Shown here: one piece after another, positions 1 through 64,000 of the stretch | Position numbering within the stretch: the stretch's first letter is position 1 | Layout of the letters: every line of letters begins with the position of its first letter | Source of the DNA: Candidatus Dadabacteria bacterium | GTDB taxonomy: Bacteria; Desulfobacterota_D; UBA1144; Nemesobacterales; Nemesobacteraceae | Reading direction: 5' to 3' | Length of the DNA: 64,000 bases | Assembly (NCBI GenBank): GCA_951812945.1 | Contig: CATOTB010000006.1 | Span: 77,335 to 141,334 of the forward strand | Made by a program: the position numbers and the translations under genes | Notes under the pieces: generated by a model | The model's database searches: none | Seen by the model: only the letters and a program-made list of their open reading frames with translations | Told to the model about the DNA's origin: nothing

Positions 1-330
1 CCCTACATTGCTGATCTTCCCGATATCGTTTTGCCGGAGAAAGAGCTTGTCTACACGAAAATGGAATCCCTGATCAGGCATTTCGTTCTGGTTTACAACG
101 GTTTCGAGACTCCTCCGGGGGAGATATACCACGCCGTGGAGAACCCCAAGGGAGAGCTTGGTTACTACATAGTAAGCGACGGTACGGGAAAACCCTACAG
201 GATGCGGGTTCGTGGGCCGTCGTTTGTGAACCTGCAGGCCCTTCCAGATATGGTAAAGGGGGGATTTGTCTCCGATGTCGTTGCTGCGATAGGCAGCATC
301 GACATAGTGCTCGGGGAAGTCGACAGGTAG
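1..330 (+). CDS. nuoD: NADH-quinone oxidoreductase subunit D, 3' partial (the gene begins upstream of the window)
   Basis: Reading frame is open from position 1. The C-terminus ...[12 protein letters not shown] matches the conserved NuoD/Nqo4 C-terminal end. Stop codon at 328-330. Confidence 0.8.
296..323 (+). repeat. Direct repeat copy 1: the 3' end of nuoD (gcatcgacatagtgctcggggaagtcga)
   Basis: 28-nt exact match to 1080-1107. Read directly from the sequence. Confidence 0.9.
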
Positions 331-404
331 GAGTGAGGAGAAAAGACCTGCTTCTTCCGTTTTCTTACATTCTTCCGAAGTGCCTTGACACGACATGACC
401 GGTC

Positions 405-656
405 ATGAATACTGGTCATATGACAACCATTAATGCATCTGATTTCAAGGCACGGTGCCTGGCCATCCTCGATCGCGTTCATGAGACCGGCGAACGGGTG
501 GTTATCCTGAAGCGTGGTAAGCCAGTTGCAGAGCTGTCACGTGTGGTCAGCGAGGGAAACCGGTATCCTCAGAGTGAACTGGAGGGGACGGTCATCATAG
601 CTGGCGATGTCATGGAACCGGTGTTTCCAGAGGAGCAGTGGGACAGCCTGAAGTGA
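405..656 (+). CDS. Type II antitoxin, Phd/YefM family
   Basis: 83 aa, ...TINASDFKARCLAILDRVHETGERVVILKRGKPVAEL..., a typical Phd/YefM N-terminus. Overlaps the downstream PIN-domain gene by ~19 nt. Confidence 0.7.
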   Translation: MNTGHMTTINASDFKARCLAILDRVHETGERVVILKRGKPVAELSRVVSEGNRYPQSELEGTVIIAGDVMEPVFPEEQWDSLK

Positions 657-1054
657 AGAATGTGTTGCTCGACACACATATCCTGCTGTGGTGGCATGGA
701 GACCGCCGTCGGCTGTCTCGGGATCAACAGGACGTTATTGCGTCTGCCGACGCAGACTCGCCGTTGCAGGTATCCGATATTTCGCTTTGGGAAGTGGCGA
801 CGCTGCACAGTCTGGGTCGTATTCGCCTGAAGATTCCCCTCCGGGAATGGTTGGAGAAAGCGGTTGCACCTCCGCTGGTGCGGCGACATGGCATCTCCCC
901 GGCGGTAGCGGCCGAGTTAGTGTCGTTGCCGGATTCCTTTCATCGCGATCCGGCAGACCGCATTCTCGTGGCGACCGCCCGTGTGCTCGGCGCGACGCTT
1001 CTGACTCAGGACCACAGAATCGTCGAAGCTGAACTGGTTGACACGCTGAGCTGA
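638..1054 (+). CDS. vapC: PIN-domain toxin, VapC family
   Basis: 138 aa with the conserved acidic PIN residues (LLDTHILLW ... DPADRILVATA ... LLTQD). Translationally coupled to the upstream antitoxin. GC-rich. Confidence 0.75.
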   Translation: MGQPEVKNVLLDTHILLWWHGDRRRLSRDQQDVIASADADSPLQVSDISLWEVATLHSLGRIRLKIPLREWLEKAVAPPLVRRHGISPAVAAELVSLPDSFHRDPADRILVATARVLGATLLTQDHRIVEAELVDTLS

Positions 1055-1079
1055 TATCGAGGTAAGCGGGTCGGCGGCG

Positions 1080-1107
1080 GCATCGACATAGTGCTCGGGG
1101 AAGTCGA
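1080..1107 (+). repeat. Direct repeat copy 2 of the nuoD 3' end. Stays in frame through a stop and encodes ...[12 protein letters not shown]
   Basis: Exact 28-nt copy of 296-323, followed by ...tcgctga. Lies immediately downstream of the Phd-VapC module. Confidence 0.9.
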
Positions 1108-1247
1108 TCGCTGATTAAATTAGGAAAAACTGCCGCAACCTTTGGGTTGTTTACGTCTCTCTCCGTTGGCCGCGTGCTCATTTGACGCAATCTCGGAACA
1201 CCGGCTACTCTTTACGCCAGCGATGAAACCTGATTGGGAGGTTCAGC

Positions 1248-2996
1248 TTGGCGTCAACCCCTACAAACGACCACATCCGCTACGAGCCGGATGAGAAGTG
1301 CACGCCGCTCTCGTCCTTCGTCGTCGGCATACAGGGCATCGTGCTCGTGCTACCGCTTGCGGTTTCGATAGTGGTTATCAATGTTCTGGCGACCGGCCAG
1401 GACGAAGCATACCTGACCTGGTCCGTATTCTCGGCGCTGATAATCGTCGCGATAGTCACCGCGCTGCAAGCCTCCAGGATAGGTCGATTTGGCGCGGGGC
1501 ATCTGGTCGTCATGGGAGTGACGCCCAACTACATCCCGCTGTCGGTGCTCGCCTTGGATGAGGGAGGGCCAGCGATGCTGGCCAGCCTGATGGTTGTGTC
1601 CGCGTTCTTTTTCTTTGCGATAGCGACAAGGCTTCCGCAACTGCGGCGCGTGATAACGCCGACTGTGTCAGGCACAGTTCTTATGCTGATAGCCGTGATG
1701 GTGCTGCCCATCTGTTTGGATCGATTCGGGGAAGTACCGGAGGGTGCGCCGACATCCGCTGGGCTGTGCGTAGCTTTGGTAACGCTTGTGGTATCCACGG
1801 CGCTGATGCTGCGCGCCCCGAGGCGCTGGCGTCCGTGGTCCATACTGATCGGATTTGTGTCCGGCTGCATGGTCGCTGCCCTGTTGGGAGTGTACGACCT
1901 GGAGCCACTGTACACAGCACCGTGGGTCGGCATTCCCCAAGTCGGTTTCCAGGGATTGGACCTTACACTGACTGCCGGATTCTGGGCGCTGCTGCCGATG
2001 TTCTTGATTGTCACTCTGGTGCAGGCGATCAAAGGCATTGGAGACAACGTGGTGATTCAGCGGGTGTCGCGGCGCAGACCGAGGACGACCGATTTCCGGC
2101 TGCTGCAAGGTTCGCTCTACTCAAATGGGGTGGGTGTTTTGCTGTCGGGTCTTGCCGGAACGCCTCCTGCATCGCCATATTCGTCATTCACGGCGTCGGT
2201 CGTGAACATGACGGGAGTTGCCGCCCGCAATGTGGGATACGTCATAGCGATCATACTTCTGGGACTGGCATTGCTGCCAAAGTTCACGGGCGCGCTGCTC
2301 ACCATACCCAGTCCGGTGATGGGGGCATTTCTCTTGGTTGCTGTGGGAATATTTTTTGTCGAGGGAATACAGACTATCGTGCGGGACGGACTTGACTTTC
2401 AAAAGACCGTTGTGGTAGGCGTGTCGTTCGCGCTTGGCGCCGGGCTCGAGCAACAAAACATTCTTGAGAACTTGCTGGTGCACCCGTGGGGCACACTGCT
2501 TGGCAACGGCATCACTGTGGGCGCGGCAACGGCGATTGCGCTCAACGCCTTCCTGAATGTGACCAGTCCGCGTTCCAGGAAGCTTGAGATTCGACTGGAC
2601 TTTTCCGACCTGCCACGAATTGATGCCTTCATGCGGGAAGTTGCCGCCGATATGGGCTGGAGCGAGGAGGCGACCCAGCGGCTGCGTTCGGCGGGCGAGG
2701 AGACGCTGTCGAGCCTGTTACAGCCGGACAGCGGATATCCCGCGGATGGTGAGACGGACAAGGCTCCGCGCCTGATCATAGCCGTGCGTCCCGACGGCAG
2801 AGCAGCGGAGATGGAATTCATCTCGACGCTTGAGGACGAGGAGAACTTGGAGGACCGTCTTGCGTATCTGAATGAAGAGGACGAAAGCGTGGATGAGAGG
2901 GAAATATCGTTCCGCCTGCTGCGTCATTATGCTTCATCGGTGCGCCACCGGAAATATCAGGGGATGGATGTCGTTGCGGTGCGGGTCCAAGCGTAA
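1248..2996 (+). CDS. NCS2/SulP-fold (APC superfamily) permease with a ~150-aa C-terminal cytoplasmic extension (STAS-like or other regulatory domain, unresolved)
   Basis: 582 aa. TTG start preceded by GGGAGG. The N-terminal ~430 aa is polytopic membrane protein with a G-I-Q-G...PNYIPLSV pattern reminiscent of xanthine/uracil (NCS2) permeases. The C-terminal tail is soluble and acidic. GC-rich, inside the island. Confidence 0.55.
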   Translation: MASTPTNDHIRYEPDEKCTPLSSFVVGIQGIVLVLPLAVSIVVINVLATGQDEAYLTWSVFSALIIVAIVTALQASRIGRFGAGHLVVMGVTPNYIPLSVLALDEGGPAMLASLMVVSAFFFFAIATRLPQLRRVITPTVSGTVLMLIAVMVLPICLDRFGEVPEGAPTSAGLCVALVTLVVSTALMLRAPRRWRPWSILIGFVSGCMVAALLGVYDLEPLYTAPWVGIPQVGFQGLDLTLTAGFWALLPMFLIVTLVQAIKGIGDNVVIQRVSRRRPRTTDFRLLQGSLYSNGVGVLLSGLAGTPPASPYSSFTASVVNMTGVAARNVGYVIAIILLGLALLPKFTGALLTIPSPVMGAFLLVAVGIFFVEGIQTIVRDGLDFQKTVVVGVSFALGAGLEQQNILENLLVHPWGTLLGNGITVGAATAIALNAFLNVTSPRSRKLEIRLDFSDLPRIDAFMREVAADMGWSEEATQRLRSAGEETLSSLLQPDSGYPADGETDKAPRLIIAVRPDGRAAEMEFISTLEDEENLEDRLAYLNEEDESVDEREISFRLLRHYASSVRHRKYQGMDVVAVRVQA

Positions 2997-3039
2997 CGAC
3001 GGCTTGGATTGGCGAGCCAGCGCAAGGGAAAGGTCGAGT

Positions 3040-3945
3040 TTACGTAGTGATAATCGGCTCGATGAACTCAAGCATGGACTTGACGCATTCCTCTGGCTTT
3101 TCCAAGAGAAGAAGGTGCGTAGCGTCAGGCAGGAAGTCGTAGTCTACGGAGGACATATCACTCAGGTCGAGTGTTGGCAGGTATGAGTATGGCAAGGTCG
3201 GGTCAGCCCCGATGACCTTTGTCGGGCAGAGGAGCGACTGAAAGTCCACGAGTACGGCAAAGGCGCTTGCGTACTCTATTATCTGCGCCTGGTACTCAGG
3301 AGGGCAACAAGGTTCATACCCCTCTCCATTCTCACGCTCACGCAGGGTTGTTCTTGCATAAAGATCGAATACCCCGGGCACCACATGCTGGAAGGCTGGA
3401 ATGTAAGGAAGAATGTCCGCAAGTTCTTGCATGGTTTGAAATCGACTCGTGCTTTGACGGATACCTTTGGCCATACGTTTTGCGATATCTTCATAATCCT
3501 TAAAGCTCCGGCCAGGCTTGCAGAGAGGCGGGTCGAACAGAACCCGCGCTGCAAAGTCGCTGCCTTTTTTGGGTGATAGCAGAGTCGCCAGAGCCGCAAT
3601 TGAGTGGAACATGCCTATTCTGGGCTTTGCTCCATAGTGGCGGTCGATAGCCTCAACAATGGTGTCGTTGTCCTGAACCAATGTTGGAAGGCTATGGTTT
3701 TGAAGATCGCCTACCGGATTCCATCCATGGTTTCTGAGATCGTAGATTATTAGGTCGAAATCATTGGTCAGGAGCGACCAGAACGGATAATACAGGTCGA
3801 CTGCGAGGCCGTTGCCGTGGCTCATAACGAGTCGCGGTCCTGACGGATTTCCATGTTGCCGCAGCGTAATGACGGTTTCGTCGTCCACGCGGACATCGTG
3901 GGTGGAAAGCGGCTCAGGTAACTCCCATACGATTTCTGTAGTCAC
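3040..3945 (-). CDS. Alpha/beta-hydrolase fold protein, possibly a product-release or tailoring hydrolase of the PKS cluster
   Basis: 301 aa. An HG oxyanion motif (MSHGNGL), an HGWNP motif, and a nucleophile-elbow-like GMFHSIAA with a non-canonical F in the small-residue position. Overlaps the upstream PPTase gene by 4 nt, suggesting translational coupling. Confidence 0.55.
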   Translation of the reverse strand: MTTEIVWELPEPLSTHDVRVDDETVITLRQHGNPSGPRLVMSHGNGLAVDLYYPFWSLLTNDFDLIIYDLRNHGWNPVGDLQNHSLPTLVQDNDTIVEAIDRHYGAKPRIGMFHSIAALATLLSPKKGSDFAARVLFDPPLCKPGRSFKDYEDIAKRMAKGIRQSTSRFQTMQELADILPYIPAFQHVVPGVFDLYARTTLRERENGEGYEPCCPPEYQAQIIEYASAFAVLVDFQSLLCPTKVIGADPTLPYSYLPTLDLSDMSSVDYDFLPDATHLLLLEKPEECVKSMLEFIEPIITT

Positions 3946-4715
3946 TGGTAAATTCCTCGTCTTTCTGACACGTTACAGTTCAGTTGCTGTAATGACTGGT
4001 CGCCCAATTGGGACGGGGGAAGCTCATGTGCGATGGCTGCTGAGAAATCCTCGTTGCCAATGTATTCGACGCGCCAGTGCACTTCCGGCAGATGTGGGAA
4101 GCGAAATATGCTTATTCTCTCCTGATGCAAGGCTTGTGGCACTTCGAACTGAGACACATCAAGGGTAAAACCTAGGCCAAGAGCCTTGACGAGGGCTTCC
4201 TTGATGGTCCAGAGTCTGAAGAACAGTTGAACCCTATCCGATCCACGTGCACATGCAAGGGCGGACTGTTCATGAGGACCAAACACGGCTTCGCTCAGTT
4301 CGTCAAAATCCCTTCGGGAGACGCGCTCCTCTACATCCACGCCCAGCCGTCCATGGGGAACAAGAGCTATCAAGCCATGCTTTCTGCTGTGACTGAGGTT
4401 GAAACTGATGGCTGCCGGTTCCCCGTCTACTAGCGCAAACGGCTTTCCATAGTCAGATGAGCCGAAGCTGAGGCGTTCATTGCTGCAACCGAGCTGGCGA
4501 CAGAGGATAGACCGAAGCGCAACACGACACAGAGCAAACCTGCGACGAGGACCTGGGAGCGGATATTGGCGACAGCGCGCCTGCTCTTCCTCATTCAGCC
4601 ATAATAAAGATGATGCCTCACGGCTGGCATTAGGCCTCAGGTCTACATGTATGATGGTAACGGGACCAGCTTTATGGAAGAAACTCCACAAGCACCTTGC
4701 AGCAGAAGTGGACAT
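3942..4715 (-). CDS. 4'-phosphopantetheinyl transferase, Sfp type
   Basis: 257 aa. The two Sfp signature motifs are present (LGVDVEE and WTIKEALVKALG). Sits between the ACP and hydrolase genes of the PKS operon. Confidence 0.8.
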   Translation of the reverse strand: MSTSAARCLWSFFHKAGPVTIIHVDLRPNASREASSLLWLNEEEQARCRQYPLPGPRRRFALCRVALRSILCRQLGCSNERLSFGSSDYGKPFALVDGEPAAISFNLSHSRKHGLIALVPHGRLGVDVEERVSRRDFDELSEAVFGPHEQSALACARGSDRVQLFFRLWTIKEALVKALGLGFTLDVSQFEVPQALHQERISIFRFPHLPEVHWRVEYIGNEDFSAAIAHELPPSQLGDQSLQQLNCNVSERRGIYQ

Positions 4716-4747
4716 CAGATGCCGTTTACCCCTAAAGGAGCGAGGGG

Positions 4748-4993
4748 TTAAGAAGCGTTGGCTTCCAGGTACGCTATCAAGTCTCCAATCGTCGGAATCT
4801 CCCCGGCCTTCTCGGGAAGGAGGGAGACATTGAACTCCTGCTCGATCACTTTGGCGAATGACACTGCGTCCATAGAGGAAACACCCAGGTCAGCAAGGCC
4901 CTTGCCCAGGTCCAGCAACTTGCCTATCGGTTGTCCATCTACCTCCAAGTTTTCGTCTGCAAGTTGTCTCAGCCGCTCTTCAGTTGATGCCAT
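4748..4993 (-). CDS. Discrete acyl carrier protein
   Basis: 81 aa, acidic four-helix-type sequence with DLGVSSMDAV (an LGxDSL-like phosphopantetheine attachment site). Lies 112 nt downstream of the PKS stop on the same strand. Confidence 0.7.
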   Translation of the reverse strand: MASTEERLRQLADENLEVDGQPIGKLLDLGKGLADLGVSSMDAVSFAKVIEQEFNVSLLPEKAGEIPTIGDLIAYLEANAS

Positions 4994-5105
4994 AATATGC
5001 AGTCCTCCTTTTAAGAATTTAAGATATTAGAGCACAATGGTACAATATACAGGTGCTTGGGTCAATCGATTTTTCTCTAGTTTCCTCCGTGACGAGGCAC
5101 CCCAA

Positions 5106-8100
5106 TTACACCCAGTGACGCCTGCGCTGGAACGGATAGGTCGGCAGCGAAATGCGGCGGCGCGACTCCCCGGCGAACATGCCCTCAAAGGAAAGTGCCA
5201 GTCCCGCCTCGTATGCCCCTGCAACCGCTTCCGCAAAACCAGTACTGTCCTCCTCTGAATCCTCGTCGGATGGTCGCATCAGGCTCGCAAGCACGAATGG
5301 TGAGGCGGCAGCTTCCTCTCCGTCCGACGAGTCCGGCCACTGAAGGTTCACCTGCGGTCCCAATACCGCTCCGGGGCCAATCTCCACCACCGTATCCACT
5401 CCCAGCTCGGCAAGCGTGGAAACACCTGTGCCAAACGCCTCAGTTTCGCACGCCTGCGTACGCCAGTACGCCACGTCGAGTGGATTGTCCGCATCCACAA
5501 CTCGCCCCGTAACGCCGCTCACCAGAGTCAGGGATGGAGGTGAGACCGCACTCTCTGCAAATGCCACTTCCAGGCCGTTTAGAGATTGGTTCGGGTCCGC
5601 TCCCGGCAGCGCCGCCATCAGCGTGCCACGAGTCAAGGCAAGGCGCAATCCGTCCTCCAAGGTGAAGACTCCCGCAGCCCACGCCGCGGCAATCTCACCC
5701 GTTCCGTGCCCCAGTGCGACGTTCGGGCGGATCCCAACGCTCGCCCAAAGCGCCGTCAGCGCGCACTCCAATGCATAGAGAGCCGGCTGCGCCCAAGCTG
5801 CATCATTCAAATCGCCCGTTGCTTCGGCGCGCCCGAACATCACATCGAGTAGCGATGCTCCTTTCTCTGCGCGCACCACGGCGTCACAGTGGTCCAAAAC
5901 AGCGCGCACGACCGGCTCGCTGTCGTACAGCGCCTCGCCCATACCAACCCACTGGCTGCCCTCGCCTGTGTATAAGAATGCCACCCTTGTTACAGGCTGT
6001 GGAGCCGGTTTATCAGGCGTAGCGACAGTCTCCGCGAGTTTCGTCAGCCCTGCACGCAGAGACTGCGTATCCCCGAACACTACGGCGGCACGATGGTCAA
6101 AATGGCTGCGTCCGACACTCGCCGTCCACGCTATGTCAGCAAGTGCAGGCGCTTTTGGAGACGACCCGGCAATGTGCTCGTCGAGCCACGACAGGTATTG
6201 TCCCGCCATGTCGCGCAGGGCGCCGTCCGACTTGCCCGATAGCGGCAGGAAACGCACCGTGCGCTCCGTTAGTCCGTCTGTAGCCAGCGGCAGATTCGCA
6301 ACCGGCTCCGGCAGGGAAACGGGCACCGGCAGTGCGGCACCCCTGAGCGACTGCACTCCAGCACTTGCGCTGTCATCCTCTGTCGCGATTCCGTAGCCTT
6401 CCACCACCATATGTGCGTTTGCGCCTGACATGCTGAACGCGCTTACTGCCGCGCGTGGCGGCTTGTCAGAATGGGGTGGCCAGTCGGTTTTTTCAGAAGT
6501 TACCCGCACGGGCAGTTGGTCCCAGTTGATTTGTGGATTCGGCTCCTTGAAATGCAGATGTTTCGGAATGACACCCTGCTTCATCGCCAGCACAGCCTTT
6601 ATCAGGCCGGCAACGCCCGCCGCCGTCTCCAGATGTCCGATATTTGACTTTACGGTGCCTATCAGCAGCGGACAGTCGGCGTCGCGCCCTCTGCCGTACA
6701 CCGAGCTGGCTGCGTGTACTTCAATTGCGTCGCCCAATTGGGAACCTGACGCGTGCGCTTCGAGATAGTCAACATCCGTTCCGGTGAGACCCGCCCGAAC
6801 AAGCGCCGCCTCCATAACACGTTCCTGTGCTGGACCGTTCGGGACGGTCAATCCCGCGCTTGTCCCGTTCTGGTTAACAGCAGAACCCTTGATGACGCCC
6901 CATATTCGATCTCCGTCAACCTCCGCCTCGCTCAGCCGTTTTAAAACGAGCATTCCGCAGCCCTCGCCGCGTACATGACCGTCCGCAGAAGCATCAAAGG
7001 GGTGACACTGCCCGCTCGGCGACAGCATCCCCACATCCAGCATGAATCTGGAAACATCGTGCGACAGAGCCGCATGCACGCCTCCGGCGAGAGCCAGGTC
7101 CACCTCGCCCCGCTGTAGCCCACCAACGGCTTGATGCGCCGCAGCCAATGCTGAGGCGCAGGCCATATCGATGGCCATCGCCGGGCCCTCCAGACCCAGT
7201 GCGGACGCGACCCGCCCGGTGGTGATGCTGGCCGTTGTGCCGAGGTGAATGCCAGTCTTACCGCTGGCCTCAATCACATGTCGGTATTCGCTGCCGGCGA
7301 CTCCGGCATACACCGCGGTGCGGCTGCCCCGCAGGCTGTCGGGAGCGATTCCAGCGTCTTCGACAGCCTCCCAACTCGTCTCCAACATCATTCTTTGCTG
7401 TGGGTCCATCATCCGCGCTTCTATCGGCGCAATGTGAAAGAATCGTGAGTCGAACCACTCGATATTCTCAACAAACGCACCGTGCAGGTGTGTGGTGCCC
7501 TCGGAGTTCGAGTCTCCAAAGGCGTCCCTACGCGGATCGCCAGCCTGGCGTCCGTCGGTCACTGCGTCAGTGCCCGATTCCAGAAGATGCCAGTATTCCG
7601 AAAGGTTTTTCGCGCTTGGGAAGCGGCATGCCATGCCGACTATCGCTATGTCGTCATCCTCAGTAGCGACGAGTGGGCGCGGCGGGGGTGCGGCTGTCTC
7701 GGGTGTTGGAGCCGTCCCATCGTCCCCATCCAGTTGACCGAGTTCGTCCGCCAGATAATGCGCTAAGGTTGTGACGTCGGGATAGTCGAAGACAGCTGTG
7801 TTGGAGACGACATACTCGCCCGCGAATGCGCGGTTGAGCCGGTTTCTCAGTTCTACTGCCATCAATGAGTCCATACCCAGATCGAAGAACCCCACCGTTG
7901 GCGTCGGCGCCGACGGCAGCCGCAGAACTGCCTGTACTTCCCCCTGCAGGAATGACACCAGCATGCCTTCGCGTTCCGCCACAGTCGTCTTCCGCACTCT
8001 GGACATCAGGTCGTCCGCCTGAGCGGGCGAGTCGGCGTCGGCCTCGGGACTGGTGGACAGCAGGTCTTCTAGCAGGGAGGGACGGTCTTCGACAGCCTCC

Positions 8101-11100
8101 TCAAAAACTGCCCAGTCCATGGACATCACCACGGAATTCGTTACGTCCTGGCGCACAAGTCTGTCAAACGCCCTGAGACCTTGCTGCGGTGTAAACCAGC
8201 GGCCACCGAGCGCCGCTCGTTGCCGTTCAATCCGGTCTCGTTGTTCCGCCGCTTCGCCGATCTCTGACCACGCCCCCCAGGCAATGGCCTGTCCCGGAAG
8301 CCCCACCGCCCGCCGGTGGGCGGCGAGCTGGTCCAGGAACGCATTGGCTGCGGCGTGGTTTGCCTGGCCCGGATTGCCCATGACGCCAACTCGGCTCGAA
8401 AAGAGGATGAAGAGCTCCAGATCGCGGTCCGCCGTCGCACGGTGCAGGTGCCAAGCGCCCAGCACTTTCGGCCACAGCACCTGCTCGAACCTCTCCCAAC
8501 TCTGGTTCGACAGTGAAGCGTCCGACAACACTCCCACGCTGTGAATCACTCCGCCGAGCGGCGGAAGTTCCCGATCCATCCGCGCCAGCATGTCGTCCAC
8601 AGCTGAGGCATCCGTCACATCTGCCAGTTCCACCCTCACCGTGGACCCGCGTTTACGCAACGAGTCGATCTCTTTTTCAACCTCGGGGTCTGGTGGTCGT
8701 CGTCCATTCAGCACGATCGCCCCCGCACCGTGATCCGCTAACCAGCCGGCCACGGCGCACCCGATACCGCCCAGGCCGCCGGTCACCAAGTAGGTCCGGT
8801 CCTGCCGCAAACCACCCCCCCCCGCAAGCGGTGGTGTCGTCACGACGATCTTCCCGAGGTGCCGGGCCGATCGCATGAATCTCAACGCAGCTCCCGCTTC
8901 GGCCAGGGGCCACCTGCTGTGGATAAGCGGTTTCAGTTCTCCCGCCGTAAGGCGCTCCATCACGTCCCGGAGAACCCTTCCGACCCAAGCCGGCTCAGTC
9001 TTCTTCAAAACATCCAACTCCAGGATGGAGTAGGCAACGTCGGGACGAACTGCCGCCATCTCCTCCTCGCTCAGAATGTCCCGCCTGGCCAATTCCACAA
9101 ACCGGCCACCCTGTGCTAGGCATGACAGACTCGCCTCGATGAATCCCTCTCCCGTCAGGCTGTTGAGCACCACGTCGACTCCTGCGCCGTCCGTGGCCTC
9201 GAGGATCTCTTCCCCGAACTTTGTCGTGCGGCTATCGAACACATGCTCCACACCGATGGAACGGAGATAGGGCTGCTTCGATGCACTCGCCGTGGTATAC
9301 ACCTCGATGCCTACAGCACGCGCCAACTGGATGGCCGCGAGTCCCACACCTCCAGCACCTGCGTGAATCAGCACCCGTTCGCCAGCGTTCAACCCTGAGA
9401 GCTCATACGAGAATGCGGCTGAGACGAACACATTCGGCACCGTGGCGAGACCCGTCACCGAGATTCCCGATGGCGCGGGCGCCACCAATTCCTCCCGTAT
9501 GATCATTTCGGCCGCGAACGCACCACCGAACCCCAATCCAACCACATGATCGCCGGCCGAGACGGTTGACACCTCGGAACCCACATCGAGCACGTGGCCA
9601 CACATCTCCTTGCCTAAGTTCCCCTCTTCAATGAAGCCAAGCGAACGAAATACATCCCAGAAATTCATTCCGGCAGCCTCGACCGCGACGCGGACTTCTT
9701 TCGGCTCCAGGGAACGCTCCGGCAGCGGCTTGACGTAAGGCTTGTCGAATATGCCGTCCGGGTCCGGAGCCAGCACCCAGGCCGACTGCTGCGGCAATGT
9801 TAACCGCTCCGTGTTGGTCCCGGCCCGGACCAGGCGGGCTACCATACGTCGGCCGTAGCGATGTGCGATGTGATTCTCGTGATCGGGATACAGCAGTTCG
9901 TCCGGGAGTTCAGGCGACTGCGTTTTTGAGGGGTCCAGGTCAATCATCCTCGGCTTTAGATGCGCCGCTTCGCGGGACACCACCTTCCCGAAACCCCATA
10001 GCGTCGCGCCGGCAAGTTCCCCGCCAAGCTCCTTCTCCAGCACCTGCGCGCCCCGCGTAAGAAACCACACTCCGTTCTCGGGCACCGCATCGGAGTCAAC
10101 CAGCCCCTGCGTCAACGCCAGTGCGCTCGCCACCGCTCGCCTCGTGTCCTTCGCCATCTCTTCGTTTGTCGCATTCAGGCCGTGGCCGCCCAGCGCCACG
10201 AGGTGCACGACTCCTTTCAGAGGCGCATCCCCGGGTAGGCACTCCAACAGCGATTGCCACGACTCGCGCCGCTCCATGTCCACCGTTGACCGGACAATGC
10301 CGGACCCGTCCACTTCTGAATTCCCGTTCTCCGGGAGTTGATGGTCCGCCAGCACGACTGTCTGGTTGCGTGCGGCCAGATCTGCTGCCAGTTCTTCGGC
10401 CACGCCAGCGCTGTCCGCCGCCAGAACCCAGATGCCCGGTCTTTCGGTCACCTCAGCCGGACCCCGCGCCACGATCACACCCTTATCCGGCATCTCGGCC
10501 GAGTCGGACTCTTCCAACCCCAGCACTTCTATTTCCCCGAAACCCACGTCAGTGAGTACGCGACGCCACACAGCAGGATCCACCAAGGCGTGTTGCGGTC
10601 GGTAGGCATCGGCGAACCGCCACCAGCCGTCCAACGGCCCGAAAGTCAAGTCCATCCAACCCATACCCCTCAGGTTCTCGAGCGCGACCAGCTGTCCTGA
10701 TGGCGCGAGAAGCCGCCGGCAGTGCGCAAGCGTCTCATTTAGGTATTGCGTGGCGTGCAACACATTGGATGCAATCACCAGGTCGTAACCGTGGAAATCG
10801 AATCCCTGCTCCACCGGATCCTTCTCGATATCCAGCATGCGGTAATCTATCGACGCTTCATCGCCTCCGAAGCGCGCCTCTGCTTCCGCAAAGAAGCCCG
10901 CCGAGATATCCGTGTACATGTAGTCGAACCGTCCTTCCGGGAGTTCCGGCAGGATGGCCGCGGTCGCCGACCCTGTACCCGCCCCGACTTCGATCACCCT
11001 GAGGCGTCGGCCGTCGGGCAACCCCGCCACAAGAGTCTGAACCGTTTCTCTCAGTATCCGGTTCGCCGCACGCGCCACCGGAGCTTTTCGATACAGATCG

Positions 11101-14100
11101 CCCGGGGTCGGGTCTCCGCTGCTAAACAGGATTGTCAACGGGTCCGCTCGGCCCAGCAGCACGTCTGCCAGGGCGTTACCAGACCGTCGAAAAAGCCCGA
11201 TCTCGGTCAAGCCGTGGGGATATAGCTCAGCTATTCGGGTAGCGAATTCTTCTGTGTCAAGCGGCATTTCATCCGGCAAGGGATCCCCGGATCCGATCCT
11301 CACGACGAAGTTGCCGTCCACCTCCTCCAACACTCCGGACTTGGCCAGCATCTCGAGCATCCGGCGGAACAAGCGCTTATGCTCCTCCACGACATTCAAG
11401 CGCCGCCGCAAGTCCTCTGAATCCACGGCCGCGCCCCCCTCGCGTTCCCACCCCAGCTTCTTCAAGGTCTCTAGCGCGCAGGATCGAGACCACCTCTCCA
11501 GGTCAGTCAGGAGGGCGCTTCTGTCCTTGGGCGTGACTCCTTCGTCGGCCAAATAATCTGAGAGCAACCCCGAGCGCGTTGCAACCGTTGCCTGAGACGC
11601 GAGGAAATCTGCGGACAGCATTCCGGGCGTGAGAGCCCTTTCGCGCCACACAACCTCATACAGCAGTTCATTCACCCCTTCGACTGCGGAGAGCAGCGCC
11701 GCCCGCGTCGCGCGTTTCACCATGTATCCGCTCAACCCGCCAAGCAGAACTCCATTGGGATCGTAGATGCGCAATTCTCCGTTCCAGACCTCGGGCGGCT
11801 CGCCCTGTTCCACTTCCGTTCCTTGGGAAGCCTCACTCATGCGCACGTGGCAGAGCAAGCGATCCGGCAGCCGATCCGCCAGCCACAGTCGCTCCCAGCC
11901 AAATGGTAGATAGGTGGTTTCCTCTTCTGCCCCGCCTGGATTGCGCGCTGCGGCCATAACCTGAAAGCAACCGTCCAGCAGGAGCGGATGAACGTCCAGC
12001 CCGTTGCGGCCGAGAGCTTCAGGGAAAGAAATCTCGCCTAACGCCTCGCCCGGCCGGGACCAGACCCTCCCGAGCGTACGGAAGAACGGGCCGAGATTAA
12101 TCCCCGTACTGGCCCGGGCACGGTAGTAGGCTGCCACGTCTATTGGCGACAGAGGGGCCTTGAGGCTTTCGAGATCGATCCGCCTACCGGCTTCCGGCAT
12201 CGGGGCGTCCGGCGATACGCGGCCTTCCACGTGTAACGTCCAGCCCTCTCCACTCCCCTTGCTGAATATCTGGACACGACGCGAATTTGCCCGCTCGGAA
12301 GAATCAAGCACAACCTGCACCTTTCGGCCCTCGTCACCGGTACCGTCCTCGGAACCCTCCTCCGGGAAAATCAGCGCGTTGTGCAGCTGCATGTCCTCCA
12401 CAACCACCGCGCCGCTCTCTTCTGTAAGGGATACCGATGCCGCCATGGCCCCATAGAGCGCGCCCGGAGCTATAACCCGGCCGAACACCCGGTGGTCGCT
12501 CAACCACTCCGGATCCGACCGGAACACTTCTGTCTCGAATGTGACCTCGCCGCTGGCGGATTCGTGCCGGACCCCCAGCAAGGGGTGGCCGACGCCCGAG
12601 CGTTGTTTTCTATTTGAATCAAGCCAATGGCGTTCGCGTTGGAATGGATAGCTTGGCAACGAGATGCGACGGCGCGCCTCCCCCGCGAAGAGCCCTTCAA
12701 AACGAATCGGGAGCCCCGCCTGATACGCTTCCGCGACCGCCCGCGTGAAATCGGCGCCATCCGCGGACGCTCGGGATTCACCAGACGGTGGGCGCAGGCT
12801 TGACAGCACCGTGGGTGGCGGTGTCTGTACCGAGTCCGGCCAAGCCGCGCCCGTCATCGTGGCCAGGATCGGTCTCGGCCCTATCTCCAACACCAAGTCC
12901 ACCCCGAGTTCCGCCAACGTCCGGACACCGCGGGCGAACGCCACCTTCTCGCGGGCATGCTGCCTCCAGTAGGCTCCGTCCAGCGCTTGGCCAGGCTCCA
13001 GCGCTTGGCCAGTCAGGTTGCTGACCACGGTGAGGGAGGGTGGTTCGATCGCCACACTATCCAAGGAAGCTTCCAGCATGTCCAGAGCTGGCTCCACCAA
13101 GGCGCTGTGGAACGCGCGGGCTGTGTTCAGCCGTCTTACCCGGACTCCTTCCGATTCGAAGCGCTTCGAGATGGTTTCAATCTCTGCAACCGGGCCGCTC
13201 ACCACTTGGTGGCCGCCGTTGTCCGCCGAGATGCTCAGCCCAGCACTGGCAGATGATTCGTTCAGCTCCTCGACCGTTGACGCCACTCGTGCCGGAGTGG
13301 CAAAAACCGCTGCCATTGCGCCCGGTTCGGTTTCCGACAGCAGGGTGCCCCGCGCCGCGGCAAACCGCATTCCATCCTCCATGCTGAACACTCCCGCTGC
13401 CTGCGCCGCCGCCAGTTCCCCGACACTGTGCCCCAACACCACGCTGGGACGAACCCCTACACTCGACCAGAGCGCCGTGAGCGCGCACTCGAGGGCGTAG
13501 AGGGTCGGCTGCTCCCACGCCGTATCGCTCAGATTGCCTTCGCCGCACCCGAACATCACGTCAAGCAACGAGGCGCCTCTTTCAGCCCGAAACACCTCCT
13601 CACAGCGGTCGAGAACCGCCCGCGCCACCGGCTCACGTTCGTAGAGCGCCTTTCCCATGCCGGCCCATTGGCTTCCTTGCCCGGTATAAACAAACGCCAC
13701 TTTCATCGCTGTTTGCGGCCCTGGACTCTCGCCCACATTCCCCAGCGCTTTCAGCCCCTCCCGTAGCGACCCGGTATCCCGAAACACCACGCCTGCACGA
13801 TGATCAAAATGGCTCCTCCCTACGCCTGCAGTCCACGCCATGTCCGAGAGTAAGGGTTCTAAAGAGGTGCTTTGGGAAGCAAGATCCTCTGGATGCTCGT
13901 CCAGCCACAAGAGGTAACGCTCCGCAAGTTCCCGGAGTGCGGTCACCGATTTGCCGGACAGCGGCAGCAACCGGGTCTCGCGCTTCCTTAACCCTTGCTC
14001 AGGCAGCGGCAAACTCTCCGCGGCCTTCGGCAAAGAGACTGTCACTGTCTGGGCTGAGCCAACAAGCTGACGCTTCCCGTAGGGCAATTCCCCTGGGGCA

Positions 14101-15479
14101 ATGTATTCTTCCACCACTATGTGGGCGTTCGTCCCGGATATCCCGAAGGAGTTTACTCCTGCCAGTCGCGCCCGTCCGCCACGCTGAGGTAAGTCCATCA
14201 TGGACGAAGTAACCTTTAAAGGCAGTTGGTCCCAATCGAGGCTAGGGTTGGGAACCTGGAAATGCAGGTGCTTCGGAATCACGCCGCGCTGCATCACCAG
14301 CACTGCCTTGATCAGACCAGCGATTCCGGCAGCCGACTCGAGGTGGCCGATATTGGTCTTTACGGAACCGATCAAAAGAGGATGATCGGCTTTGCGTCCT
14401 CTGCCGTAGACAGCGGAGACGGCCTCGATCTCAATCGGGTCGCCTACAGCTGTTCCAGTTCCGTGCGCCTCCAGGTAATCCACATCCGAAGCGGGAACTC
14501 CGGCCTGCGACAGCGCCGCTTCCATCACCTGTTCCAATGCGGGGGTGTGCGGTACGGTCAGTCCGGTGCCGGGTCCGCCGTTATTCACCGCCGAGCCTCG
14601 GATCACCCCCCAGATCCGATCGCCATCCTCCTCGGCCTCGCTCAGCCGTTTCAGGATAACGACGCCGCAACCTTCACCGCGCACGTAACCGTTCGCAGAC
14701 GCATCGAACGTCTTGCACTGCCCGTCCGGAGACAGCATCATCGCATCCGCACGGAGTTCGAAAATGCGACTGTTCAGGATGGCCTGCACACCGCCTGCAA
14801 TGGCCAGATCCGCCTTGCCCTGCTGCAGGTCTGCCACCGCGTCGTGGACCGACACCATGGACGACGCGCACGCGGCGTCCACTGCCTTTGCTGGTCCCAT
14901 GAGGCCCAGCACGAAAGAGACCCGTCCGCTGGTACCGTTGAGGTTTGTGCCGCTCAGAGCATAAAGACATGAGGCGGCCTCGGCAGGTTTCCTTGACTCC
15001 ACTACCAGCATCCTGTATTCGTCGTTGCTGATCCCGGTGTATACCCCGGTGCGGCTGCCCTTCAGCCGATCCGGATCCATACCCGCATCCTCAAGAGCCT
15101 CCCAAGTGGTTTCCAGCATCATCCGCTGCTGTGGATCCAGCAACTGGGCCTCGACCGGAGAAATACGAAAGAACCCCGCGTCGAACTGCTCGATTCCGTC
15201 GACATAGCCACAGAAACGACAGGCCTTGCTCGGAATCTGTCCATCGGGGAAAAGCTCGTCCATACGCCCGACGCCGGAACCTGGGACGCCCTCCGTCACC
15301 ACGTTCTGGCCGGCTTCGAGCAGGCGCCAAAAGGCCGGTATACTCGGTGCGCCGGGGAACCGGCACCCCATGCCCACGATTGCTATCGGTGGACCGAGTC
15401 CAGATTTTTCCTGTCTCTGAATTTCAGAGTGGGGCGATGATTCCCCAGAGGAATCGCAAGACTTGTTTGATTCCGTCAT
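5106..15479 (-). CDS. Type I polyketide synthase with domains KS-AT-DH-cMT-ER-KR-ACP-KS-AT(degenerate)
   Basis: 3457 aa, ATG preceded by GGGAGGGAG. KS1: DAACASS Cys, EAHGTGT, NIGHLE. AT1: GHSVGE plus RAFHS (malonyl-type). DH: HRVFGRVIAPG plus LLDGCFQ. cMT: VIEVGAGTGS SAM motif. ER: LIHAGAGGVGLAAIQLA. KR: TGGLGGIG. ACP: FFDLGMDSL. KS2: DMACAS, EAHASGS, NIGHLE. AT2: GHGTGE, no Ser. Ends ...YPFQRRRHWV. Confidence 0.95.
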   Translation of the reverse strand: MTESNKSCDSSGESSPHSEIQRQEKSGLGPPIAIVGMGCRFPGAPSIPAFWRLLEAGQNVVTEGVPGSGVGRMDELFPDGQIPSKACRFCGYVDGIEQFDAGFFRISPVEAQLLDPQQRMMLETTWEALEDAGMDPDRLKGSRTGVYTGISNDEYRMLVVESRKPAEAASCLYALSGTNLNGTSGRVSFVLGLMGPAKAVDAACASSMVSVHDAVADLQQGKADLAIAGGVQAILNSRIFELRADAMMLSPDGQCKTFDASANGYVRGEGCGVVILKRLSEAEEDGDRIWGVIRGSAVNNGGPGTGLTVPHTPALEQVMEAALSQAGVPASDVDYLEAHGTGTAVGDPIEIEAVSAVYGRGRKADHPLLIGSVKTNIGHLESAAGIAGLIKAVLVMQRGVIPKHLHFQVPNPSLDWDQLPLKVTSSMMDLPQRGGRARLAGVNSFGISGTNAHIVVEEYIAPGELPYGKRQLVGSAQTVTVSLPKAAESLPLPEQGLRKRETRLLPLSGKSVTALRELAERYLLWLDEHPEDLASQSTSLEPLLSDMAWTAGVGRSHFDHRAGVVFRDTGSLREGLKALGNVGESPGPQTAMKVAFVYTGQGSQWAGMGKALYEREPVARAVLDRCEEVFRAERGASLLDVMFGCGEGNLSDTAWEQPTLYALECALTALWSSVGVRPSVVLGHSVGELAAAQAAGVFSMEDGMRFAAARGTLLSETEPGAMAAVFATPARVASTVEELNESSASAGLSISADNGGHQVVSGPVAEIETISKRFESEGVRVRRLNTARAFHSALVEPALDMLEASLDSVAIEPPSLTVVSNLTGQALEPGQALDGAYWRQHAREKVAFARGVRTLAELGVDLVLEIGPRPILATMTGAAWPDSVQTPPPTVLSSLRPPSGESRASADGADFTRAVAEAYQAGLPIRFEGLFAGEARRRISLPSYPFQRERHWLDSNRKQRSGVGHPLLGVRHESASGEVTFETEVFRSDPEWLSDHRVFGRVIAPGALYGAMAASVSLTEESGAVVVEDMQLHNALIFPEEGSEDGTGDEGRKVQVVLDSSERANSRRVQIFSKGSGEGWTLHVEGRVSPDAPMPEAGRRIDLESLKAPLSPIDVAAYYRARASTGINLGPFFRTLGRVWSRPGEALGEISFPEALGRNGLDVHPLLLDGCFQVMAAARNPGGAEEETTYLPFGWERLWLADRLPDRLLCHVRMSEASQGTEVEQGEPPEVWNGELRIYDPNGVLLGGLSGYMVKRATRAALLSAVEGVNELLYEVVWRERALTPGMLSADFLASQATVATRSGLLSDYLADEGVTPKDRSALLTDLERWSRSCALETLKKLGWEREGGAAVDSEDLRRRLNVVEEHKRLFRRMLEMLAKSGVLEEVDGNFVVRIGSGDPLPDEMPLDTEEFATRIAELYPHGLTEIGLFRRSGNALADVLLGRADPLTILFSSGDPTPGDLYRKAPVARAANRILRETVQTLVAGLPDGRRLRVIEVGAGTGSATAAILPELPEGRFDYMYTDISAGFFAEAEARFGGDEASIDYRMLDIEKDPVEQGFDFHGYDLVIASNVLHATQYLNETLAHCRRLLAPSGQLVALENLRGMGWMDLTFGPLDGWWRFADAYRPQHALVDPAVWRRVLTDVGFGEIEVLGLEESDSAEMPDKGVIVARGPAEVTERPGIWVLAADSAGVAEELAADLAARNQTVVLADHQLPENGNSEVDGSGIVRSTVDMERRESWQSLLECLPGDAPLKGVVHLVALGGHGLNATNEEMAKDTRRAVASALALTQGLVDSDAVPENGVWFLTRGAQVLEKELGGELAGATLWGFGKVVSREAAHLKPRMIDLDPSKTQSPELPDELLYPDHENHIAHRYGRRMVARLVRAGTNTERLTLPQQSAWVLAPDPDGIFDKPYVKPLPERSLEPKEVRVAVEAAGMNFWDVFRSLGFIEEGNLGKEMCGHVLDVGSEVSTVSAGDHVVGLGFGGAFAAEMIIREELVAPAPSGISVTGLATVPNVFVSAAFSYELSGLNAGERVLIHAGAGGVGLAAIQLARAVGIEVYTTASASKQPYLRSIGVEHVFDSRTTKFGEEILEATDGAGVDVVLNSLTGEGFIEASLSCLAQGGRFVELARRDILSEEEMAAVRPDVAYSILELDVLKKTEPAWVGRVLRDVMERLTAGELKPLIHSRWPLAEAGAALRFMRSARHLGKIVVTTPPLAGGGGLRQDRTYLVTGGLGGIGCAVAGWLADHGAGAIVLNGRRPPDPEVEKEIDSLRKRGSTVRVELADVTDASAVDDMLARMDRELPPLGGVIHSVGVLSDASLSNQSWERFEQVLWPKVLGAWHLHRATADRDLELFILFSSRVGVMGNPGQANHAAANAFLDQLAAHRRAVGLPGQAIAWGAWSEIGEAAEQRDRIERQRAALGGRWFTPQQGLRAFDRLVRQDVTNSVVMSMDWAVFEEAVEDRPSLLEDLLSTSPEADADSPAQADDLMSRVRKTTVAEREGMLVSFLQGEVQAVLRLPSAPTPTVGFFDLGMDSLMAVELRNRLNRAFAGEYVVSNTAVFDYPDVTTLAHYLADELGQLDGDDGTAPTPETAAPPPRPLVATEDDDIAIVGMACRFPSAKNLSEYWHLLESGTDAVTDGRQAGDPRRDAFGDSNSEGTTHLHGAFVENIEWFDSRFFHIAPIEARMMDPQQRMMLETSWEAVEDAGIAPDSLRGSRTAVYAGVAGSEYRHVIEASGKTGIHLGTTASITTGRVASALGLEGPAMAIDMACASALAAAHQAVGGLQRGEVDLALAGGVHAALSHDVSRFMLDVGMLSPSGQCHPFDASADGHVRGEGCGMLVLKRLSEAEVDGDRIWGVIKGSAVNQNGTSAGLTVPNGPAQERVMEAALVRAGLTGTDVDYLEAHASGSQLGDAIEVHAASSVYGRGRDADCPLLIGTVKSNIGHLETAAGVAGLIKAVLAMKQGVIPKHLHFKEPNPQINWDQLPVRVTSEKTDWPPHSDKPPRAAVSAFSMSGANAHMVVEGYGIATEDDSASAGVQSLRGAALPVPVSLPEPVANLPLATDGLTERTVRFLPLSGKSDGALRDMAGQYLSWLDEHIAGSSPKAPALADIAWTASVGRSHFDHRAAVVFGDTQSLRAGLTKLAETVATPDKPAPQPVTRVAFLYTGEGSQWVGMGEALYDSEPVVRAVLDHCDAVVRAEKGASLLDVMFGRAEATGDLNDAAWAQPALYALECALTALWASVGIRPNVALGHGTGEIAAAWAAGVFTLEDGLRLALTRGTLMAALPGADPNQSLNGLEVAFAESAVSPPSLTLVSGVTGRVVDADNPLDVAYWRTQACETEAFGTGVSTLAELGVDTVVEIGPGAVLGPQVNLQWPDSSDGEEAAASPFVLASLMRPSDEDSEEDSTGFAEAVAGAYEAGLALSFEGMFAGESRRRISLPTYPFQRRRHWV
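5310..5990 (-). other. PKS domain AT2, degenerate and predicted inactive
   Basis: aa ~3164-3390. The active-site motif reads GHGTGE (nt 5697-5711) instead of GHSxG. The ~70 aa carrying the specificity motif are absent relative to AT1. Confidence 0.75.
6390..7655 (-). other. PKS domain KS2 (second ketosynthase)
   Basis: aa ~2609-3030. Cys2774 in DMACAS, His2909 and His2949 present. Confidence 0.8.
7740..7982 (-). other. PKS domain ACP (integrated)
   Basis: aa ~2500-2580. GMDSL with Ser2538. Confidence 0.8.
8220..8798 (-). other. PKS domain KR (ketoreductase) with His in place of the catalytic Tyr
   Basis: aa ~2228-2420. TGGLGGIG Rossmann motif. SSRVGVMGNPGQANHAAANAF has H2375 (nt 8355-8357) where the canonical motif is GQxNYAAAN. 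Confidence 0.7.
8835..9782 (-). other. PKS domain ER (enoylreductase)
   Basis: aa ~1900-2215. NADPH-binding LIHAGAGGVGLAAIQLA. Confidence 0.8.
10530..11342 (-). other. PKS domain cMT (C-methyltransferase)
   Basis: aa ~1380-1650. ExGxGxG SAM-binding motif VIEVGAGTGS at aa 1496-1505. Confidence 0.75.
11730..12602 (-). other. PKS domain DH (dehydratase)
   Basis: aa ~960-1250. HxxxGxxxxP with His996, and DxxxQ with D1169. Confidence 0.75.
12810..13700 (-). other. PKS domain AT1 (acyltransferase, malonyl-type signature)
   Basis: aa ~594-890. GHSVG Ser685 and an RAFHS specificity motif. Confidence 0.8.
14106..15389 (-). other. PKS domain KS1 (ketosynthase)
   Basis: aa ~31-458. Catalytic Cys204 is encoded at 14868-14870, and both catalytic His motifs are present. 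Confidence 0.85.
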
Positions 15480-15565
15480 CGAAATCTCCCTCCCAAGATT
15501 ATGAGCTGATGGTTCTGTCTGTTCCCTTAATCTGAACTGTTTCCGTCTTAAAAAACGGTTTTCAG

Positions 15566-15595
15566 TTCACCACTCGAACTATGAAATTCACCACT
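15566..15595. promoter_or_regulatory. Tandem direct repeat TTCACCACT (15566-15574 and 15587-15595) in the PKS upstream region, a candidate operator
   Basis: Two identical 9-mers spaced 21 nt apart, ~90-115 nt upstream of the PKS start codon in a low-GC intergenic region. Confidence 0.2.
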
Positions 15596-15764
15596 GATTT
15601 TGATAATTCTCTTTCTGAAGAGTTTAGCATGGGGATGGACAGGGAACAAAGCTCTTCTTCGCTCGGGCCACGACTATCTCACGCTAAATACAGGTGGCAG
15701 TTTGGCATTTGTATGCTTTCTGTCTCTGTCCGCGAGGTTATCACAATCAGATGAATGCCGGGTC

Positions 15765-16424
15765 TCAGGGAAAAGTCACTGTTCCTGCTCCCTCCGGTTT
15801 CTTGAACGCAAAAAACGAATCAGGAATGCCGAGGTTAACTTCCGCAGTGCCCAGTTTTATGACCGTAGTGTTTCCGAAGATGTCGCCAATTATGATTTCT
15901 CTCAGCATATAGGTCTTGGGGTCGACTGCTATAGTCACCTGCTTTGACTGCTCCTGGTTTTTCTGTTTCAGGTCAAGGAGGACATTCCCCCGCCCGTCGG
16001 TGCTTCCGACGCCCGGGCGGACATCGAAAAGACGGTCAAGATCCTCCAGTATGGAAATAACGGTATAGGAACCGAGAGAATCTGCCCAGACGCTGTCAAA
16101 TTCCGTTTCGGCGACCTGGTTTTCCTGGCTGTCAAAATACCAGATCTTCTTTCCGTCAGAAACTATCGTGTCTTTCCATGGCTCTTCGTACTGCCACTTC
16201 ATCATCCCGGGTTTTTTGAACCACACCTTGCCCGAGGATGAGATTTTCTCCCCAAGGTCTTTTATCCGGGTTTCCTGTGTGAATGGCGATTTAAGGTCGT
16301 TTATGGAAGCGTATTTTTTCTGGATACCACTTACAATAGCAGCTGTATCCTGTGTTCTCGCCGGGTGGGTGGTAAAGAGAATGGATACGGTGAGAAGCAC
16401 CGCCGCAAGCGCGATTTTTCTCAA
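15765..16424 (-). CDS. lolA: Outer-membrane lipoprotein carrier protein LolA
   Basis: 219 aa. N-terminal signal peptide, and the LolA-like ...KSPFTQETRIKDLGEKISSSGKVWFKKPGMMKWQYEEP... Confidence 0.7.
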   Translation of the reverse strand: MRKIALAAVLLTVSILFTTHPARTQDTAAIVSGIQKKYASINDLKSPFTQETRIKDLGEKISSSGKVWFKKPGMMKWQYEEPWKDTIVSDGKKIWYFDSQENQVAETEFDSVWADSLGSYTVISILEDLDRLFDVRPGVGSTDGRGNVLLDLKQKNQEQSKQVTIAVDPKTYMLREIIIGDIFGNTTVIKLGTAEVNLGIPDSFFAFKKPEGAGTVTFP

Positions 16425-18619
16425 TCCGAACTTCCCCTGTCCGCCTTAATCATGTCTACATAGACTTCTCTCGGTTTCCCGGCCGCCCCCTGAGGCCCTA
16501 TGAGGCCTTCTTTTTCCATTACCTCAACGATCCTGGCCGCGCGGTTATATCCTATCTTGAGCCTTCTCTGGATCATCGAAATAGATACCTGCCCGGTTTC
16601 CGCTATTATTCCCAAAGCGGTTTCGTAAAGTTCGTCTTTTTCGTCTTCGCTAACCCCCGAGCTTTCATCGTCTGAGTCGTCTTTGGTTATTTCTTCTATG
16701 TAGACCGGGTTTGCCTGGGATCTTAGAAAATCCGTTACCTGTTTTCTTTCGTCATCGGATATCAGTGCGCCCTGAAGTCTCAAGAGATTGCTTCCACCGG
16801 ATGTGAGAAAAAGCATGTCTCCCTTTCCGAGCAGGGTTTCCGCTCCCCCGGTGTCAAGAATGATTCTTGAATCCACTTTTGAGGACACGAGAAAGGATAT
16901 GCGCGCCGGGAAGTTAGCCTTTATGAGTCCGGCAACCACGTCTGCCGAGGGGCGCTGGGTGGAGACTATTATATGGATTCCCGCGGCCCTGGCCTTTTGC
17001 GCGAGCCTTATTATCGAGTCCTTAACGTCGGCCGGGGAAACCATCATCAGGTCGGCAAGCTCATCTATGATAACGACTATGTAGGGAAGCCATCTGAGCT
17101 GTTTTTCCTCGATCTCAAGTGTCTCAAGTTTCTTGTTGTAGCTGTCTATGTCCCTTACCCCTTCTTCGGAGAGCATGCTGTATCTGGAATCCATTTCCTC
17201 AACCAGCCACCTAAGGGCTGCCACGGCTTTTTTCGATTCGGTGACCACCGGGTGGAGCAGGTGGGGAATATCTTCGTATATGGAGAGCTCGAGCATCTTC
17301 GGGTCTATCATTATCAGTTTGAGTTCGTAGGGAGTGGCCCTGTAGAGCAGGCTTGTGATCGCGGCGTTCAGCAGCACGCTTTTTCCCGAACCCGTTGTGC
17401 CGGCGATCATGAGATGCGGGGCGGTCTGAAGGTCCATGTAACGCGGTTTCCCGGATATGTCTTTCCCGAGGGCGATGGTAAGCATTGATTTTTGCGCCGT
17501 GAATGAGCTGCTCTCGAAGAGTTCCCGCAGCACCACGATCTCCCTGCTTTCGTTCGGCACCTCTATTCCGACCACGTCTTTTCCCGGTATTGGGGCTATG
17601 ATTCTTATGCTCAGCGCCTTAAGACCCATTGCCAGATCGCCTTCAAGAGACGATATCCTGTTTATTTTTATCCCCGGGGCGGGTTTATACTCAAACATCG
17701 TGATAACCGGGCCGGGCCGTATTTCCATGACCTTTCCGGTCACTCCGAAGTCCGCGAGCTTTTCCTCGATCAATGTGGCCTTCTGGTACATGGCTTCTTT
17801 GTCTATCTCTACTGACGTATCGATTTTCGGGTCAAGCAGATCAACGGGAGGGAGGGAGAAGTCAAGCCATCTGCTTTCAGGCACCGGGGGTTCCGCCTCG
17901 GCTTTTTTATCGGGGGCGGGAGGAGTGAACACTATCTGCGGTTCTGCGTCGGGTTCTTGCTTCTGCGCCGCAGCCGGGGCTTTTGCCGCGCGAGGGGGCG
18001 CCTTCGGTGCGTCTTGCTTCTTTTTTCCTCGGGTGCCCCTTCGTGCGGCGGTGCGTCTTAGCGCCCCGATCGGTGCAAAAACTCCTTTCAGAGCGCCTGA
18101 GAAGAGCAAGCGAACAATCTGCATTACGCGGGTAATCTTGGTTTCCGTCGTTATTACCACGGAGAGGAATATGACGATTATAGCGATAATGTACGTTCCC
18201 AGGGTTCCCAGGATGTTCTGGGCAAATTCCCGGGAGACTGCCAGTCCCAGCCATCCGCCAGCCGGCGAGTAGCCCAGAAGGGAACTTTTTCCGTAAGCAA
18301 GTCCGAGCAGGGTGGCTGAGGAGAGAAGGAAGATAATTGTGGAGAAAAGCTTCCAGTATATCTTCTCGGCGGGCTGTTTTCTCAGGATCACGTATGACGC
18401 GTAGAACATCAGCACGGGAAATACGAAGGAAAGCGTGCCGAAGGAACTTCCAAGAGAATGCGACACGTAAAGTCCCGCATTCCCCATTGCGCCTTCCGCG
18501 TCAATTTCAAGCAGGTTGCTTGAGACCAGAAGACTTATGAAGGTGAATACTCCGAGGGCGAAAAAGAAAACCGCCATTACGTCTACGAATACGCCTTGAG
18601 TGTCCTTGCCTTTCTGCAT
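16421..18619 (-). CDS. ftsK: DNA translocase FtsK
   Basis: 732 aa. N-terminal TM segments, a Pro/Ala-rich linker, and a C-terminal motor with the Walker A GTTGSGKSVLLNA. Confidence 0.9.
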   Translation of the reverse strand: MQKGKDTQGVFVDVMAVFFFALGVFTFISLLVSSNLLEIDAEGAMGNAGLYVSHSLGSSFGTLSFVFPVLMFYASYVILRKQPAEKIYWKLFSTIIFLLSSATLLGLAYGKSSLLGYSPAGGWLGLAVSREFAQNILGTLGTYIIAIIVIFLSVVITTETKITRVMQIVRLLFSGALKGVFAPIGALRRTAARRGTRGKKKQDAPKAPPRAAKAPAAAQKQEPDAEPQIVFTPPAPDKKAEAEPPVPESRWLDFSLPPVDLLDPKIDTSVEIDKEAMYQKATLIEEKLADFGVTGKVMEIRPGPVITMFEYKPAPGIKINRISSLEGDLAMGLKALSIRIIAPIPGKDVVGIEVPNESREIVVLRELFESSSFTAQKSMLTIALGKDISGKPRYMDLQTAPHLMIAGTTGSGKSVLLNAAITSLLYRATPYELKLIMIDPKMLELSIYEDIPHLLHPVVTESKKAVAALRWLVEEMDSRYSMLSEEGVRDIDSYNKKLETLEIEEKQLRWLPYIVVIIDELADLMMVSPADVKDSIIRLAQKARAAGIHIIVSTQRPSADVVAGLIKANFPARISFLVSSKVDSRIILDTGGAETLLGKGDMLFLTSGGSNLLRLQGALISDDERKQVTDFLRSQANPVYIEEITKDDSDDESSGVSEDEKDELYETALGIIAETGQVSISMIQRRLKIGYNRAARIVEVMEKEGLIGPQGAAGKPREVYVDMIKADRGSSD

Positions 18620-18679
18620 TTCTTAAATTCTGAAATAAAAACCCTCAGCGTCCGAGCTAGAGGGAAAATTCCCCGCCAT

Positions 18680-20137
18680 CTAAAAGGCGATCACGGCTAG
18701 AAGCGTATTTGAGGCCTGAGCCGCCAGATCCCATGACAACAAAGGAAATATACCGAAAAAAACAGTGACTGCGGTAAGCACGGCGATTGTAGCTCCCGAA
18801 AGCGGCTTGTTCGCGCTTGCTCCGTAACTGTCTTCCTTCATAAACGCGCAGACAAGCACCTTGAGGTAGTAGTACGCGGAGATTACGCTTGCTATTATTC
18901 CTATCACCGCAAGCGGCGTCAGATTAGCGTCAACTGCGGCTAAAAACACCCTGTATTTTCCGAAAAATCCTATAGTCGGCGGAATTCCCGCAAGCGAGAA
19001 CATAAATACTCCAAGCGCGAGCGATGTTGCCGGTTTTCTACTCCATAGTCCCGATATCCTCTCGAAAGTGTCGCAGTCGCTATCCTCCCTGCTCACGTAG
19101 GCGAGGATTCCGAAAGCCCCGAGGTTCATGAAAGTATAGGCAAACAGATAGTAAAGAACGCTTCCGCTTCCGACCGAAGCGTCAGAAAGGACTGCAGCCA
19201 CTCCGACAAGGGCGTATCCCGCGTGCGCCACGCTTGAGTAGGCAAGCATTCTCTTTATGCTTTTTTGATATATGGCGGCTATGTTTCCCACTATCATGGT
19301 CAGCACCGCCGCGATCTGTACAGCGGCCATCATGTAGCCCTCAAACGCAGAACCGGAGTCGAGAAATATTCTCAGCAGCAGTACAAAGGCCGCCGCTTTT
19401 ACCGCCACGGACATATATCCCGTAACTGTGAGAGGAGCGCCCTCGTAGATGTCCGGTACCCACTGGTGAAGCGGCACGGCTCCTATTTTGAATATGACTC
19501 CCGCCGCCACGAAAGCGGCTCCGCAGACATACATCGGGAGATTTGCCGGATTTGCGAAAATTTCCTCTAGAAAAGTGGAACCGGTAGCCCCGTAGAGAAG
19601 TGCGATTCCGAAAAGCAGTACCGCGGAAGAAAATCCCCCCAGAACAAGATACTTTACGCCTGATTCCGTCGAGTCGAGGGATCTGCTTCTGAACCCCGAG
19701 AGTATGTAGACGGCGATTGACATGATTTCGAACCCAACGAAAAGCGTCATGAGTTCAACTGAGGATGCGAGAATCATCATCCCGCTCGTGCAGAAAAGCA
19801 CAAGCGCGTAGAACTCCTCAAGCCACTGTGTGCGTTTCTCAAGGTGGTCTTTTGAAAAAAGAATCGTCGCAAGCGCCGCCAGGAGGAAAAGGGAGTTGAA
19901 ATAGGCGGAGAAGGAATCGATCACAAGTGCGCCGGAAAACGCGGAGCTTTCGCCGGAGAATCTGGCGAAGTTAAGGATGAGGGAGAGTACGGTGCCCGCA
20001 ATCGCGAGGAGAAAAAGCGACCCGGTCCATCTTTTTTTCAGAATCGGGGCGCAGATAAGTATGAGCAGGGCGGCTAGTATAAGTATGCACTCGGGGAGGA
20101 TTGCCAGCGTACTTTCAAATAGAACCTGGACATTCAT
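18680..20137 (-). CDS. nuoN: NADH-quinone oxidoreductase subunit N (NuoN/Mrp antiporter-like)
   Basis: 485 aa polytopic membrane protein with the NuoN-type conserved TM organisation. Confidence 0.75.
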   Translation of the reverse strand: MNVQVLFESTLAILPECILILAALLILICAPILKKRWTGSLFLLAIAGTVLSLILNFARFSGESSAFSGALVIDSFSAYFNSLFLLAALATILFSKDHLEKRTQWLEEFYALVLFCTSGMMILASSVELMTLFVGFEIMSIAVYILSGFRSRSLDSTESGVKYLVLGGFSSAVLLFGIALLYGATGSTFLEEIFANPANLPMYVCGAAFVAAGVIFKIGAVPLHQWVPDIYEGAPLTVTGYMSVAVKAAAFVLLLRIFLDSGSAFEGYMMAAVQIAAVLTMIVGNIAAIYQKSIKRMLAYSSVAHAGYALVGVAAVLSDASVGSGSVLYYLFAYTFMNLGAFGILAYVSREDSDCDTFERISGLWSRKPATSLALGVFMFSLAGIPPTIGFFGKYRVFLAAVDANLTPLAVIGIIASVISAYYYLKVLVCAFMKEDSYGASANKPLSGATIAVLTAVTVFFGIFPLLSWDLAAQASNTLLAVIAF

Positions 20138-20197
20138 AGCTTGATCTCTCCCGGCGTGTACGGCCTTTTCCTGGTTTCAGCTGTTTTCTTCATCACT

Positions 20198-20683
20198 TCA
20201 ATCGGAGTCTTTAACCACTTCGAACTTTCTTTCTTCAAACTGGAAGTCCTGCTCGTCAATGTACCATATTCTCGCGTCGGCTAGCTTCCCGCTGGTTACC
20301 GAGAAAATTATATACGCCCATCCAGGTGACGCCACCTGTCTGTCTGTTTCCGAAGGTACCGAAGGGTGGTCCGGGTGCGAGTGGTATATGCCGAGGATCT
20401 CGAGACCGTTTTCCCTTGCCCACGAATCCGCTTCTATGTAGGAACGCGGGTCAAGCTCGAAACGGTCTTTTAACCTGTTGCTGTCAATATTCCCTGTTTC
20501 CTTAAACGCCGTTTCGGATCTGTCGTCGGCGACCAGGTTGGCGCATTTGCGAAAGTGAGTAACGGTATCTTTTTCTCCGATCATCACGCCGCAAACTTCG
20601 TAAGGGTAGCCGGATTCGGCATCCCGTGTCATGCCCAGATAAGCCGATTTATATATTTTTAGGGAATTATGTATTTTTACCAC
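20198..20683 (-). CDS. JAMM/MPN+ metalloprotease, Mec+-like
   Basis: 161 aa. JAMM motif GIYHSHPDHPSVPSETD (HxHx7Sx2D). Overlaps cysM by 7 nt. Confidence 0.75.
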   Translation of the reverse strand: MVKIHNSLKIYKSAYLGMTRDAESGYPYEVCGVMIGEKDTVTHFRKCANLVADDRSETAFKETGNIDSNRLKDRFELDPRSYIEADSWARENGLEILGIYHSHPDHPSVPSETDRQVASPGWAYIIFSVTSGKLADARIWYIDEQDFQFEERKFEVVKDSD

Positions 20684-21618
20684 CAGAGTCTTTCACTCAG
20701 GTACCTTCTGCCCGAGTCGGGAAGAACCGTTACCAGAACTCCTTCTTTCAGTTTTTTAGCGTATTCAAGCATTACGCAGACCGCGGCACCTCCCGAGTGA
20801 CCAACGAATATTCCCTCGGTCTCCATCAGCCGTTCCATCATTTCATACGCTTTCTCAGTCGAGATGAAGACGACTTCGTCGGCCGCCTCCTCGTTGTATA
20901 GGCCGGGAACTATTGAAGTAGGCATGTGTTTCATGCCCTCGAGTCCGTGGAGACTTTCCTCGGGTTGGATCGCGATTGTCTTTATGTCGGGGTTGTACTC
21001 TTTAAGTCTTTTCCCGGTTCCCATGAAGGTTCCCGATGTGCCGAGTCCCGCGAGAAAATGGGTCACGGCACCCTTTGTCTGTTCCCAGATCTCAGGCGCC
21101 GTAGTCTCGTAGTGGGCGAGGGTGTTATTGATGTTGTTGTACTGGTCCGGCATGAAATATCTGTCGGGGTTATCCGCTTTTAGCTTGTGAGCCATTCTTA
21201 TTGCTCCGTCTGAACCCTCGAGAGGATTTGAGAAGGTTATTTTCGCTCCGTAGGCTTCGATCGCTTTTTTTCTCTCGGTGTTTACGTTCTCGGGCGTTAC
21301 GATTTCAACCTCGTACCCAAGCGCGGCTCCCAGCATCGCGTATGCGATCGCGGTGTTCCCGGAAGAGGAGTCCATAATAACCTTGTTTTTTGTGAGTTCG
21401 CCTGAGCGTATGGCTTCCAGGATCATTCTGCGGGCGGGGCGGTCTTTTATTGAACCTCCGGGGTTAAACCACTCGGCCTTCGCGTAAATCCTGACTCCCG
21501 GGGGGCATTCCTTTGCGGTTTCGGAAAGTTCCAAAAGAGGGGTGTTGCCTATAAGGTCAACCACCGATTCGACTCTTGAACCTCTGGCAGCGGAGGTTCC
21601 GGCTTCGGATCTATGCAT
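20677..21618 (-). CDS. cysM: Cysteine synthase, CysM/CysK family (PLP-dependent)
   Basis: 313 aa. PLP lysine motif GSIKDRPA and the glycine-rich SSGNTAIAYAMLGA. Confidence 0.85.
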   Translation of the reverse strand: MHRSEAGTSAARGSRVESVVDLIGNTPLLELSETAKECPPGVRIYAKAEWFNPGGSIKDRPARRMILEAIRSGELTKNKVIMDSSSGNTAIAYAMLGAALGYEVEIVTPENVNTERKKAIEAYGAKITFSNPLEGSDGAIRMAHKLKADNPDRYFMPDQYNNINNTLAHYETTAPEIWEQTKGAVTHFLAGLGTSGTFMGTGKRLKEYNPDIKTIAIQPEESLHGLEGMKHMPTSIVPGLYNEEAADEVVFISTEKAYEMMERLMETEGIFVGHSGGAAVCVMLEYAKKLKEGVLVTVLPDSGRRYLSERLWW

Positions 21619-21857
21619 TAGCAGCGCTCGATGATTACCTTGTGGTAGCGGCCTTCTTCTTGTACTATGGCCAGGACCTTGTGACCTTCCTGTTCCACGC
21701 TTCTCGGGAGGTTGGAAAGAGGCTCTCCCTCGCAGAGCCTGACTTCAAGGACCTCACCGCGTTCCATTCTCTCAAGCTTAAGTTTGGTTTTTACAAACGT
21801 CATCGGACAGATGTAGCCCGTTATGTCTATTTTTTCCTTGCTCTGCGTATCGTCCAT
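21618..21857 (-). CDS. TusA-like sulfur carrier/sulfurtransferase
   Basis: 79 aa. GYICPMTF, a CPxP-like TusA motif. The stop overlaps the cysM start. Confidence 0.6.
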   Translation of the reverse strand: MDDTQSKEKIDITGYICPMTFVKTKLKLERMERGEVLEVRLCEGEPLSNLPRSVEQEGHKVLAIVQEEGRYHKVIIERC

Positions 21858-21914
21858 GTTAAAAACCTCTCGGCGCGCAATCTCCCGTTAAGACTAACAC
21901 AGTCCGCATTTTAC

Positions 21915-22628
21915 TCAAACCGCTTTTCCGTCGGCATTCCGGGACTTTATCCACGATATTACGGATTCGAACATTTTCCTGCCGTCCTCTGAACCCAGCA
22001 GGCTCTCGAAACTGCGCTCGGGGTGAGGCATCATGCCGAGCACGTTGCCTCGGCTGTTTGCGATTCCGGCTATGTTGTCCTCGGCACCGCTTGGATTTGC
22101 TTCGGAGGTCAGTGCTCCTCCATCCCCGCAGTACCGCAAAACTATCCTTCGTCCCTGGGAGCTGTTCCCGTCCGGAGGCAGTACGAAATTGCCCTGGGCG
22201 TTTGCGACCGGGAGCTTCAGCACTTCTCCCTTGCGCAGAGTGCAGGTGAAAGGGGTGTCGGTATCCTCAACCCTCACGCTTGTCCATCTGCAGACGAATT
22301 TCAGGGAAGAGTTGTGTATGAAAGCTCCGGGGAGAAGTCCCGATTCGACCAGGATCTGGAATCCGTTGCATATTCCTATTACGGGGACTCCGAGCCCGGC
22401 AAGTTCCCTAAGCGGGCTTACGACGGGAGAGAACTGCGATATGGCTCCCGCACGAAGATAATCCCCGTAGGAAAACCCTCCCGGTATCACGACGCAGTCA
22501 ATTCCCGCAAGGGAAGTTTCCTCGTGCCATATAAGATCGCAGGGCTGGGCCAGAATTTTCCTTATTGCGTGGTAGCAGTCGTGGTCGCAGTTAGAACCCG
22601 GAAAGAACAGAACTCCAAAATTAGGCAT
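21915..22628 (-). CDS. purQ: Phosphoribosylformylglycinamidine synthase subunit PurQ (glutaminase)
   Basis: 237 aa class I glutamine amidotransferase. Catalytic GICNGFQ plus the His/Glu pair HPE. Confidence 0.85.
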   Translation of the reverse strand: MPNFGVLFFPGSNCDHDCYHAIRKILAQPCDLIWHEETSLAGIDCVVIPGGFSYGDYLRAGAISQFSPVVSPLRELAGLGVPVIGICNGFQILVESGLLPGAFIHNSSLKFVCRWTSVRVEDTDTPFTCTLRKGEVLKLPVANAQGNFVLPPDGNSSQGRRIVLRYCGDGGALTSEANPSGAEDNIAGIANSRGNVLGMMPHPERSFESLLGSEDGRKMFESVISWIKSRNADGKAV

Positions 22629-22629
22629 T

Positions 22630-22884
22630 TTACTTTTCCGCTATTTCTACCGAGAAATCTTCAATTACGGGATTGGAAAGCAGTTTCCGGCACATCTCAT
22701 CCGCTTTGCGGCCTATCTCTTCCGAGGATTCACCTTCCATGGTGAGTTCCACGATTTTTCCTACCCTCGCGTCGGAAACCCCGTTGAATCCAAGACCGCC
22801 AAGAGCGTTAAGCACCGCTTTGCCCTGAGGGTCGAGCACAACGGCCTTAAGCTTGACCTCTATTTTGACCGAAAACTGTTTCAT
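22630..22884 (-). CDS. purS: Phosphoribosylformylglycinamidine synthase subunit PurS
   Basis: ~84 aa starting at MKQFSVKIEVKLKAVVLDPQG. Lies immediately upstream of purQ. Confidence 0.75.
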   Translation of the reverse strand: MKQFSVKIEVKLKAVVLDPQGKAVLNALGGLGFNGVSDARVGKIVELTMEGESSEEIGRKADEMCRKLLSNPVIEDFSVEIAEK

Positions 22885-22921
22885 CTCTTGTTTCCTTGCT
22901 CCGGCGTGGCTTCGCGGGATA

Positions 22922-23785
22922 TTACCCGCGCGAGAGGAGCATGCCAACAATTCTCTCAAGCTCCTCGGGAGAATAGTACTCTATTTCTATTTTCCCTCTT
23001 GTCTTGTTGTGGCTTATCCTTACTTTGGTTGAGAATTTTCCGGCAAGTTCTTCGGTAAGTTCTCTGGTGAAAATATCTTCCTCGACCTCAATTTTCCCCG
23101 CGGTGAGCTCGGTGGGCAACTGAGCGCTTCCGGCTTCCTTCTTTACAAGCGCTTCGGTTCTCCTTACCGTGAGATCTTTTTTAAGCACTTCGCCGAGAAG
23201 GAAGTCCATCTCCTTGAAGGAGGGGGCGGTGAGAAGCGCTCTTGCGTGCCCCGCGGTTATTGAGCCCGAGACAAGGGCTTCCTTCGCCTTCTCTGAAAGC
23301 CTGAGAAGCCTCAGCTGGTTTGTTATGACCGAGCGGTTTTTTCCCGTCCTCTTTGCTATTTCCTCGTGGGTAAGCCCGAAGCGCTCCGCGAGCTTTTCAT
23401 AGGCTTCCGCCTCCTCGATGGGGTTCAGGTCCTCTCTCTGTATGTTCTCTATTAGCGTGAGTTCCGCCACGTCCTGATCGGTGGCGGTCCTTATTACGAC
23501 GGGCAGTTTCTCCAGTTTCGCTATTTTCGCCGCTCTCCACCTGCGTTCCCCGGCCACTATTTCGAAGCCGCCGTTTTCTTTGCGTACGACAAGTGGCTGT
23601 ATGACTCCGTTTTCCCTTATGGATTCTGCGAGTTCCTCAAGGGCGCCCTGCTCGAAGTGCTTTCTCGGCTGCGATGCGTTCGGCTTCAGCAGGTCCGTGT
23701 TTACCATCCTGTACCCTTCGGATTCTTCGTCCGGACTCTTCGGGATAAGCGAGTCAAGTCCCCTTCCCAGACCTCGTCTCTTCAC
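22922..23785 (-). CDS. parB: Chromosome partitioning protein ParB
   Basis: 287 aa. ParB box GVIQPLVVR...IVAGERRWRAA. Confidence 0.85.
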   Translation of the reverse strand: MKRRGLGRGLDSLIPKSPDEESEGYRMVNTDLLKPNASQPRKHFEQGALEELAESIRENGVIQPLVVRKENGGFEIVAGERRWRAAKIAKLEKLPVVIRTATDQDVAELTLIENIQREDLNPIEEAEAYEKLAERFGLTHEEIAKRTGKNRSVITNQLRLLRLSEKAKEALVSGSITAGHARALLTAPSFKEMDFLLGEVLKKDLTVRRTEALVKKEAGSAQLPTELTAGKIEVEEDIFTRELTEELAGKFSTKVRISHNKTRGKIEIEYYSPEELERIVGMLLSRG

Positions 23786-23786
23786 G

Positions 23787-24569
23787 TCAGTTAACCTCCG
23801 CTGTTATTATTTCATTTGCGAGTTTCATGTAGTTCTGCGCCCCGGTCGACTTTATTTCGTAAAGCAGAAGGGGTTTTCCATGGCTTGGCGCTTCAGCGAG
23901 CTTCACGTTTCTGCTTATCACGGTGTCAAAGGTTTCTTCGCCGAAGTGGTTTCTTACTTCCTCGGCCACGGAGTGACATATGTTGTTTCGGGAATCGAAC
24001 ATGGTAAGAAGATAGCCTTCCACCTCAAGCGAGGGGTTCAGTCTCTGCTTGGCAAGCGATATGGTCGTCTGCAGTTGGACTATTCCTTCAAGCGCGTAGT
24101 ATTCGCACTGGACGGGTATGAGCACCCTGTCGGCCGCGGCAAGCGCGTTTATGGTGAGCAGGCTTAGCGACGGGGGAGCGTCTATGAATACGTAATCGTA
24201 GTCGGCTCTTACCTCGTCAATGACCTTTTTTAAACGATACTCCCTGCTCTCCGTCTCTATAAGATGTATCTCGGCCCCGGTGAGCTCGTGATTCGCCGGA
24301 CACAGGTGCAGATGACCGTTTAGAAGCTCCGGGTAGATGTCGATTATGGTGTCCGCGAGCCTTGTTTCTCCCAGTATGACGCTGCAGATGTTCTTTGAGT
24401 TGACGGATTCCTTGTCAACTCCGAGCCCTCCGGTCGCGTTTCCCTGCGAGTCAAGATCTACTAGAAGCGTGCGGCGGTTTGCCACAGCCAGAGAGGCCGA
24501 AAGGTTTACTGCGGTTGTGGTTTTACCGACTCCCCCTTTCTGATTTACCACGCATATTACTTTTGACAT
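23787..24569 (-). CDS. parA: Chromosome partitioning ATPase ParA/Soj
   Basis: 260 aa. Deviant Walker A NQKGGVGKTTTAVNL. Confidence 0.9.
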   Translation of the reverse strand: MSKVICVVNQKGGVGKTTTAVNLSASLAVANRRTLLVDLDSQGNATGGLGVDKESVNSKNICSVILGETRLADTIIDIYPELLNGHLHLCPANHELTGAEIHLIETESREYRLKKVIDEVRADYDYVFIDAPPSLSLLTINALAAADRVLIPVQCEYYALEGIVQLQTTISLAKQRLNPSLEVEGYLLTMFDSRNNICHSVAEEVRNHFGEETFDTVISRNVKLAEAPSHGKPLLLYEIKSTGAQNYMKLANEIITAEVN

Positions 24570-24665
24570 TTGGTGATTAAAGAATGATAAACTTGCAGGT
24601 GTTATCAGTCAAATAAGTCTTGTCCCGGAACCGGGCCCGCGCGGACGGTTCCCGGAGGATTAACC

Positions 24666-25121
24666 TTGATAAACAGGATATGCACTGTTTTTTCAACTTT
24701 TTTCGGGGTGGGATACGTACCTGGAGCCCCTGGAACTGCGGGAACTCTGGCGGCGGTCGGAGTCGTATATCTGCTCAGTCTCGCAGGCGGCACAATTCTC
24801 TTCTCGGTACTCACTCTGGGACTGATTATCATCTCTTTTGCAACTGCGGGCCGTTGCGCGTCTATTCTCGGGAGGGAAGACCCGCCTGAGGTCGTCATTG
24901 ATGAAGTATGCGGATTTTTGGTATGTATGCTTTTTGTCCCATTAAATCCCATTAACCTCGCACTCGGTTTTTTCCTGTTCAGGTTTTTCGATATAGCGAA
25001 GCCGTTTCCGATACGAAGAGTCGAGAGACTTCCTGGTGGGTACGGTATCGTTATGGATGACGTTTTAGCCGGAGTGTACGGCAACCTGTGTCTTCAGGCG
25101 TTTGTTCTTCTTTCCGGTTGA
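24666..25121 (+). CDS. pgpA: Phosphatidylglycerophosphatase A
   Basis: 151 aa. PgpA family pattern GVGYVPGAPGTAGTL...DEVCGF...FDIAKPFPIRRVERLPGGYGIVMDDVLAGVY. Confidence 0.8.
   Translation: MINRICTVFSTFFGVGYVPGAPGTAGTLAAVGVVYLLSLAGGTILFSVLTLGLIIISFATAGRCASILGREDPPEVVIDEVCGFLVCMLFVPLNPINLALGFFLFRFFDIAKPFPIRRVERLPGGYGIVMDDVLAGVYGNLCLQAFVLLSG
25011..25121 (+). repeat. Direct repeat copy 1: the 3' end of pgpA
   Basis: ~108 bp, roughly 85% identical to 26225-26332 by eye. Confidence 0.85.
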
Positions 25122-25421
25122 GATTACCGAGCGATCTGTGTTGAGATGGCTGCGATGGAGACATTCACTAAAGATGCCCTCATGCTTTTGTGGATTGGCA
25201 CATTAATTGATTATGTAGATTGATCTAGAAAGCGGCTTTGGAGTGCCTGATTTTCAGATTTGTAAGGGTTAGGCAAGTCAATCTATCCACACCCTTAATT
25301 AACATTTCTTGCCTGAACAGTAAATCTCTGGGCGATATGTAGATTTTTGCTCTACCTAACTCTTGCAAAGTCAGTTTAAAGAAAACCTCAATCCTGCCCA
25401 TGTTTAAGACATTATTCCATA

Positions 25422-26063
25422 TTACTCTTTTTCTTTTCTAATTTGTTTTGAATTAGATACTTTTTCAGCTAATTCTTCTAGGCTACGGCTTAATGCTTTT
25501 TGGTAAGCTTTGCCGAAAATCTTTCCAATATTTCCACAAAAAGCACCACTGCCACCCTCACTATGTCCTCGTCCACCTGCGGTTGTCCCAAGTAACTTTT
25601 CTCCTGTCTGTCCTCTAGCGTCTATTCCGAGGACAATTTCTGCTTCTCCTCTACATTTATCACTCCAGAAACCAGCGCGACACTCTACAAGTGGAAGAAA
25701 ATGGTCAAGACTAATTAAAACATAACCAGATATATTTTCCCTTTTCATATCATCTATGGTTGGATTGGTTTTCCTTATCGTAACTTCCTCAAATATGTTT
25801 TTGGTCGTATTTGTTAAAGATACTTGTATTGAATCCCCAGAATCGAATGCGACACTATGAGTACTACACACAAAACTACTTACCTCTATATCTCTTGAAA
25901 AGATGGTCGACCCTTCATCTATAACAACTGCCCAGTCACCTTTAATTTTCTCTGAATAGGAAGATCGTAGCTTAACTGCAGTTGCTGCGGGTCCAGTAAC
26001 TTTGTGTGCACAACCCGTTACGAAAATTACAATTGTCAAAATAATTGCGCTAGCATATTTCAT
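25422..26063 (-). CDS. Hypothetical lipoprotein in an AT-rich insert
   Basis: ~213 aa starting at MKYASAIILTIVIFVTGC (a lipobox). The surrounding ~1.1 kb is markedly AT-rich (estimated below 40% GC), unlike its flanks. Confidence 0.5.
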   Translation of the reverse strand: MKYASAIILTIVIFVTGCAHKVTGPAATAVKLRSSYSEKIKGDWAVVIDEGSTIFSRDIEVSSFVCSTHSVAFDSGDSIQVSLTNTTKNIFEEVTIRKTNPTIDDMKRENISGYVLISLDHFLPLVECRAGFWSDKCRGEAEIVLGIDARGQTGEKLLGTTAGGRGHSEGGSGAFCGNIGKIFGKAYQKALSRSLEELAEKVSNSKQIRKEKE

Positions 26064-26224
26064 AAGTGCCTCCAGTGTAATCCTGTACATCAACTACTTC
26101 GTCTGCAATTCTTTCCCGTGCCGTTTTTCCCAATTGAACTTGCAAGTTTTTGAATAACCGATAAGTCCTAAATATTTAGTAGAGGTTGTAATTCTAGACT
26201 CACTTTAAAGTCAAGATGTTTCTT

Positions 26225-26332
26225 ATACGAAGAGTCGAGAGGCTCCCGGGTGGGTACGGTATTGTTATGGATGACCTTCTGGCCGGGGTGTACGCTAACC
26301 TCTGCCTTCAGGTGCTTGTCCGGCTCTATTGA
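26225..26332 (+). repeat. Direct repeat copy 2: a diverged duplicate of the pgpA 3' end, in frame through a stop
   Basis: Encodes ...IRRVERLPGGYGIVMDDLLAGVYANLCLQVLVRLY* versus the genuine pgpA end ...IRRVERLPGGYGIVMDDVLAGVYGNLCLQAFVLLSG*. Confidence 0.85.
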
Positions 26333-26365
26333 TGATACCCACCGTGTTCTTCGCGGAACCGGGTT

Positions 26366-26791
26366 TCATGCGTAGAGCAGAAATGGATTCTGAACGGTTA
26401 CCGTGCCGTACATGCGACCGTGCTGAAAATCTTCTGAGAACAGTTCTGCTATGCCGTGAACTTCAGCGTAAGCCCAGATATGGGCATCAAACCACGACAA
26501 GCCGTATGCCGCCGTCCCGCGCAGAGCCATTCGCAGCACAGATTCATCGGGGTAAATAACCGGGAACTGGGCCATCAGTTCTTCTGCTTCACGTATCGCG
26601 TCTGGAAGATCAAGTATGCGATTTTCGGGCGCTCCCCGGGTTGTTGCCGCGACGAATTCAATGATTGATTGGTGTGCGATACGCACATGCCCTCTCTCGG
26701 CTCCTTCGCGAACAACATGCCTCGCAATTCGTTTTTTGTCCGGGAACCGACCGTCGTAACAATAAATCAATATGTTGGTGTCAATCAGCAT
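26366..26791 (-). CDS. vapC: PIN-domain toxin VapC
   Basis: 141 aa, MLIDTNILIY...D...E...D PIN pattern. Overlaps the upstream antitoxin gene by 11 nt. Confidence 0.75.
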   Translation of the reverse strand: MLIDTNILIYCYDGRFPDKKRIARHVVREGAERGHVRIAHQSIIEFVAATTRGAPENRILDLPDAIREAEELMAQFPVIYPDESVLRMALRGTAAYGLSWFDAHIWAYAEVHGIAELFSEDFQHGRMYGTVTVQNPFLLYA

Positions 26792-27077
26792 TTGAGCTGC
26801 CCCGAGTGTAGAGTTCTTCCCGGGTCCAGCCTCGCTCAGTTGCCGGGGACACTGGTTTCACCGCTTCACGGGCATCCTGTCGGGCCATTGCCTCATCAAA
26901 CATACGCAGACGCGCTTCGGTGTCGAGTTGCTTTTTCTGCGTCCGGGCATTTGCGGGCACCACGCGGATGGTTTCTCCGGCCTCCTCAAAACGTATATCA
27001 TCTCCTGGCCGAATGCCGTAACGCTCGGCAATTGCTTTTGGCACTGTTACCTGTAATTTGCTGCTGACTTTAGACAT
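26781..27077 (-). CDS. vapB: Antitoxin VapB, AbrB/MazE (SpoVT) fold
   Basis: 98 aa with an N-terminal swapped-hairpin pattern VTVPKAIAERYGIRPGDDIRFEEAGETIRVVP. Confidence 0.7.
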   Translation of the reverse strand: MSKVSSKLQVTVPKAIAERYGIRPGDDIRFEEAGETIRVVPANARTQKKQLDTEARLRMFDEAMARQDAREAVKPVSPATERGWTREELYTRGSSNAD

Positions 27078-27163
27078 ATCTTTACTTTATCAAAGAAAAT
27101 TTCTTTGTCAATCATGTGATAACCTTTCCACCGGGTTTTCTTACCGGTTAGAATTACCCGGCA

Positions 27164-28408
27164 ATGTGCGTTGAGGTAATCACGACCGGAAACGAAATAA
27201 TGAGCGGTCTTACCCGGGATACCAACTTCAGCTGGGTAGCCGCGGAACTGTCCTCATCCGGTATTGAGGTTAAGCACCACTGCGCGGTTGCTGATGATCT
27301 TGAGGATCTTCTTGCTTCTTTTGCCACGGCATCAAAGAGGGCCAGATTTGTTATAGTCACAGGAGGGCTCGGTCCCACCGAGGATGATCTGAGCTCGCTT
27401 GCCGCCTCAAAGTTTCTTGGAACTCCCCTTGTTTTCAATCCGGCAGTCTATGAAGACATCGCCCGAAAACTTAGGAAGAGGGGAAGGGAGCCCAACATCC
27501 ATCATGAAAAACAGGCCATGTTTCCCGAGGAAACGACGGTTATCGAAAATCCCGTCGGCACGGCATCCGGCTTCAGCTTTGTTTCCGGCAACTCGAAATT
27601 CTACTTTCTTCCCGGTGTCCCAAGGGAATTCAGGCGAATGTTCTCAGAACATGTCTTCCCGGATATAAGCGGTGCCGTGGAAAAAGGGAAAATCCTGCGC
27701 GTGAGGGTGCTTAAGACCTTCGGCCTCGGCGAATCCGAAGTAGCGGAAAAGCTTGAGGGCTTCTCCCCCGAAGGGGTGGATGTTGGATACAGGATCCGCC
27801 TGCCCGAGATTCACCTTCGGCTCACGGCTTCGGGCCATGACGGCGAGGTGCTGGATTCGCTGCTGCGCGATGCCTGCGTGCAGACGAAAGAAAGGCTGGG
27901 GAACTTTCTCTTTTCCCAATGGGAGGAGAGCCTTTGGGAAGTAACCGCATCTCTGCTACTTGAAAAAGACCTGACCCTCTCTGCTGCGGAGTCCTGCACG
28001 GGAGGGCTTTGCTCGAGCCGGTTTACGGACATTCCCGGAAGTTCGACTTATTTTCTGGGTGGAGCTGTGGTTTACAGTAACGATTCCAAGGAAAAACTCC
28101 TCGGGGTAAGCGCGGAGACCCTTGCGCAGTTCGGCGCGGTGAGCGGGGAGGTGGTCTCCGAGATGGCCCGCGGGGCAAGAGATCTGTTTGGAAGCGATAT
28201 AGGGCTCTCCATATCCGGGATTGCGGGTCCGGGTGGCGGAACCGTGGAGAAGCCCGTGGGTACGGTGTGGTTCGGATTCAGTCATGTCTCCTCGGGGACT
28301 TTCTGTGAGAGGAAAAATTTTACGGGCACGAGGGATGAGATAAAAAACTTTGCCGCCGCAACGGCGATCGATATGGTTAGGAAGTTCTGCCTCGATTATG
28401 TAGCATAG
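27164..28408 (+). CDS. cinA: CinA family competence/damage-inducible protein (with a C-terminal PncC-like domain)
   Basis: 414 aa. N-terminal MoCF-binding-like domain VEVITTGNEIMSG and a C-terminal CinA domain. Immediately upstream of recA. Confidence 0.85.
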   Translation: MCVEVITTGNEIMSGLTRDTNFSWVAAELSSSGIEVKHHCAVADDLEDLLASFATASKRARFVIVTGGLGPTEDDLSSLAASKFLGTPLVFNPAVYEDIARKLRKRGREPNIHHEKQAMFPEETTVIENPVGTASGFSFVSGNSKFYFLPGVPREFRRMFSEHVFPDISGAVEKGKILRVRVLKTFGLGESEVAEKLEGFSPEGVDVGYRIRLPEIHLRLTASGHDGEVLDSLLRDACVQTKERLGNFLFSQWEESLWEVTASLLLEKDLTLSAAESCTGGLCSSRFTDIPGSSTYFLGGAVVYSNDSKEKLLGVSAETLAQFGAVSGEVVSEMARGARDLFGSDIGLSISGIAGPGGGTVEKPVGTVWFGFSHVSSGTFCERKNFTGTRDEIKNFAAATAIDMVRKFCLDYVA

Positions 28409-28451
28409 TAGCTTTAGAACCCCAAAAAACCAGAATGGAGATTAAAACGGA

Positions 28452-29471
28452 ATGAGCGATACCGACGAGAAAAACAAGAGCATAAACGTAGCCATTGATA
28501 CGATAGAGAAGCAGTTTGGAAAGGGCTCCATAATGAGACTTGGCGAGGATGCATCTCTCGCCGATATTCCGGTGATTACCTCGGGCTCCCTAGGGCTCGA
28601 CATAGCGCTTGGCGTCGGAGGTTTTCCCAGGGGAAGGATCGTCGAGGTTTACGGTCCGGAGGCCTCGGGCAAGACCACCATAGCGCTCCACGCCATCGCC
28701 GAAGCCCAGAGGGCCGGCGGAATAACGGCTTTTGTCGACGCCGAACACTCTCTTTCCACAAGTTACGCGGCGGCGCTCGGTATCAAGGTGGAAGATCTTC
28801 TTATTTCCCAGCCTGATTTCGGAGAACAGGCCCTTGAGATCGTCGATACCCTCATAAGAAGCAACGCGGTTGATCTCATAGTGCTTGACTCGGTCGCGGC
28901 CCTTACCCCGCGCGCCGAAATCGAAGGGGAGATGGGAGACACTCACGTAGGTCTTCAGGCGAGGCTGATGTCGCAGGCGCTTCGCAAGATCACGGCTAAC
29001 GTCAGCCGCTCAAAGACCATAGTGATTTTCGTTAACCAGCTTCGCATGAAAATCGGGGTTCCGGCGTATATGAACCCCGAAACCACCACTGGCGGTAACG
29101 CTCTTCGGTTCTATTCATCGGTGAGAGTTGACATAAGGCGCATTGGATCTCTTAAGGACGGCGACCGTATAATTGGCAACAGGGTCAGGGCGAAGCTTGT
29201 CAAGAACAAAGTCGCCCCGCCTTTTAGGGAAGCGGAATTCGAGGTGATTTTCGGAAGGGGAATATCAAAACTCGGGGAGCTTGTGGACCTGGGAACTAAA
29301 TTCAATGTGGTAAAGAAAAGCGGGACTTGGTATTCCTATGACGGGGAGAGAATGGGGCAGGGAAGGGAGAACTCCAAGAAGTTTCTGCACGAAAATCCGG
29401 AAATTCGGGAAAAGATAAGAGACGAGATCATAAAAGCCTCGGGGATGGGTTCCTCTGAGGAAGCGGAGTAA
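28452..29471 (+). CDS. recA: Recombinase RecA
   Basis: 339 aa. Walker [10 protein letters not shown] plus the conserved RecA core. Confidence 0.95.
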
Positions 29472-29573
29472 GGGAAAACCCCGAAAAAAGTTTCTGCTGT
29501 GCCGAATCCACTAAATCTGAGCCCATAACTCTCACTCCTGAATGTCCATTTTTGCCATATTTAAAAGATACAC

Positions 29574-30236
29574 ATGAAGATTCTGGGAATTGAAACCTCT
29601 ACTTTTTCGGGAAGCGTGTCAATATCCGATGACGACACGATTCTTTGCGAATATGTTTTCAACACCGGTCCAAGGCATAACGAGGTGCTTATTCCCACGA
29701 TCGAGCGGCTTCTTTCGGATTGCGGGTTCGGAAAAAATGATCTGGATGCGGTCTGCGTGTCAACGGGTCCGGGTTCTTTCACCTCACTTCGCATAGGGGT
29801 GTCCACCGCGAAGGCGCTTTGCTATTCTTTGGGGATGGACCTTGCGGGAGTTCCTTCACTTGAGATTCTTGCCTCAAATGCGTTTTGGTCGGGAAACGAC
29901 GTGTGTGCCATGACCGACGCGGGCAGAGGAGAGGTTTTCTTTTCATTTTATGATCTCAGAGGCGAAGAAATGAACCCTGCGGAAATTGCCACACCTGAGT
30001 CTGTGTGCACTAGGGTAAGGGAAAAGACTGTTTTTGTGGGCAGCGGGGCCCTGCTTCACGAAAATCTCATACGGGAAACGTTGGGGAAGAGCGCTGTGTT
30101 CCTGCCTGCGAATCTGAACACTCCCAGAGCGTCCGGCTGCGCGCTTCTGGGAAGAAAAAAGATTCTCTCCGGACAAAAGGACGATCCCTTCACTTTAACT
30201 CCCTTCTATCTTCGCCGCTCTGCAGCGGAACGCTAA
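29574..30236 (+). CDS. tsaB: tRNA threonylcarbamoyladenosine biosynthesis protein TsaB (YeaZ)
   Basis: 220 aa. MKILGIETSTF..., an inactive Kae1-like ASKHA fold pattern. Confidence 0.8.
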   Translation: MKILGIETSTFSGSVSISDDDTILCEYVFNTGPRHNEVLIPTIERLLSDCGFGKNDLDAVCVSTGPGSFTSLRIGVSTAKALCYSLGMDLAGVPSLEILASNAFWSGNDVCAMTDAGRGEVFFSFYDLRGEEMNPAEIATPESVCTRVREKTVFVGSGALLHENLIRETLGKSAVFLPANLNTPRASGCALLGRKKILSGQKDDPFTLTPFYLRRSAAER

Positions 30237-30371
30237 GCCGTGTTGCCCAAGCCGGGGCAGGAATCTTTTTCCCTGGCGGTCTTGAAGTTGTCCACGCGCG
30301 GTGATAGATTAAGCGGGGTGAGGTTTTTTCAGCACTCCATATTTTAAAGATAATCAGGGAGATAGGATAAA

Positions 30372-32084
30372 ATGGCCAAGATGCTCGGCGCACAGATGTT
30401 CTTTGAGACGCTTCTTCACCAGGGTATTGACGTGGTCTTCGGACTGCCGGGAGGTTACGTTCTCAAGGTCTACGACGTGATGACCGACTATACGGACAGA
30501 ATAAACCATGTGCTCGTGAGGCATGAGCAGGGAGCTACGCACATGGCCGACGGGTACGCAAGAGCTTCGGGAAAACCGGGAGTGGTACTCTGCACCTCGG
30601 GTCCTGCTGCAACCAACACCGTTACCGGCATAGCGACGGCACAGATGGATTCATCTCCTATAGTTATCTTTACGGGACAGGTTCCTACTCAGTACCTTGG
30701 AAGCGATGCTTTTCAGGAGGCCGACCATATCGGCATAACAAGACCCTGCACGAAACATAACTACCTTGTACGGGAAACCCGGGATCTTCCTAGAGCGATG
30801 AAAGAGGCTTTCCACATAGCTGGCACCGGAAGACCCAGCCCGGTTCTGGTTGATATGCCGAAGGACGTCCTCATAGGAGAAGACGAGCTTGTAATCCCCG
30901 AGGATCATGAGATAGATATCAAAGGCTACAAGCCCACTACGAGGGGAAATCCTTCGCAGATAAAAAGAGCGGTGGAAATGCTGCTTGCCTCAAAGCGACC
31001 CGTTATTTATTCCGGGGGAGGAGTTATCTGGTCCGGGGCTACGGATGAATTGCTTGAGTTCTGCCACCGGCTTCAGATACCTGTAGCTTCAACCCTTATG
31101 GGCCTGGGTGGTTATCCAGCGAGCGATCCGCTTTTCATAAGCATGCTCGGGATGCACGGTTCCTACGCCGCCAATATGACCGTTACCGAATCGGACCTCG
31201 TTATCTCGATTGGCGGGCGGTTTGATGACAGGGCTACGGGCGGAAACTTTGATGAATTCGCCCCCAACGCGGAGATTATCCATATAGACATAGACCCATC
31301 CTCGATAGACAAGAACATAACGGTTCAGTGTCCGATAGTAGGGGATGCCAAAGTTGTGCTGCGCCAGATACTCGATGCTCTTCCCGGGGAGATTGACCTT
31401 GAGGGGAGGGAATCCTGGCTCAGGCGAATACGGGACTGGAACGAGAAGCATCCGCTCACCTATTGCCAGGGAAGCGAGAAAATTCTGACGACCTACGCCA
31501 TAGACACGCTTTACAAGCTTACGAAAGGAGACGCCATAATAGTTTCCGACGTGGGTCAGCACCAGATGTGGGTAGCCCAGTTCTACAAGTTCGAAAGACC
31601 GAGAACCCATCTTACCTCGGGGGGCTTGGGAACCATGGGATTCAGTTTCCCCGCGGCTATGGGAGCGAAATACGCAAGACCCGATGAGCAGGTTATATGC
31701 GTTGCCGGCGACGGAAGCTTCCAGATGAATTTCCAGGAACTTGCGACTGCGGTTGAAAACAATCTGGATCTTAAGATTATCGTTTTCAACAACCGTCATC
31801 ACGGGATGGTAAGGCAATGGCAGACGATGTTTTTTGGGGGCAATTACTCGGCATCTCGCTTTGAAGTGCTGCCGGATTTCGTGAAGCTCGCAGAAGCGTT
31901 TGGAGCCCGTGGCCTTCGGGCAGTGAAGCCCGAGGAGCTTGAGCCCACTCTCAGGGAAGGCCTTAACACTCCGGGAGTTGTCCTCATGGAGATAGAAGTC
32001 GATTGTACGGAAATGGTTTATCCGATGATAGCCCCCGGTGCATCGATGGACAACATGATAATGATGCCCGCGGATCTTGCCTGA
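30372..32084 (+). CDS. ilvB: Thiamine-diphosphate enzyme, acetolactate synthase large subunit-like
   Basis: 570 aa. N-terminal TPP-pyrimidine domain, and a C-terminal GDGSFQMN TPP-binding motif. Confidence 0.75.
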   Translation: MAKMLGAQMFFETLLHQGIDVVFGLPGGYVLKVYDVMTDYTDRINHVLVRHEQGATHMADGYARASGKPGVVLCTSGPAATNTVTGIATAQMDSSPIVIFTGQVPTQYLGSDAFQEADHIGITRPCTKHNYLVRETRDLPRAMKEAFHIAGTGRPSPVLVDMPKDVLIGEDELVIPEDHEIDIKGYKPTTRGNPSQIKRAVEMLLASKRPVIYSGGGVIWSGATDELLEFCHRLQIPVASTLMGLGGYPASDPLFISMLGMHGSYAANMTVTESDLVISIGGRFDDRATGGNFDEFAPNAEIIHIDIDPSSIDKNITVQCPIVGDAKVVLRQILDALPGEIDLEGRESWLRRIRDWNEKHPLTYCQGSEKILTTYAIDTLYKLTKGDAIIVSDVGQHQMWVAQFYKFERPRTHLTSGGLGTMGFSFPAAMGAKYARPDEQVICVAGDGSFQMNFQELATAVENNLDLKIIVFNNRHHGMVRQWQTMFFGGNYSASRFEVLPDFVKLAEAFGARGLRAVKPEELEPTLREGLNTPGVVLMEIEVDCTEMVYPMIAPGASMDNMIMMPADLA

Positions 32085-32163
32085 TACCCCGCGAGGCTTT
32101 CCGGACCGAACTCAAGGTTCTTTTCCCGCTTTCATATATACTTTTGCGTAAGACTGTGCATTA

Positions 32164-34605
32164 GTGTCTTCCGGTATCGTTATGGCTTCAGGAAAAATTG
32201 TTCAGGTAGCTTTGCCGATTCATTCCGAACAGCTTTTTCTATATTCGGTTCCGAAGCGTTTCCGGCAAGGGATCGCTACGGGAAAGAGAGTGTTTGTTCC
32301 ACTCGGAAACCGCAAGGCCATAGGATATGTGGTAGGAGATACGGCAGAACGGAAAGTCGATTTCCAGCTAAAGGATGTAATCGACATCCTTGATGAATTG
32401 CCGCTTTTTGACGAGAAGCGCCTGGAATTTTTCCGCTGGGTTTCTGAGTACTACATGGCGCCTCTCGGAATCGTGCTTAAATTTGCCCATCCTTCCGGGC
32501 TTGGTAAAAGCGTCGGGAAAACCGTGCGGATCACGGAGGAGGGGAAAAGCCACCTTAAGGAGGCGGGCCTGAACCGTCTCGAGAAAAAAATCCTGGAAAC
32601 TCTTCTGCTCGAAGGAGAACTCGCCTCGGAGAAGCTTATCGAACTCAGCGGCGGGGCGTCGCTTGAGAACCTCAACTCTCTTAAGAGAAGAGTGCATATA
32701 GAATTTGACTACAGGGTTATAAGAGATGAGAAGGTAAAGTACGAGAAGATCTATGGAATCTCCTGCGACCCCGACACTGTCTCGGAGGTTAGGCGGAAAA
32801 AACCAGCCAAGGGTGCCATACTTGAATTTATAAGTAGCCGGGATTCTACGCCCCACTCGGAACTAAAAGAGATATTCGGCAGTTTCACGGCCCACGTAAA
32901 GTGGCTTGTGGATAACGCTCTGATCTCCGTGGAGCAAAAAGAAATCGGAAGGGACCCCTACGGCGCGCTTGACGCGGAGGAGGAGCCGCCTGAGAAACTT
33001 ACCCAGGATCAGCGTATGGCTATGGAGAAAATCCTGCCTTACGTCAAGATGGGGGAGTACCGCTGCTTTCTCCTTCACGGTGTTACGGGAAGCGGAAAGA
33101 CGGAGGTCTACTTGAGGACCGTAAGCGAAGTCATAGCCGGGGGGAAACAGGCGATTGTTCTTGTTCCCGAAATAGCGCTTACCCCGCTTCTGGTGAGGAT
33201 GTTCCGTTCACGTTTTGGCGATGCGGTATCGGTGATTCACAGCGCTCTCAGCGATGGCGAGAGGTTTGACGTGTGGAGAAAGGCCCGCAGCGGAGATCTG
33301 AGCGTGGTTATAGGCGCCCGCTCCGCGGTTTTCGCTCCGCTTGAGAATCTTGGCCTCGTGGTGGTTGACGAGGAGCATGAATCCTCCTACAAGCAGAACG
33401 AGGCGCCATGTTACAACGCCCGCGACGCCGCGGTCATGCTTGGAAACATATATGGCTGTCCGGTGCTACTGGGTTCCGCGACTCCCTCACTTGAATCCTA
33501 CGCGAACGCGATCAGGGGCAAGTACGAATATCTTTCTCTTCCCGCAAGGGTGGGGACTAGCAGGCTTCCCGAAGTTGAGCTCGTGGATATGAAAAACGTG
33601 AACGAAAGCGTTTTCTCTCCGCGTCTCAAAAACGCCCTAGTGGAGAATTTCAGCCGCGGGGAACAATCGATTCTTTTTATCAACAGGAGAGGTTTTTCAA
33701 GCTTTCTGGTATGCGGGGACTGCGGTGAAATCTTCAGGTGCCCTAACTGCTCTATAACCCTTACCTTTCACAAAAAAGATAATTCAATCAAGTGCCATTA
33801 CTGCGGAATCAGGCAGGAATTCGAAAACATCTGCTTAAGCTGCGGGGCCAAATACATGGGCAAGGGTCTCGGGACTCAGAAAGTAGAGGAGCAGGTAAAG
33901 AGCATGCTTCCCGATGCCAGGGTTTTCGTTATGGACAGGGATTACACCCGCGGGAAAACCAAACTTCTTGACCTTTACAAAAAGCTTGAGTCCGGGGAGG
34001 TGGACGTTCTTGTCGGGACTCAGATGGTAGCCAAGGGACATGATCTGCCGGGGGTTACGCTTGTCGGCGTTCTCTCAGCCGATCATATGCTGGGGATTCC
34101 CGACTTCCGCTCGGGAGAAAGAACTTTCCAGGTGCTCACACAGGTAGCCGGAAGAACGGGCAGGGGGATAAAACCCGGGGCGGTCATTCTGCAGACACAT
34201 AACCCCGATCATCCTTCGGTAAGATTTGCCGTTACCCATAACAGTTCCGGGTTTCTCGAAGAGGAACTGGAGCTTAGAAGATCCCTCGACCAGCCTCCTT
34301 TTTCGAGGTTCATATCTCTTAGAGTAAACGGACTTGATGAGGAGAAAACACGGGATTTCGCCGAAAGAATGAAGCGCACGGCCGAAAGATTTCTTCTCAA
34401 TCTTCCGCCCGGATCGCTCAGAGTACTCGGCCCCTCCGAGGCTCCCATATACAAACTCAGAAACAGGTTCAGATGGCAGATCATTATCGCGTCAGGGAAT
34501 CTGGGGCTGCTTCGGAACTACGCCTCGGCACTTTACGATTCGTTGAAAAAGCACGCCTCGGGAATTAAGCTTGTAGTTGATGTTGATCCCTATGATTTTA
34601 TGTGA
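32164..34605 (+). CDS. priA: Primosomal protein N' (PriA helicase)
   Basis: 813 aa. Walker A GVTGSGKTEVY, DEEH box, and a Cys4 zinc-binding region CPNC...CHYCG. Confidence 0.9.
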   Translation: MSSGIVMASGKIVQVALPIHSEQLFLYSVPKRFRQGIATGKRVFVPLGNRKAIGYVVGDTAERKVDFQLKDVIDILDELPLFDEKRLEFFRWVSEYYMAPLGIVLKFAHPSGLGKSVGKTVRITEEGKSHLKEAGLNRLEKKILETLLLEGELASEKLIELSGGASLENLNSLKRRVHIEFDYRVIRDEKVKYEKIYGISCDPDTVSEVRRKKPAKGAILEFISSRDSTPHSELKEIFGSFTAHVKWLVDNALISVEQKEIGRDPYGALDAEEEPPEKLTQDQRMAMEKILPYVKMGEYRCFLLHGVTGSGKTEVYLRTVSEVIAGGKQAIVLVPEIALTPLLVRMFRSRFGDAVSVIHSALSDGERFDVWRKARSGDLSVVIGARSAVFAPLENLGLVVVDEEHESSYKQNEAPCYNARDAAVMLGNIYGCPVLLGSATPSLESYANAIRGKYEYLSLPARVGTSRLPEVELVDMKNVNESVFSPRLKNALVENFSRGEQSILFINRRGFSSFLVCGDCGEIFRCPNCSITLTFHKKDNSIKCHYCGIRQEFENICLSCGAKYMGKGLGTQKVEEQVKSMLPDARVFVMDRDYTRGKTKLLDLYKKLESGEVDVLVGTQMVAKGHDLPGVTLVGVLSADHMLGIPDFRSGERTFQVLTQVAGRTGRGIKPGAVILQTHNPDHPSVRFAVTHNSSGFLEEELELRRSLDQPPFSRFISLRVNGLDEEKTRDFAERMKRTAERFLLNLPPGSLRVLGPSEAPIYKLRNRFRWQIIIASGNLGLLRNYASALYDSLKKHASGIKLVVDVDPYDFM

Positions 34606-34611
34606 CCCGGC

Positions 34612-37416
34612 ATGGTGAAAAAGAAAATCCTTCTTCCCGACGAGGAAAACGCGCGCTTAACCGTTGAGAGATTCCGGGAGATAAACGGCAGACTCTCCGG
34701 GGAAAAAGCAAAAGTCCTCCGCATCATCTCTTCGCACAGCAGATTCCTCGGCAATTCAATCATAAGAAATCCCCGCGCGCTGAACGTACTTACTAATAAA
34801 AAAGCCCTCGGGAGAAAAAAAACGATTTCTTCCCACCGGGCTCCGCTTGCCTCGATTGTGAGGAATTCGAAGGATTCGGAGCGGTTCTCAGAAAGACTCA
34901 AGGAGTACAAGTACACGGAACTCTCTAGAATAATCTACAGAGAAATTCTGGGTCTCTGCGCGTTTCGCCAGACCATGGAGGAGATTTCTGATCTCGCCGT
35001 TTCCGTGGTCAGGGCGGTGCTTGATTTCTACAGGTCCCGAATTGAGGTCGGAGACGAATTAGAATTCGTAGTGCTTGGCATGGGGAAACTGGGCGGGAGA
35101 CTCCTTAACCTCAGTTCCGATATAGACCTCGTTTATCTCTACAGAAGCGAGGACTACGCCGAACAGATATTCACGCTTTCTTCATCAGTTACCAGAACGA
35201 TAAGCTCCGTCACCCCCGGCGGTTTTCTCTACAGAGTCGACCTGGGCCTGCGTCCTGGGGGCAGCAGGAGTCCGGTCGCGGTGTCGGTTGACGCGGCCCT
35301 TGATCATTATTACCACTGGGCCGAGACCTGGGAGAGAGCGGTTCTGCTCAAGGCAACCCCTGTTGCCGGGGATGTTGAGCTCGGTCGCGAATTCCTCAGG
35401 GAACTTGAACCGATAATATACCGCAAGCTGCTTGATTACGAGTCCATAGAGGATCTCAAGGACATGAAGGTTCGTCTCGAGGGCATACGGAAGGAAAACG
35501 ACGTGAAGCTCGGGAGGGGAGGAATAAGGGATATCGAGTTTTTCGTGCAGGCGACCCAGCTTATGAGCGGCGGGGCGGTGAAGAAGCTCAGGGGACTCAT
35601 GAACACTCTTGACGGCCTTTCCGCCATGGCGACGACGGGTTTCATAACAAAACAGGTAAAGGAAGAGATGGAACATTGCTATCTTTTTCTTAGAAAGGTG
35701 GAGCATTCGATTCAGCTCTGGGATGAACTTCAGACGCACAGCATTCCCACGGAGGAGAGTTCGCTCGCCAGACTCTCAAGGAGGATGGGTTTTGAGAGGA
35801 CGGCGGACTTCAGGGCCGCTTATGAAGAGATAACCTCGCTTGTCGTGAAGAACTGCGGGAATCTGTTCTTCGATCCCGGGGTGGAGCTTGAGGAAAAAGG
35901 CAGGGAATTCTGGGAGGTGGCGGATTTTATGGCCGAGGGAAATGTAAACCGCGAGGAGGCGATTTCGACCCTCGGAAATCTCGGGTTCTTGGCGCCGGAC
36001 GACGCGATCGAAATAATATCGAGCCTCATGAATCCCCAAAGGGCCGGACTCACGGAAAGGGGAAGGGTGCTTTCGAGAAAAGTGATACCGGCTTTTCTCT
36101 CAAACATAATCAATCTTAGCGATCAGGACTCTGCGCTTTTAAATCTTGAAAGATTTATCTCCGGTCTAGGTTCCAGAATGTCGGTCTACTTTCTTCTGAC
36201 TGAAAACCCTAAAATCATTCCTCTGCTCTCCAGGCTCTTTTCAAGAGGCGGCATGCTGTCTAATTTTCTTATCAGGCACCCCGAGTATCTTGACTCCATC
36301 ATACTGAAGGATGTGACGCAGTTTTACGATTCGAAAGATGCCATGGCGGGGGCTCTCGGGGAAGCCGTCTCGGAAGAGGAGTCCTTTGAGGAGAAACTCA
36401 ACGCTCTTCGAAGCTTCAAGAACATTGAGTCCCTTAAGCTTTGCTTCAAGGAACTTTCCGAGGACTTGGAACCGATCTACGTGGGAAAATATCTGTCGAT
36501 GGTTGCGGACGTTGTAATGGACTCAAGCCTCGAACTTGCCAAGGATTCCCTTAAGTGCTCTTCGGGAAAGAGAAAGCTTCTTGATAACATGGTCGTCTTG
36601 GGACTTGGTAAGCTCGGAGGAGGGGAAATGAGCTACGCTTCAGACCTGGACATAATCTTCATTTACGAGGGAGATGACCACGAGCTTTTCTCCAAGTACG
36701 GTCAGAGATTCATATCCAATCTTTCGGTTTACACTTCCAAGGGCTTCTGTTACAAGGTGGATGTTGAACTGCGCCCGTCGGGAAATTCGGGTGCCCTAGT
36801 CGCCTCGCTTGAGGCCTTTGAAGAATATCATAATTCAAGTGCTCATATCTGGGAGAGGCAGGCTCTTGTAAAAGCCCGCGCCGTTGCGGGAAACCGCGCG
36901 CTCGGCGAGAAGGTAATGAAAGTCATAGAGAATTTCGTTTATGCGAAAGAGCTCGCTCCGGATTTCCCCGAGGAAATCCACAGGCTGCGCGGGAGGGTCG
37001 AAAAAGAGCTTGCCAACGAGACGGAATCCAGGTTTAACCTGAAGACGGGAAGGGGGGGATTGGTTGACATTGAGTTTCTCATCCAGATGCTTCAGCTTGC
37101 TCATGGTCCCGCAAACCCCGAGCTAAGAACGGCAAACACCATGGAGGCTATCGGGGCGCTTTACAGTGCTGGGCTAATTGAAAGCGGCGAGGCCCTGACG
37201 CTTAGCGAAGGCTATCTATTTTTAAGAAAAATGGGAAATCTGCTGAGTCTTTTCAACGACAGGAGCAAAAACGAAGTCACACAGGGCGATTTCGACCGAA
37301 TGGCGCCTGAGTTCGGTGGTTCCGGTGGAGAGGGAGGTTTTCTCATGTCTGAATACGCGCGCGTGACCGGGAATATCAGGGAAATTTATAACAAATATTT
37401 TGCGGGAAATCCCTGA
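34612..37416 (+). CDS. glnE: Bifunctional glutamine synthetase adenylyltransferase/adenylyl-removing enzyme GlnE
   Basis: 934 aa with two nucleotidyltransferase cores (GMGKLGGRLLNLSSDIDLVYLY and GLGKLGGGEMSYASDLDIIFIYE). Confidence 0.8.
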   Translation: MVKKKILLPDEENARLTVERFREINGRLSGEKAKVLRIISSHSRFLGNSIIRNPRALNVLTNKKALGRKKTISSHRAPLASIVRNSKDSERFSERLKEYKYTELSRIIYREILGLCAFRQTMEEISDLAVSVVRAVLDFYRSRIEVGDELEFVVLGMGKLGGRLLNLSSDIDLVYLYRSEDYAEQIFTLSSSVTRTISSVTPGGFLYRVDLGLRPGGSRSPVAVSVDAALDHYYHWAETWERAVLLKATPVAGDVELGREFLRELEPIIYRKLLDYESIEDLKDMKVRLEGIRKENDVKLGRGGIRDIEFFVQATQLMSGGAVKKLRGLMNTLDGLSAMATTGFITKQVKEEMEHCYLFLRKVEHSIQLWDELQTHSIPTEESSLARLSRRMGFERTADFRAAYEEITSLVVKNCGNLFFDPGVELEEKGREFWEVADFMAEGNVNREEAISTLGNLGFLAPDDAIEIISSLMNPQRAGLTERGRVLSRKVIPAFLSNIINLSDQDSALLNLERFISGLGSRMSVYFLLTENPKIIPLLSRLFSRGGMLSNFLIRHPEYLDSIILKDVTQFYDSKDAMAGALGEAVSEEESFEEKLNALRSFKNIESLKLCFKELSEDLEPIYVGKYLSMVADVVMDSSLELAKDSLKCSSGKRKLLDNMVVLGLGKLGGGEMSYASDLDIIFIYEGDDHELFSKYGQRFISNLSVYTSKGFCYKVDVELRPSGNSGALVASLEAFEEYHNSSAHIWERQALVKARAVAGNRALGEKVMKVIENFVYAKELAPDFPEEIHRLRGRVEKELANETESRFNLKTGRGGLVDIEFLIQMLQLAHGPANPELRTANTMEAIGALYSAGLIESGEALTLSEGYLFLRKMGNLLSLFNDRSKNEVTQGDFDRMAPEFGGSGGEGGFLMSEYARVTGNIREIYNKYFAGNP

Positions 37417-38834
37417 TGGATAAAAGGAAATGCATTTTTTTTCTTGCCGATGGTACGAGGCTGGATGTCTTTGCAGAACTTTTCAAAAGAGGCGATCTTG
37501 AAAACATACAGAAATATGTCGTAGAGCCGGGGAAATTTCTTAAGGGAATCACAGTTTTTCCCTCAACAACGGGTCCGGCTTATACTCCGTACCTTCTCGG
37601 CAAGTTTCCGGGCAGGTGCAATCTTCCCGGCATAAGATGGTTTGACAGAAGGTATTACGATGAGACCCCGTTTTCCCTGCGAAGATTCAGAAGCTACGCG
37701 GGTCCACAGGCGTCTCTTATCAACCGGGACATAGAGAGCGACTCCCCGACCCTTTTCGGCCTGGTTCCGGGAAGCGTAAGCATCCTAAACGAGATAACCA
37801 GGGATATAAGCCCCTTGGGGAGAAACAGGACCAAGTATCTTAAGTACTACTTAGTCGTGAAAAGCCATTTCACCAACAGAAGCGACGACGTTGAAGAGGC
37901 CGCGGGGAGAATCCTGGTTGACTCTCTTATAAGCTCTCCGCGTTTTGTTTTCTGCGTTTTCACCGCAGCGGATGCCTACTCCCACCGCTATCACCCTTTT
38001 CACCGCAAGGTTATGGAATCCTACAGAAGACTTGACCGGTACGTGGGCATGGTAGCGGAGAAGACCGCGGAGCGGGGGGAACTTGACGATACGCTTTTTG
38101 TCGTGGCAAGCGACCATGGTCTCACTCCCACGCATTCCCATTTCGATTCCCTGGGGTTTCTTCGCAAGCGGGGTTTCAAACCACTTTATTATACCAACGT
38201 GTTTAGGCATTTCCTGGATGCCGATTCATCCGTCATGGTTTCTGGAAACTCAATGGCGCATTACTATTTCAAAAATTCCGACGGATGGAAGAGACATACT
38301 CGTTGCGAAGAAATAGCGGATATTGTGGATGAGCTCTCAAGCCGGCCGGAAGTGGATATTGTCTGCGCCAGAACCGGCGGGGCGGGTGGTGAAGTGAAAA
38401 TAATAAATCCGAGGGGAGAAGCTCTTGTGAGTGAGGATGAAGAAGGTCTGATCTGCTACCGCAATGTTTCGGGCGACCCTCTTGGCTACGGTTTTTCCTC
38501 AAGGAAGATGGATGCCTCGGAATCGCTTCAACTCACCATAGATTCTGATTACCCTGACGCCCTTCTCCAGATTCTCCAGCTTTTCGAATCACCCCGCACC
38601 GGTGACGTGGTGGTGAGCTCAAAACCGGGTTATGACCTTCGTGCTACCCACGAGAATCCCGAACATCATGGTTCCCACGGTTCCCTGCATAAAGATCACA
38701 TGGTGGTTCCCGTTCTTATAAGTCGCCCGACGCAGCACGACTACGTAAGAACCGCGGATATATTCACAAGCATCGTCCGCTATCTCGGGATTGAAGTTCC
38801 CAGGGGGATTGACGGAAGGGATATTCTTGAGTGA
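37416..38834 (+). CDS. Alkaline-phosphatase superfamily (type I phosphodiesterase/nucleotide pyrophosphatase-like) metalloenzyme
   Basis: 472 aa. Metal-ligand patterns (FFLADGTR, SDHGLTP, HHGSHGSLH). Confidence 0.55.
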   Translation: MDKRKCIFFLADGTRLDVFAELFKRGDLENIQKYVVEPGKFLKGITVFPSTTGPAYTPYLLGKFPGRCNLPGIRWFDRRYYDETPFSLRRFRSYAGPQASLINRDIESDSPTLFGLVPGSVSILNEITRDISPLGRNRTKYLKYYLVVKSHFTNRSDDVEEAAGRILVDSLISSPRFVFCVFTAADAYSHRYHPFHRKVMESYRRLDRYVGMVAEKTAERGELDDTLFVVASDHGLTPTHSHFDSLGFLRKRGFKPLYYTNVFRHFLDADSSVMVSGNSMAHYYFKNSDGWKRHTRCEEIADIVDELSSRPEVDIVCARTGGAGGEVKIINPRGEALVSEDEEGLICYRNVSGDPLGYGFSSRKMDASESLQLTIDSDYPDALLQILQLFESPRTGDVVVSSKPGYDLRATHENPEHHGSHGSLHKDHMVVPVLISRPTQHDYVRTADIFTSIVRYLGIEVPRGIDGRDILE

Positions 38835-38840
38835 GTGGCT

Positions 38841-39338
38841 TCAGGAAAAAATTTCTTCTATCTGGCTGTTTACGTCTCCCTCTTTTTTCCTAAGCGCTAT
38901 GGAGAGTTCCTTAACTACGTGGGAGAGGGCGTTTTCCATTATTCTTTTCTCGCCGAAAGACAGGTTTTTTACCTTCTTCAGGTGGTGTATGTCTCTTAAC
39001 ACCGTGGCTATTTCGTATATGTCGCCGCTTTTAACCTTGTCAGCGTATTCCTTGTACCTTTTGTTCCAGCTCTGCACGCCTAGTTTGGGTATTTCGCCGT
39101 CTTCTTCCTTTAGTATGTCAAGGACTTTTTTTACTTCCTTCTTAGCTACTACGGGCCTTAAACCAACGGAATTGATGTTGTCGGTGGGGACCATGAGCTT
39201 TACGTTGCTTTCAAGAACGTTAAGTATGTAGAAGGCTTTTTTTGAACCGAGTATCTCTTTTTCTTCGACTCCCTGAACCTCAACTACCCCATGCACGGGA
39301 TACACGGCGTTTTGACCTGCTTTAAATTTCTTGCTCAT
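38841..39338 (-). CDS. carD: CarD/CdnL family RNAP-binding transcription regulator
   Basis: 165 aa. N-terminal RNAP-interacting, Tudor-like pattern GQNAVYPVHGVVEVQGVEEKEILG. Confidence 0.75.
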   Translation of the reverse strand: MSKKFKAGQNAVYPVHGVVEVQGVEEKEILGSKKAFYILNVLESNVKLMVPTDNINSVGLRPVVAKKEVKKVLDILKEEDGEIPKLGVQSWNKRYKEYADKVKSGDIYEIATVLRDIHHLKKVKNLSFGEKRIMENALSHVVKELSIALRKKEGDVNSQIEEIFS

Positions 39339-39417
39339 TTTATTAAGTTATACGAAACTAACACTCTACCTGATTTACGATCGATTTGCTAGAAAACGAG
39401 TGAGAAGGGCTGGAATA

Positions 39418-40632
39418 ATGGAGAGAAGTTGCGATTTTCTTGTAGTTGGCGGAGGAATTGTGGGTCTTACTATAGCAAATGAACTCCTTTTGCGCGGTTG
39501 TAAGAACATCCTTGTTTTAGAAAAGGAAAAAAATCTCGGGGCGCACTCAAGCGGCCGAAACAGCGGCGTTCTCCATGCCGGGATCTACTACACTCCCGAT
39601 TCTCTCAAGGCGAGGTACTGCATTGAGGGGAACCGACTGATGAGGGATTTTTGCCGGGAAAACAAGGTTGCGATATCTGAGTGCGGCAAGGTTATCGTGG
39701 CGGACTCAGAGGAGAAGCTAGAGGGACTTCACGCACTTCAGCAGAGGGCACAAAGAAACGGCGTTGAATCCTACCTTGTTGACGAGAAGGAGCTTGCGGA
39801 GATAGAACCGCACGCCGCCACGTTTGAGAAAGCGATATATTCTCCTTCGACATCAGTGTTTGATCCTATGGGTGTTCTAGAGGCTCTTTACTCCAAAGTT
39901 AAGAGGACCGGAGAAGTTCGTGTGCTTTTTGACACGGCTTTTATCGAAGAAAAAGGGGGACGCGTTGCTCTTACGAGCGGGGGAGAGATAAGTTACGGAA
40001 AACTCATAAACGCGGCGGGGCTCCATGCGGACGTGGTAGCCCGTCACTTCGGAGTGGGCGCTAGATACAGATCGATACCCTTTATGGGTTCCTACAGGGA
40101 GCTTACGGAAGAAAGCTCCTATCTTGTCCGCGGCAACATCTATCCGGTTCCCGACGCAAGAATGCCTTTTCTGGGGGTGCACTTCACTAGGAGCACCTCG
40201 GGGCGGGTCTTTATCGGTCCTACCGCAGTGCCGGTTCTCGGCAGGGAGAGCTACGGATTTCTTGAGGACCTGGGACTTGAGTCGTTTCGCTTCCTCTACA
40301 GAAACGCATCGATGTTTATGAGTGACAGTGGCTTCAGGGCAAACGCACTCTCCGAGGCGAAAAAATATCTGGGGGCTCATTTCTACTCAGAAGCCAGAAA
40401 ACTGGTTCCCGGGCTCACACCCCGCGATCTTATATCCTCGGCGAAAACCGGCATACGCTCACAGCTTGTGGACTGGGAAGAGAAAAAACTCGTTACAGAC
40501 TACGTTGTCTGTAAGGAAGGGGACAGCCTTCACGTTCTAAACGCGATATCGCCCGCTTTTACCTCCTCAATGTCGTTTGCAAAGTATGTGGTGGATATGC
40601 TCTTTGAGGAAAAAGCGCCGGAGGCGCAGTGA
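39418..40632 (+). CDS. FAD-dependent oxidoreductase, L-2-hydroxyglutarate oxidase-like
   Basis: ~404 aa from MERSCDFLVVGGGIVGL (GxGxxG). LhgO/DAO family features. Confidence 0.7.
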   Translation: MERSCDFLVVGGGIVGLTIANELLLRGCKNILVLEKEKNLGAHSSGRNSGVLHAGIYYTPDSLKARYCIEGNRLMRDFCRENKVAISECGKVIVADSEEKLEGLHALQQRAQRNGVESYLVDEKELAEIEPHAATFEKAIYSPSTSVFDPMGVLEALYSKVKRTGEVRVLFDTAFIEEKGGRVALTSGGEISYGKLINAAGLHADVVARHFGVGARYRSIPFMGSYRELTEESSYLVRGNIYPVPDARMPFLGVHFTRSTSGRVFIGPTAVPVLGRESYGFLEDLGLESFRFLYRNASMFMSDSGFRANALSEAKKYLGAHFYSEARKLVPGLTPRDLISSAKTGIRSQLVDWEEKKLVTDYVVCKEGDSLHVLNAISPAFTSSMSFAKYVVDMLFEEKAPEAQ

Positions 40633-40759
40633 ACGCGAGGCTTTTTACGCATGGTCTTGTTTTTTCCCTTTTTCCTTGAAAAATTCCGGCAATCGCATTT
40701 AATATTTATCCGTACTTATCCTTCTTTCCTTTGAAGAGTTGTTTTAGCTGGATCGGAAA

Positions 40760-42022
40760 ATGCCCGAGCAAAGAATCATAAGAAATTACGTAGACAGGAC
40801 TAACTCCTACACTATCGAGTCGTATCTGTCCTCGGGTGGATACTCAGCGCTTAGAAAAGCACTCGGCATGGTGCCCGGAGAGATAACCGACGCGGTCAAG
40901 AAATCGGGTCTCCGTGGAAGGGGAGGCGCAGGCTTTCCGGCCGGCATAAAGTGGAGTTTTATCCCGCCTGATTCCAAGAAACCGGTTTATCTCTGCTGCA
41001 ACGCCGATGAAAGCGAACCCGGAAGCTTCAAGGACAGAGAGATTCTTGAGAGAGACCCCCACCAGATGATCGAGGGCATAATAATTGCCTGCTACGCTAT
41101 CCGCTCCCACAAGGCCTACATATATATAAGGGGAGAGATGCCCTACGGAGCCAAGAGAATACAGCAGGCCATAGATGAAGCCTACGAGCACGGCTATCTC
41201 GGCAAGAACATACTCCTAAGCGGTTTTGATATTGATATGAAGCTGTACGTAGGCGCCGGCGCCTATATATGCGGAGAGGAAACCGGTCTTCTCGAGTCAA
41301 TAGAGGGAAAAAAGGGAGAACCGAGACCCAAGCCTCCTTTCCCGGCACAGATAGGCCTTTTCGGCTGTCCCACGATAGTCAATAACGTGGAGACGCTCGC
41401 ATGCGTTCCTCATATAATAAACAACGGGGCGGACTGGTTTGCCTCGATAGGGACTCCCAGAAACACCGGAACCAAGATTTTCGGGCTGAGCGGACACATA
41501 AACAATCCCGGGCTTTACGAGCTTCCACTTGGAATAAACCTTCTTGAACTGATTGAGGAGTATGGCGGAGGAATTCCCGGGGGAAGAAAAATAAAGGCCG
41601 TTTCTCCCGGCGGTTCTTCATCCGCGGTTTTTTCCGCGGACGAACTGGACATTGCGATGGATTTCGACACCATAGCGGCTGCGGGCTCCATGCTTGGAAC
41701 TGCGGGTGTAACTGTGATGGATGAGACGGTGAGCATGATCAAGGTAGCCCAGAATCTTGCCCATTTCTACAGGGATGAATCATGCGGGCAATGCGTTCAG
41801 TGCAGGGAAGGAACGTGGTGGCTTGAGAAGATACTGAGAGAGATTGACGAAGGGAAGGGATCTCTTGAATACCTCGACATAATGCTTGACGCGTGCTCGC
41901 AGATGAGGGGAACGACCATATGTGCCCTTGCCGACGGCTGTGCGATGCCCATTGAATCGATAGTGACGAAATTCAGGGACGAGTTCGAGGAGCATATAAA
42001 AAGAGGGCAATCCCAAGGTTGA
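40760..42022 (+). CDS. nuoF: NADH-quinone oxidoreductase subunit F (51 kDa, FMN/NADH-binding)
   Basis: 420 aa. GRGGAGFPAGIKWSF FMN site, and a C-terminal Cys cluster for N3 [4Fe-4S] (CGQCVQC...C). Confidence 0.9.
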   Translation: MPEQRIIRNYVDRTNSYTIESYLSSGGYSALRKALGMVPGEITDAVKKSGLRGRGGAGFPAGIKWSFIPPDSKKPVYLCCNADESEPGSFKDREILERDPHQMIEGIIIACYAIRSHKAYIYIRGEMPYGAKRIQQAIDEAYEHGYLGKNILLSGFDIDMKLYVGAGAYICGEETGLLESIEGKKGEPRPKPPFPAQIGLFGCPTIVNNVETLACVPHIINNGADWFASIGTPRNTGTKIFGLSGHINNPGLYELPLGINLLELIEEYGGGIPGGRKIKAVSPGGSSSAVFSADELDIAMDFDTIAAAGSMLGTAGVTVMDETVSMIKVAQNLAHFYRDESCGQCVQCREGTWWLEKILREIDEGKGSLEYLDIMLDACSQMRGTTICALADGCAMPIESIVTKFRDEFEEHIKRGQSQG

Positions 42023-42103
42023 GAAAATCTTGCGCACTTTGATTTTAACGAGCATTGCTGCCGTATACGCTAAATTCTGATAGCTGAAGATTTTACGTCA
42101 GAA

Positions 42104-42316
42104 TCAGACGCCTTCGTTATCTTCCGGGAAAATTTTTCTTATATCCTTTTCCCAGACGATTTCACCTTCACTAAAAATTGCTACCGACCCAGTGGTTTCT
42201 ATAGCCCGGCGGCGCGCACGTTTAGAGGCTCTTAGCATAGCCGCCTCCGCACCAATCAAATCCTGATCCCGCGACTTCTTGGCAAGCCTCGGGCTTTTCT
42301 GTCTCCTTACGGTCAT
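42104..42316 (-). CDS. Small basic hypothetical protein, possible partner of the upstream zeta-like kinase
   Basis: ~70 aa from MTVRRQKSPRLAKKSRDQ... Starts 5 nt after the stop of the upstream P-loop gene. No recognisable fold by eye. Confidence 0.3.
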   Translation of the reverse strand: MTVRRQKSPRLAKKSRDQDLIGAEAAMLRASKRARRRAIETTGSVAIFSEGEIVWEKDIRKIFPEDNEGV

Positions 42317-42321
42317 ACTAC

Positions 42322-42840
42322 TCAATCCTTTTCTTCTAATAGCACAGGTGTGTGCCCCGAATTTCCATATATTACCCATTCATCTACTAGATCTCTATAG
42401 ATCAATTGGAAATTACGCCACCCGGAACGGAATCGTCGACGAACAGTTTGTTCCGGTACATCGTGTCCTCCTTCCATGGCCCGCTGCCTGACGCGGGCTA
42501 TAGCCATTTCCGGTGTTGGCAATCTAAGAAAAAACAGCTTTACCAAGTACCCCTCTTTTTGCCAAAGGGGAACCAGGCGTGTGTAACCATGTCCGCTCAG
42601 AGTGGTCTCAAAGGCAAAACTTTCCTCTTTCTTCACGCAATTATGAATCAACTTCAGCATCGTTCTGCCTGCCTGAATAGCCGCCAGATCCGGTTGAAGC
42701 GGGTTAAGTTCTGCCGCTATCAGGTCTGCGTTTATGAAAGTCGGGCAATGTGCCTCGTTAGGAAGAAACTCTGTTGCGAAAGTTGTTTTTCCCGCGCCAT
42801 TAGGTCCTGCGATAATGAAAATCCTCTTGGGTTCACTCAT
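42322..42840 (-). CDS. Zeta-toxin/AAA_33-like P-loop kinase
   Basis: 172 aa. Walker A IIAGPNGAGKTT and a zeta-toxin-like small kinase architecture. Confidence 0.55.
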   Translation of the reverse strand: MSEPKRIFIIAGPNGAGKTTFATEFLPNEAHCPTFINADLIAAELNPLQPDLAAIQAGRTMLKLIHNCVKKEESFAFETTLSGHGYTRLVPLWQKEGYLVKLFFLRLPTPEMAIARVRQRAMEGGHDVPEQTVRRRFRSGWRNFQLIYRDLVDEWVIYGNSGHTPVLLEEKD

Positions 42841-42920
42841 GTTTCCCTTTTTTTGTAAATTCAGTTGGTTCCTGTGGTATCCAGGCAGAATACTTCTTGG
42901 AATTATCTCTTAGGGTCTCA

Positions 42921-44351
42921 TCACTTTTCTTCAAGGGATTTTCTAAGCGTTTGATTTACAATCGCAGGATCTGCTTTTCCCCTTGTCGCTTTCATCACCT
43001 GACCGACGAAAAATCCGAGAAGTTTCGTATCCCCGTTTCTGTACCTTTCAACTTCCTTCGGGTTTGCTTTGATTATTTCCGCTATAATCGAAGAAATCTC
43101 ATCTTCATCCGTGATCTGTGTGAGTCCTTTCTCCGCTACTATTTCTCCGGCCCGCTTGTCCCCGCTTATCATCTCGGAGAATATTTCCTTGGCGGTCTTA
43201 CGGTTTATTTTTCCTTCCCCGATAAGGTTCAGCAGTTCGGCAAGATTCTCGGGCCTGACGGGAAATTCCGCTATCCTGTCCTCGTTTTCAACCTCTCTTA
43301 ATAGCTCGTTTAAAATCCAGTTGCTTGCCGCCTTCTTGTCATTTGCGTGTTTTGCGCACTCTTCAAAATATTCGGCAAGTGGTCTTGAGGACGAAAGCGT
43401 CTCGGCGTCATCTTTCGATATGGAGAATTCATCCACGAACCTGCTGAGTTTTTCGTCGGGTAGTTCCGGAAGGGAAAGGCGGACTTTTTTCAAATGATCT
43501 TCCTCGACGAGGACCGGCAGAAGGTCAGGATCCGGGAAATACCTGTAGTCGTGAGCCTCTTCTTTTGATCTCATCGCAAACGTAACCCCTTTTTGGGAGT
43601 CAAAAAGCCTTGTTTCCTGAACAACCTTCCCTCCGCTTCGAAGGACCGCCTCCTGCCTCTTTGTTTCATATTCTATGGCTCTTTGTATGAAGCGGAAGGA
43701 ATTCAGGTTCTTTATCTCGGTTTTTGTTCCGAGTTCGCTCTGCCCTGCCGGCCGCACGGAAACGTTTGCGTCGCAGCGCAGGCTTCCTTCCTCCATGTTC
43801 CCGTCGCAGACCTCGATATACTTCAGAATGGTTCTCAGTTTTTTTACGTATTCGACCGCTTCTTCGGCGGTTGAGATGTCGGGCTCGCTCACTATTTCCA
43901 CAAGGGGCACACCGGCTCTGTTGAGGTCCACGTGGCTTTCGAAGTCGGAATATTCGTGCACGAGTTTTCCCGCGTCTTCCTCGAGGTGGATGCGGGTTAT
44001 TCTGATTTTCTTTTTGCCGTTCCCCGAATCTATCTCGAGATGTCCCCCAAGGCAAAGCGGCTCGTCGTACTGGGAAATCTGGTAGCCCTTCGGAAGATCC
44101 GGGTAGAAGTAGTTCTTCCTCGCGAATCTGGATTTTCGGGCGATTTCGCAGCTGGTCGCCAGTCCCGCTTTTATGGCGTACTCAAGAACCCTTTCATTAA
44201 AAACCGGCAGCACCCCTGGCATGCCCAGACAGACCGGATTCACCTGGGAGTTGGGAGGACTTCCGAATTTCGTTGAGGAAGAAGAAAATATTTTGGATTC
44301 AGTGGCAAGCTGTGCGTGTACTTCAAGACCAATTACCGCTTCGTATTCCAT
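42921..44351 (-). CDS. gatB: Asp-tRNA(Asn)/Glu-tRNA(Gln) amidotransferase subunit B
   Basis: 476 aa. MEYEAVIGLEVHAQL... GatB N-terminus and a C-terminal GatB/YqeY domain. Confidence 0.9.
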   Translation of the reverse strand: MEYEAVIGLEVHAQLATESKIFSSSSTKFGSPPNSQVNPVCLGMPGVLPVFNERVLEYAIKAGLATSCEIARKSRFARKNYFYPDLPKGYQISQYDEPLCLGGHLEIDSGNGKKKIRITRIHLEEDAGKLVHEYSDFESHVDLNRAGVPLVEIVSEPDISTAEEAVEYVKKLRTILKYIEVCDGNMEEGSLRCDANVSVRPAGQSELGTKTEIKNLNSFRFIQRAIEYETKRQEAVLRSGGKVVQETRLFDSQKGVTFAMRSKEEAHDYRYFPDPDLLPVLVEEDHLKKVRLSLPELPDEKLSRFVDEFSISKDDAETLSSSRPLAEYFEECAKHANDKKAASNWILNELLREVENEDRIAEFPVRPENLAELLNLIGEGKINRKTAKEIFSEMISGDKRAGEIVAEKGLTQITDEDEISSIIAEIIKANPKEVERYRNGDTKLLGFFVGQVMKATRGKADPAIVNQTLRKSLEEK

Positions 44352-44655
44352 TGATCGTTCCTTTGGGGGAAATTTGATAAAGCAGTCGAGCGAAAATTAT
44401 ATATGTACTTGGCCAGCAGGCAACCTCTGGTCTGCGTATTTCTGTCCAGGATAGGGAATAGGTCTAGCGGAAAGCTCTTTCAACAGATCCATCGTTCTTT
44501 TTGACCTTTCGGCTGAAAAACTTTATTCTTTCTGTTCGTGGAGGTGTATTCTCCTGTTGATTAGTTTGGGTAAATTCAAATCAACCGGATACGCCGCTTT
44601 TTTTTTCAAACCCTCCGTACATCAAATTTGAATATAACTCAGAGGAGGACGTAAG

Positions 44656-45924
44656 ATGAGAATTTTAGCAGTTTTAGCTGTGTCTTTTTTCACTCTGTTT
44701 ACCCTTATGTCACTTCCCGCCCAAGCCGGCGGCGACCAGAGCATACAGGAGCAGATAGAGGAACTTAAGAAGCAGATAGAAAAGCTTGAGCAGCAGGTGA
44801 ACATGAAGGAGTACGAGGCTACGGCCAAAGATTCTAAGGCCTGGTACAACAAGATAAAGGTCAAAACCAAGAAAGGCTCGGGTCTTACTTTCCAGACCAC
44901 GGACAAGAACTACAAGCTCAGGATGAGATTTTTTGGTCAGTTTCTGGCCAACTACACAGATCCTGATGCTGACAAAGAGGGTCTTGGCTTCAATGTAAGA
45001 AATCTCTGGCTGATCTGGGACGGTAACGCTTTCGCTCCCTGGATGAAATACACGGTTCAGTATGATCTCTCGGGGAGTGGAGCACTAAAGGATATGAGGC
45101 TCTCGTTTGCCAAGAACAAGGCTTTTGTCCCCACGATAGGCCAGTACAAGGTTCCGTTTAGCAGAGAGTTCCTTACCTCAATTACCGCCCTGCAGCTTGT
45201 GGGAGCCTCGATCATAGACGATTACTTTCGGTATGGCAGGGATATCGGTGGCGGCGTTTACGGTTTTCTCGGAGACGGGATGATTCGCTATGATGCGGGT
45301 GTTTTCCAAGGCGAAGGCGCAAACCAGAAAAACGACAATGGTGATACTGGTATGCTCTGGGCAGGAAGGGTTCAGGCGGCCATTATCGGCGGGAAAGCCA
45401 AAAGCGTAAAAGAGAATTTTGCCAAGAGGCCAACGCTCATGGTTGGAGCCGCTGTTGCGGGCATAGATGTTGAAGATGGAAGTGACGGCAATATCGGAAT
45501 TCCGTCTGGAGAGAGAGAGCTTGAAAGCGGTACAGTCACTTCCTTTACGGCGGACATAAACTACAGGGACCCGATGTTCAATCTTACCGGTGAGTATGTC
45601 GGAAGGTGGGCTAATCCGGACGATGCTGGTGTAGGCACTGCCTATGATTCTGGTTTCAGGGTTCAGGGCGGTTTCTTCCTCCTTCCGAGAAAGATTGAAC
45701 TTGCCTCAAGGTATGCGATGGTCATGTTTGACGATGACGCCGACGTTCTCGGAGGAAATGACCTTGACAACGTATGGACGTTCACCCAGGGACTTAGCTA
45801 CTACCTGAGCGGCAACCACAAATGGAAAATACAGCTTGACTACACTTTCCAGAGAGAAGAGGATCTCGCTGGCGTAGAGTCTGATGAGTCGATGGTAAGA
45901 GCGCAGGTTCAGACCTACTTCTAG
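44656..45924 (+). CDS. Outer-membrane porin, phosphate-selective OprO/OprP-like
   Basis: 422 aa. Signal peptide, N-terminal coiled-coil (EQIEELKKQIEKLEQQ), a beta-barrel with alternating hydrophobics, and a C-terminal ...VQTYF. Confidence 0.65.
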   Translation: MRILAVLAVSFFTLFTLMSLPAQAGGDQSIQEQIEELKKQIEKLEQQVNMKEYEATAKDSKAWYNKIKVKTKKGSGLTFQTTDKNYKLRMRFFGQFLANYTDPDADKEGLGFNVRNLWLIWDGNAFAPWMKYTVQYDLSGSGALKDMRLSFAKNKAFVPTIGQYKVPFSREFLTSITALQLVGASIIDDYFRYGRDIGGGVYGFLGDGMIRYDAGVFQGEGANQKNDNGDTGMLWAGRVQAAIIGGKAKSVKENFAKRPTLMVGAAVAGIDVEDGSDGNIGIPSGERELESGTVTSFTADINYRDPMFNLTGEYVGRWANPDDAGVGTAYDSGFRVQGGFFLLPRKIELASRYAMVMFDDDADVLGGNDLDNVWTFTQGLSYYLSGNHKWKIQLDYTFQREEDLAGVESDESMVRAQVQTYF

Positions 45925-46376
45925 GGATGCATTTAGAGATATAGTCAATCTGGTGTATAGAAGCATAATCAAGTGCCAATCTGATAGTCTGTTTTCATCT
46001 CTGTTGTTTTGTCCATTGTGTGCTCGATTCCATCTTTGAATTTCCCTCTTTTACGTTTTAACGATATTGAGCTTGGTTGAAGTCTTTATGCGTCTGAGCA
46101 ATTTTCTGCAGTTCAGTTGAAACTTTGGAATTTCAGGGAACTACGAGATACAAATCCCGATAGGCCTAGAAAGCAGCACAACCTGTTGGCAAATGTCCTT
46201 TTCAGGCTTTTTTAAAACCATAGATGAATTGATACAGGATAGATGGGTTTTCTGAACTATAGGGCTTTTCGATGCTTTCTCGACAAAGCGCGTAACAAGT
46301 TATTATTGGTATTTCCCTAATTTGAGTTCACGGTGTAATTTAGATTCCGGTACTCTTTTTACTGAGAAGAACCGAT

Positions 46377-47042
46377 ATGCAAGATACAAAAGCCCTTATA
46401 ATTTCTCCCCACCCCGACGATCTTGAAATAGGCATGGGGGGAACTACCTGCCTGCTTCTGGAAAAAGGTGTCGACGTGATTTCCGTTGTTGTTACCGATG
46501 GAAGGAGAAGCGCGAACCCGACGGGTATCACACGGGAAGAACTTATAAGCACAAGGGAGCGGGAAGTCAGGGAATCCTCAGAAATACTTGGGGTGGAGAT
46601 TTCTCTTCTGGGGCTCTCCGACATGGAATCCGATTCGAACAAGCGTGAATTCAGTTCCAGGATGGTGGAAATAATAACAAACCTCCGCCCGGGAGAGATA
46701 TACCTCCCGCATCCCGAAATTGACAAGCACAGAACCCACAGGACGGTTTCGCGCCTGACGCTTGATTGTCTTAAGGCGGCAATTAAGGAGATCCCTTTTA
46801 AGTGCGAATGCTGGTTTTATGAGGTATGGACGCCTTTTTCCTCATACGACCGGATCGAGGATATAACGTCTTTTGCCGACCGCAAGCGCCAGGCGATTGA
46901 GGCGCACAGGAGCCAGACGGCCTACAAGGACTACACAGACGGCATAATGGGCCTTAACAGGTACCGGGGGGCTTTTCACGACACCGCGGACGGATTCGCG
47001 CCGCTTTGGGCCGAGGTTTTCATAAGGCATGACTCCGAGTGA
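46377..47042 (+). CDS. PIG-L/LmbE family N-acetylglucosaminyl deacetylase
   Basis: 221 aa. ISPHPDDLEIGMGGT with the zinc-binding HPDDE-type motif. Confidence 0.75.
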   Translation: MQDTKALIISPHPDDLEIGMGGTTCLLLEKGVDVISVVVTDGRRSANPTGITREELISTREREVRESSEILGVEISLLGLSDMESDSNKREFSSRMVEIITNLRPGEIYLPHPEIDKHRTHRTVSRLTLDCLKAAIKEIPFKCECWFYEVWTPFSSYDRIEDITSFADRKRQAIEAHRSQTAYKDYTDGIMGLNRYRGAFHDTADGFAPLWAEVFIRHDSE

Positions 47043-47044
47043 CC

Positions 47045-47695
47045 TTATCTCGGAACGTATTTTCTTTTCCTTGACCAAAGGAGCAGGTCAAATTCATCAA
47101 GACTGATTCCCAGTTCGTGGGCGGCTTCCGTCATAAGACTTTCGGTTTCAAGGTATCTTTTTTTCGTCAGAGGATATTTCGTCTCGCCTATGATCCCCAG
47201 TTCGAAAAGGGACGCCAGGTTGTTTCGGTCAAGAATCGCATAGCCGGAGAATCCCAGATTCCTCAGAAAATGGCTTGCCTGCATATACCCAAGCCCTTTA
47301 ATTCCGGGATTTTTCGCGAGGAAATCTCTTCTTTCGACCCTGTCTTCAAAAGAACTGACAAGCAATTTTAGAAGAAACCCGTGTTCTTTTTTAAGATATT
47401 CCCTTGTAAAAACAATATAGCGCGACGCGTTTTCGGCATATTTATGAATCGTTTCAATGCGGCCCAGCAGTTCATCTTCTTCTCCGTTCCCAAGTTTTTC
47501 TCCTATGGCCCTCATGCATTGACCGGCTATTTGGGGACCGACACCGGAACTCAGTATGCAGAATGAGAGTTCATGGAATATCCCGAGGTCATCGGCCTTT
47601 TGGAGAGTTTCTTTGAATTCCAAAAGCTGGTTCCGTATTTCTTCCCCTCTGAGCTCGTAGAGTTCCAGGAGTTCTCGTCTTTGTTTCTCAGTCAT
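47045..47695 (-). CDS. 8-oxoguanine DNA glycosylase/AP lyase, Ogg2 (archaeal) type
   Basis: 216 aa. HhH-GPD element GIKGLGYMQASHFLRNLGF and the catalytic Lys/Asp context. Confidence 0.65.
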   Translation of the reverse strand: MTEKQRRELLELYELRGEEIRNQLLEFKETLQKADDLGIFHELSFCILSSGVGPQIAGQCMRAIGEKLGNGEEDELLGRIETIHKYAENASRYIVFTREYLKKEHGFLLKLLVSSFEDRVERRDFLAKNPGIKGLGYMQASHFLRNLGFSGYAILDRNNLASLFELGIIGETKYPLTKKRYLETESLMTEAAHELGISLDEFDLLLWSRKRKYVPR

Positions 47696-47720
47696 GCGGA
47701 GAGTTTTCTTTCCCGAGGCA

Positions 47721-48365
47721 TTATTTCAGTATTTCGCCTGTTTTTTCACTCCAGAGAAACAGATCCATTTCATCGAAATCAAATCCGTTTCTCTCAGAGA
47801 ATCTCTTGAACTTGTTTTCAATCTCGATGTATTTGGATCTTGAGTGTGGCGCCCGCGGGGATTCAGTTATATTGAGTTCAAAGAGGCACTGGAGTATGTG
47901 CTTATCAAGTATCGCGTAGCCGCGAAAACCGATGTTTCTTAGAAAATGGCTTGCTTCCTTAAAACCGAGTCCCTTTATATCCTTGTTAAGCGCGAAAAAA
48001 TCTCTTCTCTCGACCGGGTCTTTAAACGATAGAAGAAGCGGCCTCAGTTTGAGTCCAAATTCGCGGGCAAGATAGGCTCTTGTGTGGATCACATGTTTTG
48101 AGCGCACGTTTGGAAATCTGTATACTCCCCGAAGTTTCGCCCTTAGTTCATCCTCGCTTGCGCTCGGAAGAATACTCTTTACGGCGCTGAGCGCGCTCAG
48201 TCCCATCTTGGCGCTTGTTCCGGCCGTGAATATGCAGAAAACCAGTTCTTCGAAGATCACTTCTTCAGAAGCGTTTTTGATGATGTTTTCGAATTCTTTG
48301 AGCTTATGGCGTATCTCGGGGGTTTTTCGCGGAAGGCTCTCCCTTATTGACCGTACTGTCAACAT
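47721..48365 (-). CDS. Ogg2-type 8-oxoguanine DNA glycosylase paralog (tandem copy)
   Basis: ~214 aa from MLTVRSIRE... Contains DIKGLGFKEASHFLRNIGF. Collinear similarity to the adjacent copy along the whole length. The start is uncertain. Confidence 0.6.
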   Translation of the reverse strand: MLTVRSIRESLPRKTPEIRHKLKEFENIIKNASEEVIFEELVFCIFTAGTSAKMGLSALSAVKSILPSASEDELRAKLRGVYRFPNVRSKHVIHTRAYLAREFGLKLRPLLLSFKDPVERRDFFALNKDIKGLGFKEASHFLRNIGFRGYAILDKHILQCLFELNITESPRAPHSRSKYIEIENKFKRFSERNGFDFDEMDLFLWSEKTGEILK

Positions 48366-48372
48366 CCAGGGC

Positions 48373-49989
48373 TTATTTGTAGATGACCAGATTTCTTCCG
48401 GCGACCAGCGTGGTTGAGGACATGTTGTTCCACCTCTTGATCTGAGAGACCGAGACCCTGTAGCGAAGCGCCAGTTCACTAAGAGTATCGCCGGGGATTA
48501 TCTTGTGGCTCATTTTCCTCGGAACGTCGCGTGGTACGTAGGTGGATGAAAGTCTCTGGGGGATAGAGAGGGTTTTTCCCGCTATTATAAGCGAGCTCTT
48601 AAGGTTGTTAGCCCTTTTTATTGCGTCGATTGAGGTTCCGTATCTTTTCGCCAGAAGGTAAATATTTTCCCCGGGACGAATTTTGTGCTTTACGTATACG
48701 AGATTTCCTCTCGAAGGTATCTTCAGTCTCTGTCCGGGACGTATTACCGAACTGGAAAGGCGATTTGCGTACTTGAGTTTCTCGACGGACGTTCCGAATT
48801 TCCTGGCTATTTTCCATAAGCTGTCATCCCGTCTCACCGTATATCTTATCGGCCTTGTCCTGAAAGGAATTTCAACGTCTTTTAAGGCAATTACTTGGTC
48901 TTGGACTGAAATGAGTTTCTCCGCGTAGTCCTTGGGGACCTTGAGCTCATAAGCTCCTCCAGGAGGAGTGGAGAGTCCTACGAGCGAGGGATTGTACTTG
49001 GAAATTTCCTTGTATCCCATGTCAAGCAGGTTGGCGATTTCCGCAATACTTTTTCTGGGCGGAACGCTCACGGCTTGATAATCCTTCTCCAGTTTTGTGA
49101 TTCTGAAGCCGTATTTCTCAGGGTCATTGGCTATTATCAAAGCGGCGTTGAATTTTGGCAGGTAGTTTCTTGTTTCCCTCGGAAGCTTTCTTGAGAGTGT
49201 CCAGAAATCGGTCGAACCCGTTTTTTTCATGGCCCTCAATACCCTTCTCTCCCCGCAGTTGTAGCCTGCGAGGGCAAGTTCCCATGAACCGAATTCTTCA
49301 TGCATTTTCTTGAGATATCTGGCCGCCGCCAGGGTTGATTTATCTACGTCCATCCTCTCGTCTACCCAGTAGTTTATTTTGAGTCCGTACTTCAGGCCGG
49401 TTGGTCTTATGAATTGCCAGAGCCCGACGGCGTTTTTTCTTGAAACGGCCCTAGGGTTAAAACCGCTTTCTATTAGAGGTAGGTACGCGATCTCTAAGGG
49501 AATTCCCTCGGAGCGGAGGATTTCCTTGATTTCCGGGAGAAATATGCCGGATCTTTTGAGAATCTCGGCGAAGTTTCTCTTCCCTTTTCCCGATGAGAAC
49601 CGGCGGATGTAATGTTCAACTCTTGAGTTTCTCTTTACCTCGAATTTTATGTTCTCGTAACTTTGTTGAGGGTTCGTGTGCCCGACTGCCGGGGTTCCTT
49701 GAGCTCCAAGCTCTATCTGGGGAACCTGCGGGATTTGCTTAGCAGATTCAGAAGATAATTGGGTTTCGGTATCGGAGTCTTTCCCCCCAATTTTTTCGAT
49801 TTCTTCGGGCTCTTCAGTTTTCTGCGCTAACTCGACGAATACGGTCTGTTCTTCTTGCGAAAACGGGGTCGGTCCCAGTAAATCCTTGCTGAATGCGGTA
49901 GTGGAATCCCATGGCAGAAAAACGGTGAAAATCGCGCAGAGTGTAAGAATTAAGTTAGAATTGATTCTGTCTGAAGTAAATTTATCCAT
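48373..49989 (-). CDS. mltD: Membrane-bound lytic murein transglycosylase D-like (SLT domain plus three LysM repeats)
   Basis: 538 aa. SLT catalytic region ...ESGFNPRAVSRKNAVGLWQF... and three C-terminal LysM motifs. Confidence 0.8.
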   Translation of the reverse strand: MDKFTSDRINSNLILTLCAIFTVFLPWDSTTAFSKDLLGPTPFSQEEQTVFVELAQKTEEPEEIEKIGGKDSDTETQLSSESAKQIPQVPQIELGAQGTPAVGHTNPQQSYENIKFEVKRNSRVEHYIRRFSSGKGKRNFAEILKRSGIFLPEIKEILRSEGIPLEIAYLPLIESGFNPRAVSRKNAVGLWQFIRPTGLKYGLKINYWVDERMDVDKSTLAAARYLKKMHEEFGSWELALAGYNCGERRVLRAMKKTGSTDFWTLSRKLPRETRNYLPKFNAALIIANDPEKYGFRITKLEKDYQAVSVPPRKSIAEIANLLDMGYKEISKYNPSLVGLSTPPGGAYELKVPKDYAEKLISVQDQVIALKDVEIPFRTRPIRYTVRRDDSLWKIARKFGTSVEKLKYANRLSSSVIRPGQRLKIPSRGNLVYVKHKIRPGENIYLLAKRYGTSIDAIKRANNLKSSLIIAGKTLSIPQRLSSTYVPRDVPRKMSHKIIPGDTLSELALRYRVSVSQIKRWNNMSSTTLVAGRNLVIYK

Positions 49990-50206
49990 GTATGTTCGCG
50001 GTTTTGAATTAATGGTGGGGACGGCAATCCCCGAATAGAACCTTCCGGTTTATTTTTCCGTTAGTTATTTGTATAATGATTATAACCACATGGTTCTAAT
50101 CATCAAAGTATGTTGTGGGAAATTTCATAAGAACGAAACTTTTCAGCTTTTTGTTTTCCCAAGTCTTTGATAAAATTTCCCCCTTGAACACACCTGGAGT
50201 CGTGAG

Positions 50207-51319
50207 TTGAGCAAAAAAACCATTGCGGTCCTTTTCGGCGGTATTTCGGTTGAGCATGAGGTGTCGCTAGTTTCATCAAAATTTGTCATCAGTAATCTCG
50301 ATCCTTCAAAATTCTCTCTGTTGCCGATTTTCATTTCCAAAGAGGGTTGCTGGCAAAGAGCCGTTGTTGAGAACTGGCCGGAGGGGGAGACCCCCGCCCT
50401 GATTCCCAACTCCGAGATCGTACCCATGCTCCAGGGTTCTTCCCCCGGTCGTCTTGCCGAAATAATCAAAGGGGAGGTAACCAAGATCTTTTCCGTGGAT
50501 GCCGTTTTCCCCGTTCTTCACGGAACTTTCGGCGAGGATGGATCGGTACAGGGTTTGATTGACCTTATGGGTGTTCCCTGCGTGGGAGTGGATCTGCTTG
50601 GGTCTTCGCTTTGCATTGACAAGATAGTCTCAAAAACCATTCTCAGGGATAACGGTATTCCGGTTGTTTCCTTCTTTGGTTTTGCGAAAACCGGATGGGA
50701 AAATGATAAAGAAGCAATTCTCCGTCGCATAGAAGACGAGATAGGGTTTCCCTGCTTCGTAAAATCCTCAAACCTCGGTTCAAGCGTAGGAGTTTCAAAG
50801 GTGGGTTCTCCCGCGGTAATTGCCGATGCTGTGGAGGCTTCTTTTGATTTTTCTGAAAGGGTAGTCGTTGAGCGGGCCGTATTGAACCTAAGGGAAGTCG
50901 AGGTAAGCGTAATTGGAAACCAGGATCCAAAGGCATCGCTTCCCGGGGAACTCGTCGTGCAGGGAGGTTTTTATGATTACGAAAAGAAGTACCATGACGA
51001 ATCCACGGAACTTTGCATCCCCTGCGACCTTGATCAGAAGATTCAGGATGAAATCAGAACCCTCGCTCTTGCTTCCTATTCCGCTCTTTGCTGCACCGGT
51101 ATGGCGAGGGTGGACTTTCTGGTTGACGCTGATACGGAGCAGGTGTTTGTAAGCGAGATAAACACTATCCCCGGCTTTACCCCCATAAGCATGTACCCGA
51201 AACTGTGGGAGGCAAGCGGAATTCCCGTCGGGGAAATGCTCGAGATGCTGGTTGAGCTTGCGGAGCAGAGGCATCGGATGAGGAGGGAACTCAGAACGGA
51301 TTTTTCGGGCTCCCGGTAG
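50207..51319 (+). CDS. ddl: D-alanine--D-alanine ligase
   Basis: 370 aa. Ddl N-terminus KKTIAVLFGGISVEHEVSL and the ATP-grasp motifs. Confidence 0.9.
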   Translation: MSKKTIAVLFGGISVEHEVSLVSSKFVISNLDPSKFSLLPIFISKEGCWQRAVVENWPEGETPALIPNSEIVPMLQGSSPGRLAEIIKGEVTKIFSVDAVFPVLHGTFGEDGSVQGLIDLMGVPCVGVDLLGSSLCIDKIVSKTILRDNGIPVVSFFGFAKTGWENDKEAILRRIEDEIGFPCFVKSSNLGSSVGVSKVGSPAVIADAVEASFDFSERVVVERAVLNLREVEVSVIGNQDPKASLPGELVVQGGFYDYEKKYHDESTELCIPCDLDQKIQDEIRTLALASYSALCCTGMARVDFLVDADTEQVFVSEINTIPGFTPISMYPKLWEASGIPVGEMLEMLVELAEQRHRMRRELRTDFSGSR

Positions 51320-51322
51320 GAT

Positions 51323-52234
51323 TCACTTGCCGAGAATGTCGTTTTTCTGTCCCCGGAAAAGTACTAGGAAGACCACTCCGGCGATTATGGAAGCTCCCCC
51401 AAGAAGTTTCGTGACCGATGGCAGGTCGTCGAAGAAGACGTGCGCGAGAATCAGCACGAAGATCGATTCCATCGGCATGACGGCTGTTGTTCTTGAGATA
51501 TCAAGAAGCTTTATGGCGTGAAACTGGCTTCCTTTGGCTATGTACGCTCCACACGCCCCTCCGCACGCCATTATGAGTGCCTGTTTGAGGTTAGGGGGTT
51601 CGAAGGTTCCGGTGAGCATTAGGTAGATGAAAAGAACTATGGAAACCCCCAGGGTTCTGAGCGTTGCCACTGTGAGCATATTAAGGTCCTGCGCTATCTT
51701 CTTTACCATGAAGGAAAGAAGGGAGTACAAAAACGCGGCTCCAATAGCCATGGCTGTTCCGAAGATGAGGTAGTCTTCTTTTTGGTAGGCAACCACAGCT
51801 CCGCCCGCCACCGTCATCACTATTCCTATGCTCTCCCCTTTGTTGAGCCTTTCCCCGAGAAAGAGTATGCCGAGCAGAAGGGCAAAAAGCGTCTGGGCTT
51901 TCATTAGGAATGAAGTGAGAGCCGGCCCGATTGTCCAGAGTGCCACCATCCACAAAGCGGCTCCGGCCGAGGTTATCACGGAACTCCAGATGAAAATGTC
52001 GCGGTACTGGCGGATTCTTTTAAGTTCCTCTCTCTGTGCGCGAAGGAAGGGGAACAGAATCAGGGCGACTATAAAAGCCCCGAAGAACCAGAAAAACGTA
52101 GTGGTTTCGGGGTGAAGGTCGCTTCGCTCAAGCGCTTTTCCTATGGCGTAGGAAAGTGCCGTGAAAAAAGCGGTGGCTATCAGAAAAAGATAGCCTTTTA
52201 TGGGGAGCCTTTCTTTTTTCTCAGTTTTGTTCAT
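51323..52234 (-). CDS. DMT/EamA family transporter
   Basis: 303 aa, ten predicted TM helices in two EamA-like repeats. Confidence 0.6.
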   Translation of the reverse strand: MNKTEKKERLPIKGYLFLIATAFFTALSYAIGKALERSDLHPETTTFFWFFGAFIVALILFPFLRAQREELKRIRQYRDIFIWSSVITSAGAALWMVALWTIGPALTSFLMKAQTLFALLLGILFLGERLNKGESIGIVMTVAGGAVVAYQKEDYLIFGTAMAIGAAFLYSLLSFMVKKIAQDLNMLTVATLRTLGVSIVLFIYLMLTGTFEPPNLKQALIMACGGACGAYIAKGSQFHAIKLLDISRTTAVMPMESIFVLILAHVFFDDLPSVTKLLGGASIIAGVVFLVLFRGQKNDILGK

Positions 52235-53171
52235 GAACGCTCCTGTTTCTCCATAACGAGGCTATTGCTCCGCCCGAGATGTTATGCCAGATGCTGAAAA
52301 GCGCGGCGGGAAGAGCGGAGAGATAACCGAAATGCAGCTGGGAAAGAGCCGCCGCGAGTCCAGAGTTCTGCATTCCCACTTCTACGGATATCGCCCTGCA
52401 ACTGCTTTCCCGAAAACCCAGTGCCTTCGCTATAAGATAACCGCATATAAGCCCCAGGGCGTTATGAATGATCACTACAACCAAAACCACGGCGCCTATG
52501 GTTTTTATGGATTCTGCGTTCAAAGCCACGATTATTCCTACGACAAGAGCTATCACCAGAGACGATACGGAGGGCAAAAAGGGCAGTACGGCCTCTGATT
52601 TTCTCCCGAACAGCTTTCTTAATATAACTCCCAGAAGTACCGGCAGCAGCACTATCTGAAGCGCGGAGATGAAAAGGTCCGCGACCGGAATATCTATCCA
52701 TTTTCCCGCATAACCGTACATCAGCGCGGGCAGCAGAAACGGGCAAAGAAGCGTTGAAACCGAAGTAAGCGTTACGGAAAGCGCAAGGTCACCTCTTGCC
52801 AGATAGGTGATCACGTTTGATGCCGTTCCCCCCGGGCACGAACCCACGAGAACGATTCCCACCGCGATCAGAGGATTTATTCCGAACGCAAGGGCGAGGA
52901 GAAAGCCCAGAAGGGGCATCACAACGTATTGAGCGCAGACGCCCACAAAAATCTCAAGCGGTCTTAAGAAAACCCTTCTGAAATCATCGATTCTGAGCGT
53001 TATGCCCATTGCGAACATTATCACCGCGAGCATTGGCACTATAAGGAATCCGAGATTCTTGAAAACGTGGGGGAAAAAATACGCGACGGCCGAGAACAGT
53101 ATTATCCAGAGGATGAAAAACCTTGTTATGAAGCCTGCAAGCGAAGTCAGGGCACTTTTTGTCGAATTCAA
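52221..53171 (-). CDS. Bile acid:sodium symporter (BASS) family transporter
   Basis: 316 aa polytopic protein with the BASS-like pattern ...GSCPGGTASNVITYLARGD... Confidence 0.6.
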   Translation of the reverse strand: MNSTKSALTSLAGFITRFFILWIILFSAVAYFFPHVFKNLGFLIVPMLAVIMFAMGITLRIDDFRRVFLRPLEIFVGVCAQYVVMPLLGFLLALAFGINPLIAVGIVLVGSCPGGTASNVITYLARGDLALSVTLTSVSTLLCPFLLPALMYGYAGKWIDIPVADLFISALQIVLLPVLLGVILRKLFGRKSEAVLPFLPSVSSLVIALVVGIIVALNAESIKTIGAVVLVVVIIHNALGLICGYLIAKALGFRESSCRAISVEVGMQNSGLAAALSQLHFGYLSALPAALFSIWHNISGGAIASLWRNRSVHEQN

Positions 53172-53218
53172 CTTTGTTTGTTACCGTCAGGTTGCCGGGG
53201 GGCGATTGCGGTGGAGCT

Positions 53219-53617
53219 CTATCGCTTCGGCTCAACCCCGATTGCTATTTTCGAGAATCCTTGGGTTTTCGCAAGGTCCATGGTGCTTACCACAGGGCCG
53301 TGCATAGCTTCGGAATCCGCCCTTATTATTATCAGGGTGTCTTTGTTGGGTATTTTCTGAAACTCATGCTTTAGGGAGTTAGCGGAGGGCATAAGCACAT
53401 CGTTGAAATAAACTTTTCCGTCTTTGGCAATGTTTATGTTTACATCTTTTACCTCGACGATTTCGCCGGTCGCTTTCGGTAAATTGACTTTTATTCCACT
53501 TGATATGGCGAAATTAAGTGTAAGCGCAAAGAAAATAAGGAGGTTGAAAATCACGTCCACGATGGGAGCCATGTCTATGCCGGACCTGCTACCTGATTTT
53601 CTCTGTGAGAATTTCAT
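53219..53617 (-). CDS. exbD: Biopolymer transport protein ExbD/TolR
   Basis: 132 aa. Single N-terminal TM segment (IDMAPIVDVIFNLLIFF) followed by a periplasmic domain. Confidence 0.75.
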   Translation of the reverse strand: MKFSQRKSGSRSGIDMAPIVDVIFNLLIFFALTLNFAISSGIKVNLPKATGEIVEVKDVNINIAKDGKVYFNDVLMPSANSLKHEFQKIPNKDTLIIIRADSEAMHGPVVSTMDLAKTQGFSKIAIGVEPKR

Positions 53618-54234
53618 AGGGATGCCTTTGCGGAAAAAGCTTCCAGTATTTTTTTGCCTTCGTCCTCAAGCTCGGAGATTATCTCCTTGAATTTTCCGTC
53701 GGTGTATTTGTAGGCTATGAGCGCCGGGATCGCTATCGTGAGCCCGAGGGCCGTCGTATAAAGTGCCTCTGAGATGCCTCCCGCGAGGGAAGGCGGATCC
53801 ACTATATCCTTCTCCGATATTACGGCGAACACTTTTATCATTCCCGATATCGTTCCGAGAAGCCCGATAAGGGTGCTTATGCTGCTTATGGTGAGCAGGG
53901 TATCGATATATTTTTCAAGGCCCTGCGCCTCGGCCTTTCCGGCTGCCTCAATGGCTTCTTCCATTTCCGCTTTCGATTTGCCTGAGTTCTGCGCGGCCGC
54001 GAGAGCTATCTTGGCTACCGCAGAATCGTTTGATGCGGAAAGGGATTTTGCCTCTTCAAGCCCCTTTGTCTCGACAGTCTTGTACAGGCTTGAAAGAAAT
54101 TCTTCGGGGAGAAGCTTTTTCCTCTGAAGTATATGAAATTTCTGAAGAAAAATCGCAAGTCCGAATATGGAACATAAAATCAGGGGGAAAATATATATTC
54201 CGCCCTTGGTAAACAGATCAATAATTGCGTCCAT
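53614..54234 (-). CDS. exbB: MotA/TolQ/ExbB proton channel protein
   Basis: 206 aa with three TM helices. Stop overlaps the exbD start. Confidence 0.75.
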   Translation of the reverse strand: MDAIIDLFTKGGIYIFPLILCSIFGLAIFLQKFHILQRKKLLPEEFLSSLYKTVETKGLEEAKSLSASNDSAVAKIALAAAQNSGKSKAEMEEAIEAAGKAEAQGLEKYIDTLLTISSISTLIGLLGTISGMIKVFAVISEKDIVDPPSLAGGISEALYTTALGLTIAIPALIAYKYTDGKFKEIISELEDEGKKILEAFSAKASL

Positions 54235-54410
54235 GGGGATTTATCCTTGTAGAGAGGTTTTTGCTCCGAAGTTTAGGTTTTCGATACAACGGAACCATTA
54301 TAAAACAAATCCGGGCTTTCTCCAAGTAGAATTTATCGAGGCGTCCTACTTCGTTCGTCATCAATTGTTTTCCGCTGTTTTTTTCGGGTAGATTTTCTAC
54401 CTCGAAACCT

Positions 54411-55688
54411 GTGGGGGCTTATATGATGAACTCCGATTTTGAATACGTTAACGGCGAACTTTACGTGGAAAAGGTTCCCGTGAGGGAGATATGCGAGAAT
54501 CTGGGAACTCCAGCCTATATCTATAGCCACAATTCCATCAGGTCAAGCTTCCTTGAATATAAAGAGGCGTTTTCCGAAATAGACCCCCTGATCTGCTATT
54601 CCGTAAAGGCAAACTCGAATATATCCGTACTGAAGATTTTCTCCTCAATGGATTCCGGTTTCGATATAGTCTCGTCGGGGGAACTGCAGAGGGTTGTTGC
54701 CGCGAGGGGAGACGCCTCGAAAGTCGTGTTCTCGGGAGTCGGAAAGACTGAAGAAGAAATAAAGGCCGCACTTCGCTCCCGGATACTTTTTTTCAACGTG
54801 GAATCCGAAGCGGAGCTTCAGAAAATAAACGATGTGGCCATCTCCATCGGGAAGAGGGCCCCGGTCGCTATAAGGGTGAATCCTGATGTTGATCCCGACA
54901 CACATCCGTACATATCAACGGGTTTTGAGAAAAGCAAGTTCGGTATCGGAATCGAAAAAGCGGCGAATGTTTACAGAAATGCCTCGCGGATGAAGGGGAT
55001 TGAGATAAGGGGGATTGACGCCCATATAGGTTCCCAGATATTCGATCTTTCCTCCTTTTCAGAGTCCATATCGAAGCTCGTTTATCTCGCCGACAGGCTG
55101 GGGGACGACGGGATTGAAATTTCCTACATAGATATAGGAGGAGGCTTGGCGATAAGCTATGAGAGCGAGGAGAAGCCTCCGGCGAAATCCGAGTACGCGC
55201 GGGTTTTCGAAGAGCATCTTCGCGATACCAGCTACGGACTGGTTCTTGAGCCCGGAAGATCAATGGTGGGCAATGCGGGAATAATGGCCACCAGGGTGCT
55301 TTATATCAAGGAAGGGACTTCGAAGAAATTCGTAATAGTTGACGCCGCGATGAACGATCTTGTAAGGCCCGCGTTCTACGACTCCTTCCACCGCATAGAG
55401 CCGGTGCGCGGAGGAGATTCCGGACCCCCCGAGGTGGTGGATATAGTCGGCCCCATATGCGAATCCGGAGATTTTCTGGCAAGAGACAGGAGTTTCCCCG
55501 CGGTTTCCGCAGGTGAGCTGCTTGCGGTCTTCAGCGCTGGGGCCTACGGTTTTGTGATGTCGTCGAATTACAATACGAGACCCCGGGCGGCGGAAGTTCT
55601 TGTAAGCGGCGAGAGGTACTGTGAGATAAGGGCGAGGGAGACTCTCGAGGATATGCTCAAAGCCGAGAGGATCGCGGAATTTCTTTAG
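54411..55688 (+). CDS. lysA: Diaminopimelate decarboxylase
   Basis: 425 aa. PLP-binding CYSVKAN and a fold-III decarboxylase C-terminal domain. Confidence 0.9.
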   Translation: MGAYMMNSDFEYVNGELYVEKVPVREICENLGTPAYIYSHNSIRSSFLEYKEAFSEIDPLICYSVKANSNISVLKIFSSMDSGFDIVSSGELQRVVAARGDASKVVFSGVGKTEEEIKAALRSRILFFNVESEAELQKINDVAISIGKRAPVAIRVNPDVDPDTHPYISTGFEKSKFGIGIEKAANVYRNASRMKGIEIRGIDAHIGSQIFDLSSFSESISKLVYLADRLGDDGIEISYIDIGGGLAISYESEEKPPAKSEYARVFEEHLRDTSYGLVLEPGRSMVGNAGIMATRVLYIKEGTSKKFVIVDAAMNDLVRPAFYDSFHRIEPVRGGDSGPPEVVDIVGPICESGDFLARDRSFPAVSAGELLAVFSAGAYGFVMSSNYNTRPRAAEVLVSGERYCEIRARETLEDMLKAERIAEFL

Positions 55689-55731
55689 TATCGGGTCTGT
55701 GGCTGCGACGCCTTGGCTTGGGGATTAAGTC

Positions 55732-57693
55732 ATGAAACAGGATTTTAATGGACTTAGGGTAACGTCTTTTGAAAGTCGCCGTTGCGAGGAGATGAAAAAG
55801 CTCATCTCTTATCATGGCGGCGTGCCCAGGGTCGCGCCCTCGATGAGAGAAGTTCCGGATCTGAAAACTCCCTACGTTGCCAGGTTTGCCGATGACCTTT
55901 TCTCGGGCAGCGTTGACCTTCTTATTCTCATGACGGGGGTTGGCACTCGGATTCTCTCCGACATGGTAACTGCGGAGTCGGGGGAAAAAGAGTATGTCGA
56001 GGCTCTGCGTGCGACAACCATTCTTGCAAGAGGTCCAAAACCCGTCGCGGCGCTTCGCAAACTGGGGCTGAGACCTGATATCACCGTTTCTGAACCGAAC
56101 ACCTGGAGGGACATCCTCTCCACTTTTGATCAAAGAGACATGTCGCTTGAGAACCTGATCGTGTATGTTCAGGAATACGGCGTTTCCAATGAGGAATTCC
56201 TCGGTTCCCTTGAAAAAAGAGGGGCGGACGTAAGAAGGATTCCCATTTACAGGTGGGCGTTGCCGGAAGATCTGGGTCCCCTGCGGGACGCGGTAAGGTC
56301 CATATCCGAGGGCGCAGAGGATTGTCTTCTGTTCACAAGCTCCCGCCAGGTATCCAATCTTTTTGAGATTGCGGGTACGCACGAACGCGGTAATGAATTC
56401 ATGGAGGGAATGAAAAAAGCTCTTGTATGCTCAATCGGGCCAACCACTACCGAGACGCTCAGAGAAAACGGAATATCCGTTGACTATGAGCCCGACAGCC
56501 CGAAGATGGGAAATCTGGTGAGAGAAGTGGCCAGAAGATCCGCGGTGCTTCTGGCGAAGAAAAGAACCGCTTTTCAGAACGGGGTTGATACCCGGAACTG
56601 GAACCGCACGCAGATGGTCTGGTCCGGGGATGGCGCGCAGGCCCAAAGAAGAGAAATCACGTCTGAAGGAGCATTTATGAAGGCGTGTCGGCTCGAGAAG
56701 GCCGATCATACACCAATCTGGATTATGCGCCAGGCGGGAAGATTCCTTCGGGAATACAGGGAGGTCCGATCCCGCGTTTCGTTCAAGGAGCTTTGCAAGA
56801 CTCCGGATATGGCTTCGGAAATCACGCTAATGACGGTTGACCGCTTGGGCGTGGACGCTGCTATCATTTTCTCCGACATACTGCTCATACTGGAACCCCT
56901 GGGGCTTTCGCTTGAGTATTCAAGCGTTGATGGTCCCGTTATAGGCAAACCTCTTCGAACCCGAAGGCGCATAGAGGCTCTTAGAGACTTTGATCCTGAA
57001 AGCATGGATTTTGTCTACCAGGCCGTGCGTACCACGAGACGGGCGCTTGACCCCGAAGTTTCGCTTCTTGGTTTTACCGGTGCTCCGTTCACAGTAGCCT
57101 CCTACGCAATTGAAGGAAGCGGCTCAAAAAATTACATCAACACGAAAAAACTCATGTATGGAGACCCTTCTTTGTGGGAAAGACTTATGGAGATCCTGAC
57201 CTCAAGCATTTCGGATTACCTTTGTGCTCAGGTGGAAGCCGGGGCCGATGCAGTGCAGATTTTCGACAGCTGGGTAGGTTGTCTCTCTCCCGCGGATTAT
57301 GAAAAGTTTGTCTTTCCGCACGTAAAAAAGCTTGTCTCAACGCTTCCGTCGGATGTCCCGGTAATATTGTTCGGAACCGGAACCGGCTCACTTCTCGAGC
57401 TCATGGGGAAGACTGGAGCTGGAGTTATCGGTCTTGACTGGAGGGTTGATATTCTTGATGGCTGGCGCAGGGCCGGCAGTTCTCTTGCGGTTCAGGGGAA
57501 TCTGGATCCCGTTTCCGTGCTCTCAACCCCGTCTCACGTTGTCGGTGAGGCAAGGAAGATACTGGACAGAGTAGGGGAGAGGCCAGGGCATATATTCAAC
57601 CTGGGGCATGGAGTACTGCCGCAGACACCGGTTGATAATGTTCTAAGACTGATTGATGAGGTTCACGAGTATTCTGCGCAAGCAGAGGAGTAG
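55732..57693 (+). CDS. hemDE: Fusion protein: uroporphyrinogen-III synthase (HemD, N-terminal ~300 aa) and uroporphyrinogen decarboxylase (HemE, C-terminal ~350 aa)
   Basis: 653 aa. The N-terminal half is HemD-like. The C-terminal half begins ...HTPIWIMRQAGRFLREYREV, the HemE signature (PVWxMRQAGR). Confidence 0.85.
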   Translation: MKQDFNGLRVTSFESRRCEEMKKLISYHGGVPRVAPSMREVPDLKTPYVARFADDLFSGSVDLLILMTGVGTRILSDMVTAESGEKEYVEALRATTILARGPKPVAALRKLGLRPDITVSEPNTWRDILSTFDQRDMSLENLIVYVQEYGVSNEEFLGSLEKRGADVRRIPIYRWALPEDLGPLRDAVRSISEGAEDCLLFTSSRQVSNLFEIAGTHERGNEFMEGMKKALVCSIGPTTTETLRENGISVDYEPDSPKMGNLVREVARRSAVLLAKKRTAFQNGVDTRNWNRTQMVWSGDGAQAQRREITSEGAFMKACRLEKADHTPIWIMRQAGRFLREYREVRSRVSFKELCKTPDMASEITLMTVDRLGVDAAIIFSDILLILEPLGLSLEYSSVDGPVIGKPLRTRRRIEALRDFDPESMDFVYQAVRTTRRALDPEVSLLGFTGAPFTVASYAIEGSGSKNYINTKKLMYGDPSLWERLMEILTSSISDYLCAQVEAGADAVQIFDSWVGCLSPADYEKFVFPHVKKLVSTLPSDVPVILFGTGTGSLLELMGKTGAGVIGLDWRVDILDGWRRAGSSLAVQGNLDPVSVLSTPSHVVGEARKILDRVGERPGHIFNLGHGVLPQTPVDNVLRLIDEVHEYSAQAEE

Positions 57694-57704
57694 AAGGGGA
57701 CTTT

Positions 57705-58643
57705 ATGCGAAAGAACTTTGACGCGATAATGATGATCGGATACGGCGCCCCTGAGAGAAAGCAAGATATAATGCCCTTTCTCAGAAACGTGGCGAGCGGA
57801 AGACCGATACCTGAAGGCAGGCTGCGGGAAGTTGCCCATCATTACGAAATCTTCGACGGAAAATCTCCGCTGAACGAGTTTACGTACAGACAGGCTCAAA
57901 AACTTGAGAAGCTTCTTTCAGTGTGGGGATACAATCTTCCCGTTTACGTTGGAATGAGAAACTGGCATCCGTTCATCAAGGATTCTCTTGAGCGCATGCG
58001 GGACGAGGGGGTGAAAAATCTTATAGGTCTCATAATGGCTGTTTATCGCTCCGACGCAAGCTGGGAGAGGTACATGAGGGATGTAAGCGATGCTTGCGAG
58101 GATCTCAAGATGGAACTTCATGTGGAATATGTTCCTCCGCTTTTCAATCATCCTCTTTTCATAGAGGGTTCTGCGGCCAAGGTGATGGAGCGAATGCGCG
58201 ATATTCCCGAGGGCAGACTCGATACCACCATGCTTGTGTTTACGGCTCACAGCATTCCCAAGAGGATGTCGGATTCATCCCCTTATGCTTTACAGTTTGA
58301 AACTTCCGCCATGCTGGTGGCGGACAGAGCGGGGCACAAAAAATGGATGATTGCCTATCAGAGCAGGAGTGGCTCTCCGAACGAGAAGTGGCTTGAACCG
58401 GACGTATGCGACGTGATAGGGAACCTTGCTGACCGGGGCTTTACGGATATTGTGATTCAGCCGATAGGGTTTGTGTGCGATCATGTAGAGGTGCTTTTCG
58501 ATATAGGTGTTGAGGCAAGCGAAGCCGCGCGCGAGTGCGGGGTGAACCTTTACAGGGCCGAAACCGTAAACGATGATGACCGCTACATAAAGGCCTTGGG
58601 TGACGGGGTGCAGAGGCTCATTGATTCAGAAAACTCCCAGTAA
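57705..58643 (+). CDS. hemH: Ferrochelatase / coproporphyrin ferrochelatase
   Basis: 312 aa, ferrochelatase family including a conserved metal-binding His. Confidence 0.9.
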   Translation: MRKNFDAIMMIGYGAPERKQDIMPFLRNVASGRPIPEGRLREVAHHYEIFDGKSPLNEFTYRQAQKLEKLLSVWGYNLPVYVGMRNWHPFIKDSLERMRDEGVKNLIGLIMAVYRSDASWERYMRDVSDACEDLKMELHVEYVPPLFNHPLFIEGSAAKVMERMRDIPEGRLDTTMLVFTAHSIPKRMSDSSPYALQFETSAMLVADRAGHKKWMIAYQSRSGSPNEKWLEPDVCDVIGNLADRGFTDIVIQPIGFVCDHVEVLFDIGVEASEAARECGVNLYRAETVNDDDRYIKALGDGVQRLIDSENSQ

Positions 58644-58661
58644 TAAGTAAGATAGTCTGGT

Positions 58662-60059
58662 ATGAAAGTCGCGATTGTCGGCGCGGGAATTTCGGGTCTT
58701 TCCTCAGCCCACTACCTGAGAAAGCTTTGCTGGGAAGGGGGTGTCCCCCTTGAGCTTGTTCTTTTCGAGTCCTCCGTGTGTCCGGGCGGGGTCTTCGATA
58801 CTGTAAAAAAAGAGGACATGATTCTTGAACTCGGACCCGACTCCTTTATAACCTCAAAACCTTGGGCGCTTGATCTTGCAAGAGAGCTCGGACTTGGGAA
58901 TTCGCTTGTCGGGGTCGGTTACGGCCGCGAAAAAAACACGTTCGTCTATTACGGTGGGGAACTTCGGTCACTTCCCGAAGGTTTTTTCCTCATGGCTCCC
59001 TCAAGGCTTCTCCCGTTCCTGCGCAGCCGACTGTTCAGTGCCGGTGCCAAGCTCAGAGTGCTTTTTGAACCCTTAGTTCCGCGAGGCGGCAGAGAGGACG
59101 AAAGCATCCGTTCTTTTGTAGAGAGGAGATTTGGAAGGGAGATCTTCGACAAGGCCGCGCAGCCTCTTCTTGGCGGGATCTATATGGCCGACCCTGAGAA
59201 ACTGAGTCTTTCGGCCACCATGCCGCAGTTCCTTGAGATGGAGCGGCGAAGCGGAAGCGTCCTTTGGGACCTTCTTCGAAATCCTCCCACGTCCCGGGGG
59301 GAAAGCGGGGCCAGGTACGGTCTTTTCCTTACTCCGTTGGAGGGAATGTCCGTTATTATAGAAAGGCTTTGCGCAAGCGCCGAATTTGCTAGGCAGGATT
59401 TTGAAACCCCAGTCCTTTCCCTTAAGAAATCAGAAAAGAGATGGCTTGTCGGCTCCGAACGCGGAGAAGAAGAATTTGACGCCGTGGTTCTGTCCACCCG
59501 CGCCGATACGGCGGGGCAGTTGCTTTCGAATGTGGATCCGCAGCTTGGAGTGAGGCTCTCGGGCGTGCATTATGTTTCTTCTGTTGTTGCGACTCTTGTT
59601 TTTGAGGAAAAGGATTTCCGCGGTCTTCCAGAGGGCTTGGGGATCATAATCCCTTCCGCGGAGAAGATGAACCTTGTGGCGTGTTCGCTTTACAGCAGCA
59701 AATTTCCCGGGAAATGCGGGAGCGGAAAAGTGGTGATCAGGTGTTTTTTGGGAGGGGAGCTTAACCCCGAGGCCGCACTTTGGGATGAGGAAAAGATAAA
59801 AGCGGTTTTGAAGGAAGAACTTGCGCAAATCTTCGGATTTGATAACCATCCGACGGAGATTTATATCAGGAAATATCCGATGTCCATGCCGCGCTTTGCG
59901 CTAGGACATAGAGAGGAGATTTCGAGGGCTATGCATAGACTTTCACGCCACTCGGGGCTTGCTCTTTGCGGATCGGCTTACCATGGCGTCGGAATCCCGG
60001 ACTGCGCACGCTCGGGAGACCTTGCCGCCAGGAAAATTTACGCGGATATGGCACGTTGA
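58662..60059 (+). CDS. hemY: HemY-type protoporphyrinogen/coproporphyrinogen III oxidase
   Basis: 465 aa. N-terminal FAD dinucleotide-binding MKVAIVGAGISGLSSA. Confidence 0.8.
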   Translation: MKVAIVGAGISGLSSAHYLRKLCWEGGVPLELVLFESSVCPGGVFDTVKKEDMILELGPDSFITSKPWALDLARELGLGNSLVGVGYGREKNTFVYYGGELRSLPEGFFLMAPSRLLPFLRSRLFSAGAKLRVLFEPLVPRGGREDESIRSFVERRFGREIFDKAAQPLLGGIYMADPEKLSLSATMPQFLEMERRSGSVLWDLLRNPPTSRGESGARYGLFLTPLEGMSVIIERLCASAEFARQDFETPVLSLKKSEKRWLVGSERGEEEFDAVVLSTRADTAGQLLSNVDPQLGVRLSGVHYVSSVVATLVFEEKDFRGLPEGLGIIIPSAEKMNLVACSLYSSKFPGKCGSGKVVIRCFLGGELNPEAALWDEEKIKAVLKEELAQIFGFDNHPTEIYIRKYPMSMPRFALGHREEISRAMHRLSRHSGLALCGSAYHGVGIPDCARSGDLAARKIYADMAR

Positions 60060-60339
60060 GTGTTGAGAGGACGGAAACGGGGAAGAAGATGTTCTCGGGA
60101 TTATATTCCGGTTTCCTAAGAGTTTTACGCCGGGTAATAACGCAGGTTCTCCTCTCTGGTCAAGGAATTGTGATTGCAAAAGTACTTTGATCAAATGAAA
60201 AAGATGGTTCGATCACTTTTTCTTTATGCTAAGAGCGACAACCGGGGGCTGGCATAATTTGTCTAATTATGTATGTAAGTCTCTTTGTTTTCATATTCAC
60301 AAAATTTTTTCTTGTGTAATAATTAGTCCGATGATTACT

Positions 60340-60411
60340 GCCGATGTAGCTCAGTGGTAGAGCAGCTCACTCGTAATGAGCAGGTCAGGGGTTCGAATCC
60401 CCTCGTCGGCT
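60340..60411 (+). tRNA. tRNA-Thr (anticodon CGU)
   Basis: Hand-folded cloverleaf. 7-bp acceptor stem (GCCGATG/CGTCGGC, with one G-U pair), D arm GCTC/GAGC, anticodon stem GCTCA/TGAGC, loop CTCGTAA, T arm AGGGG-TTCGAAT-CCCCT. No CCA encoded. Confidence 0.85.
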
Positions 60412-60459
60412 GTATGTAACTTCGGTTCCACCTCGGCGACTAACTGCGTGATACAGCTA

Positions 60460-62154
60460 ATGGCGAGTCTTTTATCAAAGGAACGTATCGTTAGAGGTCC
60501 GGAATTCAACCGCTGGCTGGCTGTGCCTCCGTCTATTGCGGTTCACCTGTGCATTGGCTCCGTTTACGCCTGGAGCATATATAATCCCGCGTTAATTGAG
60601 GTACTTGGCGTTGCCACTAGTGCGGGGGACGACTGGACTCTGCGCCAGGTAGTGTGGATATTCAGCGTCGCGATCGCGTTCACTGGGCTTACGGCGGCGT
60701 TTGCCGGCAAATGGGTTGAGAAGGTGGGACCACGCATGGTCTGCGTGATGGCGGCGTGTTTTTGGGGTGGTGGCTACATGCTCAGCAGTCTCGGTGTTAC
60801 TTTGCATCAACTGTGGCTGATTTATCTGGGTTACGGCGTAATCGGCGGTATTGGTCTGGGTCTTGGTTATGTTTCTCCGGTCAGCAATTTAATTCGCTGG
60901 TTTCCGGACCGCCGCGGCTTGGCTGCCGGAATGGCGATCATGGGCTTCGGTGGTGGGGCGATGATCGCGGTGCCGCTTAAGGAATTCTTCCTCCAGTACT
61001 TTTACAAGGTGCCTCAATACTTGGGGACGGTCGACGCTGTCGATATGATCACTCATTCAGGCCGGCGCTTTGTTGAAGTCGGCGGTCAGCTCAAAGAGGT
61101 TGTCGTCGCGGGGGCTGTCGAGGCAGCACACGTGCTGGCGCCCGGAACCGAAGCGGCCGGGGTGTATGTAGTTGGCACCGGTTCCGCGGGAGTTGCCCAG
61201 ACCTTCCTTTTCTTCGGAGTGGTCTATTTTCTTGTGATAATGGTTTCGGCGTTTTTATATCGTGTCCCGGTTCCGGGGTATAAACCGCAGGGATGGGAAC
61301 CGCCGTCCGGCAAGGATTCTAGCAAGCGAATGATCAGTCAGAAAGATGTGCATATCGATCAGGCGTTAAAAACACCTCAGTTCTACCAGGTGTGGGTCGT
61401 ACTGTGCCTTAACGTTACAGCCGGCATCGGGATTATCAGTGTCGCCAAGACAATGATGACCGAGATATTCAGTAGCGCGCTTCCGGATATTGTTGACGTC
61501 ACTTTTGCCGCCACTTACGTCTTGATGATCGGCATGTTCAACATGCTGGGGCGCATTATGTGGGCGAGCGCCTCTGATAAACTAGGGCGACGCAATACGT
61601 GTTCGATATTTTGCGCGGCCGGTTTTTTGTTGTATTTGTCCATTCCCGTGGCCGCCCATCAAGTGAGTCTTGATCCTTCGATTTTCTGGCTGTTAATGTT
61701 TTACGCGGCGACGATGATAATTTTTACTTTCTATGGAGGTGTCTTCGCTACCGTTCCGGCATATCTTGCCGACCTGTTCGGTACTCGTTACGTCGGCGGC
61801 ATCTATGGACGTTTGCTGACCGCTTGGAGCGTCGCCGGAGTGCTCGGCCCCTTGGCGGTCACCTCGCTTAGAGATCGTTCGCTTATGACCGAAATCAATC
61901 GCCTCGCCGAAACGGTATCACCGCAACAATTCGTCAAGACTTTCGGAGCCGGAGTCAACGACCTCGAGATACTCGTGCAAAATAAAACCGTAACGCTCGC
62001 GAAACTCATGGATATCGCGCCTGAGGGGACAGTAGACCCGACGGCTTCTCTGTACAACTCGACGATGTATGTGATGGCAGCGTTATTAGTAATCGCTTTG
62101 ATAAGCAATCTCCTGATAAAACCGGTTCACGAAAAACATCACGTAAAGGACTGA
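60460..62154 (+). CDS. MFS transporter, oxalate/formate antiporter (OFA) family
   Basis: ~564 aa from MASLLSKERIV... 12-TM MFS with the OFA-type N-terminal pattern LAVPPSIAVHLCIGSVYAWSIY. GC noticeably higher than its flanks. Confidence 0.7.
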   Translation: MASLLSKERIVRGPEFNRWLAVPPSIAVHLCIGSVYAWSIYNPALIEVLGVATSAGDDWTLRQVVWIFSVAIAFTGLTAAFAGKWVEKVGPRMVCVMAACFWGGGYMLSSLGVTLHQLWLIYLGYGVIGGIGLGLGYVSPVSNLIRWFPDRRGLAAGMAIMGFGGGAMIAVPLKEFFLQYFYKVPQYLGTVDAVDMITHSGRRFVEVGGQLKEVVVAGAVEAAHVLAPGTEAAGVYVVGTGSAGVAQTFLFFGVVYFLVIMVSAFLYRVPVPGYKPQGWEPPSGKDSSKRMISQKDVHIDQALKTPQFYQVWVVLCLNVTAGIGIISVAKTMMTEIFSSALPDIVDVTFAATYVLMIGMFNMLGRIMWASASDKLGRRNTCSIFCAAGFLLYLSIPVAAHQVSLDPSIFWLLMFYAATMIIFTFYGGVFATVPAYLADLFGTRYVGGIYGRLLTAWSVAGVLGPLAVTSLRDRSLMTEINRLAETVSPQQFVKTFGAGVNDLEILVQNKTVTLAKLMDIAPEGTVDPTASLYNSTMYVMAALLVIALISNLLIKPVHEKHHVKD

Positions 62155-62238
62155 TGTTGGTTGGCTTTTTTTCGGATTTGCGTCCCGCCAGTTTCGCGGA
62201 GAAACTGCTTGGGCTGGAAACGAACGCAGCATACAGCG

Positions 62239-63471
62239 TCAGCGGAAGATTTTCGCAAAGTACTCCCTGAATTCGCTGCTGCTAAGGTTGGTCTGTTCAG
62301 AGAGCTTTTTAAGGGTCGCGGGTGTTTCGATGTCCTCGCGTTTTAACTTGATCATGTATTTCTGCGAAACCTCGTAGGCTTCTGTGTTCTTGTCAACATA
62401 TCTTACTTTAATACTGTTTGTCTTCTTATCTATTAATTCGTGAAACGGAATCGCCTGCATTTTCCCCGTTCTTACGTATACAAGAGATCCGTCTCCTTTT
62501 CCGTCTAGCAGGTACTTGACGGCACAGTATCCGAGCTTTCGAGTATAGTCGACGTCAAACGGAATCGGACTGGCCGAGCGCATTTCATAGCCAAGTCTCT
62601 TGTGTACCAGTTCCACTTTAACTCTTTTTTCGGAGAGTTTCTCGGCAAGAGTGTTTTTCAGAAGCTGACCGAAGTTGACGTCAACGTATCTTATTCTTCC
62701 CATGTTGTCCTTGTCCATAAGTCCCAAGTCAACGGGGTCTATCTTGTCAAGCATCCCTTCTGCGAGTATGGCTACTCCGTATTCTCTCCCCATGCTCATT
62801 CTTTTTATTATGGAGCCCTCAAGAATGGCTATGACCTCATCAAGCGGTACTTTCTCCTTCTTAAAATCCTCTGGGATTATCGTTATTGTAGCCCCGGCGG
62901 ACTGCCCGATTCCAAGAGCCAGATTGCCTGTCTTCCTGCCCATGGTTATAATCAGAAACCACCTGCCTGTAGTTTTTGCCTCTTCCATTATGTTATTCAT
63001 TATCTTCGCTCCCACATCCCTTGCGGTCTCGAATCCGAAGGTTGAGATGTAGTCGGGGAGGGCGATATTGTTATCTATGGTCTTGGGCAGGTGCGCTATT
63101 TTTAATCTTCCCTCGAAGTGCTCGTAAAGGGTTTTTGCGAGAAACATTGTTCCGTCGCCGCCTATGGTTATCAGGTTTCCTATTCCGAGTTTTTCAATCG
63201 AGGAAACCGTGTTTTTAAAGGCTTCCTCGGTAGCAAGGGGACTTTGTCTTGATATTCCGATAATCGAGCCGCCGGTTGTATGAATCCTAGAAGTGTTCTG
63301 GATATCAAGATTCAGGACCTTCGACGTGTCTCCCATGGAGATCCACTTAAACCCGTCAATGATGCCGATTACTTTCCTTCCTCTGTTTGTGGCTTCGATA
63401 GTCGCCGAGCTTATCACGCCGTTTATCCCCGGCGCGGGTCCTCCGGCTGCTATTATCCCTAAGTTGTCCAT
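62239..63471 (-). CDS. pfk: 6-phosphofructokinase (ATP- or PPi-dependent family)
   Basis: 410 aa. GGPAPGINGVI and TIGGDGT PFK motifs. Confidence 0.85.
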   Translation of the reverse strand: MDNLGIIAAGGPAPGINGVISSATIEATNRGRKVIGIIDGFKWISMGDTSKVLNLDIQNTSRIHTTGGSIIGISRQSPLATEEAFKNTVSSIEKLGIGNLITIGGDGTMFLAKTLYEHFEGRLKIAHLPKTIDNNIALPDYISTFGFETARDVGAKIMNNIMEEAKTTGRWFLIITMGRKTGNLALGIGQSAGATITIIPEDFKKEKVPLDEVIAILEGSIIKRMSMGREYGVAILAEGMLDKIDPVDLGLMDKDNMGRIRYVDVNFGQLLKNTLAEKLSEKRVKVELVHKRLGYEMRSASPIPFDVDYTRKLGYCAVKYLLDGKGDGSLVYVRTGKMQAIPFHELIDKKTNSIKVRYVDKNTEAYEVSQKYMIKLKREDIETPATLKKLSEQTNLSSSEFREYFAKIFR

Positions 63472-63478
63472 TGTCTTG

Positions 63479-64000
63479 CTAGTCTTCTCCGTACCATCCG
63501 GTTCCGTAACCGGCTTTGTATTTCTTGCTGCGGTATCCCCGTGTGTAAAGAAAACCGCTTCCGGCTATGGCTCCGCAGGCAAATCCTGCCAAGTGCGCCC
63601 ACAGCCCCTCGGTTCCCGCGTCACCAATATAGCCGATTCCGGTGAGAAACTGAACGGCAAACCAGAAAATTATGAACAGATAGGCTCTTATGCGTACAAA
63701 GTAGACAAACACCAGGACTATTAGAAGCGTAAGGATCTTTGATCTCGGGAAAAAAAGCATGTACGCGCCCAGAACTCCGGAGATCGCACCGCTTGCCCCT
63801 ATTACTGGAATTGGGGAGTGGGAGTTTAGAGTCACCTGGATAAATACGGCTACCAGTCCGCACACAAGATAGAAAAGCAGGTATCTTGCGTGGCCGAGCA
63901 GGTCCTCGATCCCGTTTCCGAATATATAGAGGAAAATCAGGTTTCCGACTAGGTGAAGCCAGTTTTCATGGATGAACATGGAACTGAAATATTTTGCCGT
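63479..64000 (-). CDS. Rhomboid family intramembrane serine protease, partial (N-terminus lies beyond the window)
   Basis: GASGAISGVLGAYM (the GxSG catalytic Ser motif) and a downstream His in AHLAGFACGAIAG. The ORF runs off the window end. Confidence 0.7.
   Translation of the reverse strand, partial: TAKYFSSMFIHENWLHLVGNLIFLYIFGNGIEDLLGHARYLLFYLVCGLVAVFIQVTLNSHSPIPVIGASGAISGVLGAYMLFFPRSKILTLLIVLVFVYFVRIRAYLFIIFWFAVQFLTGIGYIGDAGTEGLWAHLAGFACGAIAGSGFLYTRGYRSKKYKAGYGTGWYGED

Follow-up and report, generated by a model that had tools for sequence, protein, structure and literature searches.

A displaced nuoD gene end beside a toxin-antitoxin cassette in a Dadabacterial genome is best read as a decaying recombination scar

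Two copies of a 28-nt sequence (GCATCGACATAGTGCTCGGGGAAGTCGA) bracket a Phd/YefM-VapC toxin-antitoxin (TA) cassette behind nuoD in the window, the whole 64-kb stretch of Candidatus Dadabacteria DNA analysed here, and on balance these copies appear to be alternative forms of the final 30-odd bases of nuoD that recombination has set side by side. The best reading of the second copy (copy 2) is a decaying recombination scar of known kind, because cassette-free relatives still use that gene end; there is no evidence for an active site-specific mobile element. The AGG TAG tail that now closes nuoD, the 51-nt spacer behind it and the Phd/VapC cassette are extra DNA. Positions 1076-1203, made up of copy 2 and about 90 nt, are the nuoD end and downstream spacer of cassette-free relatives, an end and spacer that survive in the window as a 5′-truncated, unexpressed relic.

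Table 1. Features of the nuoD-lolA region, in window coordinates.
Feature	Position	Strand	Basis or remark
nuoD 3′ part (NADH dehydrogenase subunit D), functional copy, end GAC AGG TAG	1..330	+	Pfam PF00346 E=4e-42
Repeat copy 1, exact 28-mer	296..323	+	Duplicated stretch 292-324 against cassette-free relatives
nuoD tail in use, C AGG TAG + 51-nt spacer	324..381	+	In all cassette-bearing relatives, absent from cassette-free relatives
Left edge of conserved TA cassette	382..419	+	Homology with cassettes in other genomes begins 382-384
Phd/YefM-family antitoxin gene, predicted, alternative start 405	420..656	+	Pfam PF02604 E=1.2e-10
VapC (PIN-domain) toxin gene, predicted	653..1054	+	Pfam PF01850 E=1.6e-12
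Short cassette tail + non-homologous junction tatcgaggtaagcgggtcggc, GGC-rich at relic boundary	1055..1075	+	Common to window, L002, L041, L042
Repeat copy 2, 5′-truncated nuoD-end relic, GA(C/T) CGC TGA type, without start codon	1076..1114	+	Colinearity and translation
Spacer following nuoD in cassette-free relatives	1115..1203	+	Homologous to L007, L024, L040
PKS island, about 14.5 kb	1204..15765	.	Absent from L004-L007 and L043
Permease	1248-2996	+	In PKS island
Alpha/beta hydrolase	3040-3945	-	In PKS island
PPTase	3942-4715	-	In PKS island
ACP	4748-4993	-	In PKS island
PKS, 3457 aa	5106-15479	-	In PKS island
lolA	15765..16424	-	Pfam LolA; junction alignment

The window contains exactly two copies of the 28-mer (296-323 and 1080-1107; up to three mismatches, both strands), and 100 dinucleotide-preserving shuffles gave no match, in agreement with the original prediction that an exact direct repeat brackets the module. 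With one mismatch the repeat stretches to 32 nt (292-323 against 1076-1107). A single 33-nt stretch in the cassette-free genome L040 aligns with both 292-324 and 1076-1108 of the window, and set against cassette-free relatives the duplicated stretch measures 33 nt. Translation and a Pfam Complex1_49kDa match that reaches the last profile position confirmed that copy 1 is the real nuoD end, as had been proposed, and full-length nuoD orthologues are present in L001, L007 and L024. Copy 2 was likewise correctly placed just after the vapC stop, where translation finds it open through its own TGA; it is colinear with the one nuoD end, a functional one, that is present in L007, L024, L025, L032 and L040. 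The frame of copy 2, which begins directly after the vapC stop codon, is also that of vapC, a point absent from the original prediction.

Homology between the two tails breaks sharply at 323/324, going from no mismatch in 28 positions to five in the next seven (C AGG TAG in copy 1, T CGC TGA in copy 2). Despite these differences both copies encode D-R-stop, an outcome expected in about 0.2% of unrelated sequence by our own calculation (1/2 x 6/64 x 3/64). GS(I/L)DIVLGE(V/I)DR, in one variant or another, forms the C-terminus of all 120 closest NuoD proteins. The Gly-Gly encoded by the relic is found in none of these 120, and the G at 1079 is therefore attributed to the junction or to a later change.

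Comparison of the region downstream of nuoD in related Dadabacterial genomes from sponge symbionts, to which the original prediction had pointed, located a single-copy, cassette-free site in L024-L034 and L040. There nuoD ends in GAC CGC TGA followed by ttaaattagg... and leads through the spacer into the PKS island, with no TA genes. In relatives without both insertions lolA lies directly after nuoD in convergent orientation (nuoABCD and then lolA in L004-L007 and L043), and the sampled series runs from empty site to PKS island to PKS island plus toxin-antitoxin. Window positions 1115-1203 are 86.5% identical to L007 7228-7316, and identity is 87.5% over 1076-1203. AGG TAG is the normal nuoD end in the sister clades L005 and L043, yet lolA follows nuoD directly in both; PKS-island genomes that may have been the source of the relic do exist. 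No relic-free genome with nuoD(AGG TAG)-51 nt-TA was found, nor any TA-bearing genome lacking the PKS island. Three other ideas were rejected. The 51-nt spacer resembles the native spacer no better than do shuffled controls, and no other match to it was found; the 36 nt unique to L007 do not match the island interior; and no relic of the AGG TAG tail was found at the right end of the PKS island beside lolA. The nuoD relic may have been brought in as the left flank of the PKS island.

The junctions are identical across all cassette-bearing genomes, and the cassette therefore has a single origin at nuoD. Copy 2 is dispensable, without function and being lost: L001 has deleted it along with 145 nt, L002 has lost 9 nt of it together with the stop codon, and in L042 and L039 other sequence overwrites it beyond its first 14 nt, with the TA genes intact in each case. 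In L042 an L040-like nuoD 3′ region (97.8% identical) is joined to the AGG TAG tail, indicating that crossovers recur at this boundary, and more nuoD-internal fragments lie at the left end of another insertion in the same genome. No divergent donor tract was seen in the 3′ part of nuoD in cassette-bearing genomes, where identity is 93-97% up to the tail. Phylogenetic ordering of the events failed because the lineages are recombination mosaics. Further along the window, in the pgpA-cinA region (24.6-28.4 kb), positions 26198-26332 are a comparable relic, derived from the pgpA end; among relatives, each of the two pgpA end types serves as a functional gene end. The nuoD and pgpA relics share their polarity, each being the 3′ end of the upstream gene placed downstream of the cargo.

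Phd and VapC genes are the only genes between the repeats. The GTG start of vapC overlaps the antitoxin stop by 4 nt (GTGA), and a promoter scan and inverted-repeat analysis identified a promoter-like TTGACA (385-390) and AATACT (408-413) separated by 17 nt and overlapped by palindromic sequence. The VapC translation contains LLDT, WE, DPADR and TQD motifs, which on our own reading would be the conserved acidic residues of the PIN active site. Among relatives, dN/dS was 0.03-0.11 for the antitoxin and 0-0.18 for vapC (five lineages), and the cassette is, as judged from substitution patterns, under purifying selection. Given one operon, overlapping genes, acidic motifs and selective maintenance, a Phd/YefM-VapC type II TA is predicted. 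Homologues of vapC number in the thousands, many of them 80-89% identical in other taxa, and the cassette (382 to ~1060) was found in unrelated genomic contexts at 77-82% nucleotide identity; the Phd/VapC operon circulates widely among sponge-associated bacteria. No nuoD-like repeats surround it in five other genomic contexts, nor do any direct repeats of note in other contexts, and cassettes elsewhere carry variable bits of former neighbours. An exact look-up of the window's PPTase and Phd proteins in the contig index returned no record. In its overlapping genes, its own promoter and palindrome and its purifying selection the cassette resembles chromosomal type II TA 'islets' (Phd/YefM-VapC, promoter-to-stop cassettes), as it does in having copies 77-89% identical in distant taxa, sometimes beside IS or integrase genes. 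Unlike other TA islets, its insertion scar at nuoD is unusually legible, because the insertion hit the final codons of an essential-complex gene, so that this gene needed a new end. A literature search found no paper linking TA cassettes to a nuoD-type scar.

If copy 2 is a recombination scar, host recombination would have brought two segments, foreign or allelic, together downstream of nuoD, with one junction a crossover inside the highly conserved nuoD end and the other an illegitimate joint in the GGC-rich stretch at 1075-1080. As in insertion-duplication, homology extends over 292-323/324 and then stops, and the relic's left edge, at 1075-1080, borders directly on the unrelated GGC-rich tail. 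Two orders of events would fit equally well. In one, a circularised fragment with [nuoD end-AGG TAG-spacer-TA] would have integrated through a single crossover into a genome that had the PKS island, duplicating the gene end. In the other, a TA-bearing genome with the ancestral AGG TAG tail would later have taken up [nuoD end-CGC TGA-spacer-PKS island]; homology at the lolA/ftsK end would have anchored this fragment, and an illegitimate joint would have fixed its left end behind vapC. Whichever order applied, the TA would put recombinants that lost it at a disadvantage. Homology-facilitated illegitimate recombination and Campbell-type insertion-duplication have been described from experiments on naturally transformable bacteria, Acinetobacter and Streptococcus pneumoniae among them. 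The nuoD locus shares with them one homologous junction and one non-homologous junction in GC-rich microhomology, a lack of mobile-element machinery and conserved anchor-gene fragments left as scars. It differs from the experimental cases in that the event is inferred from natural genomes, and its duplication differs from classical illegitimate events, which usually delete recipient DNA. Against the scar reading, recombination by one crossover is inefficient when the homology spans only about 30 nt, 2-4 core positions separate the window from the AGG TAG lineages sampled, and the polarity of the nuoD and pgpA relics is also expected from integrase-mediated insertion. A longer original relic is possible. 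The idea of a longer original duplication, trimmed later at 'gcat' microhomology, was behind a comparison of the 21-nt cassette tail and the L042 filler with nuoD as decayed pieces of that gene; the similarity was not significant and the idea was dropped.

It is possible, though unlikely, that a site-specific integrative element (a prophage, an island or a cis-mobilisable element) instead targeted the nuoD 3′ end, carrying a nuoD end of its own, and that the locus is what was left once everything but the TA genes and two att cores had been deleted. The geometry is like that of attL and attR: the insert lies between direct repeats, of which one is the target-gene end, it supplies an in-frame alternative gene end with the original end displaced, and relatives retain a single-copy empty site. 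To this extent the original prediction, an element inserted into the nuoD 3′ end and carrying a replacement gene end, is upheld; the insertion lies at the very end of nuoD, at a site that is single-copy in L024-L034/L040, and the C AGG TAG in use differs from the relatives' GAC CGC TGA, which is kept as copy 2 with its spacer. An integrative origin is also favoured by the general tendency of TA modules to outlast the rest of a decaying element, by an identical VapC that neighbours a tyrosine integrase in L038 and IS110 transposases in L035 and L037, and by a pgpA gene-end duplication of the same polarity in the same window. A larger integrase-bearing element could have been trimmed to the TA before the sampled lineages split. 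There is precedent in e14 of Escherichia coli (PMC6379469; phage 21 likewise), a prophage that supplies an alternative icd 3′ end, with a pseudo-icd′ fragment of about 163 bp at the far end. Like these insertions at icd, that at nuoD lies at the 3′ end of a conserved metabolic gene, brings a synonymous or near-synonymous gene end and keeps the original end downstream as a 5′-truncated direct repeat, with relatives single-copy. Unlike them, the nuoD locus has no integrase or excisionase, a cargo of only 0.75 kb, a repeat of about 33 nt rather than about 160 nt and no sign of excision or repeated site use, and its far copy is decaying in relatives.

Searches for the hallmarks of a mobile element argue against an integrative remnant. 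The nuoD-lolA interval contains no recombinase gene, either in the window or in any cassette-bearing relative, which bears out the expectation that none remains, and only 58 nt and 21 nt separate the TA operon from the cores. The 28-mer is not a generic repeat, being found only at the nuoD ends of this clade across 185,579 species genomes and JGI metagenomes, and neither core nor cassette has a copy in viral contigs, GenBank phages or PLSDB plasmids; the core scans were exact-match, and diverged cores would escape them. No second element with this core was found in the same chromosomes or in any collection scanned, nor did these collections hold an attP-like permuted form, which would read vapC tail-28-mer-CAGGTAGGAGTG. 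In reads, a circular or attP junction would appear as ggtaagcgggtcggcggcg-28-mer-caggtaggagtgagg, and precise excision through the repeats as nuoD joined directly to tcgctgattaaattagg. Nothing relevant emerged when the window, L041 and L042 were scanned for Rfam families and tRNAs. In the collections scanned the core is not reused in an attP form, in other elements or in the same flanks elsewhere, the same TA lying in five other contexts without nuoD-like repeats, and the copy corresponding to attR decays rather than being kept as an attachment site. The likening of the locus to tRNA-targeting islands, also part of the original prediction, is not supported.

Xer-dependent modules (pdif modules, IMEX) are bounded by 28-nt sites that consist of two 11-nt imperfectly palindromic arms around a 6-nt centre and that recur at many places. 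Like them, the nuoD locus holds a small module, in their case sometimes a TA, between 28-nt sites and without its own recombinase. Unlike theirs, its 28-mer is nuoD coding sequence, forms direct repeats on the chromosome, is unique to nuoD and on inspection lacks 11-6-11 arms, with only short TCGAC/GTCGAC at its outer ends; the locus does not qualify as an Xer module.

An in situ insertion with a long (about 33-nt) target-site duplication, in which AGG TAG lay at the insert edge by chance and was kept by selection for NuoD, is very improbable. The insert is exactly flanked by direct repeats, and the NuoD C-terminal ...VDR/...IDR is invariant, so that only restoring insertions would survive. 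However, the coincidence needed is about 0.2-0.4% per event, GAC AGG TAG is a natural Dadabacterial nuoD end, and the Asp codon differs as well (GAC vs GAT), which would place the start of the new DNA inside a nuoD-like codon. There is no transposase, the cassette ends lack terminal inverted repeats and the duplication is about 33 nt long, and the insert does not qualify as a transposon or insertion sequence; target-site duplications of about 30 nt are not typical for known transposases. It is scarcely credible that copy 2 is functional and selected for, whether as a regulatory site, an excision attachment site or a read-through extension of the VapC C-terminus, since, for all its place in the vapC frame directly after the TGA stop and a core identical at 28/28 positions in the window, L041 and L002 despite synonymous divergence of 0.09-0.24 between their TA genes, its deletion, truncation or replacement left the TA intact throughout, and adjacent non-coding DNA and the permease gene start are equally well conserved between the window and L002, fitting a recently shared recombination block.

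An improbable generalisation of the recombination scar is that small cargo such as TA cassettes spreads recombinase-free in sponge-symbiont Dadabacteria together with a short 3′ copy of a conserved gene (nuoD, pgpA). Such cargo would insert by recombination in that gene end, regenerate the gene and leave the old end as a direct repeat, and toxin addiction would block the reverse, repeat-mediated deletion. If true, islets would have a general and targeted way of moving without a recombinase.

The nuoD scar leaves the current understanding of mobile elements unchanged. It suggests that an attachment-site-like repeat can arise with no integrase present and then decay, a point of caution when islands and att sites are predicted automatically. 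In uncultured sponge symbionts, the locus preserves a clean natural record of foreign DNA piling up behind a conserved gene, with the displaced gene end as a dated fossil of one step in the series. The wide spread of the TA across sponge-associated phyla and its place bordering a PKS island may be of interest for symbiont genome stability.

The window contains exactly two copies of the 28-mer GCATCGACATAGTGCTCGGGGAAGTCGA (296-323 and 1080-1107), so that, as the original prediction held, an exact direct repeat brackets the Phd/YefM-VapC toxin-antitoxin (TA) operon. No third copy was found in the window with up to three mismatches allowed, and none of 100 shuffled controls contained a match; with one mismatch admitted the repeat stretches to 32 nt. 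Copy 1 was confirmed as the real end of nuoD by a Pfam Complex1_49kDa match reaching the last profile position. Translation likewise bore out that copy 2, right behind the vapC stop codon, remains open to its own TGA, and showed in addition that it is in the vapC frame. Immediately 3′ of the 28-mer five of seven bases differ between the copies (C AGG TAG versus T CGC TGA), and both nevertheless encode Asp-Arg-stop. Since the chance of obtaining Asp-Arg-stop from unrelated DNA is ∼0.2%, the two copies are genuine nuoD ends of two allelic types.

Positions and settings of features at the nuoD end, elsewhere in the window and in the sequences compared with it (L numbers denote related or cassette-bearing genomes, contigs and stored stretches; positions are those of the window unless an L number is given)
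Feature	Position or sequences	Strand	Remark
Spacer, 51 nt	331-381		between tail in use and cassette
Promoter-like site	385-413		5′ of TA genes
Phd/YefM antitoxin gene	420-656		between copies 1 and 2
PIN/VapC toxin gene	653-1054		between copies 1 and 2
PKS island, ∼14.5 kb	1204-15765		between nuoD spacer and lolA
pgpA end and downstream repeat	24992-25121 and 26198-26332		within locus 24666-27077
Second PIN/MazE-type TA pair	26366-27077	minus	behind pgpA repeat, together with cinA
Two adjacent ORFs (216 and 252 aa)	47045-48479	minus	tandem paralogues, ∼41% amino acid identity (tblastx)
Relic-overwriting segment, 1.2 kb	L042 984-2206		identical in L039
Cassette context	L008-L013, L036		behind HU gene
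Cassette context	L014-L023		between desaturase and halogenase
Cassette context	L035, L037		beside IS110-family transposases
Cassette context	L038		near tyrosine integrase

In a species-level scan with one genome per species, no more than three records contained the 28-mer, each of them a MAG of Dadabacteria or 'Thermodesulfobacteriota', and NuoD homologues provided a graded series of relatives. In four of these lineages (L004, L005/L006, L007 and L043), convergent lolA comes right after nuoABCD, with ftsK and further genes behind it. In the window this group occupies 15765-21618; the window from ∼325 to 15765 is therefore all extra DNA. Others carry nuoD, spacer and PKS island without the TA operon (L024-L034, whose NuoD is 97% identical to the L001 query, and L040, with ∼94% DNA identity to the window). 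Their nuoD ends in ...GAAGTTGAC CGC TGA ttaaa(t/c)tag..., and this end with its spacer is colinear with window 1076-1203, so copy 2 and the spacer downstream correspond to the gene end used by cassette-free relatives. A single 33-nt stretch of L040 aligns to both copies. The additional DNA in the window comprises the C AGG TAG tail now in use, the 51-nt spacer and the TA operon. In the sister clades L005 and L043, nuoD ordinarily terminates with GAC AGG TAG, and all 120 of the 120 closest NuoD proteins have a variant of the GS(I/L)DIVLGE(V/I)DR motif at the C-terminus. Three cassette-free genomes with the island (L024, L025 and L032) have 75 extra nt in the nuoD-permease spacer, ∼30 nt past the nuoD stop, that are missing from the window, L007 and L040.

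The island encodes a permease of the xanthine/uracil family with a C-terminal extension, an alpha/beta hydrolase, a PPTase, an ACP and a 3457-aa PKS with two modules and a methyltransferase domain; it is presumably similar to the 'sup' PKS clusters of sponge symbionts. Some close relatives (L024-L034, L040) share the island; L007 does not, and the spacers of L007 and L040 are 98.9% identical. In the cassette-bearing L002, an AT-rich insertion with unrelated ORFs splits the permease gene (minus strand, from ∼3420 downwards), indicating that the island is being disrupted there.

The same junctions are present in six cassette-bearing sequences (the window, L001, L002, L041 and L042/L039), which indicates a single origin. 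The relic, copy 2, has fared differently among them. L001 has lost the equivalent of window 1061-1205, that is, the entire relic and spacer, and in L002 the relic is 9 nt shorter, with its Arg codon and stop codon gone. L002 also has ATC for ATA in copy 1 and retains ATA in copy 2, so the two copies are not homogenised. In L042 copy 2 breaks off after 14 nt. Behind it lie two fragments from within nuoD (∼716-818 and ∼903-953 of the gene, with 88-92% identity to it), then ∼1 kb of further DNA with a 129-aa ORF without Pfam match, and last the spacer, which resumes at the position matching window 1135. L042 represents a more divergent lineage among the cassette bearers; over 1321 nt it is identical to the Logan contig L039. 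The TA genes are subject to purifying selection (dN/dS 0-0.18, dS up to 0.7); together with the relic losses, these values show that the insertion is old, the module is maintained and copy 2 is dispensable. Read-through of the vapC TGA into the adjoining relic (1052-1114) would append residues to the toxin, and their shared frame is probably a coincidence, since relatives lose the relic. The metagenome contig L041 begins one base ahead of the 28-mer, consistent with an assembly break from a mixture of strains that carry or lack the cassette; L003 stops right behind copy 1, probably at the limit of the stored 8-kb stretch rather than at a contig end.

As cargo, the Phd/VapC cassette is ordinary and highly mobile. 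Homologues of VapC number in the thousands; many are 80-89% identical and lie on contigs assigned to other taxa (e.g. Rhodospirillaceae and Boseongicola sponge bins). Nucleotide homology with the window begins in every case at 382-384 (the −35 box) and ends at 1054-1068, just beyond the vapC stop. Within a single metagenome sample (ERZ25070917 and others; L035-L038, L008), an identical VapC protein is encoded in four contexts, where the cassette carries a variable 70-120 nt of the 3′ region of its former neighbour, the HU gene. In L008 the HU ORF extends to 142 aa, reaching into the cassette promoter. No flanking repeats, nuoD-like or otherwise notable, were found at cassette copies elsewhere, and searches of viral contigs, GenBank phages and PLSDB plasmids returned nothing similar.

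Homology breaks sharply at 323/324, within an otherwise clade-typical nuoD, and the second junction (1075-1080), between the GGC-rich tail of the cassette and the relic, is non-homologous. Cassette-bearing and cassette-free sequences are 93-97% identical right up to the nuoD tail, so there is no divergent donor tract upstream. L042 combines the AGG TAG tail with an L040-like nuoD 3′ region (97.8% identical), so recombination has stopped at this boundary at least twice; the lineages compared are recombination mosaics. The mechanism was most probably host-mediated insertion-duplication or homology-facilitated illegitimate recombination, by which two segments would have been stacked behind nuoD, and two orders of events both fit. 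In order (i), DNA with an AGG TAG-type nuoD end, spacer and TA would have entered a PKS-island genome as a circularised fragment, a single crossover inside the conserved nuoD end duplicating that end. This order accounts for the island in every TA-bearing genome and requires a crossover within ∼30 nt. In order (ii), a TA-bearing lineage would have kept the ancestral AGG TAG tail and later gained a fragment made up of the final 33 nt of nuoD, CGC TGA, the spacer and the PKS island. Homology would have anchored this fragment towards lolA/ftsK, with an illegitimate join behind vapC at its left end. Such a one-sided-homology event is the more conventional of the two and resembles the L042 insertion, which likewise starts with nuoD fragments; counting against it, every TA-bearing genome found also has the island.

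A second gene-end relic lies at pgpA, whose 3′ end (...GIVMDDVLAGVYGNLCLQAFVLLSG-stop) recurs 1.2 kb further downstream (82-84% nucleotide identity) and there stays in frame up to a stop of its own (...GIVMDDLLAGVYANLCLQVLVRLY-stop). The 1.08 kb of cargo between the copies holds a 223-aa minus-strand ORF with no Pfam match, and both PgpA C-terminal types are functional ends in relatives. This example has the same polarity as that at nuoD, TA modules typically outlast the decay of mobile elements and the geometry fits, all of which would suit a decayed integrase-borne element at nuoD. The comparison case is e14/phage 21-icd (PMC6379469). Such an origin is nonetheless unlikely: there is no recombinase, as had been noted at the outset, hardly any spare DNA separates the cores from the TA operon, the core recurs nowhere else in the collections scanned and the supposed attR is not conserved. 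Insertion with chance restoration of the Arg codon and stop is very improbable, and a functional role for copy 2, which is lost or broken in three lineages, is hardly credible.

Host recombination most probably produced the architecture of a classical gene-end-replacing insertion, in which a protein-coding gene receives a new 3′ end and a truncated duplicate is left behind. The original description of the repeat stands, and its interpretation is supported in part: DNA was added at the nuoD end together with a replacement end, but membership among site-specific integrative elements is not supported, the locus lacking both a recombinase and reuse of the site. The nuoD locus adds one more instance to a known kind and would serve well in teaching as an example of an att-like scar.

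Follow-up and report, generated by a model that had tools for sequence, protein, structure and literature searches.

Gene content between nuoD and lolA

The window analysed here is the whole 64,000-nucleotide stretch of contig CATOTB010000006.1 (assembly GCA_951812945.1), and all coordinates refer to it. Two host genes border a block of presumably inserted DNA: the 3′ end of nuoD on the left (1..330, plus strand; Pfam Complex1_49kDa, E = 1.7e-40) and lolA on the right (15765..16424, minus strand; PF03548). A first-pass annotation, made from the letters alone, had listed a Phd/VapC pair, a permease, a hydrolase, a phosphopantetheinyl transferase, an acyl carrier protein and a 10.4 kb type I polyketide synthase (PKS), and the same genes were recovered by open reading frames and Pfam. 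As it had also stated, the block has no integrase or transposase; no such ORF lies within 331-15764.

Next to nuoD, a gene for a Phd/YefM-family antitoxin of 83 amino acids (405..656, plus strand; PF02604, E = 1.5e-10; TIGR01552 above cutoff) overlaps by 19 nt the gene for a PIN-domain VapC-type toxin of 138 amino acids (638..1054, plus strand; PF01850, E = 1.9e-12). With both Pfam matches above cutoffs, this overlap of a small antitoxin gene with a downstream PIN toxin gene is the arrangement of a predicted type II toxin-antitoxin (TA) system. A promoter-like site upstream of phd (TTGACA-17-AATACT; 385..413, plus strand) is a consensus match only, at 10/12 positions. The conserved cassette has its left end in the permease 5′ region (1165..1247, plus strand), where blastn homology with two copies outside the Dadabacteria, L090 and L086, begins at about 1165-1176. 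The permease itself (1248..2996, plus strand; 582 aa) is an NCS2/xanthine-uracil-permease-family transporter (PF00860, Xan_ur_permease, E = 8e-42) and a candidate equivalent of SupE; its NCBIfam matches to ncs2 and pbuX are below cutoffs. It has a C-terminal extension of about 150 aa, no Pfam match was found in the C-terminal 141 aa, and it is 65-95% identical across all cassette copies.

The remaining genes are on the minus strand. An alpha/beta-hydrolase of 301 aa (3040..3945; PF12697) is a putative chain-release enzyme. A homology search gave 2549 homologues; the best 120 of these 2549, about 301 aa in length, show 65-100% identity. Residues S115, D248 and H277 do not vary among 29 sequences. 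Its PDB and NCBIfam matches are weak and generic, those to families being of the enol-lactonase type and far below cutoffs, and an AlphaFold model from the 29-sequence alignment was poor (pLDDT 53.7). No exact-sequence record was found for the window hydrolase, for its 100%-identical cluster representative or for LolA. The Sfp/HetI-type 4′-phosphopantetheinyl transferase (PPTase; 3942..4715, 257 aa; PF01648 and PF22624) has a HetI-like NCBIfam match below cutoff. A free-standing acyl carrier protein (ACP) of 81 aa with the motif LGVSSMD (4748..4993; PF00550, E = 4.8e-10) resembles FAS-type AcpP models, again below cutoffs. The type I PKS follows (5106..15479; 3457 aa), and the region upstream of its start codon (15480..15696) is island-specific and forms the right end of the presumably inserted DNA, since homology with the lolA side of three relatives (L092, L093, L094) stops at 15697-15753.

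The PKS and its predicted product

From Pfam domains and the translation, the PKS reads KS1-AT1-DH-cMT-ER-KR-ACP-KS2-vestigial AT. Module 1 (7737..15389, minus strand), in which the motifs were located, appears to be fully reducing and C-methylating. It comprises KS1 (aa 31-458), AT1 (594-870), DH (965-1262), cMT (1423-1647), ER (1929-2216), KR (2228-2411) and ACP (2506-2581). KS1 has the motifs LDPQQRMM and EAHGTGT, and AT1 has GHSVGE and AFHS. AT substrate specificity is assigned from these two motifs by a textbook rule, and by that rule AT1 would be of the malonyl type. Among solved structures, the KR is closest to mycocerosic acid synthase (MAS; E = 9e-43). The KR motif ANHAAAN (8343..8363, minus strand), aligned with GQGAYAAAN of MAS and GYAAAN of the AmphB KR, has a His (His2375) at the position of the catalytic Tyr. 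The same His was found in the window copy and in 7/7 orthologues checked (56-91% identical). If this substitution makes the KR inactive, a fully reduced product would be wrong.

The C-terminal part (5106..7652, minus strand) was analysed by aligning KS-AT1 with KS-AT2 and with orthologues, and by comparing motifs in 13 copies. The second AT is degenerate: another residue stands in place of its catalytic Ser (GHGTGE), and its small subdomain lacks about 75 residues. KS2 of the window keeps its catalytic Cys (Cys2774; MACASA) and both His residues (EAHASGS and NIGHLE). Among the 13 copies, two lineages have lost one catalytic His (NIGYLE; EAQGVGS) and kept the Cys.

The PPTase would activate both carrier proteins. 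Module 1, acting like a FAS or MAS, would extend an acyl chain with malonyl units, add a SAM-derived methyl branch and fully reduce it. KS2, having lost its own AT, would pass the chain to the free ACP or extend it there, and AT1 may load this ACP in trans. The alpha/beta-hydrolase would release or transfer the product, most likely a methyl-branched fatty acyl lipid. As judged from the domains and motifs, the product is thus probably a methyl-branched lipid and not a complex polyketide. The intact catalytic triad of the window KS2 would also suit a KS2 that truly extends, and with it an unlikely alternative, namely that the product is a bioactive, short modified polyketide, with the hydrolase acting on a beta-keto product (giving, for example, a methyl ketone or a lactone) and the permease exporting it. 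The strict conservation of a dedicated transporter and hydrolase in the cassette, the enol-lactonase-type matches of the hydrolase, far below cutoffs as they are, and the KR His, owing to which the reduction chemistry may be atypical, point the same way. However, module 1 carries the full FAS-like reducing set and has MAS as its nearest solved relative, and the loss of a His from KS2 in two lineages, with the Cys kept, fits transfer better than obligatory extension. The published proposal for the sup clusters of sponge symbionts is mid-chain branched fatty acids (PMC4245539), which also favours the lipid. In the sup literature consulted (PMC3908369, PMC4245539, PMC9426513), no demonstration of the product of any sup cluster was found.

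Origin of the block and the nuoD/lolA site in relatives

Is the block foreign? The first-pass annotation had described about 15 kb after nuoD as GC-rich throughout, with GC-rich third codon positions. It was found that 331-15500 has 60.0% GC versus 50.2% in 15501-64000, with values of 0.60-0.65 across 5001-15000 in 1-kb windows. The k-mer composition is not uniform either: by tetranucleotide distance, every 2-kb window within 1-16 kb differs from the remaining sequence with z = 4.0-11.7, against a maximum of 3.3 outside. The description thus holds for the block as a whole, but within it high GC is confined to the PKS gene (62.1% GC, GC3 0.69), the permease gene (58.8%, GC3 0.69) and vapC (59.7%), while the hydrolase, PPTase, ACP and phd genes are host-like (52-54%). 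GC1 of the PKS gene is 0.68 (vs about 0.55) and GC2 is 0.49 (vs about 0.41), whereas its GC3 is only about 0.09 above that of host genes. Codon positions 1 and 2 account for much of the excess, which is therefore partly an effect of amino-acid composition. The position of the excess and the host-like GC of the hydrolase, PPTase and ACP genes would suit a block that is ancestral and not acquired, GC-rich owing to the high Ala, Gly and Arg content of PKS proteins, and lost from the relatives L001 and L002.

By the sequence of its housekeeping genes, the host belongs to the Dadabacteria lineage and lives in association with sponges. GatB falls in a clade of 77-94% identity, followed by 65-68% matches mostly from Candidatus Dadabacteria, Thermodesulfobacteriota, Deltaproteobacteria and bacterium HR37. 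The best genome matches of FtsK (57-58%) are one Dadabacteria MAG and one Thermodesulfobacteriota MAG (L001, L002). Among the nearest relatives, with housekeeping proteins 88-99% identical, are contigs assembled from metagenomes of Petrosia ficiformis and Sarcotragus foetidus. The nuoD product of the window is 97-99% identical to those of sponge-clade relatives and about 80% identical to those of L001 and L002. To judge by related contigs of 1.5 to 2.3 Mb, these symbionts may have small genomes.

L001 and L002 share the gene order parA-parB-purQ-cysK-JAB-nuoN-ftsK-lolA, followed by convergent nuoD-C-B. Their lolA and nuoD are 390-490 bp apart and convergent, with no genes between, which makes the block of the window an insertion. 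The first-pass annotation had proposed checking whether nuoD directly adjoins the lolA side in relatives; it does so in these two, although at 57-58% FtsK identity they are distant from the window. At this distance, loss of the block in their lineage would leave the same picture, and the presence of cassette genes at the same locus in all sponge-clade relatives examined would be expected of an ancestral block as well. The idea that the island split the nuo operon was rejected, because the same split exists in island-free relatives, where nuoB-D converge on lolA and nuoN precedes ftsK.

Deviant composition and absence from the same site in related genomes are features that the block has in common with integrase-borne genomic islands. 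The other features of such islands are missing. Besides the lack of integrase and transposase genes, there is no tRNA near the block (the sole tRNA of the window is at 60340), and no direct or inverted repeats of at least 10 nt link the two outer borders, where only 9-mers at chance level were found; border repeats flank only the inner TA insert.

Those repeats were revealed by a repeat search. A 32-nt sequence in the last codons of the functional nuoD (292..323, plus strand; 11 protein letters) recurs with 31/32 matches at the right end of the TA insertion (1076..1107, plus strand), two matches in the window vs 0 expected by chance. After the second copy comes CGC TGA, which L102, a relative without the TA genes, also has; this copy appears to be the remnant of the original nuoD 3′ end. 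In L102/L103, a close relative, the cassette adjoins nuoD directly, without the TA genes. The Phd gene is present in L081, L083, L091 and L085, but neither L102/L103 nor the cassettes outside the Dadabacteria lineage have it. VapC is 94-96% identical in L081, L083 and L091, and no VapC match was found in L085 or L102. In L085, a 69-nt duplicate brackets other cargo, fn3/OMP genes, at the same nuoD site. A plasmid search gave no DNA match to the TA module, only hydrolases at no more than 30% identity. The first-pass annotation had taken the TA module for an island edge pointing to acquisition of the PKS. This has to be withdrawn, because the module is bracketed by its own nuoD duplication and L102/L103 have the cassette without it. 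Read from the repeats and the relatives, Phd/VapC is a later, separate insertion of 0.78 kb and not the island edge. The pair (about 324-1107) would have been inserted into the last nuoD codons, regenerating the nuoD terminus and leaving the 32-nt duplicate behind.

The five cassette genes were found in the same order in unrelated contexts. Two copies (L086 and L090), on contigs of 4.9 Mb and 0.72 Mb, lie near genes for an amidase, HSP20 and a phage-type integrase; another (L088/L089) is in a Chloroflexota-labelled MAG. The flanks of L086, L088 and L090 have no gene in common with the window and gave no taxonomic hint against GTDB loci. The record names of assemblies holding other cassette copies suggest sponge studies. 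Identity to the window in these contexts is 65-86% for the permease, 68-82% for the hydrolase and 56-67% for the PKS. MAGs with the labels Acidobacteriia, Chloroflexota and Gammaproteobacteria hold PKS fragments that match the KS1 region between DPQQR and HGTGT at 84-94% identity, but MAG phylum labels are unreliable; the L081 contig, which carries the locus of the window, belongs to a MAG with the label Gemmatimonadetes. Across hosts whose flanking DNA has 50-63% GC, the cassette has a near-identical internal GC pattern: about 0.62 for the PKS, 0.53-0.57 for ACP-PPTase-hydrolase and 0.56-0.61 for the permease. The sole exception is the L085 cassette, which is GC-richer throughout.

Some PKS alleles are mosaic. 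Module 1 of L102 is 56-76% identical to the window and 78-91% identical to L086, while its KS2, vestigial AT, permease and hydrolase are 89-95% identical to the window (PPTase 84%, ACP 88%). The block is common to close relatives, but with its PKS alleles mosaic, its phylogeny is not congruent. This answers an objection raised in the first-pass annotation, that the same block with a congruent phylogeny in close relatives would speak against acquisition.

These results make the ancestral block very unlikely. A cassette of 56-86% identity and near-same GC profile occurs in unrelated contexts, its proteins are as similar across them as nuoD is when sponge-clade Dadabacteria are compared with non-sponge ones (79%), one close relative has a module 1 that resembles the copy on an unrelated 4.9-Mb contig more than the window copy, and the tetranucleotide z reaches 11.7. 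That the junction is an assembly or binning artefact joining a cassette from a GC-richer community member to a Dadabacteria contig is hardly credible: sponge metagenomes hold many sup variants and contigs bearing biosynthetic gene clusters are often mis-binned, as the L081 contig illustrates, but the nuoD-side junction recurs in independent NCBI, ENA and JGI assemblies (L081-L084, L091, L102-L104; one such contig is 1.51 Mb and, by the 'c' suffix of its record name, probably circular), the lolA-side junction recurs in L094, and the differences among relatives at the junctions (TA present or absent, an added PhyH-like gene, a truncated PKS) look biological.

Foreign composition, the empty site in L001 and L002 and the related cassettes in unrelated contexts together make horizontal acquisition, as first proposed, the best reading. 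Thus, the roughly 15.4 kb between the convergent nuoD and lolA are probably acquired DNA of a Dadabacteria-lineage sponge symbiont, consisting of a mobile sup-type cassette and the later TA insert. The cassette (about 1165-15696; permease, alpha/beta-hydrolase, PPTase, free ACP and one large PKS) would move between unrelated sponge symbionts and recombine among them.

A broader reading, possible but doubtful when its three parts are taken jointly, goes beyond this acquisition. First, the nuoD 3′ end and spacer might be a recurrent, integrase-less accretion site in sponge Dadabacteria, where arriving modules regenerate the nuoD terminus (TA in the window, fn3/OMP in L085). Second, the cassette might be actively exchanged across phyla by homologous recombination inside the PKS gene between co-resident symbionts, with a whole module swapped and a breakpoint between ACP and KS2. 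Third, the family-wide KR His, together with a KS2 in which only the Cys is conserved, might reflect non-canonical reduction and transfer in sup enzymes, giving a product unlike the mid-chain branched fatty acids assumed since 2007.

What the acquired cassette offers is a defined chromosomal site for an intact sup-type cluster in a Dadabacteria-lineage symbiont. The relatives show clear empty, filled, decayed and mosaic states of this site, and direct evidence of a cassette traded among symbionts. Any biochemical model of sup will have to explain the KR His, the dead AT2 and the variable KS2.

Comparison with known systems

The TA insert resembles islands that target gene 3′ ends and regenerate them (att duplication of the tRNA/tmRNA type), in that a 32-nt nuoD duplicate is present and the reading frame is restored. 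It differs from them in having no integrase in or near it and in targeting a protein-coding gene instead of a tRNA, and the large PKS cassette lacks such repeats at its outer borders.

MAS and MAS-like mycobacterial PKSs (PDB 9d2y, 5bp4) are, as predicted for module 1, iterative and fully reducing KS-AT-DH-ER-KR-ACP enzymes making methyl-branched fatty acids, and they are the best solved match to the KR region. The methyl branches of MAS come from methylmalonyl-CoA, via the AT and without an MT domain. In contrast, AT1 of the window has the malonyl-type AFHS by the textbook rules, and the PKS has a SAM-dependent cMT domain. MAS also has no second KS-AT and has the normal catalytic Tyr in its KR.

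The swf system ("sponge widespread fatty acid synthase", swfA-C) is a widespread, monomodular FAS-like type I PKS system found only in sponge symbionts (PMC3908369). SwfA is KS-AT-DH-ER-KR-ACP without an MT, its KS has DPQ(I/V)R and HATGT, and swfA is followed by swfB (reductase-sulfotransferase, R+ST) and swfC (radical SAM) (PMC3908369). The sponge-symbiont setting and the FAS-like type I PKS are like those of the window. Identity with swf was rejected, because the window PKS has a cMT, with DPQQR and HGTGT in KS1, and the cassette has no reductase-sulfotransferase or radical SAM gene.

The five-gene cassette matches published descriptions of the sup ("sponge symbiont ubiquitous") type, the predicted assignment being by gene content, motifs, habitat and distribution and not by a tree or a reference SupA sequence; no 'Sup'-named or reference SupA sequence was among the sequence-search matches. 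The sup cluster, supA-E, is said to have been described by Fieseler and co-workers in 2007 and by Hochmuth and co-workers in 2010, and the names and identities of supB-D and the exact SupA domain order reportedly go back to the 2007 work. The PKS signal of sponge metagenomes is reported to be dominated by sup. This PKS is small and monomodular, is known from sponges only and is recovered with DPQQ/HGTGT primers (PMC3908369, PMC4245539); SupE is a permease (PMC3908369). Several phyla have SUP clusters, regardless of their taxonomy (PMC3908369, PMC4245539, PMC9426513), and in 2014 the source organisms were still described as an unresolved problem (PMC4245539).

The window agrees with sup in having one small FAS-like type I PKS with a C-methyltransferase (KS-AT-DH-cMT-ER-KR-ACP plus KS and a degenerate AT) and in the DPQQR and HGTGT of KS1. 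In every copy, the ACP, PPTase, hydrolase and permease genes lie beside the PKS gene, giving five genes, as sup reportedly has. The habitat is that of high-microbial-abundance (HMA) sponges, the closest loci (92-99% identical in housekeeping proteins) being from the P. ficiformis and S. foetidus metagenomes. A multi-phylum distribution is indicated by three unrelated genome contexts and KS1 fragments in three labelled groups, although MAG labels are unreliable, and a methyl-branched fatty acid has been proposed in both cases. The first-pass suggestion of a secondary-metabolite locus in an unexpected host was therefore overstated, since the gene set fits a cassette that is widespread and independent of taxonomy in sponge symbionts; for annotation, it should be read as a lipid-type cassette common to these symbionts and not as a lineage-specific drug-like pathway. 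A literature search found no link between Dadabacteria and sup, and no description of the nuoD/lolA site, a nested TA, mosaic alleles, the KR His or a degenerate AT2 was found in the three sup papers cited above. The window differs from sup in its host, which belongs to the Dadabacteria lineage and lies outside the phyla given for SUP in these papers, namely Chloroflexota, Spirochaetota, Proteobacteria and Acidobacteriota.

Composition of the block and its host

The genes at this end of the window run in the order nuoD 3′ end, Phd/YefM, PIN/VapC, permease (582 aa, xanthine/uracil family), alpha/beta-hydrolase, Sfp-type PPTase, free ACP, PKS (a single type I protein of 3457 aa), lolA, ftsK, and nuoN, and the gene inventory of the first-pass annotation was correct. 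No integrase or transposase was found among the genes of the block, and a tRNA-Thr at 60340 is the sole RNA gene of the whole window. The composition shift on which that annotation had partly based its reading of a horizontally acquired island is real. The overall GC content is 60.0% for positions 331-15500 versus 50.2% for 15501-64000; per 1-kb window it is 0.60-0.65 across 5001-15000, 0.52-0.585 across 1-5000, and mostly 0.45-0.55 elsewhere. The tetranucleotide distance from the background in 2-kb windows gives z values of 4.0-11.7 in every one up to 16 kb, with a maximum of 3.3 in the rest of the window. However, the shift is not uniform from gene to gene. The PKS (GC 62.1%, GC3 0.69), the permease (58.8%, 0.69), and vapC (59.7%, 0.64) are GC-rich, while the hydrolase, PPTase, ACP, and phd genes have a GC content of 52-54% and a GC3 of 0.53-0.61, against 47-55% and 0.54-0.63 for host genes. 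Since much of the GC excess of the PKS lies at codon positions 1 and 2, that share is attributable to amino-acid composition.

The remainder of the window consists of housekeeping genes (parAB, purQ, cinA, recA, priA, glnE, nuoF, gatB, ddl, hemDE, and others). FtsK has its best genome matches (only 57-58%) in two MAGs, one labelled Candidatus Dadabacteria (L001) and the other Thermodesulfobacteriota (L002); the next full-length matches are at 45% or less. The gene order parA-parB-purQ-cysK-JAB-nuoN-ftsK-lolA is common to both MAGs. GatB matches form one clade at 77-94% and then fall to 70% or less, the named ones there being mainly Dadabacteria, Thermodesulfobacteriota, Deltaproteobacteria, and bacterium HR37. 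For LolA, relatives at 93-95% are encoded on contigs LXNJ01017276 and LXNI01003530, which come from Petrosia ficiformis and Sarcotragus foetidus metagenomes (PMC5099237). These matches place the host within the Dadabacteria lineage, as a sponge-associated member. A locus identical in kind to that of the window was found in a MAG labelled Gemmatimonadetes at NCBI (L081; GCA_026706695.1, JAPOYE010000085.1). This probably reflects mis-binning or mislabelling of the island-bearing contig, and it cautions against trusting MAG labels in general.

Separately, an AT-rich kilobase (40.6% GC, 25001-26000) lies within positions ~25000-27200, and the cumulative GC skew has its minimum near 27 kb, just past parA-parB; the origin of replication may be situated here. 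ORFs 24605-25084 and 25422-26093 had no Pfam match.

A cassette between nuoD and lolA

I found 2549 homologues of the hydrolase; the best 120 of the 2549 are 65-100% identical and nearly all 301 aa in length. A look-up of contigs encoding hydrolase homologues revealed three kinds of context. The first is the same nuoD site in sponge-clade Dadabacteria. L081-L084 have a PKS of 3456 aa, ACP, PPTase, hydrolase, permease, PIN, and Phd, with nuoD-C-B-A next in L081 and L082, only a nuoD fragment in L083, and a contig that stops within the PIN gene in L084. L091 (a 1.51-Mb contig) has a PKS split in two ORFs, while L085 (2.28 Mb) has a PKS reduced to KS2-AT (640 aa), additional fn3 and OMP genes, and, upstream, phage-tail-like PhageMin_Tail/BNR genes. 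In L102-L104, the cassette directly adjoins nuoD. The second context, found in L086 (4.9 Mb) and L090 (0.72 Mb), has the five genes in the same order between unrelated flanks (amidase, HSP20, HU, PtsP), with a phage-type integrase 4 kb away. The third, in L088 and L089 of a Chloroflexota-labelled MAG, has one more permease besides the same five genes. Identities to the window in L090, L086, and L088 are 85-86%, 80%, and 65% for the permease, 82%, 77-78%, and 68-69% for the hydrolase, 82%, 76%, and 58% for the PPTase, and 67%, 67%, and 56% for the PKS. For scale, sponge-clade Dadabacteria and those not from sponges share only 79% identity in NuoD, which is among the most conserved proteins.

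Judged by these gene neighbourhoods, the core of the block is a mobile cassette of five genes (permease, hydrolase, PPTase, free ACP, and PKS). Its GC profile is near-identical among hosts with flanks of 50%, 57%, or 63% GC (PKS ~0.62, ACP-PPTase-hydrolase ~0.53-0.57, permease ~0.56-0.61), except in L085, whose cassette is GC-richer throughout. On the left, homology with the non-Dadabacteria copies starts near 1165, ~80 bp ahead of the permease start codon; on the right, homology with lolA-side host DNA stops at 15697-15753. The plasmid database gave nothing similar: hydrolases of at most 30% identity and no DNA match for the toxin-antitoxin pair.

The first-pass annotation had asked whether relatives have nuoD and the lolA side in direct succession. 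In the two distant MAGs they do: a convergent nuoD-nuoC-nuoB lies 390-490 bp after lolA, with no block between them. The block is therefore read as an insertion. That the island split a nuo operon is rejected, since both genomes share the same split arrangement without it (nuoB-D by lolA, nuoN upstream of ftsK, and nuoF elsewhere). Taken alone, the two genomes would also allow that the block was lost from them, as both are distant from the host. This is outweighed by the presence of the cassette in unrelated contexts and by its mosaic alleles, which were taken as settling acquisition.

The mosaic alleles were found in a close relative (L102/L094) whose housekeeping proteins are 84-94% identical to those of the window and whose NuoD C-terminus is 98% identical. 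Identity of L102 to the window is 94-95% in the permease and hydrolase, 89-90% in KS2 and the degenerate AT, 84% in the PPTase, and 88% in the free ACP. PKS module 1 (AT1 to ACP), on the other hand, is just 56-76% identical to the window and 78-91% identical to the copy on the unrelated 4.9-Mb contig (L086). The identities change over between the ACP and KS2, which marks the breakpoint. The mosaic is evidence of continuing exchange of cassette sequence among genomes. It rules out that the block descended simply vertically, even inside the clade; thus, on whether the phylogeny is congruent, the comparison comes out for the horizontal acquisition proposed in the first-pass annotation.

The spacer between nuoD and lolA is a plasticity zone, since other genes were found in it. 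In the same relative, lolA and the PKS are separated by an extra gene for a PhyH-like dioxygenase (L094 10944-11903). In L092, a Petrosia ficiformis contig from a very close relative (LolA 95%, FtsK C-terminus 99%), lolA is followed at 969-2617 by a STAS-domain gene and a gene of 403 aa without a family match, and no PKS is reached before the contig stops. Elsewhere, STAS/anti-anti-sigma genes adjoin a SupE-like permease on fosmid pPS11G3 (PMC3908369). In L102/L103, the stretch from nuoA to a SIR2 gene holds a fatty-acid hydroxylase gene and one of epimerase/3-beta-HSD type (15668-17304). Extra lipid-type genes, including the PhyH-like one, thus surround the locus in the lineage whose PKS module was swapped.

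Insertions at the 3′ end of nuoD

Alignment of positions 290-1290 with L102, which lacks the toxin-antitoxin pair, revealed that the L102 nuoD end and downstream spacer correspond to positions 1076-1247, and that the functional nuoD end of the window (292-330) is a second copy. A 32-nt direct repeat lies at 292-323 and 1076-1107 (31/32 match, 784 bp start to start; 0 expected by chance). It is followed by CGC TGA in copy 2, as in L102 nuoD, and by AGG TAG in copy 1. Thus, the Phd/VapC module was inserted in the last codons of nuoD, bringing or regenerating a terminus. The pair had been taken as an edge mark of the PKS acquisition; having its own repeat and being absent from L102, it is instead a separate insertion, later than the cassette. 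In L085, 69-nt copies of the nuoD end (13124-13192 and 17460-17530) bracket an OMP gene and a gene encoding a 933-aa protein with fn3 repeats. This is a second, independent insertion, so that the nuoD 3′ end has been used repeatedly. No integrase was found near the nuoD-end insertions; the TA pair could have entered by site-specific recombination in trans or by recombination anchored on nuoD homology.

In L083 (13403-16949), only a 55-aa nuoD fragment follows Phd, and next to the fragment is the gene for a eukaryote-like repeat protein (>1055 aa), which combines leucine-rich repeats with a Calx-beta domain. Either the strain varies here, or the assembly is chimeric.

The PKS, its partners, and known sponge symbiont clusters

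PKS domains were assigned from Pfam and motif inspection. Module 1 comprises KS1 (aa 31-458; active-site Cys, HGTGT, NIGHLE), AT1 (aa 594-870; GHSVGE and AFHS, which I take to be malonyl-specific by textbook motif rules), DH (HxxxGxxxxP), cMT (EVGAGTG), ER (HAGAGGVG), KR (TGGLGGIG), and ACP (GMDSLM), and the C-terminal part comprises KS2 (aa 2610-3028) and a vestigial second AT (5106-5984, aa 3166-3457). In the second AT, the catalytic Ser of GHSxG is replaced (GHGTGE; GSGTG or GAGTG in other copies), and ~75 residues of the small subdomain, including the HAFH region, are gone; nearly the whole domain is deleted in the Chloroflexota-labelled L088. The KS2 active-site Cys is kept in all intact copies. 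One or other catalytic His is lost in two groups, with NIGYLE in L081, L083, L084, L085, and L091, and EAQGVGS in L088 and L089. The NIGYLE lineage includes the truncated (L085) and split (L091) PKSs, which together with the His loss suggests decay or a non-elongating role. The KR has ANHAAAN (8343-8363, aa 2373-2379), with His in place of the catalytic Tyr of PKS/FAS ketoreductases. It aligns unambiguously with mycocerosic acid synthase (GAYAAAN) and the AmphB KR; the window copy and 7/7 orthologues checked (56-91% identity) all carry this His, with the NADPH motif, Ser, and Lys kept.

The hydrolase has invariant Ser115, Asp248, and His277, and its AlphaFold model is poor (pLDDT 53.7). The NCS2-type permease is strictly conserved in the cassette. 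In all cassette copies it has a C-terminal extension of ~150 aa (2540-2996, aa 432-582), which is acidic-rich and cytoplasmic-looking; its C-terminal 141 aa matched no Pfam family. In the proposed mode of action, the PPTase would prime both carrier proteins. Module 1 would work like a fatty acid synthase, possibly iteratively, adding malonyl units, methylating via SAM, and reducing fully. AT1 would load the free ACP in trans, and KS2, without a working AT of its own, would hand the chain to this AcpP-like ACP or extend it there. The hydrolase may then release or transfer the product. Mid-chain methyl-branched fatty acids have been proposed as the product of sup, the ‘sponge symbiont ubiquitous’ PKS cluster (PMC4245539). 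The predicted PKS architecture fits this proposal, while an alternative product is kept in play, mainly on account of the His in the KR and of the KS2 residues that vary.

[quoted passage not shown] In its genes, KS motifs, habitat, and spread across phyla, the cluster agrees with the published descriptions of sup (PMC3908369, PMC4245539, PMC9426513). Going by these descriptions, it seems to be a new member of the known sup kind. Dadabacteria are absent from the SUP cluster hosts listed in PMC9426513, and a literature search found no paper linking Dadabacteria and sup. Relative to the known sup clusters, the nested TA insertion, the mosaic module swap, the KR His, and the dead second AT are new observations.

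Follow-up and report, generated by a model that had tools for sequence, protein, structure and literature searches.

What does a polyketide synthase (PKS) make when its single complete module is followed by a second ketosynthase (KS) and a damaged acyltransferase (AT), and how does the chain leave it? A gene of this kind lies in a genome of Candidatus Dadabacteria, within the 64,000-nucleotide stretch that we analysed as a whole (the window). A sequence-only reading had taken the gene to be fungal-like in its domain order and its assembly logic to be uncharacterised. The explanation we consider most likely is that the locus is a supABCDE cluster, in which module 1 of SupA would be followed by a KS2 extension onto the separate carrier SupB and by release through SupD.

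The locus reads as a whole supABCDE cluster with no interruption, lying in the chromosome of a Dadabacteria/Thermodesulfobacteriota-like sponge symbiont whose genome is small (Table 1). The PKS gene is the sole long ORF in its interval, starts with ATG and is preceded by the Shine-Dalgarno sequence GGGAGGGAG. The Pfam map, run as a check on the sequence-only reading, confirms the order of domains and the complete reducing loop, and finds no loading module in SupA and no thioesterase (TE), R or condensation (C) domain in the 3457-aa polypeptide, just as had been read from the letters. The protein ends at ...YPFQRRRHWV*, directly at the end of the post-AT linker. Between its stop codon (5106-5108) and the ATG of the discrete ACP at 4993 lie 112 nt, again as first noted, and this gap contains a second Shine-Dalgarno sequence, AAGGAGGA. 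A further 32 nt separate the ACP and phosphopantetheinyl transferase (PPTase) genes, and the latter overlaps the hydrolase gene by 4 nt.

Table 1. Features of the sup locus, with positions in the window.
Feature	Description	Position	Strand	Basis
supA-type PKS gene	3457 aa, KS-AT-DH-cMT-ER-KR-ACP-KS-AT0	5106..15479	-	ORF list, Pfam
KS1	residues 31-407; Cys204/His339/His379	14259..15389	-	Pfam, alignment
AT1	residues 596-897; active-type, GHSVGE Ser685, Arg710, RAFHS	12789..13694	-	Pfam, alignment
DH	residues 965-1262; HxxxGxxxxP His996, DxxxQ Asp1169	11694..12587	-	Pfam, alignment
C-methyltransferase core	residues 1474-1604; ExGxGxG intact	10668..11060	-	Pfam, alignment
ER	residues 1926-2213; GAGGVG NADPH motif	8841..9704	-	Pfam, alignment
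KR	residues 2229-2406; Lys2338, Ser2362, Asn2379, His2375 (codon 8355..8357)	8262..8795	-	alignment
ACP1 (integrated)	residues 2511-2576; Ser2538	7752..7949	-	Pfam, alignment
KS2	residues 2611-3023; Cys2774 (7158..7160), His2909, His2949	6411..7649	-	alignment, AF2 model
AT0 and post-AT linker	residues ~3156-3457; Gly3259 (5703..5705) for Ser nucleophile	5109..6014	-	alignment
supB-type discrete ACP	81 aa, AcpP-like	4748..4993	-	profile/sequence matches; adjoins PKS in most loci
supC-type PPTase	257 aa, Sfp/HetI-type 4'-phosphopantetheinyl transferase	3942..4715	-	domain matches, locus conservation
supD-type alpha/beta-hydrolase	301 aa; invariant H43-G44, H114-S115, D248, H277	3040..3945	-	Pfam, alignment
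supE-type permease	582 aa, NCS2/xanthine-uracil family, convergent with operon	1248..2996	+	domain matches, locus conservation

Judged by its motifs, module 1 of SupA is predicted to be complete, catalytically intact and fully reducing, with an embedded C-methyltransferase (cMT) and a malonyl-type AT. Across 68 sequences, the catalytic residues of KS1, AT1, DH, MT, ER, KR, ACP1 and KS2 vary little or not at all. In KS1, both His339 and His379 are present in 68/68, and Cys204 in 67/68, the remaining row being gapped; in AT1, Ser685, Arg710 and His791 are all found in 68/68. The RAFHS sequence of AT1 (xAFH) is an established AT motif of the malonyl type. AT1 is followed by the post-AT motif YPFQRERHWL and then by the DH domain. 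In the KR, His occupies the position of the canonical catalytic Tyr in all 68 sequences. We considered and rejected the idea that this substitution kills the domain, because the His is invariant, the DH and ER are intact, and His for the catalytic Tyr is a natural substitution according to a review. The KR is accordingly treated as a domain of predicted activity despite the change.

The C-terminal tail presents a different picture in each of its two halves. KS2 retains the active-site Cys and both His residues, as had been claimed, in the contexts DMACAS (Cys2774), EAHASG (His2909) and NIGHLE (His2949). The Cys is present in 68/68 full-length sequences and the two His in 64/68 and 66/68; in another set, made up of 77 C-terminal sequences, the KS2 Lys is found in 77/77. 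Invariant columns make up 23% of KS2 versus 30% of KS1. These figures point to a KS2 that is catalytically intact and under selection. The AT domain, by comparison, was correctly described as crippled. Its nucleophile motif reads GHGTGE where GHSxGE is expected, with Gly in place of Ser in 52 of the 68 full-length sequences and in 68/77 of the C-terminal set. It also lacks the equivalent of AT1 residues 722-797, a loss of ~76 residues that takes away the xAFH motif together with the small subdomain; this subdomain is absent in 76/77. With only 6-9% invariant columns versus 14-33% for AT1, AT0 is relaxed, and is predicted to be a degenerate scaffold that cannot charge an ACP. Apart from the deletion, KS2-AT2 is 57% identical to KS1-AT1, which indicates that KS2-AT0 arose via internal duplication of KS1-AT1, with AT0 as a recent deletion derivative of AT1. 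A trans-AT PKS was considered and rejected, given an intact cis-AT in AT1 and an AT0 derived from it by deletion. The cluster contains no discrete AT gene, and module 2 would work only in the manner of a trans-loaded module.

Structure prediction, one of the checks proposed for this region, gives a canonical KS-linker-AT didomain for KS2-AT0 (AF2 model, pTM 0.81). In a structure search the model finds its best match in the CurL KS-AT didomain 4mz0, with a TM of 0.82, and its other fold neighbours include the bacterial DEBS, Lsd14 and GfsA KS-AT didomains. The KS-AT linker of this second stretch (residues 3077-3150, Pfam) falls within the CurL-like family in Pfam.

The SupB-type ACP is 29% identical to E. 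coli AcpP (E 3e-10) and has no significant match to ACP1, so that SupB looks AcpP-like, as a type II FAS carrier does, rather than PKS-ACP-like. Though the PKS lacks a TE, the operon encodes a discrete serine alpha/beta-hydrolase, which has an invariant His-Ser nucleophile elbow. The AlphaFold model of SupD is poor (pLDDT 62), and its Foldseek matches are generic alpha/beta-hydrolases with TM 0.3-0.4, the curacin TE among them; sequence matches in PDB and NCBIfam are likewise non-specific. The permease belongs to the nucleobase-transporter family, which fits lipid export badly, and may for this reason sit outside the pathway.

To which family does the locus belong? The Sup (sponge symbiont ubiquitous PKS) cluster, supA-E, was reportedly described from fosmids pSW1H8, pAPKS18 and pAE27P20 by Fieseler et al. 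in 2007 (AEM 73:2144) and Hochmuth et al. in 2010 (ChemBioChem 11:2572). We regard the region as very probably a supABCDE cluster, a match that rests on the gene set, the description as a "small mono-modular PKS" and the hosts, and that sets the locus beside the type SupA-E by description. Beyond the ACP, SupA carries a C-terminal KS-AT (Pfam) that is conserved in 68 full-length family members; the SupA described by Fieseler et al. reportedly has such a terminal KS-AT as well. The ACP, PPTase, hydrolase and permease stand in supB-E order, conserved in related loci, the first three being presumably what supB, supC and supD encode. For fosmid pAPKS18, the published gene listing gives SupE as a permease (PMC3908369). 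Sup PKSs are unusual, small, mono-modular and exclusive to high-microbial-abundance (HMA) sponges (PMC4245539), and the PKS encoded in the window fits this picture: a type I enzyme of unusually small, mono-modular build that combines a FAS-like reducing loop with a methyltransferase (Pfam map; definition from PMC4245539). The window and the type clusters are thus alike in their PKS and in the order of their A-E accessory genes, and both occur in sponge symbionts.

The search for homologous architectures, also suggested at the outset, recovered the same single ORF, of 3350-3600 aa and with the same end, in >55 related species-level genomes. Of 78 loci, most have the ACP/PPTase/hydrolase/permease set next to the PKS, and the whole arrangement of SupA and partners is conserved across many phyla. 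All 78 hosts are metagenome-assembled genomes (MAGs) from lineages that typify sponge microbiomes, and several bear the names of sponge taxa or sponge bins; the hosts comprise Dadabacteria, Binatia, Dehalococcoidia, Nitrospirales, Latescibacterota, Acidobacteriota and others, at least 8 phylum-level groups. This spread over sponge-associated bacteria agrees with the finding that SUP GCFs are independent of bacterial taxonomy (PMC9426513) and supports the Sup assignment. Dadabacteria are themselves sponge symbionts (PMC8163846), but the Dadabacteria/Thermodesulfobacteriota-like host of the window is absent from the phyla named for Sup (PMC9426513). Among the homologues of KS2-AT0, the hydrolase and the KS1 amplicon region, we found no named SupA or amplicon sequences; these homologues are MAG proteins with generic names or none. 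The KS-dead-AT tail is real but reportedly already described, in a family known since 2007 and repeatedly recovered later. Since the cluster matches that family, the claim of novelty fails; what stands of the "uncharacterised assembly logic" is that Sup has been described rather than biochemically characterised.

How does the locus compare with other systems? The Sponge symbiont widespread FAS (Swf, swfABC; Della Sala et al. 2013) is a second sponge-specific mono-modular type I PKS/FAS (PMC3908369), likewise without a TE and spread over symbiont phyla (PMC3908369, PMC9426513). SwfA, however, is KS-AT-DH-ER-KR-ACP, without the MT and the second KS-AT of the window SupA, and is accompanied by a reductase-sulfotransferase and a radical SAM enzyme (PMC3908369). 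In addition, DPQQ and HGTGT, two motifs present in the window KS, are missing from the Swf KS (PMC4245539). KS-AT-DH-MT-ER-KR-ACP modules with the same His-type KR also occur in large multimodular cis-AT PKSs among the nearest KR relatives (P0387, P0403, P0434, P0515). Annotation for these is lacking, and we take them as bacterial because their C-terminal tails are docking-like; cMT-containing modules of this kind include the cyanobacterial JamJ/CurJ type. Full modules lie downstream in such PKSs, whereas in the window the next module is cut to KS-AT0, with the ACP on a separate protein.

The sequence-only reading had called the architecture fungal HR-PKS-like and uncommon in bacteria. Fungal HR-PKSs such as LovB do share the order KS-AT-DH-cMT-ER-KR-ACP, but so do the multimodular PKSs, and among solved structures the nearest relatives come from bacteria. 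The best solved KR is that of mycocerosic acid synthase (MAS; E 6e-46), with AmphB also among the best and LovB lower (E 7e-30). These KR matches, together with the CurL, DEBS, Lsd14 and GfsA KS-AT didomains, led us to reject a specifically fungal-like origin. Unlike fungal HR-PKSs, the window protein has bacterial cis-AT PKSs as neighbours, no C-terminal condensation/reductase domain and no trans-ER logic. A second KS-AT0 is not known from HR-PKSs. Mycobacterial MAS and MAS-like PKSs resemble SupA in being type I PKSs with one fully reducing module, and they turn a fatty-acyl primer into methyl-branched fatty acids. MAS differs in taking its methyl from methylmalonyl-CoA through the AT and in lacking a cMT, a second KS and a discrete ACP; with its malonyl-type (xAFH) AT1 and intact cMT, SupA is not a MAS-like PKS.

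Taken together, these features suggest the following pathway. The absence of a loading module implies that KS1 would be primed directly by a fatty-acyl thioester. Module 1 would add a malonyl-derived C2 unit, the alpha-carbon would be methylated from SAM, and full reduction would yield 2-methylacyl-ACP1. KS2 would then take the alpha-branched chain and condense it with malonyl-SupB to give 3-oxo-4-methylacyl-SupB. Loading of the carrier would fall to AT1 or to host FabD, as AT0 is unable to charge it. Type II FAS processing and elongation may then bury the methyl group mid-chain, or SupD may release the acyl chain. Such products would be methyl-branched fatty acids, in line with the literature, where Sup PKSs are candidates for making mid-chain-branched fatty acids (PMC4245539) and the link to a product stands as "proposed" or "supposed". 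A final non-reducing extension onto the trans ACP had been one of two roles first suggested for the tail. With KS2 intact and AT0 relaxed, we favour it, and think it probable that KS2 and SupB together act as a second, split module with catalytic activity. We put forward the complete route to mid-chain-branched fatty acids tentatively. More tentative still is the idea that KS2-AT0 and the AcpP-like SupB may form a dedicated "return ramp", moving an alpha-methyl chain through a single condensation from the type I module onto a type II-style carrier, for completion by the housekeeping FAS II. If true, hand-over from type I to type II would have its first defined module, and the mid-chain-branched fatty acids that serve as sponge/symbiont biomarkers would have their enzymatic origin here.

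Other readings deserve consideration. Module 1 might instead work iteratively, as in an HR-PKS or MAS, cycling repeatedly from a short primer to build the entire chain with programmed cMT activity; KS2 and SupB would add no more than a last unreduced extension, and SupD would release a beta-keto acid or a product derived from it, for example a methyl ketone. A single complete reducing module without a loading module is what such a synthase would look like, the order of its domains is the one found in iterative FAS and HR-PKS, its closest solved KR comes from the iterative MAS, and a non-reducing last module would leave a 3-oxoacyl-SupB that a hydrolase could release. The AcpP-like character of SupB, however, suggests hand-over to FAS II and not terminal release, and the Sup-linked lipids in the literature are mid-chain-branched fatty acids, as a single methylating cycle would give (PMC4245539). 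On balance we consider iteration unlikely.

Less probable by a good measure is that KS2-AT0 is a non-catalytic remnant, serving as a chain-length-factor-like subunit (the other role first suggested), as a scaffold for dimerisation or as a platform for docking, with SupB used, for example, in primer delivery to KS1. AT2 is clearly dead, and a product of internal duplication could be a decaying copy. But such a copy would not keep its triad in at least 8 phylum-level lineages, and the invariant Cys and Lys and near-invariant His residues of KS2, a domain conserved about as well as KS1, contradict this reading. Known chain-length factors (KS-beta) lack the active-site Cys, which KS2 has, and that candidate was rejected. 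Finally, there is hardly any chance that an assembly error or a frameshift produced the gene end, or that the gene is a pseudogene, with the true protein continuing into DH/KR/ACP/TE domains. The gene is indeed broken up in some long-read assemblies of relatives, but in dozens of independent assemblies the stop falls right after YPFQRRRHW or at most about 13 residues beyond. None of the ORFs examined has an ACP fused behind the post-AT linker, and the discrete ACP has its own Shine-Dalgarno sequence and ATG. With the same ORF end in >55 genomes, a frameshift or truncation was rejected.

Sup genes are reported to dominate among the PKS genes of HMA sponges and made up >99% of KS amplicons in one survey (PMC4245539); they obstruct searches for drug-relevant PKSs. 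The window adds a complete, uninterrupted cluster with defined chromosomal context, and hence a clean template for heterologous expression. Comparison across the family sharpens the picture of an apparently intact and selected KS2, a putative AT0 scaffold, a SupB resembling type II FAS carriers and a His-variant KR throughout. The allele in the window differs from the Sup type clusters in one further respect: its module 1 is recombinant, having been replaced by recombination in this lineage.

The PKS ORF at 5106..15479 on the minus strand (SupA) is unbroken and encodes 3457 residues. Its sequence and Pfam map confirm every factual element of an earlier sequence-only reading of this gene: the KS-AT-DH-cMT-ER-KR-ACP order of module 1, the lack of any thioesterase, reductase or condensation domain across the 3457 residues scanned, an intact second KS (KS2; Cys2774, His2909, His2949), a crippled second AT (AT2, here AT0), and an end at a post-AT linker followed by a discrete ACP. 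A loading module is likewise absent. AT1 is intact and of the malonyl type (xAFH), and the cMT and the reducing loop are intact too. The C-terminal KS2-AT2 is 57% identical to KS1-AT1; AT2 carries GHGTGE in place of the GHSVGE of AT1, and it lacks the 76 residues equivalent to AT1 722-797, which comprise the small subdomain and the xAFH histidine. KS2 is left without a usable AT or an ACP of its own. The stop codon lies directly after YPFQRRRHWV; the corresponding motif of module 1 forms the post-AT linker, N-terminal to the DH.

Features of the sup locus and its surroundings (window coordinates; SupA domains as residues, from Pfam)
Feature	Position	Strand	Remark
nuoD end	31..330	+	flanks sup island
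PhdYeFM-type antitoxin	405..656	+	between nuoD and supE permease
138-aa ORF	638..1054	+	overlaps antitoxin; between nuoD and supE permease
NCS2-family permease (SupE-type), 582 aa	beyond hydrolase		convergent with operon
Alpha/beta-hydrolase (SupD-type), 301 aa	4-nt overlap with PPTase	-	
Sfp/HetI-type PPTase (SupC-type)	32-nt gap after ACP	-	
SupB-type ACP, 81 aa	112 nt downstream of SupA	-	own AAGGAGGA ribosome-binding site
KS1	residues 31-407	-	SupA
AT1	residues 596-897	-	SupA
DH	residues 965-1262	-	SupA
SAM methyltransferase (cMT)	residues 1474-1604	-	SupA
ER	residues 1926-2213	-	SupA
KR	residues 2229-2406 (8262..8795)	-	SupA; His2375 at 8355..8357
ACP1	residues 2511-2576	-	SupA
Second KS, then second AT stretch	C-terminal to ACP1	-	SupA
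nuoN, then ftsK and lolA	18680..20137	-	flanks sup island
tRNA-Thr(CGU)	60340..60411		within 20000..64000

The five genes stand in the order PKS, ACP, PPTase, hydrolase, permease, which fits that of supA to supE. Fieseler et al. in 2007 reportedly drew SupA as KS-AT-DH-MT-ER-KR-ACP-KS-AT, and are said to have assigned SupB as ACP, SupC as PPTase and SupD as hydrolase. The locus is very probably a Sup (sponge symbiont ubiquitous PKS) cluster. Related loci are hosted by MAGs of Thermodesulfobacteriota / Candidatus Dadabacteria (87–90% identity, genomes of 1.5–2 Mb), Binatia, Dehalococcoidia / SAR202, Nitrospirales, Chromatiales / 'Porisulfidus', Latescibacterota, Bryobacterales, Acidimicrobiia and 'Spongiisociaceae', all standard members of high-microbial-abundance sponge microbiota. 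Dadabacteria have been found among sponge-symbiont MAGs (PMC8163846). Sup enzymes form an unusual group of small, mono-modular type I PKSs, dominate sponge KS amplicons (in one survey, >99% of them), and are candidates for making mid-chain-branched fatty acids (PMC4245539; PMC3908369; PMC9864124). MAGs from several phyla carry SUP gene cluster families, which are described as 'independent of bacterial taxonomy' (PMC9426513), and in the Aplysina fosmid pAPKS18 SupE is given as a permease (PMC3908369). The architecture, though accurately observed, is not new: the observation rediscovers a family nearly two decades old, whose chemistry is still at the stage of proposal.

Scanning one genome per GTDB species yielded 78 loci. 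In 67 of those fetched the frame is one uninterrupted ORF of 3150 aa or more (in L066, L067 and L077-L079, among a few, the anchor match is on KS1, and the frames may not cover the whole protein). In more than 55 of these 67 it ends at or shortly past YPFQRRRHW, a motif that also lies at the end, or within a few residues of it, in most of the 120 top homologues of KS2-AT0. This recurrence excludes an assembly artefact, or a frameshift hiding further domains past AT2, and the KS-AT0 tail is common across species rather than unique. MT, ER, KR and ACP, in unchanged order, lie upstream of the matched KS in nearly all 78 loci. Most are adjoined by ACP and hydrolase genes, usually also by PPTase and permease genes.

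An alignment of 68 full-length SupA-type proteins shows which residues are kept. Invariant in all 68 are both His of KS1, the Ser, Arg and His of AT1, the His and Asp of DH, the MT glycine motif, the ER NADPH motif, the KR Lys, Ser and Asn, the ACP1 Ser and the KS2 Cys. The KS1 Cys is present in 67, with a gap in the remaining row, and the two KS2 His in 64/68 and 66/68. At the AT2 nucleophile position Gly is found in 52/68; of 77 C-terminal sequences that form a separate set, 68 have this Gly and 76 the small-subdomain deletion. Invariant columns make up 23% of KS2 versus 30% of KS1, and 6–9% of AT0 versus 14–33% of AT1. An AlphaFold model of KS2-AT0 (pLDDT 78, pTM 0.81) superposes on canonical KS-linker-AT didomains, with CurL (4mz0) the top match at TM 0.82. 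Together, the counts and the model argue that KS2 is an enzyme under selection, and that AT0 is a retained scaffold, predicted to be incapable of acyl transfer.

What, then, might KS2 do? KS1 would be primed with a fatty-acyl thioester, and module 1 would add one C2 unit, methylate it and reduce it fully. KS2 would take up the 2-methylacyl chain and condense it with malonyl-SupB, loaded by AT1 or FabD. The resulting 3-oxo-4-methylacyl-SupB could pass to type II FAS enzymes, which would complete the chain and leave the methyl group mid-chain. SupB is 29% identical to E. coli AcpP over 76 residues (E 3e-10), and has no detectable match to ACP1 of SupA; its top NCBIfam matches are models of FAS acyl carrier proteins, at scores under the cut-offs of those models. 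We consider it reasonably probable that KS2 and SupB constitute a catalytic second (split) module; the full route to mid-chain-branched fatty acids is a more tentative proposal.

Alternatively, 3-oxo-4-methylacyl-SupB could be released by SupD, in which family comparison finds an invariant HG oxyanion motif, His114-Ser115 elbow, Asp248 and His277. A scheme in which module 1 acts iteratively and a beta-keto product is released at the end seems unlikely, and a non-catalytic KS2 highly improbable. Of the two roles suggested by the sequence-only reading, a last extension without reduction, onto the trans ACP, is the one favoured here, now set in the Sup context; a chain-length-factor function is contradicted by the invariant KS2 Cys (68/68).

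The same reading likened the domain order to that of fungal HR-PKSs and held it uncommon in bacterial modular systems. The order is shared with fungal HR-PKSs, and it recurs in multimodular PKSs among the nearest KR relatives (P0387, P0403, P0434, P0515); the closest solved structures are bacterial. On these comparisons, the order is a common megasynthase layout with no fungal affinity. The KR has His2375 (context GQANHAAAN) at the catalytic Tyr position of the MAS and AmphB KRs, as do 36/36 homologues having a KR and 68/68 full-length Sup-type proteins. In the KR domains of 145 cluster representatives, retrieved out of the best 150, Tyr occurs 331 times, His 23 and Ser twice. In related multimodular PKSs, His-KRs lie mostly in cMT-bearing modules and Tyr-KRs in modules without cMT, with a few exceptions, an association that we have not seen stated. 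The variant itself is already known, since a review records the Tyr as 'sometimes replaced by histidine' (PMC7327777).

NADH dehydrogenase genes bracket the sup island in convergent orientation; as they flank both sides, the cluster lies inside a core-gene region. Its GC content is 0.60–0.65 versus ~0.50 in the surroundings. The 138-aa ORF is presumably a PIN/VapC-like toxin, and its antitoxin partner recurs at the equivalent position in relatives L001 and L002. The interval 20000..64000 holds housekeeping genes (CinA, RecA, TPP enzyme, PriA, GlnE, NuoF, GatB, porin), and the ORFs checked there include no further biosynthetic genes and none for FAS II.

Finally, supA is mosaic. KS2-AT0 and supB-E share 80–95% identity with their counterparts in other Dadabacteria-type genomes (L006-L009, L025), module 1 just 45–80%; the latter is nearer Nitrospirales and Chromatiales alleles (L032, L033; up to 90% in KS1). 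Identity switches at about residue 2500-2600 (window ~7700-8000), the ACP1/KS2 junction. GC3 is highest in module 1 (0.69–0.72, versus 0.64–0.67 in KS2-AT0 and 0.53–0.61 in supB-D). The switch and the GC3 indicate that module 1 was swapped by inter-lineage recombination with a foreign sup allele. In the close relative L001 (= L024, CAXXCU010000001.1, a Thermodesulfobacteriota MAG), 10001..11923 encodes only an N-terminally truncated KS2-AT0 of 640–653 aa; phage-tail-like and BNR-repeat genes lie directly upstream of it, and supB-E are intact, which looks like a deletion or replacement of module 1.
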